From positions 236,618 through 300,617 of the forward strand of contig JAHDYR010000019.1 in NCBI GenBank assembly GCA_019828565.1: DNA of 64,000 nt, read 5' to 3'. This DNA comes from Carpediemonas membranifera BICM. Its lineage: Eukaryota; Protista; Fornicata. Below the pieces are notes generated by a model. The model was given only the letters and a program-made list of their open reading frames with translations. It was not told the DNA's origin and did no database searches. This document shows, piece by piece, positions 1-64,000 of this stretch (position 1 is its first letter; the number at the start of each line of letters is the position of its first letter). Both the position numbers and the translations under genes were made by a program.

Positions 1-370
1 CGATGAGGTCCGCCCCGCAGGCAAAGAAGAGCTTCACGTCGGGCCCAGCCTCCTCCTGGATGTGGTCGAGGAGGACGCGGGTCCGGACGAACTCGTGCTG
101 GCGCCACTCCCAGTCGTGTAGTTGGAGCCACGAGTCGGAGCAGGCAAGGGCTACCATCTCCGCACGGACGGATGCATCCAGCAGTTTCGGTTTGTTCATC
201 CTGTATGCGTCTGGAACTGGCGAGAAGTAGCCTCTGTCGACCGTATAACCCATGGCCTGGCATTTCTCCCGGACCGTGTCCATCATGATGAAGTGCCCCG
301 CTGTTATCGGGTTGTATGAACCCCCTGCGATGATCCACGCCTTCTTGGCATCGATTACAGGCATCACCAT
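1..370 (-). CDS. NMNAT: Nicotinamide/nicotinate mononucleotide adenylyltransferase (5' part; continues beyond window start)
   Basis: Not in the ORF track; manual translation from ATG at 370 gives MVMPVIDAKKAWIIAGGSYNPITAGHF...SPVPDAY...SWLQLHDWEWRQ...LFFACGADLI, matching NMNAT motifs GSFNPIT..H, SPV.DAY, W....WE..Q and CGADL. Confidence 0.9.
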   Translation of the reverse strand, partial: MVMPVIDAKKAWIIAGGSYNPITAGHFIMMDTVREKCQAMGYTVDRGYFSPVPDAYRMNKPKLLDASVRAEMVALACSDSWLQLHDWEWRQHEFVRTRVLLDHIQEEAGPDVKLFFACGADLI

Positions 371-433
371 TGAATGCGAGTTTCAGGGGCCGAAATTGGA
401 CAAACCTGCGTTCACGTGCCAACGTGAAGTATA

Positions 434-3400
434 ATGAGCGAAGACGTCCAGTTCAGAGCTCTACGTGCGAAACACTTTGCTATAATTGCCTCTGAGGCGA
501 AGCTGGATCTCCCCGATGTCAAAGCCGCCAGTTCTAAGAAACCTTATCGCTACTCCCGCTCCAAGTCCGTAGAGCCTAAGGTACCATTCAAAATCTCTTT
601 ACCACGTGGCTTTGAGCGACCACCATCAGCGCTAGCGATCAAGGAGTCCAATAATCGGTACGACCACTTCCAGCGTCTCGGGAAAGGCACTCCATCTTCA
701 CGCCCGCGCTTCCCAAACACAGTGTCAGACTCCCCAAGTAGGTACAAGCTCCCCAAGGTTGCTAATCCGCGTACTGTGCTCTCGCCACGCACCTTAACGT
801 CGCCACGTACGCCATTACCAGCCATATCACCGCAGGGGGCCGTTAGTGCAGAGGCCGAGGCAGCGCTGCGGTACAACATGCGGCTAATGCGCTTTGTTGT
901 CCCGAAATACGCCATGCCCTTCCCACTCCCGAAGCAGCGCTGGTTGAATATCGTCCGAAGATGCAAGCCGCCCCCAATAACGGGCAACGAGTACTTAATG
1001 CCAGTGATCCGACAGCTCAGGTCAGAGGTGATGACCGACTTCATCGCCGTTCAAAAGAGACTTCTGTTCAATCAAAAGCTGTTGACGACTCCAGATCCAG
1101 GGCTTGTCGGGGCATTCTTGGACAAGCTGACCCGACCCCAACTGCGGTGGATGGTCAAGGGGGCCACTAACGCCAAGGTGCAGGAGAGTGTGGGTTCGCT
1201 GCGTCGGGCATGCTTTCTTCATGCACATCCAATATCGCTGCGGTGCTTACAGACCGTGATGGACCAGATCGATCATATGATGGCCGATGACCTCCTTCCA
1301 TTATACAGCAGCACAGACAGCCTCCCTTTCGAGGCTCTAGACGCTATGCACAAGACCCTGCTCGCCCTTGTTACCAGCCGCCTCCACGAGTCCCACGACC
1401 CAGCCGACGGGTCGACCCAGCCGACGGGAGACTCTGCGCAACCCCTGCCCAAGATCATCGAGGCGATCATCCTCGATTCATTCACCGCTCACGCTACTGA
1501 GCTCGCCGACCAGATCAGGGCTGAATGGCACGGGGCCGACGCCGCGAACAGGGCAATCGGGCTCTTGGCACCAGTGTACCGTCGTCTCACGGTGCTGTGC
1601 CGCATGCTGATCCAGGGGCGGGCGTACCACCTCGCGCACACTTGTCGGGAGCGTGTGGTCGCCGTGCTCTCGCAGGGCATCGGCCAGTCGTGGGTTGAGC
1701 AGATCGGGGCCCTCGAGTTTGAAGCGTTCACGCATGTTACGGCTCAGCGGTCAGCTTTCGTGTGTTCCATCACGATCACTGAGGATTCAATGCTCGAGTT
1801 CACCCCTGATATCGGCATCCTCCTCGACTCATTCAGATCATTCAGCAGCGGACTCATCAGACGACTCTCGTCAATCCATGCCCCCTTGGTCGGCATGCTC
1901 GAGCAGCATGCCGAGGAGATGGACTCTGGCACCGAGTCCGAGTGGTCGGCAGCAGTTACTGACGGGGTAGCGACCAGGGCGATGCTCCAGGGCGATGAAG
2001 AGGTGCGGGACTTCGATTCAAAGGCGGGGGATGCCGAGAGCAGCTATATGAGCAGCCGTGACATGGATCTCGAGGTCCCTTCCGTCCCGGCCTCCGAGAG
2101 AACCGCGGCATTTGAGTTAGACCCGAGTCGCTCCCCGTCTATCGCGTCAGACCCTGCGGGTTGGGGCGATGACTTAGGAACGCCCAGGTCTGCGCTGACT
2201 TATTCGGATGGCCGGACATTCAGCGATGATGACCTGGGCTATCAGTCGAGTCAGCGATCGGAGACTTACGATCTCAGATCCGAGCGCACTTCGTCGCCTG
2301 TAGCCGAGTCAAGCAGACGCTCACCGACTTACGATCTCAGATCCGAGCGCACATTGTCTCCCATCGCCGAGTCGAGCCAAGTGTGCTTCGATTCCAGGTC
2401 CCAAGCGTTCGAAATGCCGCCCCCCGTCGAGGCCCTCACCGCACCAGATTCTGTACCTTTATGCAGGGTCGACCTGTCGAAAGTCGAACAAGGCCTCATG
2501 CGGGACATCTCCATTGAAACTCAGGCGGTGCTTGCATTTACCGGAGACGCGCGGGCCATGATTTACGATCTGATGGATGCCGAGCCGAGAGAGATACCGT
2601 TCCTCATGCCCGAGGCCGACCTGGAGACCTACATGCGAGACCAGTTCGCTACTGGTCCGCTGTGGCGCCTGCTCAGCTCAGCCATCGCCCGTAACGAGCA
2701 GATCCTGGATAAGGTCGACCAACTTCGGAACTCTGTCTGCGTGGGAATGCTTTCGATTGACTTCACTCAGCTGAAACGACGGGTTGCCTTAAGGTGCGCA
2801 AACCACAGATCCATCATTCTATCCGCCCTCGCCGACTATACTGGTACGAAGCTGCAAGAGCTGGAAGAGCAGGCGTCCCAGGCCATCGCCGTCATCAGCA
2901 ACGTTCCAGACGAAGTCGAAGCATTCGCTGACTACCGCGAGCGCATTGACGGTTACCACAAGGGCATCGCCGTCTTCCACTCGCAGATCATGATGATCTG
3001 GAACATCCAGCACATGCTGATCTCCTGGCAGCACCCGGTGTCAGACTCCACGCTGAGTCGCGTCCTGGCCATGATGGCGCACTGGCGCACGATGGGCTCG
3101 GCCATTGAAGAGTCGCGGTACGTCGCTGACCGTAACCTCAAAATATTGCAGGACGGGCTGCTCGATGGATTCGCGGATATGCTGGATCGGATTAGATCTA
3201 CATTACCGCATGTTGAGAAGATTGTCAATCTTACCGATCTTCCAGATTATGCTACGATCGACATAATCTCCGAATCCCTCATCCGCTTTGCCGAGCGCCT
3301 GGCCGATGACATCACCCACGCCTCCCGCGCCCGTTCGCTGGCCAAACGGCTTGCTTTCAAACTTCCGAGCTCACACTTCGAGCCAGCCAACATCATGAGC

Positions 3401-4102
3401 CTCGCGTCTCCACTCAGAAGCCAGTGGAGTGGGATTAATAACTTTATCGGTGAGCTCTACAGCAACATATTCCCAATAACCGTCGCTAATCTCAAAATAG
3501 AGAGCTTCGACAAGATGTGCGGCGTGGCTCGAGCCGGTCTGGCCAAGGTCGAGCGAGAGCTGACCGACAACGACCTCCAGATACGGCGTCTGGCACCGGT
3601 GCTTCCTTCAGTCGGCGAACAGCTCCGCAATACGATCAATATGATTGATTTGATGAAGCAAGAGATAGCCACCGTCGAGAGAGATCTCGGCCTAGTTGTC
3701 CGACTCCATGCCGAGTCGAAGTTTATATCTGATGATGATTGGATCACCCTTAACAGATACTTTGACCGCCCGTCGACTGTCCGAGGCTTTGACAACATGA
3801 CTGTCGGTTCGATGTTTGATGCCGCAGTGACTCGGTTTAGAGACATCGAGGGCATCCTCAACACGGCCACGAGGGCTGTGAGAGCCACGATGCTTAAGAC
3901 GATGACCAGTAGGGACAGGGCAAACGACAGCAAGCCCCTGGACGCGTCGAATGCAGGGCTAACACTGCCCTCTGAGATCTCCCTGAGTGGGCGGTTGAAG
4001 GACGTGGAGGCGGCCGGCAGCGACTATGATTATGACTATTCCTCGAGTGGTAGCTCCCGCAGGATGTCGGATCTGGACGATTTCGATCTGGATGAAGATT
4101 AA
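434..4102 (+). CDS. 1222-aa protein resembling the N-terminal tail/stem of an axonemal dynein heavy chain, without motor domain
   Basis: Long open ORF. C-terminal half pattern (GMLSIDFTQLK...VPDEVEAF...W...LKIESF...DDW...MTVGSM...IEGILNTATR) resembles the DHC tail/DHC_N2 region; no Walker A motif. Confidence 0.5.
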   Translation: MSEDVQFRALRAKHFAIIASEAKLDLPDVKAASSKKPYRYSRSKSVEPKVPFKISLPRGFERPPSALAIKESNNRYDHFQRLGKGTPSSRPRFPNTVSDSPSRYKLPKVANPRTVLSPRTLTSPRTPLPAISPQGAVSAEAEAALRYNMRLMRFVVPKYAMPFPLPKQRWLNIVRRCKPPPITGNEYLMPVIRQLRSEVMTDFIAVQKRLLFNQKLLTTPDPGLVGAFLDKLTRPQLRWMVKGATNAKVQESVGSLRRACFLHAHPISLRCLQTVMDQIDHMMADDLLPLYSSTDSLPFEALDAMHKTLLALVTSRLHESHDPADGSTQPTGDSAQPLPKIIEAIILDSFTAHATELADQIRAEWHGADAANRAIGLLAPVYRRLTVLCRMLIQGRAYHLAHTCRERVVAVLSQGIGQSWVEQIGALEFEAFTHVTAQRSAFVCSITITEDSMLEFTPDIGILLDSFRSFSSGLIRRLSSIHAPLVGMLEQHAEEMDSGTESEWSAAVTDGVATRAMLQGDEEVRDFDSKAGDAESSYMSSRDMDLEVPSVPASERTAAFELDPSRSPSIASDPAGWGDDLGTPRSALTYSDGRTFSDDDLGYQSSQRSETYDLRSERTSSPVAESSRRSPTYDLRSERTLSPIAESSQVCFDSRSQAFEMPPPVEALTAPDSVPLCRVDLSKVEQGLMRDISIETQAVLAFTGDARAMIYDLMDAEPREIPFLMPEADLETYMRDQFATGPLWRLLSSAIARNEQILDKVDQLRNSVCVGMLSIDFTQLKRRVALRCANHRSIILSALADYTGTKLQELEEQASQAIAVISNVPDEVEAFADYRERIDGYHKGIAVFHSQIMMIWNIQHMLISWQHPVSDSTLSRVLAMMAHWRTMGSAIEESRYVADRNLKILQDGLLDGFADMLDRIRSTLPHVEKIVNLTDLPDYATIDIISESLIRFAERLADDITHASRARSLAKRLAFKLPSSHFEPANIMSLASPLRSQWSGINNFIGELYSNIFPITVANLKIESFDKMCGVARAGLAKVERELTDNDLQIRRLAPVLPSVGEQLRNTINMIDLMKQEIATVERDLGLVVRLHAESKFISDDDWITLNRYFDRPSTVRGFDNMTVGSMFDAAVTRFRDIEGILNTATRAVRATMLKTMTSRDRANDSKPLDASNAGLTLPSEISLSGRLKDVEAAGSDYDYDYSSSGSSRRMSDLDDFDLDED
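2263..2377 (+). repeat. Intragenic 63-nt-period direct repeat (TYDLRSERT.SP.AESS x2)
   Basis: ACTTACGATCTCAGATCCGAGCGCAC at 2264 and 2327. Confidence 0.9.
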
Positions 4103-4375
4103 AGTGCTCGGCAGTTTATGGATAGGGGAAAGATGACCTTGCGGGGGGCGGTCTGTTGTGGCCCGGGCCCGGGACCTTACATCCTGCCTGTGTCGGTATT
4201 GCTGGCCTGGGCGGGCAATATCTGGAGCTGAACCTCAATTCACATAAGCTCACGTAAACAGCAGCAAAACCGCGCCCCGCGCGGAATGGGGTGACTCATT
4301 ACCTGATTATATGGCCGCGGTAGCAGCCCCCGCCTGGCAGCGGTGGTGCTTAACCTGCACCATGATCGTTCGCTG

Positions 4376-5834
4376 ATGACGAAAACATTCTTGGAGACCG
4401 GGTTGACAGCATCGTTGGCATCTGTTCTCGACTCCATTGGTTGGAATAATGCGACTGGTATTCAAAGCGAGGCCATTCCTTTGCTCCTTCAAGGCAAAGA
4501 CGTGATTGCACAGGCAGAAACAGGTAGCGGCAAGGTATATCACCCCCATTTCCCATTTTACAAAGACCGGCGCGTTCATGCTTCCCATCATCGACGAGAT
4601 GATCCAGCTGGACGACTATCTTCACCGGAACCATGTGTTCAGTGCCCTGGTCATCTCTCCCACGCGCGAGCTCGCCCACCAGATCGTATCGGAGGCGCAG
4701 CGGATGATTACAGCTGCTGGTGAGAAGATCCGCGTGCTCGGCGTTATTGGCGGCGAGTCCGAGCACCTCCAGAAGCGAGCATTCATCGACACAAGCCGGA
4801 GACCGCAAATCGTCGTCGCCACGCCCGGTAGACTTCTCGACATCCTTTCCGGTGATGACTGGAAGGATGTCCGCGATTCCTACCTCAAGAACCTCAAGCA
4901 CGTTGTCCTTGACGAGGCCGACAAGCTCTTTGAATCAGACTTCGTCGGCACGATCGGGCAGATCCTGGATGTTGCTAGGGACGCCAAGATCGGCGCAGGG
5001 ATCGAGACAGGTCAAGACTGGCAGACGGCGCTCTTCTCTGCGACCATGAGCACGGGTGTCACTCAGATCAGTACCGTCGCCAAGATGAAGAAGGGCACAG
5101 TGAGGGTGAGTGTGACCGCGACCCACACCACCGAGGCGCTCATCCAGCAGTGGATGCTCGTTCCTATCGACCTCAAGGACCTCTACCTCATCCAGTTTTT
5201 ACGGAAGCAGGACACTGCGAAGAAGGTCATCATCTTTGTCAACACGAAGCTTCAGTCGAACCGTCTTTCCTTCCTCATCAACAACTACTGGGGATTTGAA
5301 GAGGACAACACCATCGACTTGCCCGACCTAAACGACACCGAGGCCCCCCGGGGCAAGTGGCGCGCCGTGCCACTCAATGGAAGCATGAATCAGGCGACCA
5401 GGACGACCAGATTCAGGCGGTTTATTGACGGTACGGCCAACGTGCTCGTGGCTACAGATGTAGCCTCTAGAGGCCTGGATACGATCGTAGACATCGTCGT
5501 CAACTACGAGTTGCCCGCTTCGTCCAAGGTCTATGTCCATAGAATCGGTCGGACTGCCCGTGCAGGCCGACACGGCATGGCCATGTCGCTGGTGTCCCAG
5601 TACGATGGTCATCAATTCATCCAAATCGAAAACGGGCTCGCCAACAAGGAGCAGCTGCATCAGGTCGACCGCACGCCGGCAGACGCCATGGATGCGGCGA
5701 TGGTGGAACATCTGAAGGTGGCCAAGAACGACACGATGACGCAGCTCCGGGACCTCGGTCTGGATAAGGTGCAGGATAAGAAAAAGGGCAAGATCGTGAA
5801 GAACAAGGGAAAGAGAGGTCCCAAGCGGATGTAA
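4376..5834 (+). CDS. DDX47: DEAD-box RNA helicase, Rrp3/DDX47-like; intron 4535-4565
   Basis: Splicing the 31-nt GTATAT...CAAAG intron restores AETGSGKTGAFMLPI; motifs PTRELA, TPGRL, DEAD, SAT, TDVASRGLD, HRIGRTAR, LVSQYD. Confidence 0.85.
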
Positions 5835-6078
5835 ATATGCGGTTAATGGCGTTGCTTGGCAGTGGAGTGTGTTGCAGAGGCGGGCGTCAGGATTGATCGC
5901 TCGGCTGAGTAAACGATGAGGCAGAATTTTGGTGCGAGAACACATCGTTGAGACTGGTGTGGGCTGAAGTTGCTGGCATGGCGTCATGTTGTCCCTGCGT
6001 CGTATGCCTCATCGCATTTCGTTGCCAGATTTTTTTTGTGCAAATTCTTGCTATTCTGCCCGAAATCCCAGCGAAAGC

Positions 6079-7804
6079 ATGTTCCTTCAGGGTGAGCGTA
6101 CTTTTGGACAGTCCGTAAGAACTCAAAATGGTTTGTATACTGCCAGCTCTCTTGGTTTACCCAGTCAATGCCGCAGTGTCTCTTGGCTCTATAGTTTCTA
6201 CTTCCTTTGGCCCCCTGGGCCTTGATAAGATGATTGTGTCCACGGTTGGTGATATTACCGTCACCAATGATGGTGCTACCATCCTGTCTAGGATTGATGT
6301 CCAGCATCCTGCTGCTCGTGTCCTCGTCCAGCTTTCCAGACTTCAGGACATGGAAGTCGGTGACGGCACCACTACGGTTGTCATCCTTGCCTCCGAGCTC
6401 CTCAAGTTGGGTAACAACCTCATCGAGGCCGGCATCCACCCCACCAACGTCATGAGCGGCTATCGCCGTGCCGTTGCCAAGGCTACTAAGTTCCTGGAAG
6501 AGAACATGTCCCACCAGGTGTCGATCGAGGACACTGAGGTGCTCATGAACGTTGCCCGTACTTCTATGTCGTCCAAGAACATCTCCAACCCCGACTACTT
6601 CTCTCGCCTTGTTGTTGACTCCCTTCGCGCCATCAAGAACTCCTCTGGCAAGTTCCCCGTTGAGAACGTCCCCATTCTCAAGGCTGTCGGTGGCTCCAGC
6701 AATGAGTCGCAGCTCATCGAGGACGGCATCGCCATCCCCTGCATGATGGTCTCCCCGCAGATGCCCTCGTACATCAAGGACGCCAAGATCGCCATCCTCG
6801 ACTTCGCCCTCAAGCCCCAGCGTATGGCTACCGGCGTCCAGATCCAGGTAACCGATCCCGATAAGCTCCGCCAGATCAAGGAGCAGGAAGAATCTATGCT
6901 GCTTGCTCGTACCAAGGTCCTCACCGACGCCGGCGCCAATGTCATCCTCACGACCGGGGGCATCGACGGCACTGCCGCCGCTTTCCTCGTTGAGAACGGC
7001 GTCATGGGCGTGCAACACTGCGATAAGCGCGATCTCCGCCACATTATCAAGAACACGGGCGGTAAGATCCTTCTCTCCTTCGCCGACCTTGACGCGCCCG
7101 TTGAGGGCGACGAGTACGAGGCCGACACTTTTGAGGAGGCTCTCGAGGACTACAAGACCAACCTCGCCGGCTCGATTGGCTCGGCCGACACGGTCTCCGA
7201 GGAGCTCCTCAAGACCACCGATACGGTCGGTGACCTCAACCAGAAGCTTCTCTTTATCCGCGGTGGCCCCACCAGCGCGGTCAGGTCCATCATCCTGCGC
7301 GGCTCGAGCGAGGAACACATCGACGAGACCGAGCGGTCCGTCCACGACGCCCTGTGCGCCGTCAAGCGCGTCCTCGAGTCCAGCGAGTTCGTACCAGGCG
7401 GCGGCTGCGCTGAGACAGCCGTGTCGGTCTTCCTCGAGCGTAAGTCCGTGGATAAGGTCATCGACCCCCGCGAGCAGCTCGCTCTCGATGCTTTCGGCAA
7501 GGCTATGCTTGTTATCCCTAAGATTCTCGCCAAGAACGCTGCGAAGGACGCCACTGAGCTTGTTGCCGGTCTGAGGGCCAAGCACATTGCTGCCCAGAAG
7601 GCCGAGGGCGTCACCGATGATCGTGACTTCGGCCTCGACCTCGTCGAAGGCGTGGTCCGGAACAACTTTAAGGCGGGCGTCCTCGAGCCTCTGATGTCGA
7701 AGATCAAGAGCCTCAACTACGCGACGGAGGCGGCGATTACCGTCCTGCGCATCGATGACGTCACCCGCCTCGAGAACCCCGAGCAACAGCAGGCTCAACA
7801 GTAA
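6079..7804 (+). CDS. CCT1: Chaperonin CCT alpha subunit (TCP-1); intron 6131-6164
   Basis: MFLQGERTFGQSVRTQN|VNAA...SFGPLGLDKM, TNDGATIL, EVGDGTTTVV, ERSVHDALC, ATEAAITVLRIDD. Confidence 0.93.
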
Positions 7805-7850
7805 ACATAGCCCTTAGTGGCCCTGTGGCCCTTCATTGCCGTGTGTTTGG

Positions 7851-7927
7851 TGAAGTATCATAGAGTGCACAGTGCAAGCAGTAAAGTAAGACTCTCTGTA
7901 AGGTACGAAGGTCTATAGCAGACTTCA
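7851..7927 (+). mobile_element. Solo copy of LTR-like terminal repeat (TGAAGT...ACTTCA) with 5-bp target-site duplication TTTGG
   Basis: TTTGG|TGAAGTATCATAGAGTGCACAGTGCAAGCAGTAAAGTAAGACTCTC...GTCTATAGCAGACTTCA|TTTGG; same module at 26784-26850, 28117-28164 and 44551-44613. Confidence 0.8.
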
Positions 7928-7959
7928 TTTGGGTAATGTGCAGTTTATGACAAAGCAGC

Positions 7960-8352
7960 ATGCGCTGGAACAAGGTCTTAGAGGAAGCGGAGACATATTT
8001 GAATGGCATCAATGGGTGTGAGTATCTCATGAAACTTGATGAACGGGTTGTGATGGCAACGCCAGAGCTTGAGCGACTCTATAAGCAGCATTCTTCTATA
8101 TTTTGCTCAATATGCGACCTATGCGAAGAAGATCTCGAATTCTCAAAGCATGTATCGATTTTAGTACCGTCACTTGGCCGATTTGTCCTCATTCGGCACG
8201 TGTGCAGCCATGTCCTGCTCGTTGGAAAGCATCAGCGCAGTTTCCTGGCCTGCATGCCGACCCACACCGGATACGCCATTCTGCTGTCCAGTGATCGAAA
8301 TATCTGCATGCATATCGATCAGCTAGCGCAGCTCATCCCCGACGGCATCTGA
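7960..8352 (+). CDS. Small protein, possibly a divergent profilin
   Basis: 130 aa, begins M-x-W; C-terminal half (LGRFVLIR...LLVGK...T...HIDQLAQLIPDGI) follows the profilin pattern; size fits. Confidence 0.4.
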   Translation: MRWNKVLEEAETYLNGINGCEYLMKLDERVVMATPELERLYKQHSSIFCSICDLCEEDLEFSKHVSILVPSLGRFVLIRHVCSHVLLVGKHQRSFLACMPTHTGYAILLSSDRNICMHIDQLAQLIPDGI

Positions 8353-8753
8353 AAGCTGTTCTTGCGATGCGCGCGGCAAGCGGGCATCATCGAGACGCTC
8401 TGCTGATACTACTGTGTGTATGCATATATAACATATATACCAGCTCTCAGCTTCCCGGGTCGACACGCCAGTGAGCAGGGTTGAGGCAGCCCGCTGTTGT
8501 TGATGAAGGCGACTTGTACATGAGTTATGGATTGTAAATGAAGACGCATGTCATGAACCAAGTCAGGGCATGGTGGACTGGGTGACAATTGGGTGATTGA
8601 CTGGTCTTCTGCCGATACAAGAGGATGAACGCAAAAAATGTCGGTGGATGCTGATATCGCTCTACGCATTCGACAGGACGGTCGCGGACTTCGTGTACAT
8701 GCTGGGTTGGGTCAAACTCATGAAGGGCAAATGATGCAAGAAAAAAAGCGCGA

Positions 8754-11700
8754 ATGATGACGACGGCGGAGGAGGTTGTTGCAGAGAAGTGGAAGCTTGT
8801 GCCAGCTTTTTTCAACACTGCATCGCTGATCCAGCACCACCTGGACTCCTTTGATTACTTCGTCCACACCGGTATGGTCAATATCATGAAGGCCAACCAG
8901 GTTGTGCGCTGCAAGGCCATTCCGAACTGGTATCTGCGCTTCGACAACATATACCTTAGCAACACAGGTCCTACTGAGTCCCAGGGCATGGTGGAGGACC
9001 CCATTACGCCCATGCAGTGCCGTCTCCGCGACCTCACATATTCCACAGCAATCCAGGCCGACATCTCCTACATGCGCGGCAACTCCCTCGTCCACTCCCA
9101 GGGCGTGCAGCTAGGCCGCCTCCCCATCATGCTGCGCTCCTCTTCGTGCCGCCTCAGGACGCAGTATAAGCTGGACAACGACCTCCTCGCACAGGCCGGG
9201 GAATGCCCGCATGATGCTGGAGGGTACTTCGTTTGCAAGGGTGTGGAGAAGGTGATTCTTATCCAGGAGCAGCTGTCCAAGAACAGGATCATCATCGAGA
9301 CGGACGCCAAGGGCGACATCTCCGCCACTGTGACGTCCAGCACGCACGAGCGGAAGTCACGGTGCTCCATCGTCTTCCGCAAGAACAGCTTCTACCTCCG
9401 CCACAACTCGTTTAGCGTCGACATGCCTCTCGTCGTCGCGATGAAGGCCATGGACGTCCGCACAGACCAGGAGATCATTCAGCTCATCGGGTCTGACCAG
9501 AAGTACTCGGAGTACCTTGCCGGGTCCCTAGAGGAGGCCTCTAGACTCAAGGTCTTTTCCCGCAAACAAGCGCTCGACTGCATCGGCCAGAAGATGAAGC
9601 AGCGCATGTACGGAGACCCCCGCAAGCCCCACGAGGAAGCATACGACGTGCTCCACGACGTAATCCTCAACCACGTCCCCGTCGACAGGGACAACTTCCG
9701 TCCCAAGGTGGTCTATCTCTGCAACATGGTTCGCAGAGTCATCATGGCGGTACGGGGCGAAACGAAGATGGATGATAAGGACAACTACGGCAACAAGCGG
9801 CTGGAGCTCAGCGGAGACATGCTCTCGATCTTGTTCGAAGACTTGTTTAAGAAGATGTGCTACGACATCCAGCGGGGCGCAGAGACGATGCAGAGCAAGT
9901 CAAACAAGGCCGCCGCATTCGACGCGCTAAAGTGCATCAGGCCCAAGAACATCACCGACGGCTTCGTACACGCGATATCCTCGGGCAACTGGTCGCTGAA
10001 GCGGTTCAGGATGGAGCGGTCGGGGGTGACCCAGGTCCTCTCCCGTCTCTCCTACATCTCGGCCCTCGGCATGATGACGCGCATGCAGTCCCAGTTCGAG
10101 AAGACCCGCAAGGTCTCGGGGCCCCGGTCCCTGCACCCGTCGACGTTTGGCATGCTGTGTCCCGCCGACACGCCTGAGGGAGAGTCGTGCGGCCTCGTCA
10201 AGAACCTAGCCCTGCTGTGCCACATCACGACGGACACGAACACAGTGCCGCTGAAGAAGCTCGTATACTCACATGGTGTCGAGGACTGCGAGACTTTGAG
10301 CGGCGACGAGATCAACAACAACTGGCTCGTGTTCCTCAACGGCGAGATCCTGGGCGTCCACCGTCGCCCCAAGGCCTTCGTGGACGCCCTGCGTTGGTAT
10401 CGCCGCCACGGCCACATCGGTCAGTACGTGTCCGTCTTCGTCAACGAAACCCTTAGGTCCATCACGATCGCCTCGGACGGGGGTCGCGTGTGTCGACCGC
10501 TCATTATCGTCGAGCACGGCCGCAGCTCTATCACCCCCCAGGACGTGGAGCGGGTCAGCTCGGGCGACGTGCCCTTCTCGAGCCTCATGCGGGCGGGTAA
10601 GATCGAGTATGTTGATGTCAACGAGGAGAACAACTGCATGATCGCGTTCAACGAGGCAGGCATCACCGACGAGACGACCCACGTTGAGATTGACCCCATG
10701 ACGGTGCTCGGCGTCTGCGCAGGCCTCATTCCCTACCCCCACCACAACCAGTCGCCCCGAAACACTTACCAGTACGTTCCACCCAACCCCACCCCCAGTG
10801 TTACACAGATGCGCCATGGGCAAGCAGGCCATCGGGGCCATCGCATACAACCAGTACGAACGCATCGACACGCTCCTCTACCTCCTCGTCTACCCCCAGA
10901 AGCCAATGGTACGCACCAGAACGATCGAGATCATGGCGTTTAACGAGCTCCCAGCCGGACAAAATGCCACTGTCGCCGTTATGTCCTATTCGGGCTACGA
11001 TATCGAGGATGCGACTGTCCTGAACAAGGGCTCGCTCGACAGAGGGTACGGCCGCTGTCTCGCGGTCCGTAAGCAAGTCACCACGCTGCGGCAGTACCCG
11101 GACAGCTCCGTCGACGTCCTCGCGGGCCGGCCCGTTGAGTACGCCCAGCTGCCCGAGCGGTTCGAGAAGTACTCGGCAATCGACGCGGATGGGCTCGCGC
11201 CGGCCGGGTCACGTCTAGCGCCGACTGGCACAGTCATCATCCACAAGCGGAGTCCTGAGACGATCGGCGGCGACATCTTCCCCGCATCTGAAGCCCCTGC
11301 CGCTGCCGCTCCTCGCGAGTACAGGGACGCGTCGGTCGAGTATCGCGGGCCGGTAACGAGCCACGTGGACAAGATGCTGGTCACCCAGCGAGACGACGAG
11401 GTGCTCATCAAGGCGCTCGTCAGAGACACACGCAGACCCGAGCTGGGCGACAAGTTCTCCTCGCGACATGGCCAGAAGGGCACGACTGGGCTCATAGCGC
11501 TCTCCGAGGACCTGCCGTTCAACGAGCAGGGGATCTCGCCCGACGTAATTATGAACCCGCATGGTTTCCCCTCGAGAATGACTGTCGGCAAGATGCTAGA
11601 GCTCGTTGCGGGCAAGGCGGGTGTGCTCCACGGCAAGTTCGGCTACGGCACTGTATTTGGCGGCACGCCGTACCACCAGATCGTCCAGGACCTCGTGTCG

Positions 11701-12162
11701 AGGGGGTTCAACTACGAGGGCAAGGACATGCTCTACTCGGGCATCACGGGCGAGCTACAGCCGTCGTACGTGTTCTACGGGCCTGTGTACTATCAGAAGC
11801 TGAAGCACATGGTGCAGGACAAGATGCACGCCCGATCCAGAGGCCCACGCGCCATGCTCACACGCCAGCCGACTGAGGGCAGGTCCCGCGACGGTGGGCT
11901 CAGGCTTGGTGAGATGGAGAGGGATTGCCTCATCGCGTACGGGGCAACGGGTCTCATCACGGAGCGGCTGCTGACTGCGTCCGACGAGTACGAGTGCAAC
12001 GTCTGCTCCAAGTGCGGCCTCATCGCCAGCGAGGGATGGTGCCAGTCATGCAAGTCCGGCCGCAACATCTGCATCATCCGCCTGCCCTATGCGTGCAAGC
12101 TGATGTTCCAGGAGCTCCAGTCAATGAACATTGTCCCCCGGCTGCACCTCGCTGACCAGTGA
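8754..12162 (+). CDS. RPC2: RNA polymerase III second-largest subunit; intron 10772-10808
   Basis: [91 protein letters not shown]. The two track ORFs are joined by a 37-nt GTACGT...ACACAG intron. Confidence 0.96.
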
Positions 12163-12299
12163 GTGCCGCAACATGAATATAAACTACTCTCGGATTGTGC
12201 TGAGAAGTTCGCTCGGTGGTAAGAGTTTAGGATGCTTTGTTGGGCTCAAATCAGCGTGCAATTCTAGTGATTTGAATTGTCAGATTTGCGCAAAACCGA

Positions 12300-13154
12300 A
12301 TGAACGACAAACTCGCTATCTCCCTTGCCGGCGTGCCCACTGAGGTGAATTCTGCGATGAAACTAACTCTTCCGGCGCTTAGGCGTGACTACAAGCTCAA
12401 GAACGCCGCTTTCTGGGGCGTAATCAAGGGCGATCTTCACGATTACTACATCTTCCGCGGCTTCACAACCGGAGACATCAAGGAGCAGCCCCTTGTGTTC
12501 TACTCGTTCACTGGTGCCGAGTGGGCACAGCTTCCTCCGCTTTCTCCCAAGCTCGTCGAGGCGATGAACAACCACGGCTACCACATCGACTGTCAGAAGC
12601 CCTTCACCGGCGACAGCTCTCTACTCCTCAACCCTCCCAAGGAGGAGGATGAGGCCGAGCCCGAGCCCGAAGAAGAAGAGGAGGGCGAGCAGGAGGCCAA
12701 GACGAAGCCCGAGCCCGAGCCCGTCACCACCGAGCTTCACCGGCTGAAGATGATGGTCGATCGCATCTCCCAGGACACTGAGATCGCCCCCATCGGGCTC
12801 TACTACCGCACATCCGAGGGGATCACGGTCAACCCGGCCTTTTCCGGAGTCAAGATCGAGGACGTCACCAAGCCCGCGAAATACGCGCTCAAGACAGCAG
12901 TAATCGAGTGCCTGAGCAAGGTTGACGGTGTAAACCCCGTCCCGGCAAGCATGTGGGTCACCCCGACCCTGGCTGAGTCCACCCCCAAGTACACCTGGAA
13001 GATCGAGTACGACGAGTCCGAGCAGCTCGTGCTGCTGAGGAACCAGTTCTACCCGGGCCACGTGGCGTACGTCGTGCCCCAGGCGGCGGTGTGCGGGTCT
13101 GTGTATTGCGGGACAGGTGTTTATGACGCAAGCCTGCCCTTTATGATCAGGTAG
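12300..13154 (+). CDS. RSPH9: Flagellar radial spoke head protein 9
   Basis: FWGVIKG...DYYI, EWAQLPP, FTGDSS, NPAFSG, VLLRNQFYPG, YCGTG...LPFM. Confidence 0.85.
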   Translation: MNDKLAISLAGVPTEVNSAMKLTLPALRRDYKLKNAAFWGVIKGDLHDYYIFRGFTTGDIKEQPLVFYSFTGAEWAQLPPLSPKLVEAMNNHGYHIDCQKPFTGDSSLLLNPPKEEDEAEPEPEEEEEGEQEAKTKPEPEPVTTELHRLKMMVDRISQDTEIAPIGLYYRTSEGITVNPAFSGVKIEDVTKPAKYALKTAVIECLSKVDGVNPVPASMWVTPTLAESTPKYTWKIEYDESEQLVLLRNQFYPGHVAYVVPQAAVCGSVYCGTGVYDASLPFMIR

Positions 13155-13264
13155 GCTGTTTAAAGTAAATGGATGACTCGAGTGTTATTTATGCAGTAAC
13201 AGGTGCCAAAACTGTTGATAATTGCACATAATGACCAATGCCAACATGTTTCCTCTGTCACCTC

Positions 13265-13391
13265 TGTCTTTGTATCTCTCATTGATTGGTACGATATGAT
13301 ATGATTGGTCTGAATACGCACGGTGTTATGCTCTCTTGATTCCAGTCGGGCGACGTCCAGCGACAGTGGCTCGCGGTTTGGGGGTCGACCC
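13265..13391 (-). repeat. Dispersed ~140-nt intergenic repeat, copy a (most diverged)
   Basis: On the minus strand shares GTCGACCCCCAA.CCGCGAGC, CTGGAATC, ACACC.TGCGTATTC and CAAAGACA with copies at 20322 and 30865. Confidence 0.6.
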
Positions 13392-14033
13392 GATTCGTGT
13401 CAGTCAGACCCCATGACAACCCGAGCTCCATCACTCGATATGGGGCGAGTATGCATGATTCATAGGCAATTCTGAAGCTATATCAGCCATCAATTTGGTT
13501 GGCGACTTGTTCACCTCACTTTCGAAGTCAACTCGAGACTGCGGGTCCGAAGCTGAGCAATGCCGTCACCTCGACCACCACCATCGAATCGCTGTCGCTC
13601 TGCCACGAGGCTTGTATAGCTCTCTAACACCTGGATCCGGGCCATTACCAGCGGGCGCACACTAGAAGTATGCGCTTGGAGTCGACCCAAACTTCGATTT
13701 CGATGGACATCGAACATGACGAGTAGAGGTCGGAGATGGCTGATACTCACATTCTTGCATCAAAATTGAAGGTCATACGGGATGGCTGACCCATCTTTAT
13801 TTTTTAAACTGCCAACCAAAATTTCTGAAGTTGCACGCGTGCGTCTATACGCATAGTCCTATGCGCCCTAACGATTCAGCCAGACATTAGTCCAGAGCAT
13901 CCCAACTCATGATTCCGTGTGGAGTCAATCTTCGAGTCCCGACCGAGGCGACAATAATCAAATGATGATCTCTATTGGTCGGAATCATGGCGCTGTTTAA
14001 CAATAACTGGAGCAATAACACGCTATCGCGCCC

Positions 14034-16286
14034 CTATACGTCGGCGAGCAGCCCCTTCAACGCTTGCACGTCAAAGACGCCGGGCTCAGCAGGCTTGTTT
14101 GCCCGACTTGCCTGGAGCGCGGCTACAAAGTCCGCAGGCCCTACTAGCACAAACCCGTGGCGGCCATTCGCCCTATCGTCACGGTGTGACGCGGCAGTGT
14201 GGATCGGGGATGTGATGGTAGGCGTCGCCCCAGCCGACATCACCGGCAGCGCGGTGAGTGTTGTTGGTCTACGGACCCCGGTCGCCAGCGTCAGATCGCC
14301 CACGTCGGAGTCGACAATGATTCGATATGTGTCGACCAGCGTCTGGCGGAGTCCGGGGATTGCCCTGCACAGACCGACGCAGGTGGAAAGCGAGTCGACT
14401 AGCATGCCGAACGTCGTCTCAACCTCGTCCTCGGCTTCGGCAGGTAACTCTGAGCCCGAGTCAGAGTCGATCCGGCCGGCCTCGGACAGGCACGATTTGA
14501 ACGTCTCGGTCTCGCTGTCTTCGACTCTCTCGAGGACCACGCCATCGACCTCTAGCGGCTCCTCTGCTTCCTCGTGTCCCGCCGACTCTACGGCCCTGAC
14601 AGGAAGGCTCTGGGCACTGTGCAAGGCGTGCGGGTTGGCCAGCAGCGGGACGAGGGCGGGTATGCCGTGTTCCTCGGTCAGGCGGCCGATGAAGTCGAGT
14701 ACAACGTCCCTGCCCCCCTCGGAGTCGACGCTGAGGACCCAAAGGTGCGGTAACAACAGCCCGAGACCATCCTGCAGCCGAGATAAGCTCCAGGCCAGTT
14801 CCTTGCAGGCCTCAAGGTGGGCCTCAGATGCATTGGCCTTGGCAACGTAGCAGACGATGCGTGTCATACCGACAAGCTCGTCAGCAGGGATACCGGTGAC
14901 GTAAGCCTCGGGGACCGCAACAAGGTTGGCGAGTGCGGACAAAACTACGGGCTGGAATTGGATCAGATTGGGCCTGGAGAGCTCACGAACCGCGCGCTGG
15001 GCATGTGATAGGAGCTCGAGGCCGATGGTGTGACCAAAGACGAGAGGCAGGCCCTGGGTGGCAAGGATCATGAGTGATTCAGATCTGATTCGTATCCCAA
15101 TAATCGACCCAGATCTCGCGATCTTTGCTATATCTCTGAGCAATGTGGCAAGCAAGTCCACCATCTGCGCCGAGCCCTCGAACACGTAGCTCATGGACTG
15201 GATGACGGCAAGGTACTCTTCGATCACACCGGTGACGTCGGCCTCGTCGTTAGCGAGGACAGTGATTCTGTCAGGAACGTTCTCGCACATGAATTTCGAG
15301 ATGAGTGGGAGTGCTGCGATGGCGCGTGCGTGGAAGTCTGACGCGTCGGCTTCAATCATCTTCTCGCAGACCATTGTGAAGGATCGGAGGAGGGTGAGGA
15401 GCTGTTGGATGGACAGTCGGCTGAGCTCGGCAAATATATACGTCATTATGGTGTATACATGACTGGTCTGGACTGAAAGTAAAACAGCCATCAAGTCGGG
15501 CATGACATCAATATACATGTGCTCATCGGTAGACAAGTATGCCATAATTCCAGCCATCAGGGGCTTGAATGACATCAGGTTCACAGAAACGAAGAGCTCT
15601 GCCAGGTCGGCCATGATGGCCTGATATAGCCCAGAACCCGTGGCATGGCGCCGGGACTCGTTCAGCATGTCCATCATGGTCGGCAGGAAGGCTCTGGTGA
15701 TGACAGTTGGGGCGGGTGAAACGGCGGTGGCGAGGACGGTGGCCATCATGTGGAAAGCACGCACCCGGATGTCGGCAACGCGGTCGGGGGCACCCGTGTC
15801 GAAGCTGGCGGCCCGCGCGATATGCTGGAGAGTCACGTCGGGCAGGGTCATGTGATATGGCCGGCGGGTGCCTGATGCCAGACTCTCGATGAGGTCCACC
15901 GTTTCGATGATATACACTGAGACGTCCTCGGCAAGCAGCGCGTCTATGCAGTCGTAGATGTAGGTGTCGAAGAGGCTGATATCATCGCAGCGTGTGATAA
16001 GCGCCTTGTACGCGCTGACAGTGGCATGAACATGCGCGGCGCGGAACTTGATAATGTCCCGCTTCAGTCTGTAGTTCAAATGCCGGCAGATGCGGGGCAA
16101 GCGCGATGGAGAGCTCTCTGCATATTGTGCAAGCTTGTCGATGCCCTTGGGGTTCGCCGTTGGCGTCAGGGGGGCGTTAATGTCCCCATGTCGCGGTCGG
16201 CGCGTATATATGTTATCAACGAATCGTCGATGCCTCGATTTAGGTCGACATATTGCTCGTGTAACAGCTCTAAGCTGATTGAGCAT
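14034..16286 (-). CDS. EFR3: EFR3-family protein (PI4KA plasma-membrane scaffold)
   Basis: N-terminal C-R-P..RHRRFVDNIY...IDKLAQYAESSPSRLPRICRHL..RLKRD matches the EFR3 N-terminus; start codon uncertain (16286 or 16331). Confidence 0.75.
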   Translation of the reverse strand: MLNQLRAVTRAICRPKSRHRRFVDNIYTRRPRHGDINAPLTPTANPKGIDKLAQYAESSPSRLPRICRHLNYRLKRDIIKFRAAHVHATVSAYKALITRCDDISLFDTYIYDCIDALLAEDVSVYIIETVDLIESLASGTRRPYHMTLPDVTLQHIARAASFDTGAPDRVADIRVRAFHMMATVLATAVSPAPTVITRAFLPTMMDMLNESRRHATGSGLYQAIMADLAELFVSVNLMSFKPLMAGIMAYLSTDEHMYIDVMPDLMAVLLSVQTSHVYTIMTYIFAELSRLSIQQLLTLLRSFTMVCEKMIEADASDFHARAIAALPLISKFMCENVPDRITVLANDEADVTGVIEEYLAVIQSMSYVFEGSAQMVDLLATLLRDIAKIARSGSIIGIRIRSESLMILATQGLPLVFGHTIGLELLSHAQRAVRELSRPNLIQFQPVVLSALANLVAVPEAYVTGIPADELVGMTRIVCYVAKANASEAHLEACKELAWSLSRLQDGLGLLLPHLWVLSVDSEGGRDVVLDFIGRLTEEHGIPALVPLLANPHALHSAQSLPVRAVESAGHEEAEEPLEVDGVVLERVEDSETETFKSCLSEAGRIDSDSGSELPAEAEDEVETTFGMLVDSLSTCVGLCRAIPGLRQTLVDTYRIIVDSDVGDLTLATGVRRPTTLTALPVMSAGATPTITSPIHTAASHRDDRANGRHGFVLVGPADFVAALQASRANKPAEPGVFDVQALKGLLADV

Positions 16287-16420
16287 CCTACGGCGAGAAC
16301 TGAATCCCCGTCTAGTTTTGCCAGATTTGCGCATTTTTAGAATAGCAGATGATCCAACCGACCAATGCAAACCTTGCCCCCCAAAGTCACGCATACAGCA
16401 GTCGCATAAGTATTTACATG

Positions 16421-19400
16421 TTACATCATGTTCATATCGTCGAGCTGGGGAAGCTCCTCCCTACTCGTTGGACGCATCGCCTGAGTGTCCTCGAGCTCGG
16501 CCACACGCTGCCGCAGCCGCACCATCTCCGACCGCTGGGCCTCGAGGTCACGCCGCAGCTGCTTCTCCGCGGGTCCGGCCTGGGCGACCTTGCCCGGGGC
16601 CGTCTGCATCGCCTGTGCCCTGACGCTCTTGAGCTCCTTCCGAAGCATGTTGATCTCCTTGATGAGTTCAACGTTCTCCTGCAGGATGTGTCTGTGGTCC
16701 GCAGACCGCACCCGAGTCTCTTTCTCGAGCTGAGTCTTAAGACCCCTCACAGTCCGCTCAAGGTAGACCCTCTGCCGCTCGTGCTCGTCCCTCAGATCCT
16801 CGTCGACGGCCGCAGCCTTGGCTATGCCGGTGACATGCTTCTTGTGCAGGGTCCTGGCCGCTTCCTTGAGCTTCTTAGGCTCCTGGATGAGCTGGACGAG
16901 GTCACCGATGTCTGCCTCCATCCCCTGGCGCCGCGAGTCTGAGTCCGCCAGCTTACGGCGTGTGGTAGCGCCGTCACGCTGGAGGGCGTCAATCTTGAGC
17001 TTGAGGTCAGTGATCTGGAGCTCGAGCCGGGAATTCTGCTTGTGGAAGCGCTCGAGCTCGGCGTCCATCTCTCGGATCTGCTCGTGCATTGACCCAATCT
17101 CAAGCTCGCGGGGCTCGATCTGTTTCTTGAGCTCCTTGATCTTGTAGTCGAGCACGAACTTGAATTTCTCGAGCTCCTGGTTCTTCTTTTTCAGGTCGTA
17201 TATCCTGCGCTCCTTGTCCGCGATCGTCTCATCTCTCTCGGTGATCTCCTTCCGGAGGCCTTCCTTGTCCTTCTTGTGGCCCTCGATCTTCTGGAGCAGG
17301 TCTTGTTGCACCTGGCCCTTCTTCTCGAGTTGCTCATCCTGCTCCTGGATGCGGTTCTTCAGCACGGTGAAGCGTCGCCGGAGAACGCCGTTCTCGCCCT
17401 TGAGACGAAGTGTCATGTCCTTTTCGCCGTCAAGCTGCGTCTCGTACGTGCGCCTCATCTCATCTAGCTCGGTATCGGCGTCATCCTCCATCTGGTCGCG
17501 CGTCTCATCAAACTCACGCTGGAGATCGTCGTTCTTCTGGAGAGCGTTCTCGAGCAAGAGTGAGAGCTCCTGCACCTTCTCCTCGTACGAGCTCGTCAGG
17601 TCCTGGATGATGCGTTCGTGCGAGGCAATGAGTTGGGCGGCATGCTCGTCCGCCTTCTTCGTGCCGCTGTCCCGCTCAGCTTGGAGAGCGGCGTACCTCT
17701 CGACCTCGAGCACGAGCTTCTGCTGGTACTGCAACTCAAGCTGCTGCAGCTCCTGCACGTGCTCCTCCTCTACCGTCTTCATCCTTCTCTGCAAGTTGAT
17801 CTCGAGCTCAGCCTTATCGTGCTCCGTCTGCTCGAGCTTGGCCTTCTCCCGCTCGACCTCCTCGCTCCATTTGGCTGACTCTGCCTTGAGTTCCTCTTGA
17901 TGTCCCATCTCTCTCAGCCTGAGTTGATACTCACCCTGCACGGTGAGCTCATCAATCTTAGTCTGCAGCTCGCGGACTAGAGCCGTCTTGTCAGCCATCT
18001 CGGTCCGGGCGACAAGGATCTCCTGGGCCTGGAAAGGCGCCTCACCACCGAGGGCGGCGGGGTCCTGGAGTTGGTGGACGAGAAGAACGCCGTCCATGCC
18101 AACAGAGACGATGCGGGTCCCGTCGGGGGTCACTCTGAGCTTGTGGATGAGGCCAGCGTGGGCGCCAGTCTCGAACAAGAGGTCCGCCCCCTTCGTCTCG
18201 TCGAAAGGCAGCGCGTACAGCCGCAGCGCACCAGTCGCCGTGCCAACAATCAGATGCGACTCGTTCGGAGTCACTGCCAGCTGCCTGGGGATCGAGCCCT
18301 GGGCGATCTCACCGACCACGGAGTCATCCATGATCTTCTTCACAGTCATGTCTGACGCCGCGGCGAGTATGGTCTCGCCATCCTTGCTCATGAGCACAGA
18401 CGTGTAGGGACATCCCTTGACGACGCAATCCTGCACCCTGCGCCCGTCGGGGAGAGACCAGGTGTACACTGCCCCGTCCATGCCGGCTGTGGTCAGGGTG
18501 GCGTCGCCCCGGCCCCAGGAAACAGCGCGGACCTTGCTGGAGTGGCCGCGGAGAGTTACGACAAGCTCGAATGTGTATACGTTGAATATGTAAACGAGTT
18601 GGTTTGAGACGGCAGCGAGGTACATGCCGCCCTGGGAAAACTCTAGCACGCGCACACCCTTGAGGTTGAACTCCTTGTGGTCGCGAATATCGTCGTTCAG
18701 CAGCGCCCCCAATCTGACGCGGTCGTTGATGGCCAACGCGATGTAGAATCCCGATGGGTGGAGGGCGACGGCATGTACCTGCTCGGCAAACTGCTTGGAA
18801 AACTCGAGCACGCGCTCCTCGTAGTCGTAGATGTTCAACATCTGGTCCCGGCCGACGGTGGCGATCAGTGGGCGGCGGAGACACAGGTCAGTGTCGACGC
18901 ACTCGCCGTTATGGCCGCCTAGCCCGACCTCCTGGAGGGTGATGGAGTTGTTAGACTCGCCATCGACTCTGGCGCGGAGTTCAGCCGACACCAAGTTGGT
19001 GTGGAGCAGGCTGCAGGCTGAAGTCACGAGGCACAACGCCTCGTGGGACGATGAGACCGCGATGGACGTAAAGTGCAGGGGCGCGGCATCACCACCGAGG
19101 GAGGCTGTGACTGAAGACATGACGGCACGGTCGCGGAGGTCTGACGGGACGGTGAGGGTGTGACCTGGCTTGAAGAGCTCGCGGCCCTCGGCTGGTTGGT
19201 AGACCACCGCCACGGCATTGTCGAGGCCAACCACGAAGCCCTGACCGAGAGTGGCGCAGCACGTGATGCGGGCGTCTGGCGTGCTTGGTTGGGCAGGTGG
19301 CAACGTCATCTTCACGTCACCCGTGGCGTCGGCGAGGAGGCAGCCGTGGTGCTCAGTGCCAACCACCACAGCGTTATCGTCGACCCAGCAGTGGCATGTA

Positions 19401-20024
19401 AACACGATATCGGTGTCGGTCTTGACTGCGGAGACCTCCCTGATCTGCTTCTCAGTGTATCTGTAGAACTTGACCAAGTCGCCCCCCGACACGGCCCAGA
19501 GCCCTGAATCCTGCGGAGAGAACGAGATGTACTTGATGGGGTTCGACGGGCCGCAGACATCCTTCACTATGTCAAGCGGCTTGCTCTGTTTGGCGCCGAG
19601 CTTGAAGACACACAAGGCCCAATCAGGCTCGCAAGTGAGCGCGACAATGTGCTGGTTATCAGGAGCAAAGGCGAGCTGGGCGAACTCGCGGGCACTGGTG
19701 CCTTCGGCGGTAAGGACCTTCTTGCGGCTAAATGCCTGAACGTCCCAGATAGAGATGGATGCGACATCGCCGCGTTCAGCAACAGCAAGGTAACGGTTGT
19801 TGGCAGAAAGAGCGATGGCAGAGATGCTCTCTGTCTTCGGGCTTGTGTGAAAGAAGGACTGCTGCTTCGTCTCCAGCTGGTGTAGGCATACTTGAACTCC
19901 TGTGTGAAATTGACGCAATAGTGAACGTACCAGAGACATGCGCCACAGTGTTTTCGTTGATATACACCACGTTCTTTGTTGCGTCGATTCCGCGGCTAAA
20001 TAGCGGCACGATCGCTGTCGACAT
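16421..20024 (-). CDS. CFAP57: Cilia/flagella-associated WD40 + coiled-coil protein 57 (WDR65); intron 19900-19930
   Basis: LSANNRYLAVAE, VALHPSG, KKKNQELEKFKFVLDYKIKELKKQIEPRE, ILQENVELIKEINMLR; N-terminal exon MSTAIV...HVSG joined through a 31-nt GTACGT...CACACAG intron. Confidence 0.92.
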
Positions 20025-20321
20025 GGCTTCTTTGGAATTTTCGAGGGGGAGGAAATACATGAGCCATTTACACTCATGTAATCGCAAGATGGACGCCGGT
20101 ATGGGTGCTAGGTCCCATTCCAATGCCACGATAAGTCGACTTGAAGCTGAAGAACGGGTTTAGCGTTAGGAAAGGTCGATACAGTCAGTCGGCAAGCGAT
20201 GCAGAATCTTCAGCTTATGCACCAAACAAGATGCATTTCTTGCAGTCTTACCCAACTATGCCTTTCTTCTTGTAGACCATGGACTTATGCCGTGCCGCTC
20301 AGTCAAGCGAACGTGAACTGG

Positions 20322-20462
20322 GGTCGACCCCAAGCCGCGAGCTGGGTGTTCCAGGATAGCGCGCGCCTGTACTTAGCAGGGCGCCAAACACCCTGCGAGT
20401 TCCTGCAGCGCGCGATGCTAGCACCACCAACCCGCCACCAAGACCAAAGCCATCGATCAGCC
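20322..20462 (+). repeat. Dispersed ~140-nt intergenic repeat, copy b
   Basis: Nearly ungapped alignment to 30865-31003 (GTCGACCCC..CCGCGAGCTGG; GCAGGGCGC...ACACCCTGCG; CAAGACCAAAG.CATCG). Confidence 0.75.
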
Positions 20463-20572
20463 CGAGTCAAATGAACGAGTCAATGACTATCCGGCGTCTG
20501 CAAAGTCATTCACCCTGCCCGAGTCCAAGAACCTACAGATACTTTACCGATGGGCCTGGATAATGATACATC

Positions 20573-20990
20573 TTACTGGGTCCGGGCTTCACGGCGGGCC
20601 TTCTCCTTGTCGAACTCCTGGCGGGCGGCGAGGACAGCCTCACGCTGCGCCTTGAGCTCCTGCTCGGTCTTGGTGATCTTCTCTTGTACAGAGTCACTGT
20701 GTGAGACGATTGGGTGGGTTGGAAACGAACAGAGAAGTCTCGATGCGCTCGATACGGCTGTTGACGTCGCTGCGGGCTTCCTCCACGGAAGTAGTCGCGA
20801 GAACAGAGCCAGTACGCTTGTAAATAACGGCATCCTCAGCCATTTTCGCGAGCTCGCTCTTCACGAGCTTGTTTTCGTTGAACTGAGCAATCAACGTCTC
20901 CCGATCGGTTGCAAGCTTTGTAAATGAAGCCTCGATCGATTGAAGCTTTTCATGCGCCTTTTGGAATCTCTCGCCTGTCGCAGAGCTCAT
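20573..20990 (-). CDS. PFDN6: Prefoldin subunit 6; intron 20697-20730
   Basis: LIAQFNENKLVKSEL, VIYKRTGSVL, EARSDVNSRIERI; a 34-nt GTTCGT...CACACAG intron joins two track ORFs. Confidence 0.88.
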
Positions 20991-21252
20991 AGAAGTTGAT
21001 TTTCCGGGAAATACCACCGCTGGTGTCTGAGAAATTTTTGCAGAACAGAACTGGGCGCAGTCAGCCAGAAGGCTCCCACCGATCAAGAGACTGAGTGGTT
21101 ACTGGGACGGGGTCCAGCGGATCCACCAGCCCTGAGAAATGAACGCGTCAAATTACTAAGCCTCAAAAGCTGCTTGCAGGTCATCTGGACACGAGGAAAC
21201 GGTTACAAGCGGAGTTCTAGTGCTAGCGGGATCAATTTACATCCAGCACTCA

Positions 21253-22195
21253 TCAGGCGCTCTCCGCAGTCGTTCCCACGTGGGGCACCTCGCCCTTGCC
21301 CTCCGCCAGGACGACGGCCTTGGGCTTCTCGTGCTCAATGACCTTGCCGTCCTCGTGATATTCGATCAAATTGTCGATCAAACGGTGGCACGCGGTGACT
21401 GATCTCACGAGCGACGAGATGAAGAGCGAGAGGTAGAAGTCATTCATCCGCTCGTTCACGGCTGCGATGAGCTGCTTATCCTCGCTGTTGGGCAGGATGC
21501 AGAAGATCTCCTGGATCATCATGTTAATCTGTTGATTGAGTGGCAGCTTGCCCTCCACGACGAGGTTCATGTATTCCAGCACCTCATGCATACACCGCTT
21601 GAACGCGTCGAGTGCGGACACCTTCTTCTCGACCTGTGCGGCCATGGGAAGGTGCTTGAACTGGAGGATGTCTCGAAGAAGATGCTCCACGCCGATGGCC
21701 TCGGCCTCGAGGTAGCCTATGTTGTAGTTGACGTGCTTGAACACCTTCTCACCGTCGTTGTTGCGGCAGACGTAGGCCGAGAGGGGCAGGAAGGGCGAGC
21801 CGCTCTGGATGTCGACCAAGAGGTAGAGGGGGTCGCTCGCATCGTGCATGAAGAGGTCATGGATGCGCATGTCATGTGCCAGGAGCGAGCTGCCCGTGCT
21901 GTACCACCCGATGAAGTGCTCGCGGGACGATACGCGGTGGAAGAGCTGCAGCATCTCCCCGTGGAAGAGGTCGTCGAGGAACCAGATCTGGTTGTCCTCG
22001 GGGTCCTCGTCATAGGGGACTGTGTGATGGATAAGTGCATGGGAACGTACTAGCATAGCAATTGGTGACCTCCAGCTTGTTCCCGACCTTTTCTCCGAGA
22101 AGGGCGCCAACAACGCGCCTATTCGTCTGACTAGCTATTCTGTTATAGTGATCTACAATGGATAGAAGCACAATTGGGTGCACAGAGACCTCCAT
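21253..22195 (-). CDS. RPN8: 26S proteasome lid subunit Rpn8 (PSMD7); intron 22020-22050
   Basis: [28 protein letters not shown]|[31 protein letters not shown]. Confidence 0.95.
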
Positions 22196-22399
22196 TGTGT
22201 TTTTGATCGTGGTTGTCGAAGACTTACACGTATACATATCATGCCATGTACCGCCGTTTAGTCTGCGAGAAACGTTGGGGCCTACGACATACGTCTCATA
22301 CTACCGCACAGACCATCAAGCCCGGCACAGTTCCAGCATGGCATGTTACTGCCGGCAACAATGGTCCTGTGATGCGGAAGAGAGCCATGCTGAACACTG

Positions 22400-23026
22400 T
22401 TACACAAGTCCGCGCGCCTGCATCTCTGCTGCCTTCTCCGCTGCCAGCACCGCTTCGTCCTCGAACAACATGCCGAAGTATTCGGGCCCGGCGATCTTGG
22501 CCAAATCGTCGCGCGTCCTCATTTTCTTCTGTTGCTCCACTAAATAAGAATCTCATAAGTCATGTAAACATACCAAGGGGTTGGAACATCTCCTTAACGC
22601 CGGGCAGGTCCTTTGCGCGGCCATAGTACTGGTAACCCCCCTTCGTTCCGAGCGGCATGGCGTCATCGACGACCGTGTGGGCCCGGCGGAAGTCTGGGCC
22701 ACCGAGCTCGAGGCATCGCATCTCCCACACGTGGCGTTCGCGGACGAGGCGGTTGATTTCATCGTTGAGCTCGCGGGCACGATGCTCGCCAAGGTTAACT
22801 GGGTGAGGAATAGGGTGAAGGGATACAAACCGTTCTCAATGGCTCTGATCTTCATGTGTAGGTCATTAAGGACTTCGTTGCGCCATTTCTCGGCAGCAGC
22901 TGCACTGTGGCAATCAGAAGAGTGCTTGGGACGAAGAACTGCTCCTCCCGTCCCAAGTGCATCAGAATGCTGCATTGCAACCCATCTATTGAGCACATTC
23001 CGCGCCTTTTCCGCGTTTCTTGCCAT
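22400..23026 (-). CDS. ISY1: Pre-mRNA splicing factor Isy1; introns 22799-22830 and 22540-22573
   Basis: MARNAEKA..LNRW, AEKWR, RELNDEINRL.RE...WE...ELGGPDF, GYQYYGRAKDLPGVKEMF after removing two short GT-AG introns. Confidence 0.92.
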
Positions 23027-23238
23027 CTCGAGCGATCACCTCATCACTTACACGTATACATAGGCTATGTACATGGCAATGTTCCGGTGCAAACCTGTAC
23101 GAGCACCCAGCTGACCTCACCAGTGACGTTTGTGACCATCTTAACCTGTAACCTTCCAACCTGACCAAGGCTTGAACTCCCAGTCAGGTCGAAACGCCCT
23201 GAGAAGTTTATGATCCGATCAAAACAACCTTGCACAGC

Positions 23239-25783
23239 TCACCAGCTTGTGTCGCCTCCCTTGCCGCTCTCAAACTCCGCTGACATGGCGATGAGCCCCG
23301 CATCCGCCGTGCCCGAGCAGGTTAAGGACGCCATGACCTCGGTGACGGCATCAACAGTCTCAACCCGGCCTGACAGCGCCAGCTTCTCCTTCACGTGCTG
23401 GCAGTAAAGCTTGACGTCACTGGCAGTGCATCGTGTCCCCGTATAGGCCTTGGCGAACTCCGCGCACAGCGGCTCTAGCCCCTCGATCGTCACAGACAGC
23501 GGCCTTAGATGGTAGTAGCACAGGTCGCGTAGGTCCTCCTCAGAGGGAAGTCCAATGTGCACCGTCACCCCCAGCCTGCCGCTCCGCCTCAGTGCAGGAT
23601 CGATCACAGCGGGCCTGCTCGTGGTACCGACAACAAGGAGGTCTGCGGCAGAGTCTACGCCGTCGATTAGGGTCAAGAGGGTGGTCAGGATGCGAGTGCC
23701 CAAGTTTCCTGTCCGATCTGATCTGCTGCTGGCGATGGCGTCGATCTCGTCAATTAGAATCACAGAAGGCACTGCCTGACGCGCGGCCTTGAACAGCTTC
23801 ACTAGCTTTCGCTCTGTCTCGCCAAGGAAAGGAGAGAGGATGTCTGGCCCCCTAATGGCGAAGGGGGTCCTCCCGCTCTCGGCAGCAAGGGCTGTGGCCA
23901 TGTACGTCTTCCCGACGCCGTTCGCACCGTGGATCATCACACCGCGAGCAGGTTTCAGCTTCATTGTCTTGAAAGCCGCCCGGCGAGCAGTAGAAAGAAG
24001 CACAGATTCCTTGAGCTGGGCGATCGCTGAGCCGTACCCGGCCACTGCAGCGAACGTTAAGCCCCGAGGCAGGTCGAAGGTGGACCAGCGGGCGGCGGGG
24101 GAGACCTTGGCTGCCCGGGTGGCGAGGGCGGAGGAGGTCAGGTGCTTGCCCGAGGCGATTGCATCCCGAACAAGGCAGGCAAGGTCACCGCGGAGGAAGC
24201 CGGGGGTGGCGCCGACGACGGCCGACACGTCCCCGTCGAGCGGCAGCGTGCCTAGCATGTCCTGAAGCACAAGGGCGCGGTCTTCTTCAGTCAACGGCGG
24301 AATCAGGATCTCCTCGTCGAGTCGACCGAATCTTCTGACCGCAGGATCGAGGTCGTCTGAGTTAGTGGCCCCGCAAATGACGGGAAGCCGGCTCTGTTGC
24401 AGGGACGTCAGCATCGTGTTCGTAAGCAGGACTGACTCAGCGTCAGAGTCACCCGAACGCACGGGGCACAGCGCTTCGAGCTCTGATATGTACAGAAGCA
24501 CGCCCCGGCCGGCCTGCCGGAAGAAGTCGAGCACCATGGCGCAGGGGTTGTCACTGTGGACAACAGCTGAGCCGCACAGGACCCTGACCTCAAGGCCAAG
24601 GGTCATACCCACGTGTCGGGCGAGTCGTGCCTTGCCCGACCCGGGAGGACCGACGAGAAGCATGCCGGAGGGGGGCCGCACGATAGTCAGGTTGGACAGG
24701 AAATGGTCGAGCATGGCGCCGCGGGTCTCCTCAGATGGCACACCGACCTCGAAGTCGGATCCGATGGCAGTCCTGAGCCGAGAGTTGACCGAGTCGTGCC
24801 GGTTGGTCGCACCTAAGATGAACACCTGCTGCGTCTTCGTCGCTGGAATCATGGAGACGATCTCCTCAGATTCACTGGAGCCGAGTGAGTCAATCTCGTC
24901 GATAAATACAAGGGCTGGGGCCTGGACGATCGCGTCGTCCAGGACTTGTCTCAGACCGGCAGGGTGCCGTTGATCATTGGTCACCGTCAGCAAGGCACAG
25001 CCCATGAGCTTCGCCAGGTGACGGGAGATGAGCGTCTTGCCGGTGCCAGGCAACCCATGGACCACGGACCCGGCTGGTATGAAATCTGGGTTGAGTCCAG
25101 CGCTCGTAAATGTCAGTCGGACCAGCCGCACGAGGTCTTCAATGTCGCCAATATAATCAGGGTCGAGTGGGGCCGGGCTGGCGTCGCTGACTAGGATGAC
25201 TCGGGTGTCATGTGTGATGACCGCCGGGCCCGGATGAGAGGGGGCTGTGAGGGTCAGGGCGACCTCGTCCATATTGCGGGGGACGACCAACACCTGGCCC
25301 TGGGTCACTACGCGCTGTCTCAGAGTCCAGTGGACGTATCGCTTGTAGTAATCGTCGGTCCAGGCGGAGACGATGGAGATCGAGACAAGGGCTGGGGGAG
25401 CGGGGGCCGTTTGGACGACGTAGACGGCATCATCCTCCGCACCTGGGAAGCATATACGGCCACAGGTAACGGCTCTGTCAGGGACAACACGGAAGTGCCA
25501 TACCGCAGTAATGTCGGACGATGAGGTGATCAATACGCTCGCCTCGAACCTAAACTGGCATTGCATCATGTCAGCGGGATGCATTAGAGCAATACTCGCA
25601 TCATCGGGTCTTGTGAGAGCGGATCCGAGGATTCTGAAGCCATTTCCAACCTTGCTGAGCGAGTGCTTGTTAGGGGTCCTAGTGGCGGACTTCTGCTGGG
25701 TAAACGCAACTGAATTCAACACATACCGGACCTTGAAAATGTCCTTGGGGCGCCTTAGGCGTCCTAGGCGTCTTTTTGGCCAT
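23239..25783 (-). CDS. CDC48/AFG2(SPATA5)-like AAA+ ATPase with three Walker A motifs; intron 25696-25726
   Basis: HGLPGTGKT, VGPPGSGKA, HGANGVGKT; Walker B IDEID twice; SRH motifs LDPAVRRFGRLD and IDPALRRSGRL. First exon MAKKTPR...QGP is spliced in frame. Confidence 0.75.
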
Positions 25784-26012
25784 CTCGCCCTGAGATCGCA
25801 GTTTATCTACCGGCGGGTGTGGTTAGACTCAACAATTCTAATCCTGCGCAGCACAGCGGGTGCTGTGACGATGTGCAGGCAGGGTGATTGATAAATGACC
25901 CCGCTGTGCTTCGGAAGCGTCAGTCAAGTGTTTAAACTGCGAAATAACATGCTCATCCACATGACCCCGCCGTGCCACACACTCGCCCAGAATATTACCT
26001 TCATACAACAAT

Positions 26013-26738
26013 TTACTCCTCCTTATCCGCTGCGGGGTTGACGGACTTGCGGCGCTCGGCAGCCTTGGCAATCTCGGTCGGCTTGTGGGTCTGGGCGGCC
26101 TTGTAAGCCTTCTGCTTGGTGTTCTTGGCCATGTTGGCAGCCTGATCCTTGGCCTTATGGACGTATGGCAGGGCGAGCTTCCAAGCCCGCTGGGGCAGGT
26201 GGTTGGCGATGGCCATGGGCGCAATGAGCGTGGGGTACCACACAGCCGCGAGGATCGCCCAGATGGGGACAACAGAGGTGATGGCGGCGCATACGAAGAG
26301 GCCTACGAAGGTCTTGACGAGGAGGGGCGTGGGGTTAGCGTGGACGTCGGTCTTGGCCTTCTCGACGCGGGCCATGACGAACCGACCGACCTTGGTGAGG
26401 TGGGGGAGGAGGTCAGTGAATGGGAGGCCCTTGGTGGTGGCCGAGGGAACCATGGGGATGCGGGGGAGGACGGCGGCGAAGAGGAGGAGGCACATCAGGT
26501 GAACGAAGAACAGGCACGCCGCGGGGACCTCGGCAGTGCGGATCACGTAGATGTAGATGGTGGAGAGTGCAGCAACAGCGGCGAAGAGAGCGGGCTTGTC
26601 GCAGACGAGGATGTTTTGGATCCACATGACGATGCTCTTGTGCTCTTCAAGCCAGTTTTCCACAGTAAGGTGGTTAATGGCTGTGTGGTGTGCGGCTTTA
26701 AGCTCAGCCGACGACGAGGTGTTCTCGTTGCTGTTCAT
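26013..26738 (-). CDS. Reticulon/ARL6IP1-like ER membrane protein
   Basis: Two long hydrophobic hairpin segments separated by a hydrophilic loop; basic C-terminal tail; strong coding codon bias. Confidence 0.55.
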   Translation of the reverse strand: MNSNENTSSSAELKAAHHTAINHLTVENWLEEHKSIVMWIQNILVCDKPALFAAVAALSTIYIYVIRTAEVPAACLFFVHLMCLLLFAAVLPRIPMVPSATTKGLPFTDLLPHLTKVGRFVMARVEKAKTDVHANPTPLLVKTFVGLFVCAAITSVVPIWAILAAVWYPTLIAPMAIANHLPQRAWKLALPYVHKAKDQAANMAKNTKQKAYKAAQTHKPTEIAKAAERRKSVNPAADKEE

Positions 26739-26783
26739 GGATTGATTTTCAAGTCGAAGCCGCAAAACTGCGCCTCCGATAGC

Positions 26784-28164
26784 TGAAGTCTGCTATAGAC
26801 GATTGAGAGTCCTACTTTACTGCTTGCACTGTGCACTCTATGATACTTCATTACCCCTTCCCGCTCTCCCTTCCTTCTTCTTGAGAGTGATATTTCGATA
26901 GTCAGTCATCATCGTCGGGGGTCATCAATCAGTGCTTCTCCAGTCCTCTCGCCAAGCAAATAGCTTCCCACCTATCGTCTACCCCATCTTACTTCCATCC
27001 GCTCTCTTCTGCTTGTCGGATTTCGGGGTCTTGATCATGACGTCTTTGCAATCATCACCATGGCCTTCCATCGCACAGCGGGCTCTTCTATGCCGCTGCC
27101 TGAAGATAAAACACTTCAGTTCTTCTAATTCTCGCCATTATCACTGCATAGTCTCGTTCATTAAACGTCTGTCGTCTTTGATGTGTGTTGTTAAGAAGTG
27201 ATCGGTTCATTCACCGCAAAACGCAGAGCTTCACATGACCAGCATCTATACGGTCAAGTTCTCCATATCCTCTCCGCATAACCACGTGATTCCTTTCATC
27301 GGATTGGAGAACAGGCTCTGCTCGTTCACGAAGGCCAAGTACTTTCACACTTGCCTCCTGTCGACCCGGGTGCTCGGGCTCTGCGTGGATTCTTCATCCG
27401 CCACCCAGATGGCACCACCAGCTCCGGTGTGGTCCCGAAGTGTGGGTACACCAAGACCCCCAGCTTCGCGTTCGATATGACTCCTGCGTCATTCAAAAGT
27501 ACAAATCTAGATAGTCTACAAAACTCGGTTAGGTTTGTGCTCCTACACGAGCAGGAAATATTCGACGCTGGGATGGTCAAGAGCTTCCGCAGAGTGCGCC
27601 TGACGAACCACATCTTGCGTCAGAAGCACTTCCACAGAGCTGGGGAGCAGCTTGCTCGCACCCTAGGATGGACTCCTCGGCGACTCCCTCGCGGTATTGC
27701 CCCTCCCCGGGCAGCCCCCACCAGGCTGGTTGTCTTCTACGGAAGCGCTAGATTCAAGACGCCCCGTCGGGTGCATCCATGCGCGCCGTATGGTCGCTTT
27801 GCTATCTTACTACCACACATCATGAGAGCTTTCAACATCACTGCTGAGGCGCACGATGCGATGCCACAACCCGAATTGTCAAGGTGCACCATGGTACAGA
27901 CAGCAACGCCTCAATTCCGATCCTACTACCACCACTTGGCTCAATCTCTCCCATAGAGACAAGACTGCTGCACAGAACATCTTGGATTGCGGCCTCATGA
28001 CGGATGCACAGTATCAAGCCAGTGCTTTCAGAAATCCAGCCCGTCTTCCCAACTATAACCCCAATACACCAATTACGGCTAAACAGCCGCTAGTCTTCGC
28101 CTCCGGGCAAGCTAATTGAAGTGGAGAGACGCAGTGCTTGCACTGTGCACTCTATGATACTTCA
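26784..28164. mobile_element. Fanzor-carrying element, copy A, bounded by direct TG...CA terminal repeats (26784-26850, 28117-28164)
   Basis: Both ends end in TGCTTGCACTGTGCACTCTATGATACTTCA and start TGAAGT; pyrimidine tract 26851-26882 (purine tract on the minus strand) abuts the left repeat; 26805-27354 is near-identical to 44023-44596 reverse-complemented. Confidence 0.8.
27235..28119 (+). pseudogene. Fanzor (TnpB-like RuvC nuclease) pseudogene, internally deleted
   Basis: MTSIYTVKFSISS...; VDPG (RuvC-I); FKSTNL...FRRVRLTNHI..QK; VVFYGSA; CHNPNC; HRDKTAAQNIL (RuvC-III). RuvC-II Glu and first CxxC are deleted, with frameshifts. Confidence 0.85.
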
Positions 28165-28357
28165 AATGCGTGCCGACCGACACCACGCCCAGCCACGCTC
28201 CTCAAAGACGACCCAGTGATCGTAGCCCGTTTATAGCGTGAGTATAGTGATGCTGGCCGTTTTTCACCGGCAACCGGTTCTCTCAGCAGTTGATGAGACC
28301 GATCGGAGAATCATTTATGATGCGGGTGTGGGTGGCGGTCGATTTCCATGACATGGT

Positions 28358-29217
28358 CTACCTCAAGGACGTCTCAACGCTCTGGCACGTCTGCTCCAGC
28401 AGCCTAAGCAGCGTCTCCTCCGTCTGCTGCCGGTCTTCCCTCTCCTGGGCGACGTCCGCAGTCATCCGAGTCGCCACATCCTCCAGCATCTTAAACATGG
28501 TCTGCTCGGTCTCCTCCCGCACCTTCTGCTCGGCCTTCATCGTCTCCTGCAGCAGAACGAGGTCCTCGCTGTATTTTCGGATGGTACGCTGGTACTTCTC
28601 GTCCCTCAGCGCCCGCTCATCCTTCTGGGATGCTGCCAGTCGCGCGGCCCGCTCCCTGATCTCGGCCTGGGTCCTCTCGAAGTCCTCCTCGGTCCCCTTG
28701 TGGCCCTTCGCCACCTCAAGCCGCACCCCGAAGCAGGCCTCGTCAATGGACTTGATCACCTTGGACTCGAGCTCTTTGCGCTGCTGGCGCTCGGCCTGGA
28801 GGTCCATGGCGACGGAGGACTCGACCAGTCGCAGCTCCTTGGTCTGCTGCTCGTCCATCATCTCCCGGTTAACCTGCTGGGAGGCCAGGGTCTCTTGGAG
28901 ACGACCGATGGCGTCGCGGATCTTTGATGCGGGCGAGATCTCGGCGGAGTAGAGGCGGTCGATGCGCTCGTCAAGCTGGCGGATCTTCAGCTCCGATTCA
29001 GCGCGGCGGTGCTGCTTCTCTTCGTCAAGGTTCACCTGGATACCACTGAGCTTCGCAGTCAGCTTAGTAAGGGGAAAATGACAGTACATACGGAGCGCAT
29101 GCGCATTTGGCTTGGAGAAGCGGAGTAATCGCTGGAAACGGGTTGACGCGCCTCGCTAGAATGATCACTATGACTTGTTTTCAAGCTTGAGTAAAAGCTA
29201 TTCGACAAGCTGTCCAT
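28358..29217 (-). CDS. SF-assemblin/beta-giardin-like coiled-coil cytoskeletal protein; intron 29063-29091
   Basis: Spliced N-terminus MDSLSNSFY...SPSQMRMRS|LTAKLSGIQ; periodic E...R.E.E coiled-coil; C-terminal EREDRQQTEETLLRLLEQTC. Confidence 0.6.
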
Positions 29218-29371
29218 GGCTGTGCCGTTTCAAAATGATGGCAAAATTTCGCAGATTAGGCATAAAATGCACCGAGATGTGGCTTCCCATCCCGTCACCC
29301 ACGCCAAGGATCCTCCACCAGCCATGCGTCCCAGTCTTAGCCGCACTTTATGTACATTGCCTTGGCCCAAC

Positions 29372-30718
29372 CTACATCTCTACCTCCACCGGCGCCGTCT
29401 CCTTCGTGTATGCCACGAACCCCTCGTCCCCGCCTCCAATCAGCGCGTCGATGTCCAGCTCGGGCAGCAGCTCTGTGATGACCTTCGCCTCCGTGTCAAC
29501 CCGCGTGGCCTGGGCCTGTGCGATGTGCTCGGGCAGCTCCGGGGGCGGGACGTAGTACTGGATGCGGCCCTTGAGCCAGGCGTCGACGATGTCCCTCGCA
29601 ACACGGTTCATGTCGGGCAGTCCGCCGAGCTTGAACATGCCCTTCCGCTGGGCGATGTACTGGAAGAACACGTGCATCGCCTCGTCCGGCTTGTCTGTAT
29701 ACTGCCCGATCTGGTCGAACACGGTGGGCCCAGCCTCGGCCTCCTCGGGGGCCAGCCGGAGGGCCCGCAGCAGCTGGAGGTGGTTGCACCGCTGGAGGAT
29801 GGTCTGCGCCACGTGGACGGGGTCCTTGATGAGCTCGGGCCGCACACAGTTTCGCAGGATAATGTCGACCTCGGTGTCGGCGTGACTGAAGACGACTCCG
29901 GGCGAGTCGATGACGGTGATGTGCTTGGTGAGGTTGATCCGCTTCAGGTCGGTGGTGAAGCCGGCTGCCCCGCCCACGCCGGTCTTCACCTCGCGGCATA
30001 TGCTGTTGATGAGGGAGCTCTTGCCGACGTTGGGATAGCCGATGACGCCGACGGTGATCTTGACCTTAGTGTTGTCCCCAATGTTCGCCAGCTTGCCCAG
30101 GGTCGCCCTCATCTCCTCCAGGCCGAACGCGGCGTCCTTCACGGTCATCGCCTGGGCGTGGTGCATCTGTTTGATCGACGCATGCTTGCCCTGCACCTGG
30201 CCTGCCTTGAAAAGCATCGTCGGGAACTGCGTCTTGAGGTACCGCACCCAACCCCGCAGCGCCTCGTTGGGGACGAGGTCGATCTTGTTGAGAACGAGGA
30301 TGATGTGCTTCTTGAACCCGAACATGGCCCGTATCCGCTGCTCAATGTCGAAGCACCGGCAGCCCATCGGGTCGCGGGCATCTAGGACCTCTAGGATGAC
30401 ATCGGCCTCCTCTAGCACCCGGTGGAGCTTGTCGTAGTACGCCCCACGGTCGAGAGAACGCTCGTCGCGGGTGTCGTTCAGCGCAGCTTGCTCGCGCTGG
30501 TGCTCACGGCGATCGAATGAGTGCTTGAGCTCAGCTGCGTGACTTGCAAGCTCCGATATGCTCTTCTGCTGCGTCTTGGCGCCGGTAATCGCCCCCTTTG
30601 TCAGTTTCATGCCAAGCTTCTCGAGCTTGGGCACGCCCATGTCCCTTTTGTTCACTTGCTTCCTACCACGCTCTATCCGCTGTTGCTTAGCGCTCCCAGA
30701 CTGCCTCTTCTTCGACAT
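29372..30718 (-). CDS. GNL3: Nucleolar circularly permuted GTPase, Nug1/GNL3 (nucleostemin)-like
   Basis: DVILEVLDARDPMGCR, LVLNKIDLVP, VGVIGYPNVGKSSLINS, VIDSPG, GMFKLGGLPD, GRIQYYVPPP. Confidence 0.88.
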   Translation of the reverse strand: MSKKRQSGSAKQQRIERGRKQVNKRDMGVPKLEKLGMKLTKGAITGAKTQQKSISELASHAAELKHSFDRREHQREQAALNDTRDERSLDRGAYYDKLHRVLEEADVILEVLDARDPMGCRCFDIEQRIRAMFGFKKHIILVLNKIDLVPNEALRGWVRYLKTQFPTMLFKAGQVQGKHASIKQMHHAQAMTVKDAAFGLEEMRATLGKLANIGDNTKVKITVGVIGYPNVGKSSLINSICREVKTGVGGAAGFTTDLKRINLTKHITVIDSPGVVFSHADTEVDIILRNCVRPELIKDPVHVAQTILQRCNHLQLLRALRLAPEEAEAGPTVFDQIGQYTDKPDEAMHVFFQYIAQRKGMFKLGGLPDMNRVARDIVDAWLKGRIQYYVPPPELPEHIAQAQATRVDTEAKVITELLPELDIDALIGGGDEGFVAYTKETAPVEVEM

Positions 30719-30864
30719 TGATGCCGTCGGGGTACTTTGTGAAAGGTGACCGTAACTCATGTAACTCACGTAAATACTTCATGCCCGGTCGTGCTCGCCA
30801 TACTTGTCGTGTATCCAACTCTAGGGCGACAATGGTCCTCCAGGATGCACCGGGTTTGCCGCAA

Positions 30865-31003
30865 GTCGACCCCCAACCGCGAGCTGGACGCAGCCAGACG
30901 GCTCGCTTCTGGAATCGGCAGGGCGCATTACACCCTGCGTATTCTGGTAGCGCGAGGATTCTGCCCCCCCCACTCGCCATCAAGACCAAAGACATCGCGT
31001 CAG
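30865..31003 (+). repeat. Dispersed ~140-nt intergenic repeat, copy c
   Basis: Aligns with 20322-20462 and (inverted) 13265-13391. Confidence 0.75.
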
Positions 31004-31053
31004 CGATCCCCTGGCAGTTATAAATATAAATATAAATACACATTTATGTGCCC

Positions 31054-33447
31054 CTACGGCTTGTAGATGTACAGCTCCTGGTCGTCCGCCGACCGCTCCA
31101 GGTACTCGTGCTCGATGAGGTGTTCGATGCGCTGCTTCATGTCCCGGGGCTGCGGGTTGAAGAAGCGCTTCACTTCGTCGCTGATCTTGAGCAGCAGGTC
31201 GTGGTGCCTCATCTGGCGGTGTCCCTTCATGATGCGGACGATCGCACTGTCGATGCTCAGCTCCCGCTCCAGCCCGGTAGCCTCGACGGCGTCTCTCTCC
31301 GCCTGGCGTGTGATCTTGATCGGCTGGACCCCGATCTGGACCTTCACGCTCGTGCTCTTGAACTTGGTGTTGACAGACAGCAACGCGTCACACCGCTTGC
31401 TCAGGTCGATGATGTCGTCATCCGTCACGGGGCTGGTGATCTTCAGCAGCGTCGACAGCCGGAACACCTTCTTGCCAGTGCGGTCCTTGACCTTCTTCGG
31501 CGTGAACAGCTGGAAGAGGTGGGCGGCGATGACCTCCCGCGGGATGCTCGACACGAGGCCGATCACAGAGGACACGGGCACGGGGCCGGGGGCCTCGAGG
31601 ACGTGCATGAACACCGCGTACTGCAGGGGCGTCATGGACACGCTGTACACCCGCTTGGACTCGGCGTCGGGCTCGGGCTCGAACTGGATGTGGACGGCGC
31701 CCTTGTCGGGCAGGAAACGCACCTCAACCTTGTCGTTCTTCGCCGTCTCCTGGGCGACGAGGTGGTCAGCGCAGCCCTGCAGCGCCGCGGGGTAGGGGAA
31801 GCTCTTGGCCGGCTCGATCGCCCAGTGCTGCTGCTGTATGAGCAGGGGGGTGAACTCAACGCCGTCTACGGCCGTCGTGGTGCGGCGGGTCGAGTGCTTG
31901 CTGATGTCCGCGATCATCTGGCGCATGTCGTGGATCCGCTCCATGTCGAAGTACTTGTCCTGCTCCCCTATAGCCTTGAGCATGGCGTTCTCCACCTCCA
32001 GATTGCCCCCGTCGAGAAGACGGTCGGCTAGATTCCTCTTGTGGTTCACTATGAACTGGTCGCGGTCATGGATGGCGATCAGCGCGTCGACAACGTGCTC
32101 GGCGACCTTCTCGATCTCAACGACGTCCTTTGTTGTTAGCAAGTTTACGTATTTCGCCAAGTACAACGGAAGAATGAAGTCACCGTCCTCGTTTGTGAAG
32201 AAGTGCCTCGGGTCTGCCTTGACGAACACGGAGAGGGCGTCGTGGAACACAGCCCGGTCGAGCCCGCCCTTGATGATCTGGTTGAACGGGGGCAGCACCA
32301 CAGTCACGAGGCCCCGGCAGAACTCCTTGAGGGCGCGCTCCCGGTCGGGCTTGTCGACCGCGATGAACTTGGCGATGTACTTCTCGGCGAGCTCCTCGAC
32401 GGACTTCTTGAAGCTTGCGACGACAGAGGCCTGGATCTCCCCCAGGATGCTGGTGCGGCCGACAATGACGTCGGGGTTGGTCTCGCTGGCTTCACGGGCA
32501 ATGCGGTCCGCCGTGACAGCGAGGTTAGTGATCTTGGCGACCGTCGTGACGGCCGTAGCGTCCTTGAGCACGACGGACAGCACGCTGCGGAGAGAGCGGT
32601 CGCCCGACTCGAGCAGGAAGTCCGTATGGGCGTCGACCAGGCCGGACATGCAGGAGAAGAGCATCTCCGCCTCGAGTGACTCGAAGACCTTGGACTCGTG
32701 CGACAGCAGGCGTCTCTCGGCCGCCACCCGGTCGAACACGGTCTCGACGTAGTCGGGCACGGTCAGCTTCTCTCGCAGCTCCTTGCCGGTGCGGATCCAG
32801 AAGCCCTTGGCCTCCTCCATGAGCGGGACGCCGAACAGCTTGATGAACTGCGTGTTGTCCGCCGTCTTGGTCATCTGGCCGGACACCTCGCGGGGCCGGG
32901 GGGCGGCGGGCTTCTCGGACAGCAGCCGCTTGTACGCCTTGAACGCGTTGATGATCTTTTGGACGTCGACGTCGGCGTCACCGGACCTGAGCCGTGTGAC
33001 CTCCTGCTGGATGAACTTGATGACGTCGTCCTGGTACTTAACATGCACCGTCTGGTACAGCGCGCTCATGGTCTCGACGCTGTCGTCCGCGCTGCTCTTG
33101 TTCTTGGAGTAGGAGTTGTATGCACTGCCGATGACGTAGTTGAACATGACGTCGAGGCACTCCTGGAACGATCCCGCCTCCTGGACAACCGTGTACAGCC
33201 CATCGACGAGCTCGTAGCCCGATCTCTCCCGCATATGGTAGTTGTCGAGCATCACGTAGTACTTCTTCAGCTGGGCGAGGAACCAGCGCTGAGCCTTGTC
33301 AGACTCGCTTCCTCGGTTGCGGACAACGACGTAGATCTTCTTGTTGAGCTCAACAAGGTCGTTGGAGTGATCCCGATAGCCAGACTCGTTACGAAGCAGG
33401 TATTGTTGGAAGAACTTGTCCATGGCATCCTGTACGATGGGATCCAT
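31054..33447 (-). CDS. Cullin (divergent), full length
   Basis: DRDQF...HKRNLADRLL, E..ML..I; C-terminal neddylation domain IDSAIVRIMKG...MKQRIEHLIEHEYLER...YIY. Start taken as MDPIVQ. Confidence 0.9.
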   Translation of the reverse strand: MDPIVQDAMDKFFQQYLLRNESGYRDHSNDLVELNKKIYVVVRNRGSESDKAQRWFLAQLKKYYVMLDNYHMRERSGYELVDGLYTVVQEAGSFQECLDVMFNYVIGSAYNSYSKNKSSADDSVETMSALYQTVHVKYQDDVIKFIQQEVTRLRSGDADVDVQKIINAFKAYKRLLSEKPAAPRPREVSGQMTKTADNTQFIKLFGVPLMEEAKGFWIRTGKELREKLTVPDYVETVFDRVAAERRLLSHESKVFESLEAEMLFSCMSGLVDAHTDFLLESGDRSLRSVLSVVLKDATAVTTVAKITNLAVTADRIAREASETNPDVIVGRTSILGEIQASVVASFKKSVEELAEKYIAKFIAVDKPDRERALKEFCRGLVTVVLPPFNQIIKGGLDRAVFHDALSVFVKADPRHFFTNEDGDFILPLYLAKYVNLLTTKDVVEIEKVAEHVVDALIAIHDRDQFIVNHKRNLADRLLDGGNLEVENAMLKAIGEQDKYFDMERIHDMRQMIADISKHSTRRTTTAVDGVEFTPLLIQQQHWAIEPAKSFPYPAALQGCADHLVAQETAKNDKVEVRFLPDKGAVHIQFEPEPDAESKRVYSVSMTPLQYAVFMHVLEAPGPVPVSSVIGLVSSIPREVIAAHLFQLFTPKKVKDRTGKKVFRLSTLLKITSPVTDDDIIDLSKRCDALLSVNTKFKSTSVKVQIGVQPIKITRQAERDAVEATGLERELSIDSAIVRIMKGHRQMRHHDLLLKISDEVKRFFNPQPRDMKQRIEHLIEHEYLERSADDQELYIYKP

Positions 33448-33682
33448 CGTGTTTGCCGCTTCATCTTCTTCGCGAAGGCCCGCAAGAACTGAACTAGTCT
33501 CGTGTGTGCGGTTGGATTGCTCCTCACGGCGTGGGATCATGCAGTGCAATGGGTTTCGATTTTGCCGACACCAAACATGTGCGGCATGTATACCATAAAT
33601 CCGGTGGTTGTACGGAGACAGAGCGAGAGCGCTGGGGCCTGGTCAGCGTGGCCGACTTTCACCACTTGAACGCCAAGGTCAC

Positions 33683-33908
33683 GATGCCTCTTGTGAATCA
33701 AATCGAATCCACAGGACCACCCTGGACTCAGCGATAGCTGGCTCAAATGATCGAGGGTGTCCTTGTTTACGTTACCTGGGTCTGACCGAGGAGTGTCGTC
33801 GGATAGGCCGACGTGAAACGAAGCTGCCGAGATGCATGCCAACCCGCCGATTCACTCGGGGTTGTCGGCCGTCTTCTTAGACAGCAGCCGCTTGTACGCG
33901 CTGATCTT
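33683..33908 (-). pseudogene. Collapsed relic of an older cullin copy (also at 36585-36810)
   Basis: Collinear patches match cullin CDS: 33683~32031 (15/18), 33759~32125/32143, 33775~32206, 33861~32854 (14/15), 33880~32918 (20/20). Confidence 0.7.
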
Positions 33909-33987
33909 CATTTTATCGTTTTCTCATTTTTGATATGCTAGCCAACCCAGTCGACCGACACACCACAAACACGAGAATCAACACAGT

Positions 33988-34925
33988 TTAGTCAAGAAGT
34001 ACCGACCAGGGGTGAGCCTCCTTGCCGTACTGGATGCTGAGCATCTTGTGGTAAACGGCGTTGGTCAGGTCGCCGGCGACACCGTCCTTGCCCGCGGGGA
34101 TGGCGTAGTCGACGTCCTCGAACTGTATGCCGTTCACGGGGGTTACGATGGCGGCGGTGCCGCAGCCGAAAGCCTCGATCATGCGACCATCCTTGACGGT
34201 GTCGCAGACCTCCTGGATGGTGTAGTGGCGCTCCTCGACGGTGATGCCCATCTTCTTGATCTCGGGGTCCTCGCGGACAAGCTCAAGGATGGAGCGGCGG
34301 GTGATGCCGGGCAGGATGGTGCCGTCGAGAGGGGCAGTGACGAGCGTGGGCTTGCCAGTCTTCTTGTCCTTCCACAGGAAGAACTGGTTCATGGCGCCGA
34401 CCTCGGTGCAGAAGAGGTCGCCATTGCATTGCGTTCCGGGTGTGAGCCAGAGAACCTGGGAGCAGCCACGGGAGGCGGCTTGTTGTTGTGCCAGGATCCC
34501 CGGTCCGTAGTTTCCACCCACTTTGGTGTTTCCCGTGCCGCCGGGGAAGGCACGAACGTATTCCTTGGTAGCCCACAGCTTGATGGGCTTGAAACCGTCC
34601 TTGTAGTAAGGGCCGACGGGAGAGGCGATTACGAAGAGCTTGACGCGAGCGGCGGGAGCGATGCCAAGGATGGGGTGAGTGGCGATCACCGTAGGGCGGA
34701 GGTAGAGGGAGTAGCCCTCCTTGTTGGGGATCCAGCCCTTGTCGAGGCGAACGAGCTCCTCGAGGCACTTCTCAACCTCCTTGGCGTTGAACTTGGGCAT
34801 GCAGAGGCGAGCGCAAGAGTCGTTGAGGCGGTTGAAGTTGTCCATGGGACGGAACAGACGAGCCTTGCCCTCGCCGTCGATGTAGGCCTTCATGCCCTCA
34901 AAGCACTCAAGGCCGTAGTGGAGAG
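33988..34925 (-). pseudogene. 5'-truncated copy of branched-chain aminotransferase (ORF from MKAY at 34893)
   Basis: Encodes the same residues as 85-385 of BCAT at 36890-38047; lacks the N-terminal 84 aa. Confidence 0.85.
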
Positions 34926-36349
34926 TCGGCTAGATTCCTCTTGTGGTTCACTATGAACTGGTCGCGGTCATGGATGGCGATCAGCGCGTCGACAACGTGC
35001 TCGGCGACCTTCTCGATCTCAACGACGTCCTTTGTTGTTAGCAAGTTTACGTATTTCGCCAAGTACAACGGAAGAATGAAGTCACCGTCCTCGTTTGTGA
35101 AGAAGTGCCTCGGGTCTGCCTTGACGAACACGGAGAGGGCGTCGTGGAACACAGCCCGGTCGAGCCCGCCCTTGATGATCTGGTTGAACGGGGGCAGCAC
35201 CACAGTCACGAGGCCCCGGCAGAACTCCTTGAGGGCGCGCTCCCGGTCGGGCTTGTCGACCGCGATGAACTTGGCGATGTACTTCTCGGCGAGCTCCTCG
35301 ACGGACTTCTTGAAGCTTGCGACGACAGAGGCCTGGATCTCCCCCAGGATGCTGGTGCGGCCGACAATGACGTCGGGGTTGGTCTCGCTGGCTTCACGGG
35401 CAATGCGGTCCGCCGTGACAGCGAGGTTAGTGATCTTGGCGACCGTCGTGACGGCCGTAGCGTCCTTGAGCACGACGGACAGCACGCTGCGGAGAGAGCG
35501 GTCGCCCGACTCGAGCAGGAAGTCCGTATGGGCGTCGACCAGGCCGGACATGCAGGAGAAGAGCATCTCCGCCTCGAGTGACTCGAAGACCTTGGACTCG
35601 TGCGACAGCAGGCGTCTCTCGGCCGCCACCCGGTCGAACACGGTCTCGACGTAGTCGGGCACGGTCAGCTTCTCTCGCAGCTCCTTGCCGGTGCGGATCC
35701 AGAAGCCCTTGGCCTCCTCCATGAGCGGGACGCCGAACAGCTTGATGAACTGCGTGTTGTCCGCCGTCTTGGTCATCTGGCCGGACACCTCGCGGGGCCG
35801 GGGGGCGGCGGGCTTCTCGGACAGCAGCCGCTTGTACGCCTTGAACGCGTTGATGATCTTTTGGACGTCGACGTCGGCGTCACCGGACCTGAGCCGTGTG
35901 ACCTCCTGCTGGATGAACTTGATGACGTCGTCCTGGTACTTAACATGCACCGTCTGGTACAGCGCGCTCATGGTCTCGACGCTGTCGTCCGCGCTGCTCT
36001 TGTTCTTGGAGTAGGAGTTGTATGCACTGCCGATGACGTAGTTGAACATGACGTCGAGGCACTCCTGGAACGATCCCGCCTCCTGGACAACCGTGTACAG
36101 CCCATCGACGAGCTCGTAGCCCGATCTCTCCCGCATATGGTAGTTGTCGAGCATCACGTAGTACTTCTTCAGCTGGGCGAGGAACCAGCGCTGAGCCTTG
36201 TCAGACTCGCTTCCTCGGTTGCGGACAACGACGTAGATCTTCTTGTTGAGCTCAACAAGGTCGTTGGAGTGATCCCGATAGCCAGACTCGTTACGAAGCA
36301 GGTATTGTTGGAAGAACTTGTCCATGGCATCCTGTACGATGGGATCCAT
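34907..36349 (-). CDS. C-terminally truncated cullin copy (ends NLAD-SPLRP*)
   Basis: Same upstream region and N-terminal ~475 codons as the full cullin; cut at the duplication junction, losing the RING-binding and neddylation domains. Confidence 0.75.
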   Translation of the reverse strand: MDPIVQDAMDKFFQQYLLRNESGYRDHSNDLVELNKKIYVVVRNRGSESDKAQRWFLAQLKKYYVMLDNYHMRERSGYELVDGLYTVVQEAGSFQECLDVMFNYVIGSAYNSYSKNKSSADDSVETMSALYQTVHVKYQDDVIKFIQQEVTRLRSGDADVDVQKIINAFKAYKRLLSEKPAAPRPREVSGQMTKTADNTQFIKLFGVPLMEEAKGFWIRTGKELREKLTVPDYVETVFDRVAAERRLLSHESKVFESLEAEMLFSCMSGLVDAHTDFLLESGDRSLRSVLSVVLKDATAVTTVAKITNLAVTADRIAREASETNPDVIVGRTSILGEIQASVVASFKKSVEELAEKYIAKFIAVDKPDRERALKEFCRGLVTVVLPPFNQIIKGGLDRAVFHDALSVFVKADPRHFFTNEDGDFILPLYLAKYVNLLTTKDVVEIEKVAEHVVDALIAIHDRDQFIVNHKRNLADSPLRP

Positions 36350-36889
36350 CGTGTTTGCCGCTTCATCTTCTTCGCGAAGGCCCGCAAGAACTGAACTAGT
36401 CTCGTGTGTGCGGTTGGATTGCTCCTCACGGCGTGGGATCATGCAGTGCAATGGGTTTCGATTTTGCCGACACCAAACATGTGCGGCATGTATACCATAA
36501 ATCCGGTGGTTGTACGGAGACAGAGCGAGAGCGCTGGGGCCTGGTCAGCGTGGCCGACTTTCACCACTTGAACGCCAAGGTCACGATGCCTCTTGTGAAT
36601 CAAATCGAATCCACAGGACCACCCTGGACTCAGCGATAGCTGGCTCAAATGATCGAGGGTGTCCTTGTTTACGTTACCTGGGTCTGACCGAGGAGTGTCG
36701 TCGGATAGGCCGACGTGAAACGAAGCTGCCGAGATGCATGCCAACCCGCCGATTCACTCGGGGTTGTCGGCCGTCTTCTTAGACAGCAGCCGCTTGTACG
36801 CGCTGATCTTCATTTTATCGTTTTCTCATTTTTGATATGCTAGCCAACCCAGTCGACCGACACACCACAAACACGAGAATCAACACAGT

Positions 36890-38047
36890 TTAGTCAAGAA
36901 GTACCGACCAGGGGTGAGCCTCCTTGCCGTACTGGATGCTGAGCATCTTGTGGTAAACGGCGTTGGTCAGGTCGCCGGCGACACCGTCCTTGCCCGCGGG
37001 GATGGCGTAGTCGACGTCCTCGAACTGTATGCCGTTCACGGGGGTTACGATGGCGGCGGTGCCGCAGCCGAAAGCCTCGATCATGCGACCATCCTTGACG
37101 GTGTCGCAGACCTCCTGGATGGTGTAGTGGCGCTCCTCGACGGTGATGCCCATCTTCTTGATCTCGGGGTCCTCGCGGACAAGCTCAAGGATGGAGCGGC
37201 GGGTGATGCCGGGCAGGATGGTGCCGTCGAGAGGGGCAGTGACGAGCGTGGGCTTGCCAGTCTTCTTGTCCTTCCACAGGAAGAACTGGTTCATGGCGCC
37301 GACCTCGGTGCAGAAGAGGTCGCCATTGCATTGCGTTCCGGGTGTGAGCCAGAGAACCTGGGAGCAGCCACGGGAGGCGGCTTGTTGTTGTGCCAGGATC
37401 CCCGGTCCGTAGTTTCCACCCACTTTGGTGTTTCCCGTGCCGCCGGGGAAGGCACGAACGTATTCCTTGGTAGCCCACAGCTTGATGGGCTTGAAACCGT
37501 CCTTGTAGTAAGGGCCGACGGGAGAGGCGATTACGAAGAGCTTGACGCGAGCGGCGGGAGCGATGCCAAGGATGGGGTGAGTGGCGATCACCGTAGGGCG
37601 GAGGTAGAGGGAGTAGCCCTCCTTGTTGGGGATCCAGCCCTTGTCGAGGCGAACGAGCTCCTCGAGGCACTTCTCAACCTCCTTGGCGTTGAACTTGGGC
37701 ATGCAGAGGCGAGCGCAAGAGTCGTTGAGGCGGTTGAAGTTGTCCATGGGACGGAACAGACGGGCCTTGCCCTCGCCGTCGATGTAGGCCTTCATGCCCT
37801 CAAAGCACTCAAGGCCGTAGTGGAGAGCGCTGCTAGCGGGATGGAGCTCAAGGTTGCCGAAGGGAACGATGTGGGGATCGTGCCAGCCATCCTTGGCGTC
37901 CCAGTCAATCTCCAGCATGTGATCGCTGAAGGTAGTGCCAAAGGTGAGGTTCTCGGGAGCAAGCTTCTCCTTAGGAGTGTGAGTGAGCTGAACCTTAAGG
38001 TTGGCAGCGTTAACGTCAGAGTACAAGCGGTGGAAAGCGGTGAGCAT
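36890..38047 (-). CDS. BCAT: Branched-chain amino acid aminotransferase, possible organellar presequence
   Basis: FGTTFSDHML, LHYGLECFEGMKAY, LFRP..N..R, SLYLRP, KVGGNYG, EVGAMN, ILPGITRRS, EAFGCGTAA. Confidence 0.95.
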   Translation of the reverse strand: MLTAFHRLYSDVNAANLKVQLTHTPKEKLAPENLTFGTTFSDHMLEIDWDAKDGWHDPHIVPFGNLELHPASSALHYGLECFEGMKAYIDGEGKARLFRPMDNFNRLNDSCARLCMPKFNAKEVEKCLEELVRLDKGWIPNKEGYSLYLRPTVIATHPILGIAPAARVKLFVIASPVGPYYKDGFKPIKLWATKEYVRAFPGGTGNTKVGGNYGPGILAQQQAASRGCSQVLWLTPGTQCNGDLFCTEVGAMNQFFLWKDKKTGKPTLVTAPLDGTILPGITRRSILELVREDPEIKKMGITVEERHYTIQEVCDTVKDGRMIEAFGCGTAAIVTPVNGIQFEDVDYAIPAGKDGVAGDLTNAVYHKMLSIQYGKEAHPWSVLLD

Positions 38048-38606
38048 CAGGTTGGTTGGATTAAAGACCTGACAAGACTTGACTTTTCCACACCATATCT
38101 TATACGGAAGATCCGGGTGGTTAAGGGTCGCCCTGGAGTGTCATATGCGCTGAACCGGCTTGACTGGTGTTAATTCGGCCCTATACAAAAGTCAATGCCT
38201 GGAAATCGACTGTGCAACCAAGATGACCTCACGAGACTGCGGATTCGCGACCATAGCGGCTGCTGAATTTCGATCCCGTAGGAACACGTACCGCATTGTC
38301 CGACGAAGCATGCATGGCGATCCTGCGATCAGATTCTAACTGTGATTCGACCGATTTTTTTGTCACGACTTGATATCACCGGGGTGACACACGCTTTCGC
38401 GCCATCATTCCCTGCCCAGGCGTGTATAGGATGATCCCACTAAACTGCCGAGGGACAGTCATGTACGTCCTGCTGGACGACCGGACGGCTTCCAGGACCT
38501 CGCTGAAGCATGCTTGGCTCACAACCATCGATGATCCCCGGAGAAGCATTTACTCAGCAAATCACCCAACCATGTTTGCCCGGCCGTCGCATCACACCGC
38601 GCACCC

Positions 38607-39827
38607 CTATCCTTTCTTCGACTTCTGCGTCATCTCCAGAATGACCATCTCTAGCCGCTTGACCTCAAGCTGCGCCAGCCGGAGCTCACGCTGCATATTC
38701 CCCAGAAGCCCATTCTTCCGCGTGAGATCTTCACTCATTAGTGACAAAGCTGCACTCTGCTCCGAGATACGGCGGTCACGGCTCGAGATCTCGTCCCGCA
38801 GTGAGTTCATCACATTCATCTCCCGGCTGTACTGTTGCACCCAACCGTGTTTCCACTGCTCAATCATCGAGTTGATATGGGATACGGGGATCGGATCTGG
38901 CCTGTGGGTATCAGTTGAGATCATCAAACTCGAATCAGCCCAAGTTGGCATGAAAGTGTATCTTGCAGTCAAGATGGGATCCTCAATAAACCCGTTCCGA
39001 CTGAAGAACGGCACTGCGTCGATTCCTGCGAACACGATGAGCGTATCTCCACTCGTCTGGTCGATCAAATCCTTCAGAGTCACGACGAGTCGTCTCCCGA
39101 GCCCAAGTTGCTGGAATCTGGTACGCACACCGAGCAACGACAGCTGGTAGAGCTTTTCCTTAGGCACCAGGGTGTTTGGGACCAGCTCGAAAGAGATGGC
39201 AGCGACCAATCTATCCTTGAATTTGATTGGATCCTCCAGGTCGACCGGGCCCTGGATGTCCGACGGGAGGACCTCCCCGAAGTCCGACCTGGGGCCGGTG
39301 AACGAGGAGGTGGACTCACTCGACTCTTCCGAGTCTGTGTCCTCCTCTTCAGGGTCAGATTCAGTGGGGGTCTTCTCTGCACGGCGACGGGAGCGAAGGC
39401 GGTCTAGCTTGACATCCTCCACACTGCGGAGGACCGCGAAGGTGAGGTAGTACTCGTTTGAGAGGTATTCCCGCAGTGCTTTGTGGCCCATGTCGGGCAG
39501 GATGTGACGGTAGAGCGAGACAAGAGCCTCTTTCATCTCCAAATCATACTGAGTGGGCGTGTTGTGAGTTTGAAGTAGGTGCGTTGAAAGATGGATGTAG
39601 GCGTTCTCAAAGGGAAGAGTTAAGATGGATCCTGTGAGAAGCGTGTCAGGGCGGTGCTTCGTAGCATCCCGATCATGCCCTTGCTGCGGTTTTGTGTCTC
39701 TAAGCGTTAAACTGTAGAGAACGTCGTCCATTGAGGGAAAAGAAGCAAATAGGCGAACACTGGGAAGTGGCTTTGTATATATCGCATACTCACTGCCAAC
39801 GACCCAACCAGGCAGTGCTGAGGCCAT
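38607..39827 (-). CDS. GNAT acetyltransferase-domain protein with C-terminal coiled coil
   Basis: LGVRTRFQQLGLGRRLV (acetyl-CoA motif A), AVPFFSRNGF; start uncertain. Confidence 0.65.
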   Translation of the reverse strand: MASALPGWVVGSEYAIYTKPLPSVRLFASFPSMDDVLYSLTLRDTKPQQGHDRDATKHRPDTLLTGSILTLPFENAYIHLSTHLLQTHNTPTQYDLEMKEALVSLYRHILPDMGHKALREYLSNEYYLTFAVLRSVEDVKLDRLRSRRRAEKTPTESDPEEEDTDSEESSESTSSFTGPRSDFGEVLPSDIQGPVDLEDPIKFKDRLVAAISFELVPNTLVPKEKLYQLSLLGVRTRFQQLGLGRRLVVTLKDLIDQTSGDTLIVFAGIDAVPFFSRNGFIEDPILTARYTFMPTWADSSLMISTDTHRPDPIPVSHINSMIEQWKHGWVQQYSREMNVMNSLRDEISSRDRRISEQSAALSLMSEDLTRKNGLLGNMQRELRLAQLEVKRLEMVILEMTQKSKKG

Positions 39828-39931
39828 GCGCGGCCCCGGAGGAGGACTTCTGTCTCTCAAATGATAGCTGTCCCGCGTACTTTATTTACAGCATTCACGC
39901 GGCCCTTCATCCAGACATATCAAGCACCACC

Positions 39932-41416
39932 CTACTCAATAATGCCCCCGTTCTGGCACTCCGTGTAAGGCCCAGTCCACTTGCCCAGCGGTAACCACAG
40001 CAAACCAGAGGGGAACGAGAAGATACTGAGCATTGTCGCCAAGTTTGCCCAAAAGACGATGTGCCTGCGGAGGCTGTAGTCGCTCTTCTTGGGGAGTTTC
40101 GCGATCTGACACAATCTGGTTCGCTGAATGAGTATCTCAAGCGCCCATATAAATGCCACAAACACAGATCCAGGGGGGAAAACCCCGATCAACTGGACCA
40201 TCAGGAAATATTTGAAGCAAATCTCAAGATACGTAGATGCGGCCTCATATCGAATCTTATAAAATTTCTTCATCGCCCATGGTATTGCGATGAACGTCAG
40301 GGTATAGCCCAAGCTGTGGAACAGCAGTAGCAGCATCAGGAAGTATGTCATCGCCTCCATCGAGCAGCCCGGCGCCACAACTGCTAGGATGGTCAGGCTG
40401 ACCCAAGTGAGGGTGAATTTGAACAGCAGCACCCTGATATTGCGGACCATGCGCTTGGCCGCCCGAGTCCGGTGCATTTCGAATCGTGCGAGAACAAAAG
40501 AGAGCGGTGAAGCCGCCTGGAACCCTACAACATCTATTGCAGCGACGAGGGCGACTGATCCGACAGTCTGCCAGACGTAGCCATTCATGGGAACGTCCGG
40601 GTCAAACCGGGGCCTGGCTGGGGGAAGAACAACCAGGCTGAGAAGGACGGCAACGGCGAAGGGGGCGACTAGTCCGATTATAAAGACAGTGGTGGTCACT
40701 GTGATGAGGGCAGCATGCAGTGCAGAGGGCATCTTGGCCTTGAGCTCGTTATTAGTGGAGTCCAACAGGAAGGCGTGGGATAGCGGCAGGTGGGGGTCCC
40801 TCTTACGGCGGACAAGGTAGGTGTAGGCCGTCCAGAGAGAGAACAGGGCGGGTTGGACTGCGATGAGGAGGGCAACGAGGGCGAGCATGCAGACCCACGG
40901 CCACCAGATGCCAGGGGAGACGAATCGGGCGGCGTTTAAGCCGTTGATGACTGCAAATGGAGTCATCCACCAATCCTCGGCCTTGTAGCTGAAGTAGCTG
41001 GAGAAAAGCTGCGGGGCTGCGGGCAGTACACCGAGAACGCCTATGACTACGGACCAGAGAAGGAGATAGTCGAGGTAGTCGAACACCAGGCGGGTACGCA
41101 GACCCACACGCCGCTCGATGGAGGCCAGCTTGGAGAAGAACATCAGCTTCACGGACCGGAGCTGGTTGATGGGGTCGCGGTCGTGGACGGTGGGGTCGAC
41201 GAAGACCGGGCGGGAAAGGATGGAGACGCCTGTGAAGTGCCCGAGGAACCAATCGAACACGAGAAGTACCTTGGAGTGCTCGATCTCCTCCTCTTCCTCT
41301 TCTTCCTGGAAGGAACGGAGCTCATGGAAAGATTGGGAGAACGCCTGGAAATGAGCGTCTTGCATCACGAAATTCAGGGGATTAACAGATCCACGCCATC
41401 GAATTCCGCTTGACAT
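39932..41416 (-). CDS. Multi-pass membrane protein, TMC (transmembrane channel-like) family-like
   Basis: LASIERRVG...FDYLDYLL, LARFEMHRT...IRVLLFK, YEAASTYLEI...FPP resemble TMC segments; many hydrophobic helices. Confidence 0.55.
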   Translation of the reverse strand: MSSGIRWRGSVNPLNFVMQDAHFQAFSQSFHELRSFQEEEEEEEIEHSKVLLVFDWFLGHFTGVSILSRPVFVDPTVHDRDPINQLRSVKLMFFSKLASIERRVGLRTRLVFDYLDYLLLWSVVIGVLGVLPAAPQLFSSYFSYKAEDWWMTPFAVINGLNAARFVSPGIWWPWVCMLALVALLIAVQPALFSLWTAYTYLVRRKRDPHLPLSHAFLLDSTNNELKAKMPSALHAALITVTTTVFIIGLVAPFAVAVLLSLVVLPPARPRFDPDVPMNGYVWQTVGSVALVAAIDVVGFQAASPLSFVLARFEMHRTRAAKRMVRNIRVLLFKFTLTWVSLTILAVVAPGCSMEAMTYFLMLLLLFHSLGYTLTFIAIPWAMKKFYKIRYEAASTYLEICFKYFLMVQLIGVFPPGSVFVAFIWALEILIQRTRLCQIAKLPKKSDYSLRRHIVFWANLATMLSIFSFPSGLLWLPLGKWTGPYTECQNGGIIE

Positions 41417-41569
41417 TTGTGAATATAAGTTGGGGTTGGTGGTTTGCCACTCACGGCAACGTCGTAGGCTAAAAATGCACAGGGAAATATCTCTGGCATG
41501 GGCTGTCATCAGCCGCCAGGACAGCCCCCAGTGCCCGCCCCGTGTCCCCCATCCAGTATCGCGAGACAT

Positions 41570-42703
41570 TTACATGAGCTGCCTCTTCGCCATGTCCAAC
41601 ACCCGCCTCTCGCACTCCACAATGGCCGCCCCCCGGCCCCGCGGGCTCCCCAGCTGCCCCAGCCTCAGCTCCAGCAGCTTGCCGCACGCCTCCCTGATTC
41701 TAGGCTCCTCCGGCGGCCAGTCCGGCGATATTTCGTCCATGCCGAGGGCACTGCCGAGCAGCACGAGGATCTCCTCTGCATAAATAGCATCTGCTGCGGG
41801 ATCGTAGTGGATGGGCAGGTCGATATCGCCCAGGTCGACCCCGTCGGTCAACTCCAGGTACTCCTCGAGGAACTCGGGGTCCGCGTCGGCCACCTGAGGG
41901 CAGGCCTCGGCGAGCTGATCGCCAGTCACCCTCACAATATCGAACGGGTTCGTCTCCTTCTCCACGAAACCGTATTTCATCAAAAGATTTGCGGTGTCGA
42001 GGTCGCCGTACGTGTTCCACAGCTCCTGGCCCGCCCCGATGTCCGCACAGGCGACGACGTCGAATCCATCCCCAGCCTGAGTCACACTGACCGTGTTTCC
42101 CGCAGTTTTGTGGTTGAACGTGTCTCCGAACGGCGCAAGGACGGTGCCCCAAGACTCGTGGGTGAACGAGTAGCTCATGATGATGTAGCAAGCGTGCTGG
42201 AACATGGGCAGCGTCACGGGCTTGGGGAAGAAGTCCGTGTGAGAGGCGGTGAAGGGCTGGACGACAGTCGCGTACGTCGCTGCAATGCGCTGCTGGTTGT
42301 CTCTGATGTCGCCGAGCAGGTCGGTGCCGCTGAGCGTCTCCAGCTCGTCCTCGGTCCAGTGGAAGGGGAGCCACTTGGTTGTGGGGGCGGGCAGTGTGGC
42401 GAGGTACGGCTTCCACGCGGAGTCCGGCTGGAAGTAGAGCTCCCGGATGAAGGATAGGGCGAGGGGAACCCAGTCGCCGCTGTCCTCGGTAACAAGCGTC
42501 TCTATGTGCTCCTCAATGATGCTCCTGAGATCGCTGTTTTGGTAACAAAGGATGGCATCCGCTGGGATCCGTCCTACGGTGGTGTCCTTCGAGATTGACT
42601 TCTTGGAGATGACACCAAGGCCGGAAACTGTCCTAGTGGATACTTCTATCTCAGGAATGAGGTTGAAGCTCCTCTCTTGCATCCAATCGACGTAATCGTC
42701 CAT
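41570..42703 (-). CDS. SET-domain protein lysine methyltransferase (SETD6/Rubisco-LSMT-like)
   Basis: GLGVI, SAWKPYLATLP, LPFHW...EL..L.GT, IMSYSF, PFGDTFNH, GQELWNTYG, LLMKYGF. Confidence 0.88.
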   Translation of the reverse strand: MDDYVDWMQERSFNLIPEIEVSTRTVSGLGVISKKSISKDTTVGRIPADAILCYQNSDLRSIIEEHIETLVTEDSGDWVPLALSFIRELYFQPDSAWKPYLATLPAPTTKWLPFHWTEDELETLSGTDLLGDIRDNQQRIAATYATVVQPFTASHTDFFPKPVTLPMFQHACYIIMSYSFTHESWGTVLAPFGDTFNHKTAGNTVSVTQAGDGFDVVACADIGAGQELWNTYGDLDTANLLMKYGFVEKETNPFDIVRVTGDQLAEACPQVADADPEFLEEYLELTDGVDLGDIDLPIHYDPAADAIYAEEILVLLGSALGMDEISPDWPPEEPRIREACGKLLELRLGQLGSPRGRGAAIVECERRVLDMAKRQLM

Positions 42704-42822
42704 GTTTGTGATTGGCCTCCTGATGTGCTGCGCAGGATTAGAATTGTTGAGTCCAAAACACACAGTGATCCAAGCAGCATCAGGATCGCAGTGTGGTTCA
42801 TCATACTCTATCAATCGTGCGC

Positions 42823-44613
42823 TGCATATCACGCGCGCTGCAGCGCGTGTTTGCTCAACTTAGCAAGTTAATGATAGCGAGGAAGAGCACCTCTCTGGGA
42901 GTCGTAGTGGAAAGGAGATTGCTATATCTGATCTGAAGTTGCATCGAAGGTGCACCAAAGGATGTTCTCGCTGGCGCTCTTATCTCGGTGAGAGAGATTG
43001 AGAAGTATGTCTCTCTGCTCGGGATGCCGACGTAGCCGTTCAACGCGCCATGGAGCTCCCTCGCACGCGGGATTCTGGCAGAGCATGGTGCGGTGTGTGT
43101 GCACCACGCGTCTGAAGTGTGCTTTGCAGTATGGGCACACGATGGAAGTGCGGAATTCCGAGACCATCGTGACACTCACGACGACGTTGTGCCGGAGCAT
43201 GATGCCAGGGAGAGCTCGAGCAAAGTGGCGGTACGGAGCACAGGAGGGAGTGCCGGCGGAACAAAACAGTGCAGCCCCATACGCGACTTCGAGGTGAATG
43301 GGCTCCGGGGGGCGCCGAGATCATCCAGGAGTTGACGTCCAGCCCGGGCGAAGTGCTTCAGGCGCAGACGGTGATTGACAAAAGTCGCACGGCGGAAACA
43401 CTTTCTCGTCCCCTCGTTGAAGATCTGAACGATGTTCTCATGGACAAACCTAATCGACTGTTTGAGAGCCTCTAGACTTGTCGTTTTGAACGATGCTGCG
43501 CTCATATTCACGCGGAAAGAGGGGGTGGCAGTGTAGCCACACTTAGCGAGTACGCCAGATACACTCTGCCTGTCTGGGCGGCAGATCGTGTAGCCGCCCA
43601 GCGACCGAGCACCAGGGTCGAAGCCCATGAGGTGGGCATCGGGGTCTGGCGCGGGGCGAGCATCTGCGTCATCCACACCCAGACGCTCCCGAGCCTTTCG
43701 CTTCATCGTCGGGTTGCCACTGGCACGTCTGCTGACGTATGACAGAGCACCAACTTGGACCGTGAGGTCCACGGCGACCCCATCTGTCTTGACAGACAGC
43801 ACCCGACGGATGTTCGGAGGAAGAGCCTCCAGCTGCTCTCGCGTCATGCGCTCAGTGGCGTGATGCTCCGGGTCGACCCCAAGTTGGGCAAGCCAAGCCG
43901 GGTTCAGCACGTTGAGAGAACACGGAACGTGCATGAACCCGGGGCGGACCGGAGCCATCGGGACAAGCGGAACAAGCTTGGGGGCCCGCCAGCGGCTTGT
44001 CACCCGGAAGAGGTGGATGGGCGCAAGTGTGAAAGTACTTGGCCTTCGTGAACGAGCAGAGCCTGTTCTCCAATCCGGCGTAGAAGTCCGCGATGAAAGG
44101 AATCACGTTTCTACGGTTATGGAGAATGGAGGATATGGAGAACTTGACCGTATAGATGCTGGTCATGTGAAGCTCTGCGTTTTGCGGTGAATGAACCGAT
44201 CACTTGTTAACAACACACATCAAAGACGACAGACGTTTAATGAACGAGACTATGCAGTGATAATGGCGAGAATTAGAAGAACTGAAGTGTTTTATCTTCA
44301 GGCAGCGGCATAGAAGAGCCCGCTGTGCGATGGAAGGCCATGGTGATGATTGCAAAGACGTCATGATCAAGACCCCGAAATCCGACAAGCAGAAGAGAGC
44401 GGATGGAAGTAAGATGGGGTAGACGATAGGTGGGAAGCTATTTGCTTGGCGAGAGGACTGGAGAAGCACTGATTGATGACCCCCGACGATGATGACTGAC
44501 TATCGAAATATCACTCTCAAGAAGAAGGAAGGGAGAGCGGGAAGGGGTAATGAAGTATCATAGAGTGCACAGTGCAAGCAGTAAAGCAGGACTCTCGTTG
44601 TATCGAGACCTCA
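42823..44613. mobile_element. Fanzor-carrying element, copy B (inverted relative to A); terminal repeat 44551-44613 preceded by purine tract 44520-44547
   Basis: GAAGAAGGAAGGGAGAGCGGGAAGGGGTAA|TGAAGTATCATAGAGTGCACAGTGCAAGCAGTAAAG...CCTCA; other end is a divergent hairpin (42823-42857), boundary tentative. Confidence 0.72.
42922..44166 (-). pseudogene. Fanzor1-like RuvC nuclease, frameshifted and internally deleted but with D-E-D triad and Zn finger
   Basis: MTSIYTVKFSISSIL; LVPLVP; VKTDGVAVDL; MGFDPG (D); FKTTS...FRRATF; EVAYGAA; VSEFRTSIVCPYC (E); CQNPAC; HRDKSASENIL (D). Frame changes near 44020 and at G6 run 43307-43312. Confidence 0.9.
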
Positions 44614-44824
44614 CCTCCTTCCTGTGCACTTTAAGGGCCGGAGGTTGTAGCGTTCTCCTGCGCGGCACAGAGGTCGCCAAGGGTTGCCCGCGATGCGCTG
44701 TGCGTTATTCCGCCTCTTTTATCGTTTTCAGAGACATCGCCAGATTTCTGCTGGAAACTCCTTCATCAGATAATCGTTGATAGTAGGCCATGCCTTTATG
44801 GTAATATAGTCAGATATGCGCAGC

Positions 44825-45295
44825 CTACTTCTTCTGCTTGTTCTTATAGTCGGCCAGCGCAGCCTTGATGGCATCCTCGGCGAGCATAGAGCAGTGCAGC
44901 TTAACGGGCGGCAGCGATAGATGCGTGCTGATGTCGGTGTTCTTGATCCCGGCAGCCTCGTCCATCGTCTTGCCCTTGATCAGCTCAGTGGCGTACGAGG
45001 AGGAAGCGACAGCGGCGCCGCATCCGAAGGTCTTGAACACAGCCTCGGTGATGCGGCCCTCGTCATCGACCTTGATCTGAAGCTTCATGACGTCTCCGCA
45101 TGCAGGGGCACCAACGATACCTGTTCCAACGTCAACGGCGGTCTTATCCATGGCCCCAACGTTGCGGGGCTTCTCGTAGTGATCCAGGAGGTCCTGGCTG
45201 TAGCTACGGCTGCCGAGGATAGCAGAAGTGAGACCATTGACCATGTTTGGCATGCTAGTAAGCATAGAAGTCCGTGAAATAAGCACTGGAAGCAT
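44825..45295 (-). CDS. ISCU: Iron-sulfur cluster scaffold IscU with N-terminal extension
   Basis: LDHYEKPRNVG, GAPACGDVMKLQI, FKTFGCG, LPPVKLHCSMLAEDAIKAA; start taken as MLPVLISRTS. Confidence 0.95.
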   Translation of the reverse strand: MLPVLISRTSMLTSMPNMVNGLTSAILGSRSYSQDLLDHYEKPRNVGAMDKTAVDVGTGIVGAPACGDVMKLQIKVDDEGRITEAVFKTFGCGAAVASSSYATELIKGKTMDEAAGIKNTDISTHLSLPPVKLHCSMLAEDAIKAALADYKNKQKK

Positions 45296-45757
45296 TTCCT
45301 CAGTGTCGTGAAAGTGGCCGTGCACTCTATGACCCGCGGCATTGGGCTCATGAGAGGAACTCGGCCCAGCGGTACGTTGGGGTCGGTGATGGTGGCACGC
45401 TACCATGTCCATCTGTGAGACGACATTGTCACTCATGGGGGTCTGGCGGCTCACCTGAACAGTCTGCCCATCTACAGTCTGATTATGATTATCCCATGAA
45501 TACGCAGCTAACACCCACAAGTACAAACGACCGGCCCTCCACCTCATGCCCCGTATATGGCCAGCTCCCCACTTGATACTGCAGCTCGCCAGCACACCGC
45601 CACCACTGATCTCGGCAAGACTGCCCCGGAGCTGAACATCGTCGCTTGCAAATCAGTCTAGCAGACTGTCACCGCCACAAACAACGGCCGGCTCGCACAG
45701 CTCAGCTCATCCATCCCAACGTGTTGTAAAGGACATTTTATTCACATTCCACGCCAA

Positions 45758-48700
45758 TCAAACATCAGTCGTCCTAATGCGGGGTACGACGTTCATGCTC
45801 GTAAGCTCCTGCATCAGGAGTTTCATCGCATACGGGATGATTACGGACACGACCTCAGACGACCCGCACGCCTCGCACGCGTACGTCCCGGACCTGAGGT
45901 TCGCCAGGGCAGGCAGACCGCACCTGCCACACACGTGCATCTTGGTGATGTCAGAGTTCCTGAGCATCCGATCGATGATGAACGCGGTCGACCCGTGGGC
46001 GATGATGGCATCCCTCTCCATCTCACCAAACCTGAGCCCACCATCCCTGGCACGGCCCTCAGTCGGCTGGCGTGTGAGGCTCGCCACAGGTCCGCGGGGC
46101 CGTGCGTGCAGCTTATCGGCGACCATATGTTTGAGTCGCTGGTAGTATGTGGGACCGACAAAGACTGGCTCGGCCATGGGCTCACCCGTGCGGCCGTCGA
46201 ACATGCGTTCGGTGCCGTATCTGTTGAAGTGGAACTGGTGCAGCTCCTCGGCGATGCTTTCGACGGTAACACCGGTAAATGGCGTTGCGTCCTGCTCGAG
46301 ACCCTTAAGCGAGCCAACCTTGCCGAGCAGACACTCGATGAGCTGGCCAATGGTCATACGGGAGGGGATAGCGTGGGGGTTGATGATGATGTCGGGAGAC
46401 ACGCCGTCGATTGTGTACGGCAGGTCTTCCTGTCTAAACTGCATACCGCATGTGCCCTTCTGACCGTGACGAGAGGAGAACTTGTCACCAATCTGTGGGA
46501 CTCGGACCGAGCGGATCCTCACCTTGATGAACGGGGCGCCGCTCTCAGACTGGGAGACGAGGACCCGGTCGACGACTCCGCTCTCGACTGCTCTGAGAGT
46601 GTTAGATGAGTTGACGGCCTCGACCTTGCCTGAAGAGTCGCGGAGCTGCGAGCCGTCACGGCCGCGGGACTCACGGAGTTTGCCGATGACGGCGTCGCCG
46701 CCGATAACAGGGGTTCCTGGGGCAACGATACCGTCCATCTGGAGCTTGGCAAACCCACTGGGGTTCAGTCGCTTAATAGCGTACTTTGCCTTGTTCTCCT
46801 CTGAGATGGGGTTCGTAATGATCTCCTTAGTTCCGAAACTGTGCGAATCCGTGGCGTCGGCGTATGTGCGGTAGTAAGAAGACCGGAAGAGACCCCTATC
46901 CACGCCTGGCATGGACATGAGCACTGAATCCTCCTGGTTGAAGCCCGTGTGGCACATGATGGCGACAATGGCGTTCACACCAGCGGGCATGTCAGGATAG
47001 TGCATGTGCCGCATGACGCGGGTGGCGACGAGGGGCCGCTGGGGGTAGTGCATGACGTGCACAGCAGTGTCCATGCGGGTCTGGAAGTTCGAGACGTACA
47101 TGCCCATGGCCTGCTTGCCCATGGCGCATCTGTGTAACACTGGGGGTGGGGTTGGGTGGAACGTACTGGTAGACGTTTCGGGGCGACTGGTTGTGGTCGG
47201 GGAAGGGGATGAGAGAGGCTGTGACGCCGAGCAGGGCGGAGGGGTGGATCTCGCAGTGAGTATATGTGCTGTCCCCGCGGACCAGGGCCTGTTGGAGGTC
47301 GTTGATCGATGAGGCGACGAGACAGGCACACTCCTCCTCGTCAACGTCAACGTACTCGATGGCACCGGCGTGGACGAGGTCATTCCACGTCAGTCTGCCG
47401 TCCGTCACCATCCGCACGTCGCTCGAGGTCAGCTTGAGCTGGGGCTTGGCCGGCTGGTCGGGGGTCGACTCGGGTGTCTCGACCACAAGGATCGGCCTGA
47501 CCACCCGACCCGCGTCACACGTGACACGGATCTCCTTGTTCATACGGTCATAAGCGATGGATGTGTCGTACGCGATCATTCTCGTCCGACGCCGCTCGAG
47601 CAGCTCGTGGAAGACGGCCGTGGGCTCGTACACGACGCCCTCCCAGCACCCGTTGATGAAGAGCTTGGTGAGCGAGGCGAGGTCAGTCGTCGAGTCGGCA
47701 GTGTCCATATCTTCGATCGTCGTGATCTCAATAGATCCGTCCAGGATCGTATCAGTGAGATCGGATACGGAGGATCCGACCGAGACTTCGGTGAGCAGGG
47801 CCAGGTTCTTGACGAGGCCGACCTGGGCACCCTCGGGGGTCTCGGCGGGGCAGATGTAGCCGAACTGGGTGCCATGAAGCTGCCGTACCTTCGTCATCTT
47901 GCCCTGGTCCTTGATACCCGCGTCCAGGCGCCTAAGATGTGACAGGGCACTGACGAATGAGAGCCGGTTGAGCTCCTGTGTCACGCCCGTGGCGGCACCG
48001 GCGGACTTGTCTGCAGACCAGTTACCCGAGCCAATGCAGTAGCGGAAGCCGGCTGTGATGATGGAATCGTCGATGAGGTTGGCGTGGGTTGTCAAGTCGA
48101 CAAAGTCAATAGAAGTCTTGAGTCGATTCCGGAGTCTGCGCTGGAGATCACGGCGGACACGAGCGAAGAGGCCTCGGAAGAGCTCCGTCATGAGTGTCCC
48201 AACCATCTTCACACGCTTGTTGGCGTAGTGATCTCTGTCATCAGGTCCCTGGCGGCCCAGGACGACGCTCAGCATCTTGTGAACCATGTAACCGAGGTAG
48301 TAACTCTTGCGGTTAGCGCTCGAGTCGCCCTGGCCCACGTGGGAGAGGAACTCGCGGTAGAGGATGCCTCTGGCCATGTCGATGCGGTCCTCGCGCTCAT
48401 ACACCTCGTATCTGTCCGAACGGAGGTTCTGGTTAATACGCTTGGAGATGAAAGCGAGTGCTCCATCCTCAGTTTGAAGGGCGCGGTCCGTGACGGGGTC
48501 GCCCCCGTGCATGAGCTCGAAAGAGGGCAGGAGCTCGCGGGCCATCTCATCGTCCTCGTTGGAGAAGATGACGCGCTTGATGATGTCCCGGTCCGTGAGC
48601 ACCGAGAGGCCTCGGAACACGAGGACAAGGGGCACCTCGCCGCGGCCGTACGGGACCTTGACGTCGATAGCGCCGACACTGCTGCCTGTGCCGTAGCGCT

Positions 48701-49439
48701 GGACGACCGATTGGTTCTCGATCTGGATGCCGTTCCGGTCCGTGGACATGACTTCGGCTGTGTGGGAGTACCGGCCCGACGCCTTGGCGAATACGAAGAC
48801 GTGGTTGTTCCTGATCTGCTCCTGTGCGATCACGACCTTCTCACGACCGTTCATGATGAAGTACGCGCCCTCATCGTACACACACTCGCCGATGCCGCCG
48901 AGGAAGGCACTGCGGGCGGCGGGGTTGTCGCCGATGGAGTTTAGGCCTGAGGTGATGGCGCAAAGCTGTGAGCGGAGGAGAACGGGGAGACGACCGAGGG
49001 GGATTTGGCGGTGTTCGAAAACGGTGGGGTGGCCTTGGTTCTCCTCTTCGGCTACAACGGCGCGAATATCTTCACCATTGATGCGGGTGGTGCGATACAG
49101 CTTGGAAGTGAAGTCGATGGATAGCTGGGTGTCGTAGGGGAGCGATCTCAGGCGGCATTCGTTGGGATAGATAACACCCAAGGTGTTCGAGTAGAGCGTG
49201 GACGCATAAACCTTGCCCATCTTGATTTCAACATCCTCTGGAGATGCTGAATACTTCACGCCAGACAAATGCTGCTGTCCACGTTGCACAACGATGGGAA
49301 GCTGACGATTGATTACAGCTGGCATCCTATCGTTGACAAAGTGATCAAAGCTACGGATCTGTTGTTGTGCAAGACCCTTTTGCCTAAACCAAGAGCCAAC
49401 GAGGGCCCAGGCAGAATCGTCGTCCACAGCCACTCCCAT
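45758..49439 (-). CDS. RPB2: RNA polymerase II second-largest subunit; intron 47130-47166
   Basis: KGLAQQQIRSF, NGREKVVIAQE, DDRDHYANKR, CPAETPEG, PFPDHNQSPRNVYQ|CAMGKQAMG, PAGVNAIVAI, NQEDS, PQIGDKFSSRHGQKGT, GGLRFGEMERD. Confidence 0.95.
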
Positions 49440-49610
49440 GCTCTCGTTTGATCAGTTTTGCGCACGAAAAAAAATTATGGGCAGCCTGCCACCGATACAG
49501 CAGACTGGAGGGCATCTTGGTTGTACAAGAGGCCCCGATGGTCGTCGGGGCACAGCTGCTGCTTAATTTCTCCTCCTTAAATTTGTCCCGAAAATACCCA
49601 TCCAACGACG

Positions 49611-52600
49611 ATGAAGAAGCTTATCCTGTTAATTTCGTTCTTTATCACAGTGGCATGGGCGTGTTCAGCTGGAGAATACGTCCACCCTGATTTCGTCGGA
49701 GAATGCCTCCCTTGCCCCGCAGGGTTTTAGTTCGTTGCGCTCGTTTCCCTAACACAGTTGCACCGACGGATATACAGCCACAGCCTGCTCAGCAGGTTCA
49801 TCTACATCGGGTACTGGCTCCACGTCGTCTTCTGACTGCACAGCGTGCTCGGCAGGCACGATGTCTCTCGAAGGTTCGTCTGCTTGTTCTGCCTGCCCGG
49901 CCGGGACGTACTCGGGCTCGGGCGCGTCATCATGCTTGGACTGCGAGAGTGACGAGTACTCCCTTGGCGGCGCTTCCAGCTGCACAACGTGCCCCGCTGG
50001 TTCTGCGTGCGCCACGACATCTTCTGCGCCGACAACTTGCTCGACCGGCTACTACTCCGAAGATGGCGATACCTCGTGCACTATATGCCCTGCTGGCTAC
50101 CGCTGTCCGACGACGACGTCGACCCCCGTGTCCTGCTCCGCCGGCACCTATGCGCCAGCCGGGTCGACCTCTTGCGGCGCATGCCCTGACGGCTACGAGT
50201 GCAGCAACCCCGCCGCGCCCACCGCTTGCAGCGACGGCCAGTACGTGGCCGCGAACCTGCTTTCGTGCGTGGACTGCGAGGCCGGGTACTACTGCCCCAG
50301 CCCCGACGAGGCGCACGTCGCTTGCGCAGACGGCTACTATCAAGACTCCACCGGCCAGCAATCCTGTGTGATTTGCCCAGCCGGCTACGAGTGCTCGGAC
50401 AAGACGAGCATGTCGGCCTGCTCGGCCGGCACATACGCTCCTGCTGGGTCGACCTCTTGCCTCCCATGCGCGGACGGCTACGAATGCTCCGATCCGACTG
50501 CGCCCACCTACTGCGCGGACGGTCAATACGTGGCAGATGACATGCAGTCGTGCGTCGACTGCGAAGCCGGCTACTACTGCCCCAGCCCCGACGTGACCCA
50601 CGTGGCGTGCGAGGCAGGCTACTATCAGGCCAGCACCGGCAAGCAGACCTGCACTGTTTGCTCAGCTGGATCGGCCTGCGCCTCAGCGACGGTCACGCCG
50701 TCGACCTGCTCCGCAGGCACCTACGCGCTTGAGGGCTCGTCGACCTGCACAACGTGCCCCGCTGGCTACTCCTGCACAACCAGCACCGCGCCCGTCGCCT
50801 GCTCGACCGGGCAGTACTCAACCGCCGGCGACGACTCCTGCCACTCATGCCCGGCCGGCAACTCCTGCGCCAACAAGGCCTCATACGACGAGTGCCCCGC
50901 CGGAACTTACTCGGCCCTCGGCTCCGCTACTTGCACCAGCTGCGCTACTGGCACCGCCTCCAGCGCGGGCGCCACGACATGCAGCAGCTGTTCGGCTGGC
51001 GAGTACGCTCTCGGCGGCGCTTCCAGCTGCACAACGTGCCCCGCTGGTTCTGCGTGCGCCACGACATCTTCTGCGCCGACAACTTGCTCGACCGGCTACT
51101 ACTCCGAAGATGGCGATACCTCGTGCACTATATGCCCTGCTGGCTACCGCTGTCCGACGACGACGTCGACCCCCGTGTCCTGCTCCGCCGGCACCTATGC
51201 GCCAGCCGGGTCGACCTCTTGCGGCGCATGCCCTGACGGCTACGAGTGCAGCAACCCCGCCGCGCCCACCGCTTGCAGCGACGGCCAGTACGTGGCCGCG
51301 AACCTGCTTTCGTGCGTGGACTGCGAGGCCGGGTACTACTGCCCCAGCCCCGACGAGGCGCATGTCGCTTGCGCAGACGGCTACTATCAGAGTTCCACCG
51401 GCCAGCAATCCTGTGTGATTTGCCCAGCCGGCTACGAGTGCTCGGACAAGACGAGCATGTCGGCCTGCTCGGCCGGCACATACGCTCCTGCTGGGTCGAC
51501 CTCTTGCCTCCCATGCGCGGACGGCTACGAATGCTCCGATCCGACTGCGCCCACCTACTGCGCGGACGGTCAATACGTGGCAGATGACATGCAGTCGTGC
51601 GTCGACTGCGAAGCCGGCTACTACTGCCCCAGCCCCGACGTGACCCACGTGGCGTGCGAGGCAGGCTACTATCAGGCCAGCACCGGCAAGCAGACCTGCA
51701 CTGTTTGCCCAGCTGGATCGGCCTGCGCCTCAGCGACGGTCACGCCGTCGACCTGCTCCGCAGGCACCTACGCGCTTGAGGGCTCGTCGACCTGCACAAC
51801 GTGCCCCGCTGGCTACTCCTGCACAACCAGCACCGCGCCCGTCGCCTGCTCGACCGGGCAGTACTCAACCGCCGGCGACGACTCCTGCCACTCATGCCCG
51901 GCCGGCAACTCCTGCGCCAACAAGGCCTCATACGACGAGTGCCCCGCCGGAACTTACTCGGCCCTCGGCTCCGCTACTTGCACCAGCTGCGCTACTGGCA
52001 CCGCCTCCAGCGCGGGCGCCACGACATGCAGCAGCTGTTCGGCTGGCGAGTACGCTCTCGGCGGTGCTTCCAGCTGCACAACGTGCCCCGCTGGTTCTGC
52101 GTGCGCCACGACATCTTCTGCGCCGACAACTTGCTCGACCGGCTACTACTCCGAAGATGGCGATACCTCGTGCACTATATGCCCTGCTGGCTACCGCTGT
52201 CCGACGACGACGTCGACCCCCGTGTCCTGCTCCGCCGGCACCTATGCGCCAGCCGGGTCGACCTCTTGCGGCGCATGCCCTGACGGCTACGAGTGCAGCA
52301 ACCCCGCCGCGCCCACCGCTTGCAGCGACGGCCAGTACGTGGCCGCGAACCTGCTTTCGTGCGTGGACTGCGAGGCCGGGTACTACTGCCCCAGCCCCGA
52401 CGAGGCGCACGTCGCTTGCGCAGACGGCTACTATCAGAGTTCCACCGGCCAGCAATCCTGCATTGCCTGTCCCGCCGGCTACGAGTGCTCTGACAAGACC
52501 ACTGCGACGGCCTGCGGAACCGGCTACTACTCTGACGCCATGTCGATGGCCTGCACCGAGTGCGCGGCCGGGTCAACCTGCTCGGCGACACCCACAACGT

Positions 52601-55600
52601 GTCCGCTAGGCACGTATGCCCTGGCTGGTGACACATCCTGCACCACCTGCCCGGCCGGCTACGGATGCCCGACGACGTCCTCCGCCCCCGTGGCCTGCTC
52701 AAGCGGTCAGTACGTGAGCCCGACGACCTATGCCTGCCTCGCAGTCCCCGCCGGGTACTACGCCGCGACGCCCGCAGACAGCATTGCCGCATGCGCCGCA
52801 GGCTATTACTCCACCGGGAGCGCGACCGCCTGTACTACTTGCCCCGCTGGTCAGGCCTGCCCCAACGCCGACGGCACTGGCATCGTCAGCTGCCTCGCTG
52901 GCTACTATAGCGCAGCCGGGTCGACCGACTGTACCGAGTGCACCGAGGGCTTCTACTGCCCGGATACCACCCTGGCCGTCGAGCGCCCCTGCCCATCCGG
53001 CTACTACTCGGATAGTGGCGCCACATCCTGCACAAAGTGTGAGGCCGGCTACGGTTGCCCCACGGGCGCGCTTACCGATAAGGTGACCTGTGTCACTGGT
53101 CAGTACGCCATCTCTGGGTCGACCTCTTGCACCACTTGCCCTGCCGGGTACAAGTGCGTCGACACTGTCACCGCTCCCGTGGCCTGCTCCACGGGCGAGT
53201 ATGCTCCTGCCGGGTCGACCGACTGCACGGTCTGCCCCCAGGGCTACTATTGCCCGTACACAGACTCGCCCACGGTCACCCCCTGCGCCGACGGCTACTA
53301 CTCGACCGGTGGTGCGACGTCGTGCACCGCGTGTGACGCTGGATCGTACTGCCCCGACCGGATTGGCACGATGAACGCTTGCTCTTCGGGCTCGTTCTCG
53401 CTCGGCGGTACCACTCTCTGCACCACCTGCCCCGCTGGCTACAAGTGCGCCGACAGCAGTGTCGCTCCCGTCGCCTGCGCCTCCGGCTGGTACTCTGCCG
53501 AGGGCGCCACGACCTGCACTATCTGCCCTGCCGGCTACGAGTGCCCCTCCGCGTCCAGCGGCCCCTCGGGTTGCCCTGCCGGGTACTATGCTCCCGAGGG
53601 ATCCATCGCCTGCACTGTCTGTGACGCCGGCTACGTCTGCCCTGCTAACTCGGACTCGGCCACTCCGGCCGGCGCTGTTTGCTCGCTCGGATCATACTGC
53701 CCCGCCGGCACCTCGGCTGAGTACCCCTGCCCCGCGGGCACGTACGGCTCGTCCACTGGCCTTGCCTCTGCTGCTGAATGCACAGCTTGCCCCGAGGGTT
53801 ACTTCTGTCCTGCCGGTATTGAAGACCCTGCCGACCTCGGCACGACATACATCTGCCCGACCGGCTACTACTGTCCCGACGGCACTGGTGCTTCTAACAC
53901 CAACCCTTGCCCGGGCGGCACTTATTACTCCGGGACGGGTGCCACGACTGTCGGCGACTGTGCCAGCTGCACCGCCGGCAACTACTGCCCTACTGGGTCG
54001 AGTAGCGAGACCGTCTGCCCTGCTGGGTACTACTGCCTCGTCTCCTCTGCTACGTACGCTGGTACCCCGTGCCCGGCTGGCACGTATTTCAGTGGCACTG
54101 GCGCTGAGACCGAGGACGAGTGCGTCACCTGCCCCGCCGGGTCCTACTGCCGTTCCGGGTCGACTGCCGCCACAGCCTGCCCCGCTGGTACGTATCGCGA
54201 CATCACTGGCGGCAGCGACGTGTCAAGCTGCTCTGAGTGCACGGCTAGCTACGTTTGCTCCGGCACTGGCACAGTCACCCCGACTGTCGCATGCGCCCCT
54301 GGCCACTACTGCCCCGCTGGTACCGCCTCGACGACGGAGTACCCCTGCCCTGCTGGCACGTACACCGACTCGACCACGCTGACCGACTTCAGCCAATGCA
54401 CCATCTGCCCCGAGGGATACTACTGCCTCTCTGGTACCGGCGGCACTTCCCCGCCGACAACATGCCCTACTGGGTACTACTGCCCCGAGGGCACCGGATC
54501 CCCCGTGCAGTGGCCCTGCCCTGCTGGCACGTATAACGATCAGACCGGCCAGATCTCCATGGATGACTGTGTCGCGTGTCCCGAGGGGTCCTACTGCCTC
54601 GAGGCCTCTACCGACCCGACTGCTACGTGTCCCGCAGGCTACTACTGCCCCCTCGGCACCCAGTCATCGACGGAGAACCCCTGCGACCCCGGCACATATA
54701 ATCCCCTGACTGCTCAGACTAGCGACGCCGCGTGTGACCCCTGCCCCACCGGCCACTACTGCCTCAAGGGCACGTCCACGCCCGCTGAGTGCCCCGCCAC
54801 GACATACTCTGACGTGACTGGCGCCCAGTCAGCAGGCCCTGGCACCATTGGCACGGCTTGCGCCACCTGCCCTGCTGGCCACTACTGCGAGTCTGGCACA
54901 GTTAACCCCGCCGAGTGCACGACCGGCTACTACTCCGCCTCGGGTGCGTCTGCCTGCACTGCGTGCACGGCGGGTCACTACTGCTCGACCTCGACCACCA
55001 CGAAGACTGAGATGATCGCCCAGGTCTGCAGTGCCGGGCTCTACTGCCCCACCGGCCAGGACACCGTGCCTGACAGCACCAACGAGCCCTGCCCCGTTGG
55101 CCAGTACTGCGAGGCCGGTGTCGCCGCCCCTGTGGACTGCCCTCCTGGCACTTTCAGGTCGACCACCGGCGCTGAAGCCGAGGGTGACTGCGAGACTTGC
55201 CCCGCCGGGTCCTACTGTGTCGGCGGCGAGTCAGCTGTCACTGGCGCCTGCGACGAAGGCTACTACTGCGAGGCCGGGTCCACCGCATCCACAGAAGAGG
55301 CCTGCCCCGCGGGCACATACCGCAACACTTCGGGTGCCGACTCTGTCGACGCCTGCCCGGTCTGCCCGGCGGGCTACTACTGCCCCACAGCAACCGACGA
55401 GCCCCTTGACTGCCCCATCGGGTACTACTGCATGGAGGGCTCGCCAGTCCCGTTGCCCTGCCCTCTCGGTACATACGGCAACACGCTCAACAAGGAGTCT
55501 GTCGAATTGTGCACGGACTGCCCTGAAGGGTCATACTGTGACGGTCTCGGCCTCACGTCAGCCACCGGCCTCTGTGACCGCGGCTACTACTGCGTGGGAG

Positions 55601-58600
55601 CGGCTTACACCTCAGCGCCCCCCGGCCTGCCCACTGGCGGCCCTTGCCCCGTCGGCAAGTACTGCCCCGAGGGCTCAGCAAGCGGGAGTCTATGCCCGGC
55701 CGGGACGTACAACCCGCACACGGGCGCCCGGTACGCCACGGACTGCATCAACTGTGACCCCGGTCACTACTGCGCCGGCTCTGAACTGAGCGCTAGCACG
55801 GCACCATGCTCGGCCGGGTACTACTGCACTGGCGGCTCATCCACGCCGACCCAGTTCGAGGTCTCCGTCGGTCACTACTCTGAGGAGGGCGCCATCGCCG
55901 AGTCCCCCTGCGACCCCGGCACGTACCAGCCCCAGGCCGGCCAAGGGTCTTGTTTGCCCTGCCCCGCCGGCAGCTACTGCCCCGACTCGGCCATGGACTC
56001 GACCGTGGCCTGTCCACAGGGCTACTATTGCCCAGAGGGCGCCAACACCCCCACACCGTGCCCCGCAGGCACATATACCACCACTGGCGGCCTGTCAAGC
56101 CTTGCGGAGTGCATCTTATGCCCTGGTGGAAAGTACTGCGCCACAGCCTCCCTCCTAGATGCCCCCACTGGCGATTGTACCGCTGGCTACTACTGCAACG
56201 GCTCGACGATCGTCCCGGCCCCGGTCGACCAGACATACGGCGACCGCTGCCCCGCCGGGTACTACTGCCCCCCAGGCAGCGACAGCCCCCTCGCGTGTCC
56301 CTCTGGTACGTTCCTCAAGAGCGAAGGAGCAGATGCCATTGAAGACTGTGTGGAATGCACTGCAGGCAAGTACTGCGAGACCACCGGCCTCGCCGCTGTC
56401 ACGGGCGATTGCTCTGAGGGCTACTACTGCACTGGCGGCGCCAAGTCCTCTACACCGCTCGCCGCCTCTGGTGAGGGTGACGTCTGCGGCGCTGGGTACT
56501 ACTGCCCTACCGGCTCATCTGTTCAGATTCCATGCCAGGCCGGCACATACACCGATGTGTCCGGCCTTGCCACATGCAAGACATGCCCGGCAGGCTACTA
56601 CTGCACGAGCACAACTTCCACACCGATCGATTGCCCCGCCGGTAAGTACTGCCCCGAGGGGTCCTCTGCCGGCACCAACTGCCCCGCTGGCACGTACAAC
56701 CCTGACACACTCGCTCAGTCTGTCGATGACTGCACCAACTGCACCGCCGGGTACTACTGCCCCACTACTGGCCTGTCAGCCGCGACTCTGCTCTGCGAGG
56801 AGGGATATTACTGCCCCGGTGGCGCGACTGACGCCTACGGCGCCGACTCTGCCGGCGGCGACTGCCCCAAGGGGTACTACTGCCCCGAGGGGTCCAGCGC
56901 CCCCGAGCCGTGCGTGGCCGGGGGCTACCAGGATCAGCTCAACCAGGCGTCTGCGAACGACTGCAAGCCCTGCACCGGCGGGTACTACTGCCCCGACGAC
57001 CACATGGAGGCTGTCGGCACCCAGTGCACGGCCGGCTACTACTGCACGGAGAACGCGACCTCCGCCACGCCCATTGATGGTGTCACTGGCGACATATGCC
57101 CTGATGGCCACTATTGTCCAACCGGCACCAGCAGCCCCGTCCCGTGTGCTGCGGGCACGTACCAGGACCAGGCCGGCCAGACGTCGTGTACGGCCTGCCC
57201 CGCCGGGTACTACTGCCTGTCGGGCACGGGCGACTACACGCTGACCCCATGCCCCCAAGGCTACTACTGCCCCGTCTCGACGACGGACCCGCACCTCTAC
57301 AGCTGCCCCGCTGGCACATACGGCGCGGCGACTGGCCTGACTGAGATCAACGCCTGCACCGACTGCGACCCCGGTTACTACTGCGAGAACCCCGCGCAGA
57401 CAAACGTCTCGGGTGAGTGTGCCGCGGGCTACTACTGCCTTGGGTCTGCGGAAACGGCCACACCGACTGGCACGACTGGTGCCCAGTGCTCTGCGGGCTA
57501 CTACTGCCCCGCTGGGTCGTCCTCGATGACGCCCTGCAGCGCCGGCCAGTACTGTAACACGGTCGGCCTCGCCACCCCCACGGGCAACTGCTCGGCCGGC
57601 TACTACTGCGTGTCCGCCGCGACCACGTCTACCCCGACTGACGGCACCACTGGAAACGTCTGCGGCGCCGGGAAGTACTGCGTTGCTGGCTCATCATCGC
57701 CTACTGCATGCCCCAAGGGAACTTACAACCCCATCACCACGGGTGGCGACCTTGATGCCTGCCTAAGCTGCACGGCCGGGTCCTACTGCAGCTCCAGCTC
57801 GCTGTCGACGCCCACACAGGTGTGCTCGGCGGGCTACTACTGCACTGGCGGCTCCCAGTCTGCCAACCCCACCGACGGCACCACTGGTAATATCTGCCCT
57901 GCCGGCTACTACTGCGAGTCCGGGTCCGATGACCCTGTACCATGCCCCGTGGGCACTTACCAGAGTACTGAGGGCCAGAGCAGCTGCGAGACGTGTGTGG
58001 CGGGCTATCACTGCCCCGAAGGCACGTCGGACTACACGATCTACACGTGCCCCGCTGGTTACTACTGCCCTGAAGGCACCACCACCTCCACCGAGTACCC
58101 CTGCCCCGCTGGCACCTACTCTGCTGCCACTGGTCGCACCCTTGTCAGCCAGTGCACCTCCTGTTCTGCCGGCAAGTACTGCGAAACTACTGGCCTGACC
58201 GAGCCTACCGGCAACTGTTCCGAGGGCTACTACTGCCCCGCAGGCAGCTCCTCATCGACGTCGACAATCTGCCCGGTCGGGTACTACTGCCCGGCCGGCT
58301 CCTCTGCCCCGGTCCCGTGCACTGCTGGCAAGTACTGCGGCGCCACTGGTCTGTCGGAGCCTTCTGGCAACTGCTCGACTGGCTACTACTGCCTGTCCGC
58401 CGCGACCACGTCTACCCCGACTGACGGCTCGACTGGCGCTGTCTGTGGCGCCGGCAAGTACTGCCCCGCAGGGTCCAGCTCGCCAACCGCATGTCCTAAG
58501 GGCACATACAACCCGGACGCCACCGGTGGCGACATTGATGCCTGCCTAAGCTGCACTGCAGGCTACTACTGCGGCAGCTCCAGCCTGTCCGCCGTGAGCG

Positions 58601-61600
58601 GAGCTTGCTCGGCTGGCTACTACTGCACTGGCGGTGCTGACACACCCACCCCGACGGACGGGTCGACAGGCGACATCTGCCCGGTCGGTAACTACTGTCC
58701 TGGTGGTAGCACCGCCCCAGTCGCATGCGAGTCGGGCACTTACCAGGACTTCGAGGGACAGACTACCTGCACCGCCTGTGAGGCGGGCTATTACTGCCCC
58801 GAAGGCACGTCGGACTACACGATCTACACGTGCCCCGCTGGTTACTACTGCCCTGAAGGCACCACCACCTCCACCGAGTACCCCTGCCCCGCTGGCACCT
58901 ACTCTGCTGCCACTGGTCGCACCCTTGTCAGCCAGTGCACCTCCTGTTCTGCCGGCAAGTACTGCGAAACTACTGGCCTGACCGAGCCTACCGGCAACTG
59001 TTCCGAGGGCTACTACTGCCCCGCAGGCAGTCTTTCCGCCACGCCCTCGTCGTCCCAGTGCTCTGTCGGGTACTACTGCCCGGCCGGATCCTCCACGCCC
59101 ACGACGTGCACGGCGGGCAAGTACTGCGGGTCTGCGGGTCTCTCTGCGCCCACAGGCGACTGTGACGCCGGCTACTACTGCGTCTCAACAGCGACCACCC
59201 CCACCCCGACTGACGGCACCACTGGAAACGTCTGCGGCACCGGGAAGTACTGCGTTGCTGGCTCATCATCGCCTACTGCATGCCCCAAGGGAACTTACAA
59301 CCCCATCACCACCGGCACTGACTCCGACGCCTGTGTCACGTGCACGGCCGGGTCCTACTGCAGCAGCTCCGGCCTCGCGGCCGTCACTGGCGCATGTTCT
59401 GCCGGGTACTACTGCATCGGCGGCGCGACGACTGCCACACCGACTGACGGTGTGGAAGGCAACATCTGCCCTGCTGGGTCCCAATGCGTGGCAGGCTCCT
59501 CCGAGCCTGAGGCTTGCGCTGCTGGCACATACCAACCGAACGTCGGCAAGAACACCTGCGCTGACTGCCCCGCTGGTTACTACTGCCCCAACACCGAGAT
59601 GACTGCCGGCATTGAGTGCCCCGCAGGCTACTACTGCCTCAGCGGCCAGGACTCCCGCTACGACAACCCCTGCCCCGCCGGCAAGTTCTCGAACGCCACT
59701 GGCCTCGCCTCTAGCGGCGAGTGCACCGCCTGCACCGCCGGCAAGTACTGTTCTGGCACTGGCAACACCGCAGTGTCGGGCGACTGCCTTGCTGGCTACT
59801 ACTGCGTGTCTGGCGCTTCGACCTCGACTCCAACCGACGGTATGACGGGCAACGTCTGCACGGCCGGCCGCTACTGCCCTGCCGGGTCCTCTGCCGGCAC
59901 CGACTGCCCCATTGGCACCTACAGCTCAGCCACTGGGCTGCAGACAAGCGGACAGTGCACTGCCTGCCCTGCTGGCAAGTACTGCGCGACCACGGGCCTG
60001 ACGTCGGTCACCGGAACGTGTTCGGCAGGCTACTTCTGCCTTGGTGGAGCAACCACTCCCGCGCCGACTGACGGCATGACAGGCGACGAGTGCCCCGCCG
60101 GGTCTGCCTGCATCTCGGGGTCGACCACGTACCAGGAGTGCGACCCCGGCACGTACCAGCCCGACGTCGCCCAGAGCACCTGCGACACCTGCCCCGCGGG
60201 CTACTACTGCGACGCCGAGGGCATGTCTGCTGCGCTCATCTGCCCGGCCGGCCACTACTGCCCCGCTGGCACTTCCCTGCCGTACTCGAACCCCTGCCCG
60301 GCCGGCACCTACTCCAACACCACCGGCCTAGAAGCCGAGGACGAGTGCGCGCCGTGCCCTGGTGGCAATGTCTGCACGACGACCGGCCTGTCCGCCCCTG
60401 ACGCCGACTGCTCGGCCGGCTTCTACTGCGCGGGCGGCGCCTCGACCCCGACCCCGACTGACGGGGCCACGGGTGCCCGATGCCCTAAGGGTTACTACTG
60501 CCCCGCGGGCTCCACTAACTACACTGCATGCGGCCTCGGAACATACAACCCTTCGCTTGGCGGCCAGAGCAGCGACGACTGCGACGAGTGCCCTGCTGGC
60601 AAGTACTGCGCGGAGATGGGCATCTCCTCTGCCGATGGCTCGGGCGACTGCACGGCCGGCTACTACTGCCTTGGTGGCGCGTCAACTGCGGCACCCACCG
60701 ACGGCGCCACTGGTGACATATGTCCTGTTGGTCACTACTGCCCGGCCGGCTCGACGTCCCCCGTCGCCTGCGAGGCTGGCACGTTCCAGCCCGACATGCA
60801 GCAGTCCTCATGCGACCCCTGTCCCAGCGGCTACACATGTGCCGCCGACGGCCTCGACGTCGGTACGGTCTGCCCCGCCGGCTACTACTGCGAGGAGGGC
60901 AGCACCACGGCTTCACCCTGCCCCAAGGGAACCTACTCCAACGCCACCGGCCTCCAATCGTCTGCCCAATGCCTGCTGTGCCCCGCTGGCCAGGTCTGCT
61001 CGGCTGCCGGGCTGACTGCGCCCAACGGCGTCTGCACGGCTGGTTACTACTGCGAGGAAGGCGCCACAACCCCGTCTGATGCCTCCAAACGCTGCACAAG
61101 CGGCTACTACTGCCCTACCGGCACTTCTGTGCCTACCGAGTGCCCACCCGGCACGATGGGCACGTCAACTGGTCGGCAGAGCGAGGACCAGTGCACCCCG
61201 TGCACAGGCGGCTACTACTGCGAGAGCACCGGCCAGACCACCGTCACTGACCCTTGTGACGCTGGTTACTACTGCGAGTCCGGCGCGTCTGTACCGAATC
61301 CCACTGATGGCTCGACCGGTAACAAGTGCCCGGTTGGCTACTACTGCCCCTCCGGGTCGTCTGAGGCGACTGCCTGCTGGATCGGGTCTTACCAGGACGC
61401 CACGGGCCAGAGCACATGCAAGTCCTGTCCCGCGGGCTACTACTGCGACGAGCTCGGCACGGTAGACCCCACTGAGTGCCCCGCCGGGTACTACTGCCCT
61501 GCCGGGTCGACCACGGGCACTTCCAACCCCTGCCCCGCTGGCACCGCGTCGAACTACACCGGTCTGAGCGACGAAGCCGACTGCCCCGCTTGTGAGGAGG

Positions 61601-64000
61601 CCGTCGCATGCACTGTCGAGGGGCTCACAGTTGCCAACGCCGACTGCGATGCCGGATACTACTGCATCGGCGGTGCGTCCACTGCACGTCCGACGGACGG
61701 CATCACCGGGGGCCAGTGCTCCAAGGGCCACTACTGCCCTGCCGGGTCCTACCAAGAGACGGCCTGCCCCACGGGCACCTACAACCCGACCAAGGGCGGC
61801 AGCTCCCTCGCCGACTGCCTTGACTGCCCCGGCGGCTACTACTGCGACACGGAGGGTCAGACATCCTACTCCAAGACCTGCGCTGAGGGTTACTACTGCT
61901 CTGCTGGTGCATCCGTGGCCAGTCCGACAGACATCGCGACTGGAAACAAGTGCCCTGTTGGGTATTACTGCCCGGCTGGCTCTAGCGTACCTGTCGCGTG
62001 CGAGGCTGGCACGTTCCAGGGTGCCACGGGCCAGAGCGAGTGCGATGCATGCCCCGCGGGCTATTACTGCCCTGAAGGCACTGCCGCGTACACTAGCTTC
62101 AACTGCCCTGCTGGTTACTACTGCCCCGCCGGCACCGAGGCCTCCCAGGAGAACCCCTGCCCGGCTGGCACCTACTCGAACTCCACCGGCCTTGTCTCCG
62201 AGGACGAGTGCGAGCCGTGCGACTCGGGTTACGCCTGTAACGGTGAGGCCCTGTCTGAGCCCACCGGCCAGTGCAAGGCCGGCTACGTCTGCCCTGGCGG
62301 CGCCGAGTCTGACATGCCCGACGACGAGGCCGGTAACGTCCCCTGCCCCGCTGGCTACTACTGCGAGAAGGGCTCTTCTGCCGCCACGGCCTGCCCGATT
62401 GGGACCATGAACCCCAGCACTGGCGGCACAAGCGTTGACGACTGCGGCGCCTGCACTGCGGGCTACTACTGCAGTTCCACTGGCCTCAGCGCCCCCACAG
62501 GTTCTTGCGACGCCGGGTACTACTGCCCTGAGAACCTTGGGTCGAGCGTACCCAACCCCTCGAGCTACAAGTGCCCCGTCGGCAACTACTGCCCTGCTGG
62601 CTCCGACGAGCCCATCGCATGTGCCGACGGCTACTACCAGAGCTCTGCCGGCCAGGCCACGTGCAAGATTTGCACTGCTGGCTACTACTGCCGCGATGGT
62701 GCATCCACCCCGACTGTCTGCCCCGCTGGGTACTACTGCCCGTCCGGCACCGCCATCCCCGAGATGTGCGTCGCCGGCACCTACTCGACCTCCACCGGCC
62801 TCGACGACGCCAGCCAGTGCGCCTCATGCCCCGCCGGCAGCTACTGCTCCGACGGCTCCGTCACGGCCAACTGCACGGCCGGGTACTACTGCTCGGGTGG
62901 GTCTGCCACGCCGACGCCCTCCGGCTCGATGTGCTCGCTCGGCTACTACTGCCCCTCTGGCACTGACTACCCTGTGGCGTGCCCCGAGAACATGTGGTCG
63001 TTCAGCACCGGCGCCATCTCCGAGGACGAGTGCGAGCCCTGCATCGCCGGCTACGAGTGCACGGGCGACTCCCCCTCCCTGTGCAGCCCTGGCATGTACT
63101 GCCCATACAACAAGGACCCCCAGGACTGCCCCACAGGCTCATACAACCCCGTTGAGGGCGCCACTAACATCAGCGCTTGCCTGACTTGCCCGGCCGGCTA
63201 TTTCTGTGATGCCGTGGGCATGTCCGACTTCGCCACGTCCCCGTGCGCCCAGTCGTACTACTGCCCCGAGGCGACACCCGCCCCGATCCTGTGCCCCTCT
63301 GGTACCTACTTCGACGGCGTCAAGGCTGGCGCGAGCACCGACTGCGTGACTTGCCCTGCTGGCTACTACTGCGAGCCCGAGACCGACGAAGACGACGTCA
63401 CGGTCATCTACAAGTACGAGTGTCCCGAGGGCTACTACTGCCCCGAGGGGTCCGAGTCGCCGACCCTCTGCCCGCTCGGCTACTACTACAACCCCGACAG
63501 CACCACCAACGACAAGGCCTCGCTCGACTCGGCTTGCATCATCTGCCCCGCAGGCTACTACTGCAATGACGAGGCCCGCCTGACCAAGGCCCTCTGCGAC
63601 GCAGGCTACATCTGCCTCGAGGGCTCAGGCGTGCCGAACCCCACCGACGGCACCAAGGGCTACGTCTGCCCTGCCGGGTACTACCACTGGCCGGGGCCAC
63701 GACGACGAGCGCATGCCCCACTGAACCTACTGGTCTGGGCCCACGGTGGCGGCACGTCTTTGGGGCATGCAGACCGAGTGCCGAGGGCCGACTTCCGGCC
63801 TGGCTGGCAACGTCGCGCGCGGCCCTCGAAGTGCCTGGCTCGATGCGGCGCGTCTCTTGCTCAAGGCGTTGGGCCACCCGATGCATTCACTTCATCCGCA
63901 CCCATCGGGCATCCGACCAGTTCTGTCCTCTCCATTTATTCTGGGCTCCACCTCGACTCTGATCTGTCCTTTGACTTCCAGATTGCTCCCACCCAGGCCA
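49611..64000 (+). CDS. Giant secreted/surface cysteine-rich repeat protein (CPAGYYC / GCC2-GCC3 ephrin-receptor-like repeats); intron 49730-49757; runs off window
   Basis: Signal-peptide-like MKKLILLISFFITVAWA; a 28-nt GTTCGT...CTAACACAG intron restores CPAGFYC. Frame +1 from 49759 is densely packed with C..G.YC repeats; absent from the ORF track, consistent with no stop before 64000. Confidence 0.88.
49966..52461 (+). repeat. Near-perfect 1,047-nt (349-codon) intragenic tandem repeat, ~2.4 copies
   Basis: Shadow ORFs recur at offset 1047 (50199/51246/52293); only a few substitutions between copies. Confidence 0.92.
58000..59030 (+). repeat. Intragenic near-identical ~250-nt blocks 783 nt apart (58000-58247 / 58783-59030)
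   Basis: CTGCCCCGAAGGCACGTCGGACTACACGATCTACACG... repeated; shadow ORFs at 58152 and 58935. Confidence 0.85.

Follow-up and report, generated by a model that had tools for sequence, protein, structure and literature searches.

[quoted passage not shown] In Carpediemonas membranifera they lie on one chromosome, 36 kb apart and in inverted orientation (RPC2 on the + and RPB2 on the - strand), within the window analysed here, i.e. the whole stretch of 64,000 nucleotides to which all positions refer. Each carries a single intron, at the same place in both genes. How paralogues of such age come to share an intron letter for letter is the question that this locus raises. Transfer between paralogues is a proposed route of intron gain for which few cases are known (three by 2012, PMC3443670), and the initial annotation of this DNA had read the pattern as such a transfer, brought about by a recent ectopic gene conversion from RPC2 to RPB2 that copied both the intron and one residue.

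The shared intron and its splicing

The features of the two genes are collected in table 1. Database searches were done exon by exon; spliced proteins entered only as the database entries P0001 and P0088, and the spliced coding sequences only into codon statistics. The two-exon model of RPC2 corresponds to the database protein P0088 (1123 aa, 100% match), and its best relatives are RPC2 proteins. As first noticed from the letters, the two 37-nt introns are exact copies (0 mismatches) that split the same Gln codon (CA|A), directly before a Cys codon, and each is the only intron of its gene, as judged from an RNA-derived contig for RPB2 and from the match with P0088 for RPC2.

Table 1. Features of the RPC2 and RPB2 genes in the window.
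Feature	Position	Strand	Remarks
RPC2 (RNA polymerase III second-largest subunit) exon 1	8754..10771	+	ORF and translation; ends with CA of Gln codon
RPC2 intron, 37 nt, GT..AG, phase 2 in Gln codon	10772..10808	+	removal restores ..NTYQCAMGKQ.. and the 1123-aa P0088
RPC2 exon 2	10809..12162	+	A completes Gln; Cys codon TGC = 10810-10812
RPB2 (RNA polymerase II second-largest subunit) exon 1	47167..49439	-	ends with CA of homologous Gln codon
RPB2 intron, 37 nt, identical to RPC2 intron	47130..47166	-	skipped exactly by RNA contig joint
RPB2 exon 2	45758..47129	-	Cys codon TGC = 47128-47126, Ser in other RPB2 proteins
66-nt identical tract, RPC2 copy	10767..10832	+	maximal exact match analysis and alignments; pairs with RPB2 47171-47106
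66-nt identical tract, RPB2 copy	47106..47171	-	maximal exact match analysis and alignments
23-nt identity upstream of T/V codon, RPC2 side	10741..10763	+	partner RPB2 47175-47197 (-)

The RNA-derived contig (3647 nt) covers RPB2 from 49436 to 45753, with one joint that skips exactly 47130-47166, and shows zero differences from the genome over 49436-47167. The RPB2 intron ends in CT..AC on the + strand, i.e. GT..AG on the gene strand; with these boundaries, and being removed from the mRNA, it is a spliceosomal intron. The same 3647-nt contig is found in two RNA-like contig sets of approximately 11 Mb each, which are probably one data set filed twice and were counted once. This independent RNA assembly verifies the RPB2 exons and the joint; both the Cys codon and the exonic portion of the tract are thereby confirmed for the RPB2 mRNA, the intron sequence at each locus being that of the published assembly alone. 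The RPC2 intron would also be spliced out, to judge from the reading frame and the annotated protein; a search for RPC2 transcript evidence by exact-protein look-up of P0088 gave no match.

The intron sequence occurs exactly twice in the window, with 0 mismatches, where dinucleotide shuffles expect 0 copies, and a search of the full 24.2-Mb assembly that tolerated up to 3 mismatches likewise gave exactly two copies; a 92-nt BLAST query of the genome returned the same two intron copies only. Introners resemble the Carpediemonas intron in that an identical intron sequence is present at more than one locus, but they sit in many unrelated genes, whereas here the two genomic copies are both at homologous sites. 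An introner or mobile intron family, the alternative for which this genome-wide search had been proposed, was therefore ruled out.

The identical tract

The longest exact match between RPC2 and RPB2 has the 66 nt given in the initial annotation and consists of 5 exon nt, the 37 non-coding nt of the intron and 24 exon nt, bounded by a T/V codon upstream and an I/M codon downstream. The next exact matches between the two genes are of 24, 23 and 20 nt, and outside the tract the genes are approximately 52% identical. Over the codons preceding the intron, the paralogues had been said to differ only at amino-acid-changing sites, which holds over 13 codons (Y/F, H/D and T/V only), the first synonymous difference (ATT/ATC) being one codon upstream of these. 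There are 17 identical codons in a row; at a background same-codon rate of 54%, the probability of a longest run of at least 17 is approximately 0.001, and the run includes the rare codons CGA (6-7% of Arg) and CAA (9-20% of Gln). The identity of the tract, non-coding and synonymous sites included, is far above that of the flanks, which is the pattern left by conversion.

Other paralogue pairs of the same genome served as controls. Among the three largest-subunit paralogues of C. membranifera no tract is longer than 23 nt, and RPA2 takes no part in the exchange: its longest match to RPC2 or RPB2 is 16 nt, it has no intron, and it reads CGT and CAG at the codons where RPC2 and RPB2 have CGA and CAA. 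The 23-nt identity on the upstream side of the T/V codon contains the rare shared Arg codon CGA and may represent an earlier segment of the tract, its length being within the background of the control pairs, which reach 23-24 nt.

A Pol III-type residue in RPB2

The RPB2 residue next to the intron, equivalent to Ser771 of yeast Rpb2, is Ser in 152 of 154 RPB2 homologues, Ala in one and Cys only in C. membranifera, while Cys is found in 117 of the 118 RPC2 homologues, so that the RPC2-type character noticed at the outset is borne out. To judge from these homologues, Cys is the derived state in C. membranifera RPB2. We presume that it lies two residues from the 'gating tyrosine' of Pol II. A Pol III-type Cys placed in a Pol II subunit by exchange would amount to a natural mutagenesis experiment. 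Two donor-type exon markers adjoin the RPB2 intron, namely this Cys codon and the shared rare CAA, as co-transfer of exon and intron sequence would leave them.

The same tract in a second assembly

New in the present analysis is that the same homogenised tract, with a sequence of its own, is found in a second Carpediemonas-type assembly, GCA_002919055.1. This is probably C. frisia, on the basis of its closest-relative status, its GC content and a SPAdes-type 55-nt contig overlap, the C. frisia assembly having been made with SPAdes. Its RPB2 contig breaks off within the intron, and exactly the last 55 nt are identical to its RPC2 (31 nt of exon followed by the initial 24 nt of the intron), the length expected where a repeat interrupts a SPAdes graph built with k=55. 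The RPB2 copy of the tract is known for these 55 nt only, which are the only match of at least 14 nt between its RPB2 and RPC2; the 3' half of RPB2 was not among the matches listed in the protein search with RPB2 exon 2.

The intron of the second species is 31 rather than 37 nt long, lies 3 nt further downstream and has a different sequence, the two introns having little in common beyond the splice signals. The species also differ at Ser (TCG/AGC), Arg (CGA/AGG) and Gln (CAA/CAG) codons, and each of these states, like intron sequence and position, is common to both paralogues of a species. Over the tract, paralogues are identical at 27/30 and 30/30 positions within species, against 22-24/30 between species, whereas over the 600 nt upstream the identity is 52-58% between paralogues and 70% between RPC2 orthologues. 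On these comparisons, in which the relative's RPB2 contributes 55 nt, the sequences cluster according to species within the tract and according to gene beyond it.

Probable recurrent conversion between RPC2 and RPB2

Ectopic (interlocus) gene conversion has thus probably homogenised the RPC2 and RPB2 copies of the tract repeatedly, a reading that we hold with good confidence. The conversion proposed at the outset is well supported, but as recurrent homogenisation rather than as one recent event, since intron sequence, intron position and synonymous codons are common to the two paralogues of each genome but differ between the genomes; some of the events would have followed the split of the two species. 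For the first arrival of the Cys, but for nothing later, RPC2 to RPB2 is still the direction to be preferred, because Ser is near-universal in RPB2; the RPB2 of the relative has TG- at this codon (Cys-type, not Ser), so that the argument no longer applies to the latest conversion. As to the intron, it most likely moved together with the Cys codon, and the two would have first entered RPB2 from RPC2. The intron transfer originally proposed is likely, but it is not proven.

In mechanistic terms, a micro-tract of approximately 66-90 bp at the subunit's most conserved motif (..HNQSPRN-YQ-C/S-AMGKQA..) would be homogenised again and again. GC3-biased codon usage together with an invariant peptide could leave nucleotide identity sufficient for seeding strand invasion, and after a first conversion the longer identity would favour further ones. 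The tract would bring along a short spliceosomal intron and the RPC2-typical Cys codon, both of which are now in RPB2, spliced and expressed. The paralogue-specific residues at the edges (F/Y, D/H, M/I) may mark where conversion stops or where selection removes it. It counts against this reading that homologous recombination over tracts this short between genes approximately 52% identical is unusual, and that the T/V codon bordering the tract differs at all three of its bases, more than simple drift after a conversion would account for. In its favour, metamonads lack non-homologous end joining (NHEJ), and homologous recombination is regarded as indispensable to their break repair (PMC8516963).

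Other origins of the shared intron

An intron at this site could also have been inherited by both paralogues, from before the duplication or from an early fornicate ancestor, conversion having only homogenised its sequence without any transfer. Intron positions common to pre-LECA paralogues are frequent in reconstructions (PMC9120149), and the RPC2 of an unrelated GC-rich eukaryote from a microbial-mat metagenome (L071) has an intron at the same phase-2 Gln position. This origin is nonetheless unlikely: no intron is found at the site in RPB2 of Ciona or Nannochloris or in RPC2 of Planoprotostelium or Branchiostoma (the four genes sampled, in which a widely conserved ancient intron is thus not seen), nor in RPA2 of the same genome; retention of the same rare intron by both Carpediemonas genes, each with one intron, would be a coincidence; and the derived Cys adjoining the intron indicates that RPC2 sequence entered RPB2 precisely there.

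The metagenomic sequence L071 was also considered as a Carpediemonas relative, which was ruled out, as it is 35% identical to C. membranifera RPC2. Several further introns are apparent in its 1.2-kb contig from frame breaks in the translation.

Far less probable is an assembly or polishing artefact, by which the reads of one locus would have overwritten the other and the introns would really differ. The assembly was built from long reads and short-read data (PMC8516963), and the contigs that bear on the loci are RNA-derived. Against an artefact, flanks of approximately 52% identity should keep reads of 100-150 nt from cross-mapping, the Cys codon and the exonic stretches of the tract recur in the independent RNA assembly, and in the independent short-read assembly of the second species the paralogues are again identical, but in another sequence.

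Intron transposition is among the proposed mechanisms of intron gain (PMC3443670), and with flanking exons nearly the same in both mRNAs the same site would be recognisable to an RPC2 intron reverse-spliced into RPB2 mRNA and fixed by cDNA recombination; yet reverse splicing moves an intron alone, while here the Cys codon and the rare CAA moved too, and the 3-nt shift common to both paralogues of each species is what copying of a DNA tract predicts, so that such a transposition at the RNA level is very improbable. That selection keeps the introns identical through a shared functional element (e.g. for co-regulation of Pol II and Pol III subunits) is scarcely credible, there being no direct support beyond the fact that the genes encode homologous subunits that might be co-regulated, while the introns of the two species differ in length, position and nearly all sequence, and selection would not also fix synonymous exon codons.

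Relation to known cases

For Chironomus globin genes it has been proposed that recombination or gene conversion carried an intron from one paralogue to another (PMC3443670), and three cases, in Mycosphaerella, Aspergillus and Chironomus, are regarded as unambiguous (Yenerall and Zhou 2012, PMC3443670). The Carpediemonas pair shares with these a near-identical intron at a homologous position inside a converted exon tract, but its tract is of only approximately 66-90 bp, recurs in two species and alters a near-invariant residue of an essential enzyme. The case is unusually clean in its tiny unique intron, the adjoining donor-type residue, confirmed splicing and a replicate in a second species. 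Concerted evolution of Caenorhabditis paralogues (PMC3966223) likewise gives grouping by species inside the tract, by gene outside it, and sharp boundaries set by selection. Concerted evolution usually concerns young, highly similar duplicates over hundreds of bp, whereas in Carpediemonas it would affect an island within saturated ancient paralogues. If so, DNA exchange between pre-LECA paralogues is still possible where a short stretch has stayed extremely conserved, which matters where intron positions shared by ancient paralogues are taken as pre-duplication introns (PMC9120149) and also for RPB2-based phylogenies.

An intein insertion point at the intron site

In approximately 70 metagenomic RPB2-like genes an insert beginning with Cys-Leu follows directly after ..YQ; in 28 of these a recognisable ..[HGS]N|[CS]xMGKQ end is present, with inserts of 143-497 aa, and in two genes (L021 and L087) the Pfam model Intein_splicing scores above its cut-off. 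As read from these translations, the codon junction at which the Carpediemonas intron sits (Q|C/S) is an intein insertion hot spot of RPB2-like genes. Inteins are known in RPA2, RPB2, RPC2 and their viral homologues (PMC1635734), and those of second-largest RNA polymerase subunits are inserted near the active site, at the most conserved positions (Goodwin, Butler and Poulter 2006, PMC1635734); they are protein-splicing elements, unlike the spliceosomal intron of Carpediemonas, and the text of that report does not allow its six sites to be matched to Q|S/C. RPB2, RPC2 and RPA2 of Carpediemonas contain no intein or homing endonuclease, their frames being continuous apart from the 37-nt intron, and an intein search of the C. 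membranifera genome gave one weak match only, elsewhere (C54).

It is a tentative and rather unlikely idea that breaks made at Q|C/S by an intein-encoded homing endonuclease drive the whole pattern of conversion and introns. The enzyme would have come with an intein that was once resident, or with giant viruses during infection, and a cut paralogue, without NHEJ, would be repaired from the other, leaving a very local and recurrent conversion tract. Imprecise repair might now and then create or shift a tiny intron (relative to the intein insertion point, those of the two species lie at -1 nt and +2 nt), and an intron that splits the recognition sequence would protect both genes from further homing. 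A report of 2013 (PMC3749507) describes, as in Carpediemonas, a spliceosomal intron within 1-2 nt of the codon junction at which homologues carry an intein; in contrast to that case, the Carpediemonas polymerase genes are free of inteins and homing endonucleases, and the link is positional only. As it stands, the coincidence connects homing endonucleases with intron gain and with conversion between paralogues in a way that can be tested.

Gene models and the shared tract

The C. membranifera assembly (69 contigs, 24.2 Mb), to contig 19 of which the window belongs, contains only three genes of this family: RPC2, RPB2 and RPA2, the last on contig 26, with no break at the intron site and a continuous reading frame. 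The 1123-aa RPC2 product is identical to its database entry (P0088). The RPB2 entry (P0001) begins 38 codons downstream of the first in-frame ATG (49439), at a later Met (MPAVINRQ..); since the protein of the relative described below is alignable from the upstream start, the annotated N-terminus may be incomplete. Database searches were queried exon by exon, the only joined proteins being the database's own entries, and joined coding sequences entered only the local codon statistics.

Features of the RPC2 and RPB2 genes and of the loci compared with them
Feature	Sequence	Position	Strand
RPC2 exon 1	window	8754-10771	+
RPC2 intron, 37 nt	window	10772-10808	+
RPC2 exon 2	window	10809-12162	+
RPB2 exon 1	window	49439-47167	-
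RPB2 intron, 37 nt	window	47166-47130	-
RPB2 exon 2	window	47129-45758	-
66-nt tract, RPC2	window	10767-10832	+
66-nt tract, RPB2	window	47171-47106	-
T/V codon, RPC2	window	10764-10766	+
T/V codon, RPB2	window	47172-47174	-
24-nt match, RPC2	window	11857-11880	+
24-nt match, RPB2	window	46055-46078	-
RPB2 start region	window	49325-49439	-
RPB2 span of the RNA-like contig	window	49436-45753	
RPC2 intron of the relative, 31 nt	L007	4446-4476	
RPC2 gene with intron, microbial-mat metagenome	L071	last 83 nt	-
RPB2-like gene, insert	L013	887-1885	+
RPB2-like gene, insert	L021	7611-8945	-
RPB2-like gene, insert	L087	4753-5220	+
Divergent RPB2-like gene with intron	L051	6309-6440	+
Divergent RPB2-like gene, intron	L088		-
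Divergent RPB2-like gene, intron	L099		-
Weak intein-domain match	G000:C54	605708-606739	+

As the initial annotation had claimed, the same 37-nt intron is found, exact, in both genes, within a perfect identity of 66 nt, the longest exact match between them. The next-longest (24, 23, 20 and 18 nt) each fall in a highly conserved motif and, because control paralogue pairs reach 23 nt at most (up to 23 nt among the genome's three paralogous genes for largest subunits, up to 16 nt between RPA2 and RPC2 or RPB2), only the 66-nt tract exceeds the background. A 37-nt identity has an expected chance occurrence of zero, and no further copy of the intron was found in the 24.2-Mb genome with 3 mismatches tolerated, BLAST likewise returning two copies. 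Furthermore, RPC2 and RPB2 use the same codon at 17 consecutive identical-residue positions, including the rare CGA (6-7% of Arg codons in the two genes) and CAA (9-20% of Gln codons), a run with a probability of about 0.001 at the gene-wide same-codon rate of 54%.

The perfect tract is adjoined by the T/V codon, with 23 identical nt upstream and 66 downstream, at which all three bases differ: RPC2, like nearly all homologues, has Thr (ACT) and RPB2 has Val (GTC). The 23-nt identity, which contains the rare CGA, is not clearly above background. The 24-nt match, over ..LTRQPTEG.. and with ACA and ACT, Thr codons that are less common, lies within the range of the control pairs and is probably due to chance, although it might be a second small conversion patch.

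Splicing of the RPB2 intron is documented by an RNA-like contig of 3647 nt, which matches the gene without any difference and whose sole joint omits exactly 47130-47166. The predicted splicing therefore takes place, this intron is the only one in RPB2, in agreement with the first reading of the gene, and the Cys codon is present in the mRNA. The contig, identical from two runs that are probably one data set filed twice, reads the exons and the joint, the intron sequence itself being taken from the published assembly. It is probably not a mix of both genes, since the exon stretch they share after splicing is just 29 nt, below the 31-nt word size that we assume for the contig builder.

Probable conversion in two species

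For each protein, the closest relative in a collection of 5.8 billion proteins is encoded on short contigs of GCA_002919055.1, most likely the metagenome bin assembled with SPAdes for Carpediemonas frisia (PMC5437931, PMC8516963). Identity over exon 1 is 47% for RPB2 (next best 38%) and 67% for RPC2 (next best 56%). Both gene calls of the relative end ..NTYQW*, because the intron comes next. Its RPC2 has a 31-nt intron, the sole frame-preserving GT..AG solution, which splits the Cys codon after TG and lies 3 nt further downstream than in C. membranifera. Its RPB2 contig (L003) stops within the intron, and the last 55 nt (31 nt of exon and 24 nt from the start of the intron) equal RPC2 exactly, this being the sole match of at least 14 nt between the two. 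Such a length is the overlap expected when a k=55 assembly graph meets a repeat, so that the break itself is evidence of at least 55 nt common to both loci.

Tract in the two species, from a four-way alignment of RPB2 and RPC2 (slash, exon/intron boundary)
Site	C. membranifera, both paralogues	Relative, both paralogues
Ser codon	TCG	AGC
Arg codon	CGA	AGG
Gln codon	CAA	CAG
Splice site	CA/GTACGT	TG/GTAAGT
Intron length	37 nt	31 nt (RPC2); first 24 nt known (RPB2)

Over the exon positions of the tract, the paralogues are identical at 27/30 and 30/30 positions within species, and only 22-24/30 are identical between species, whereas in the 600 nt upstream the paralogues are 52-58% and the RPC2 orthologues 70% identical. 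Sequences that cluster by species within the tract but by gene beyond it point to gene conversion since the species split; two events or more would be needed, and an intron shift common to both paralogues is very hard to explain otherwise.

The tract residue, which is Ser771 in yeast Rpb2 and Ser726 in human RPB2, presumably lies two residues past the 'gating tyrosine' Tyr769, in the hybrid-binding region. Among the homologues returned by the searches, it is Ser in 152 RPB2 proteins, Ala in one and Cys in C. membranifera only, and Cys in 117 of 118 RPC2 proteins, so that the rule from which a recent RPC2 to RPB2 conversion had been proposed holds. The relative's RPB2, however, has TG- at this codon, rather than a Ser codon, and Cys therefore entered RPB2 before the species split or more than once. 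Ectopic conversion remains well supported, and is strengthened by the species-wise grouping, but not as a single event, and the sequences do not show which way the latest one in C. membranifera ran.

Probable transfer of the intron

No intron was found at this junction in RPC2 of Planoprotostelium and Branchiostoma or in RPB2 of Ciona and Nannochloris, both animal genes having introns a few codons off. Scanning of metagenome contigs with a degenerate pattern yielded an RPC2 intron (CA/GTGAGT) at the same phase-2 Gln position, on a contig (L071) that stops short of the 3' splice site and derives from an unrelated eukaryote with 64% GC and, apparently, several introns. As RPC2 and RPB2 of Carpediemonas have one intron each, and the RPC2-type Cys entered RPB2 right beside it, the most economical reading is that the intron passed from RPC2 to RPB2. 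Intron transfer is recognised as a mechanism, but scarcely documented (PMC3443670), and it has been raised as one way in which ancient paralogues could come to share intron positions (PMC9120149).

As to how conversion may occur, we infer the following steps. Both enzymes share the invariant peptide ..HNQSPRN-YQ-AMGKQA.., over which the genome's GC3 bias would make the DNA locally far more alike than in the rest of the genes; such similarity could seed strand invasion between inverted loci 36 kb apart, and once a first conversion had left at least 60 identical nt, further ones would be favoured. Both ends of the tract fall at residues that tell the enzymes apart throughout eukaryotes (F/Y and D/H on the upstream side, M/I on the downstream side), which is consistent with selection against longer tracts. 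Metamonads, which lack non-homologous end joining, are thought to rely on homologous recombination for break repair (PMC8516963), and this may raise the rate of such conversions.

Overall, the intron-bearing micro-tract common to paralogues older than the last eukaryotic common ancestor is real and statistically clear, and a second species repeats the pattern. Recurrent ectopic gene conversion explains it best, with intron transfer probable. The rare example of transfer initially suggested is upheld as to the tract and the scarcity of the mechanism, the transfer itself being a likely reading rather than a direct observation. The mechanism is of a known kind; the case is a notable new example of it in that the paralogues are so old, the tract is tiny, the pattern recurs and a near-invariant residue is changed.

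An intein hot spot at the same junction

The metagenome scan also returned about 70 RPB2-like genes (among L012-L099), probably from giant viruses and some eukaryotes, with an insert beginning exactly between Gln and Cys/Ser (..NxYQ/[CS]xMGKQ..), the frame running on after ..YQ as Cys-Leu..; many are on contigs of 20 kb to more than 250 kb. For 28 of these genes the end of the insert could be recognised (..[HGS]-Asn before Cys or Ser and -x-MGKQ), giving lengths of 143-497 aa. Pfam calls the inserts inteins, with Intein_splicing above cut-off in L021 and L087, and the domain is also present in three RPB2 homologues from the first search. The junction is therefore an intein insertion hot spot, inteins being already known in these polymerase subunits (PMC1635734).

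The two Carpediemonas introns sit 1 nt before and 2 nt after this junction. Their link with inteins is positional only, as the Carpediemonas polymerase genes yielded neither an intein nor an endonuclease; the genome's only intein-domain match (29.7 bits, below cut-off) sits within a 1234-aa open frame on another contig. An endonuclease-driven origin of the tract is quite unlikely.

Spliceosomal-type introns 1-4 nt from the junction were also seen in a divergent RPB2-like gene with ..IPYPDHNQSPRNVYQC..: after the G of the Ala codon in L051 and L088, which have the same sequence, and 3 nt away, after the T of the Cys codon, in L099. The same N-terminal peptide is followed by an intein in L021, making this a second lineage in which intron and intein alternate at the junction.

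Follow-up and report, generated by a model that had tools for sequence, protein, structure and literature searches.

Fanzors are eukaryotic relatives of TnpB and Cas12 and are thought to restore transposons that excise. What kind of element, and to what end, carries a Fanzor gene between direct repeats that look like those of an LTR retrotransposon? The question arises from a stretch of 64,000 nucleotides of the Carpediemonas membranifera BICM genome (the window), which holds two pseudogene copies of a Fanzor/TnpB-like gene, copy A at 26784-28164 and copy B at 42721-44613. According to a 2026 review (PMC13565253), a retrotransposon has no reason to keep a Fanzor, and none that does so is known. 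An earlier note on this DNA took the elements for LTR-type carriers of an antisense Fanzor; the marks of LTR elements are indeed found genome-wide, but replication as a TRIM-like LTR retrotransposon is not borne out. We propose that the carrier is an LTR-derived shell, mobilised in trans, with Fanzor as its sole cargo, an explanation to which we give about an even chance.

The copies and the solo repeats in the window consist of the following features.

26784-26850, + strand: left terminal repeat of copy A, T type, 67 nt, TGAAGT...ACTTCA; left flank ATAGC at 26779-26783
26854-26882, + strand: pyrimidine run of 29 nt (purines on the other strand), 3 nt past the copy A left repeat
26805-27272, + strand: tract of 468 nt with an inverted match to 44129-44596 (copy B) at 100% identity
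27235-28119, + strand: copy A Fanzor pseudogene, three ORF pieces, EFRTS block absent
28117-28164, + strand: right terminal repeat of copy A, T type, 48 nt, TGAAGT...ACTTCA; right flank AATGC
42721-42764, - strand: right terminal repeat of copy B, M type, 44 nt, TGTG...CACA plus TCA, unrelated to the T type
42922-44166, - strand: copy B Fanzor pseudogene, in three frames
44551-44613, - strand: left terminal repeat of copy B, T type, TGAGGT variant, 63 nt
7851-7927, - strand: solo T-type repeat, 77 nt, a longer variant, with the 5-bp duplication TTTGG
25818-25855, + strand: solo M-type repeat, 38 nt, with the duplication GCGGG at 25813-25817 and 25856-25860

Much of this had been described in the earlier note, and its account of copy A (direct repeats of 48-67 nt with TGAAGT/ACTTCA ends, flanks ATAGC/AATGC that fall short of a perfect duplication) and of the solo repeat at 7851-7927 with its 5-bp duplication agrees with ours. 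Likewise, reading of copies A and B revealed no tRNA-type (TGG-type) primer site adjoining the units, as it had reported. The purine tract 3 nt off the repeat is present in both copies, its length corrected from approximately 28 to 29 nt. For copy B the Fanzor ORF was correctly placed, but the element is longer than had been recognised, continuing to 42721, where it ends in the unrelated M-type repeat, and a perfect 5-bp duplication, GGAGG (42716-42720 and 44614-44618), had been missed. The right repeat of copy A has its last 30 nt in common with the left repeat and differs from it in its first part. After the copy B left repeat comes the same pyrimidine run as in copy A, and this tract follows the left repeat in 9 of 9 full elements. 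Each unit is bounded by its own 6-bp inverted repeat, TGAAGT/ACTTCA; the M ends have only 4 inverted letters in common. Given that other family members diverge by 1.5-2.5% over the 468-nt tract that is identical in copies A and B, this identity suggests that gene conversion took place recently or that both copies stem from a common source of very recent date. An inversion of the 15 kb between the two copies, considered as an explanation for the unlike flanks of copy A, was rejected because copy B retains its perfect duplication.

The motifs that had pointed to Fanzor (DPG, EFRTS in copy B only, HRD and the cysteines) are present in the two window ORFs as stated, and an intact full-length gene, for which the earlier note had advised a search, was found elsewhere in the genome as an ORF of 642 aa (L007). 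FDPGARS, SEFRTS, CPYC...CQNPAC and HRD occur in both the intact ORF and copy B, and the succession SEFRTS-x3-CxxC...CxxxC, then HRD, is the order of E block, zinc ribbon and last motif; the RuvC catalytic residues appear in the order D, E, D, the zinc ribbon falling between E and the second D. Compared to a fuller copy (L060), the copy A gene has internal deletions of approximately 440 and 78 nt, and its stop codon TGA consists of the opening 3 nt of the right repeat. The copy B gene is a mosaic, with a 5' half of T type and an M-type part from about 43631 downward that is 94-98% identical to 40+ genomic copies.

Profile searches for the identity of the ORFs stayed below significance, with neither a TnpB/Fanzor profile (PF07282, PF01385) nor a Fanzor of solved structure matched significantly. 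In Pfam, PF07282 reached E-values of 0.017-0.047 on the window ORFs, short of the cut-off, and the intact ORF had no match. A PDB sequence search to E 10 gave a sole, non-significant match, Parasitella Fanzor1 at E 1.2, in an alignment that falls on the E/zinc-ribbon block, while an exhaustive representative search plus a profile search (5.8 billion proteins) returned Carpediemonas proteins only. By contrast, the ESM Atlas gave a feature score of 0.96, with PF07282 in 19 of the 30 nearest clusters; the nearest clusters represent proteins of giant viruses, Mucoromycota and arthropods. The Atlas model of the exact protein is predicted to have the RuvC plus TNB fold, and over residues 375-635 it matches, at TM 0.55-0.66, clusters with PF07282, DUF8286 and Cas12f1-like TNB / IS605 OrfB. 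An AlphaFold model from a 10-row alignment was too poor for use (mean pLDDT 39.9). Language-model features and predicted structure support the ORFs as Fanzor/TnpB-like, and the C-terminal 260 residues are placed by the predicted model in a group with Cas12f1-like TNB / IS605 OrfB proteins. The gene is a Carpediemonas-specific, very divergent Fanzor/TnpB-type RuvC nuclease. Substitutions common to several copies (N80/S53) have a dN/dS of 0.50 (p = 1e-4), compared to 0.79, not significant, for singleton substitutions; judged from the shared substitutions, purifying selection acts on the nuclease in propagating lineages.

Both copies belong to a lineage-specific, high-copy family of non-autonomous elements of 1.4-2.4 kb, with at least 40 copies at 94-98% identity and terminal units that are direct repeats of 39-77 nt (TG...CA). 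The dispersal of the repeats, for which the earlier note had proposed a genome-wide check, is evident from the 30-nt repeat cores, which number 118 for the T type and 187 for the M type and are mostly solo (reversed control patterns gave 0 genomic matches). Perfect 5-bp duplications flank 13 of the 19 T solos, with 4 more matching at 4 of 5 positions, and were also found at one short full element (GAATG), at the C37 copy (GTAAG) and at one M element (GACAA). TG...CA direct repeats, duplications in the 4-6-bp range and solo units, the combination typical of LTR elements, are all present, and the consistent 5-bp duplications differ from the hallmark of IS607- or Crypton-type elements, direct-repeat ends without target duplication. 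The strand opposite Fanzor carries the purine tract (T and M families) and the AGTAAA signal; M-family elements also have a fragment of a retroelement ORF on it.

These strand-bound signals bear on whether the family is instead a cut-and-paste DNA transposon, in which two MITE-like units with 6-bp inverted ends would be moved by a DDE transposase and Fanzor would restore excised copies, as proposed for IS605. Such an origin would fit units that are each bounded by a 6-bp inverted repeat and that occur alone with 5-bp duplications, would preserve unlike ends on transposition, and would give Fanzor the role expected only in excising elements (PMC13565253). However, a single strand bears the purine tract, AGTAAA and the piece of retroelement ORF; end pieces that vary in length and have oligo-A at their junctions speak for reverse transcription; the M ends have just 4 inverted letters in common; and no transposase is associated. 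We consider this explanation improbable.

Ty3-like position-specific insertion takes place a constant distance away from a DNA motif with a link to transcription and leaves a 5-bp duplication. A conserved intergenic host motif with the consensus TAAACTGC[AG]C occurs 18 times in the window, compared to 5.2 expected, and lies close to both copies and both solo repeats.

26762-26773, + strand: intergenic host motif GCAAAACTGCGC, separated from the start of copy A by exactly 10 nt
44624-44634: host motif TTAAAGTGCAC, 10 nt from the copy B left repeat
7938-7949: host motif, 10 nt from the solo T-type repeat
25797-25806: host motif, 10-11 nt from the solo M-type repeat

The same distance of 10 nt recurs at over 20 T sites and at 4 M sites, with T elements on one side of the motif and M elements on the other. 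Each insertion thereby duplicates 5 bp at a spacing of exactly 10 nt from the intergenic motif. A resident, pol-bearing Ty3/gypsy element has a purine tract and a 50-nt TG...CA mini-LTR, the final 7 letters of which (TGCCACA) are those of the M-family end, and is itself positioned 12 nt upstream of a host motif. The link to a Ty3 integrase is based on these common end letters and on insertion geometry, at two loci. The sequences show a shell that apparently stems from mini-LTRs of Ty3/gypsy-like retroelements resident in this genome. Another resident Ty3 family, a chromovirus with a 129-nt LTR, was rejected as a partner, as it does not use the motif target. The autonomous partner with reverse transcriptase or integrase and the same repeat, envisaged in the earlier note, did not materialise with either core in a search over a limited amount of genome sequence, and no core pairs lie 4-7 kb apart among the genomic cores. 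The longer T-type tail (31 nt extra), a possible mark of a helper, occurs only at the window solo at 7851-7927.

The termini do not behave as those of an LTR element. In every element examined, the tails of the left and right units differ, as do their core variants, and the variants v1 and v2 are mixed inside single elements, so that the two units are not copies of one template. The left unit is of the solo type in every full element, and the right unit has a different first part; in both families, TTTA stands before the 30-nt core if the unit is a left or a solo one, whereas right units have GCAG or TTTG there. Two elements, copy B and one copy on a different contig, are T/M chimeras, each with its own perfect duplication, and in both, 2-3 T-unit letters (TCA, CA) are found between the M unit and the duplication. 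Siblings that are 0.6% apart carry different end pieces, and near-identical cargos stand behind different outer end pieces (L006/L014, copy A/copy B). Because the ends differ systematically, a chimera has a perfect duplication and siblings differ in their end pieces, the elements do not replicate like LTR elements, and their terminal units are not regenerated from one another. A canonical TRIM-like mini LTR retrotransposon that regenerates both LTRs in each cycle would explain the TG...CA direct repeats, 5-bp duplications, solos and purine tract, but is already contradicted by the unlike units of every element examined; the v1/v2 mixtures, the chimeras with their own duplications and the missing tRNA primer site likewise argue against it, and we find it hardly credible.

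In the explanation that we prefer, the trans-mobilised, LTR-derived shell, a retroviral-type integrase of the resident mini-LTR Ty3 element would carry out insertion in trans, the inserted copy would come from a transcript antisense to Fanzor, and the outer part of one end would be redrawn at each event, most simply via template switching of the reverse transcriptase from a helper RNA. Four public runs consist of contigs of unstated kind and show presence only, with no transcript ends. Since the dN/dS of shared substitutions is about 0.5, Fanzor may be kept as an aid to propagation.

A different enzyme is suggested by the outer part of the M left unit, which is the 3'-terminal piece of a retroelement ORF region. 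This piece forms a 5' truncation ladder at 109 places, with starts from residue 1 to 114 and the C-terminus reached in all of them, and its junction with the 30-nt core is fixed, with 3-5 A. The ORF has a PD-(D/E)xK-like spacing (ADLFVLD-x9-VIDVTV), and the fragment has one 95-aa homologue, a weak Atlas lead to zf-RVT clusters (score only 0.86), no Pfam match and no similarity to two Ty3 pol C-termini. The ladder, the junction, the spacing and the Atlas lead favour mobilisation by a non-LTR (LINE-type) reverse transcriptase, whereby synthesis at the target nick would begin with the 3' end of a helper RNA and continue, after a jump, at the 3' end of the RNA antisense to Fanzor, much as U6/L1 chimeric retrocopies arise; unlike ends would be preserved and the chimeras accounted for. 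However, the ladder is confined to the M-family end piece, with none in the T family, and precise ends, a constant 5-bp duplication and TG...CA are typical of integrase and not of target-primed reverse transcription. Moreover, the same 7 end letters are present on a Ty3 LTR, the ORF fragment lacks a Pfam match, and no full-length helper was retrieved. We regard this route as quite unlikely.

The unlike ends could also reflect the activity of the nuclease itself, with Fanzor spreading by RNA-guided homing into dispersed solo mini-LTRs. The short units would be spread alone by a retroelement system and the Fanzor cargo would then copy into them, with the right unit as guide RNA source, a cut in solo or left units at the 30-nt target behind TTTA, and the Fanzor-bearing element as repair template. 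This would explain why the left unit is of the solo type in all full elements (the first part of the right unit being the cargo's), why solos and full elements are alike in duplications and target geometry, why near-identical cargos occur behind different outer pieces, and why T-unit letters remain past the M unit in both chimeras. TTTA before left and solo cores, with GCAG or TTTG in right units, has the look of a TAM plus self-protection, and the TAMs of known Fanzors and TnpBs correspond to the beginning of the respective element; the purifying selection seen in the nuclease of propagating lineages also fits. On the other hand, folding of the 3' region gave no significant signal for a guide RNA (z-scores -0.6 and -1.1), the homology arms would span only 20-45 nt, TTTA can just as well be read as the complement of a TAAA polyadenylation-type signal, and unit-unit recombination of full elements gives the same solo form. 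Homing is in our view unlikely.

The family looks active, with dozens of copies at 94-98% identity, at least one intact 642-aa ORF and purifying selection in the shared substitutions. It raises the question of what use Fanzor is to an element that does not excise, and whether such nucleases spread by homing into repeats, here in a small, intron-poor genome. It also adds a very divergent Fanzor lineage from a compact genome, with a candidate TTTA-adjacent target, as a possible editor. If homing were true, a natural eukaryotic OMEGA nuclease would use another mobile element's scars as landing pads. As a Fanzor carrier, an LTR-derived shell is of a kind not yet documented in the literature.

With regard to known systems, the position of the insertions resembles that of position-specific LTR retrotransposons in compact genomes, Ty3 among them, in the fixed motif distance and the 5-bp duplication, and differs in that T elements insert on one side of the motif and M elements on the other. 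Short direct TG...CA repeats, 5-bp duplications, a purine tract, solos and the lack of gag-pol are as in TRIMs and LARDs; however, the units of 39-77 nt are far below typical TRIM LTRs, differ from each other inside one element and sometimes belong to two unrelated types, a tRNA primer site is lacking, and a nuclease gene forms the cargo. Like U6/L1 chimeric retrocopies, the elements combine a complete RNA copy with a 3' retroelement piece of variable 5' truncation, the 3' end at the join being fixed, but here the ends and duplications are integrase-like and the retroelement piece has no poly-A tail. The cargo is like Fanzor1 (Bao and Jurka 2013, PMC3627910; Parasitella and Spizellomyces structures) in its single TnpB-like ORF, its RuvC D-E-D order with a zinc ribbon past the EFRTS-type block, and its many non-autonomous copies with an ORF kept intact, and unlike it in having no significant profile match to Fanzor/TnpB of other species. 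In the HERMES survey (bioRxiv 10.1101/2023.06.13.544871), Gypsy elements were the most frequent neighbours of Fanzors within 10 kb; whereas that survey counted proximity, here Fanzor lies inside element boundaries defined by duplications. Finally, the Fanzor carriers described by Bao and Jurka (PMC3627910) are DNA transposons (Helitron, Mariner, Sola and IS607-type), whereas the Carpediemonas gene sits in a direct-repeat, LTR-derived shell, antisense to the retro-type signals of its carrier.

The elements in question end in short terminal repeats (units), which fall into two unrelated families, T type and M type, each with a 30-nt core; left and right units lie on the 5' and 3' sides of the Fanzor gene, and solos are units without Fanzor cargo.

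Features in the window
7851-7927: solo T unit, duplication TTTGG
25818-25855: solo M unit, duplication GCGGG
26784-28164, plus strand: copy A, left unit 67 nt, right unit 48 nt, both starting TGAAGT and finishing ACTTCA
42721-44613, minus strand: copy B
42721-42764: right end of copy B, an M-type repeat unrelated to T type
7938-7949, 25797-25806, 25932-25941, 26762-26773, 44624-44634: host motif, a conserved motif beside insertions, present at many loci besides

Copy A is indeed flanked by direct repeats with TGAAGT/ACTTCA ends, as first described; its units have the final 30 nt in common and differ upstream. The purine tract reported opposite the Fanzor strand is matched by a 29-nt pyrimidine run after the left unit in both copies, and the 5-bp duplication at the 7851-7927 solo was confirmed. 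The listed Fanzor motifs (RuvC DPG, EFRTS, HRD and zinc-finger cysteines) are present in the ORF pieces, except for EFRTS in copy A, where two internal deletions, by comparison with the fuller copy L060, have removed that block. Copy B was correctly recognised as a Fanzor copy but its size was underestimated: in an alignment with 29 other genomic copies, homology reaches 42724, and the element finishes in the M-type repeat. Once this end is counted, a perfect duplication, GGAGG, flanks both sides. The two copies share 468 identical nt, and the first ~20 nt of their left units are two different variants. An 89-aa ORF with no family match is conserved in both 5' leaders, between left unit and Fanzor start (26932-27201 and 44200-44469); it may be due to chance or be a small upstream ORF. 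Over 42400-42726, one public-run contig tracks the host gene to 42726, beyond which its next 21 letters differ from the window; a different allele, a further insertion at the same site or a repeat-induced contig break could account for this.

The surrounding window (C19:236618-300617, in an assembly of 24.2 Mb and 69 contigs) has high gene density and few introns, and its genes are mostly minus-strand. A 2903-nt segment is present twice in tandem at 32023-37827 (32023-34925 and 34925-37827; 99.97% identity), which is either a recent duplication or an assembly artefact. The duplicated stretch takes in the 3' portion of a branched-chain aminotransferase gene together with the 5' portion of a cullin gene, and truncated additional ORFs are left at 33988-34893 and 34907-36451. 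On the plus strand, 49700-64000 (66% G+C) forms a very long ORF region that holds dozens of diverged cysteine-rich repeats of CPAGYYC type, including three near-identical 1047-nt units (49873-52266); its predicted product would be a giant surface protein, apparently of the variant-specific type known from other metamonads.

An intact copy, which the earlier note proposed looking for, is present outside the window.

Intact Fanzor-like ORF
L007:1521-3446, minus strand: 642 aa

This ORF has no Pfam and no PDB matches; across the ORFs compared with Pfam, the best E-value was 0.017 (Cas12f1-like_TNB), below the cut-off for significance. Only 31 proteins emerged when 1.84 billion representatives were searched exhaustively, 28 of them with E 1e-10 or better, and a profile search of 5.8 billion proteins returned Carpediemonas proteins only, the NCBI name on every hit being Carpediemonas membranifera. 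With a ten-member family profile, a single PDB sequence was reached (E up to 10), namely Parasitella Fanzor1, at E 1.2 and in the EFRTS / zinc-ribbon block. The ESM Atlas contains this exact 642-aa protein. There, residues 375-642 score 0.96 by language-model features, and 19 of the 30 nearest clusters carry PF07282, their sources being giant viruses, Mucoromycota and arthropods; the Atlas model of residues 375-635 has TM 0.55-0.66 to Cas12f1-like TNB, DUF8286 and IS605 OrfB clusters. The proposed Fanzor/TnpB identity is thus upheld by Atlas features and modelled fold but not by Pfam or PDB profiles, and the Atlas is the decisive support for assigning this putative nuclease, sequence profiles alone being insufficient. 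We are confident in taking its predicted TnpB/Fanzor fold as established.

Among 29 M copies, substitutions common to at least two copies have dN/dS 0.50 (N80/S53, p = 1e-4 versus neutrality), while singletons, at 0.79, are not distinguishable from neutral. Judged by these substitutions, the putative nuclease mattered in propagating lineages.

A third Fanzor family, with ~50% protein identity and EDRTT replacing EFRTS, was also found. Three copies set its right end, with last letters ...ACTGCGCAACA and an internal motif-like TATACTGCGC.

Members of the third Fanzor family
L010 3100-3842, minus strand
L043 2330-3045, minus strand
L053 2090-2754, minus strand
L069 56-1338, minus strand

Genome-wide, the T core occurs at 118 places and the M core at 187, with none for reversed controls. 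Among the first 100 matches listed per core, 13 T and 14 M same-strand pairs lie 0.9-2.4 kb apart, the remainder being unpaired. The search for an autonomous element sharing the repeat was negative, no core pairs spaced 4-7 kb being present among these same matches. The 30 T loci sampled include 19 solos and 9 left units that have the pyrimidine run after them; a perfect 5-bp duplication flanks 13/19 solos, 4 further solos match at 4/5 positions, and one short complete T element has the perfect duplication GAATG. At every T site the host motif, with the consensus [CT][AT]TAAA[CG]TGC[AG]C, stops 10 nt before the unit, and in four M elements its reverse complement lies 10 nt before the left end. 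The motif (TAAACTGC[AG]C and complement; 10-12 nt) is intergenic, conserved and found in both orientations, with 18 occurrences in the window versus 5.2 expected (3.4-fold enrichment), and at least three mobile-element families use it as a landmark.

The genome also holds hundreds of integrase-bearing elements (716 candidates). In one chromovirus family the LTR, 129 nt long, lies downstream of a purine tract, and the host motif is not its target. A second Ty3 family has a 50-nt TG...CA LTR; to our knowledge, Ty3/gypsy LTRs of ~50 nt are among the shortest known.

The 50-nt Ty3 LTR
L039 2639-2688, minus strand: 5' LTR before gag
L044 1398-1447, minus strand: 3' LTR after pol and purine tract

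Its final seven letters, TGCCACA, are also those of the outer end of M elements, and at L044 it sits 12 nt upstream of the host motif. From this LTR and the L044 geometry it follows that both mini-LTRs and insertion near the motif are native features of the genome's Ty3 elements. The host motif also occurs inside a Ty3 mini-LTR and, because it precedes the gag start there by 54 nt, a promoter role is suggested, with a 3'-end signal as the alternative. At L039 (minus strand, 2583-2688), two different mini-LTRs stand back to back, with the pol of one element on one side and the gag of the following element on the other.

Within single elements, the first part of the left and right units differs in all cases. 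The M core has two variants, with three clustered differing positions, that are mixed within elements.

T-left/M-right chimeras
Copy B, in the window
L002, on contig C37: intact 508 aa

These chimeras are 98% identical at different sites, with their own perfect duplications (GGAGG and GTAAG). They argue against normal LTR replication, because strong-stop transfers would yield two like ends. The LTR-type element of the earlier note survives in its direct TG...CA units, 5-bp duplications and solos; the unlike ends and T/M chimeras contradict replication of the normal kind; a canonical TRIM, a poorer fit than the three readings weighed below, is very improbable.

M-family left units carry, as their outer part, a 3' piece of a retroelement ORF region; the piece varies in length, and the ORF reads on the opposite strand.

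Retroelement ORF fragment
L003:463-864, minus strand: PD-(D/E)xK-like motif

The fragment forms a truncation ladder at 109 places, with different 5' points but the C-terminus always reached, and in every case the 30-nt M core caps it across a junction of 3-5 A. Its open frames reach 392 aa at most (C1:1440943), and distant relatives have 1391-1505 aa (C10:333797, C26:444525, C3:179090). The closest siblings, L006 and L014, diverge by 0.57% over 1918 nt, yet their end pieces are ~210 and ~15 nt. Together with the left-unit variants of copies A and B, this means that either the outer end is redrawn per event or cargo moves between pre-existing units. The latter would be homing of Fanzor cargo into solo units. 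Homing and LINE-type target-primed copying account for the unlike ends equally well; we regard homing as unlikely and LINE-type copying as somewhat less likely still. The reading we prefer, with about even confidence, is a trans-mobilised, LTR-derived shell: the integrase of a resident Ty3-type element would insert it next to the host motif, copying would pass through RNA antisense to Fanzor, and template switching would supply the outer end.

Fanzor1 was located in DNA transposons by Bao and Jurka (PMC3627910). For the present elements a DNA transposon is improbable, fitting more poorly than the shell, homing or LINE-type readings. In the HERMES survey, Gypsy is the commonest neighbour within 10 kb of Fanzors (bioRxiv 10.1101/2023.06.13.544871).
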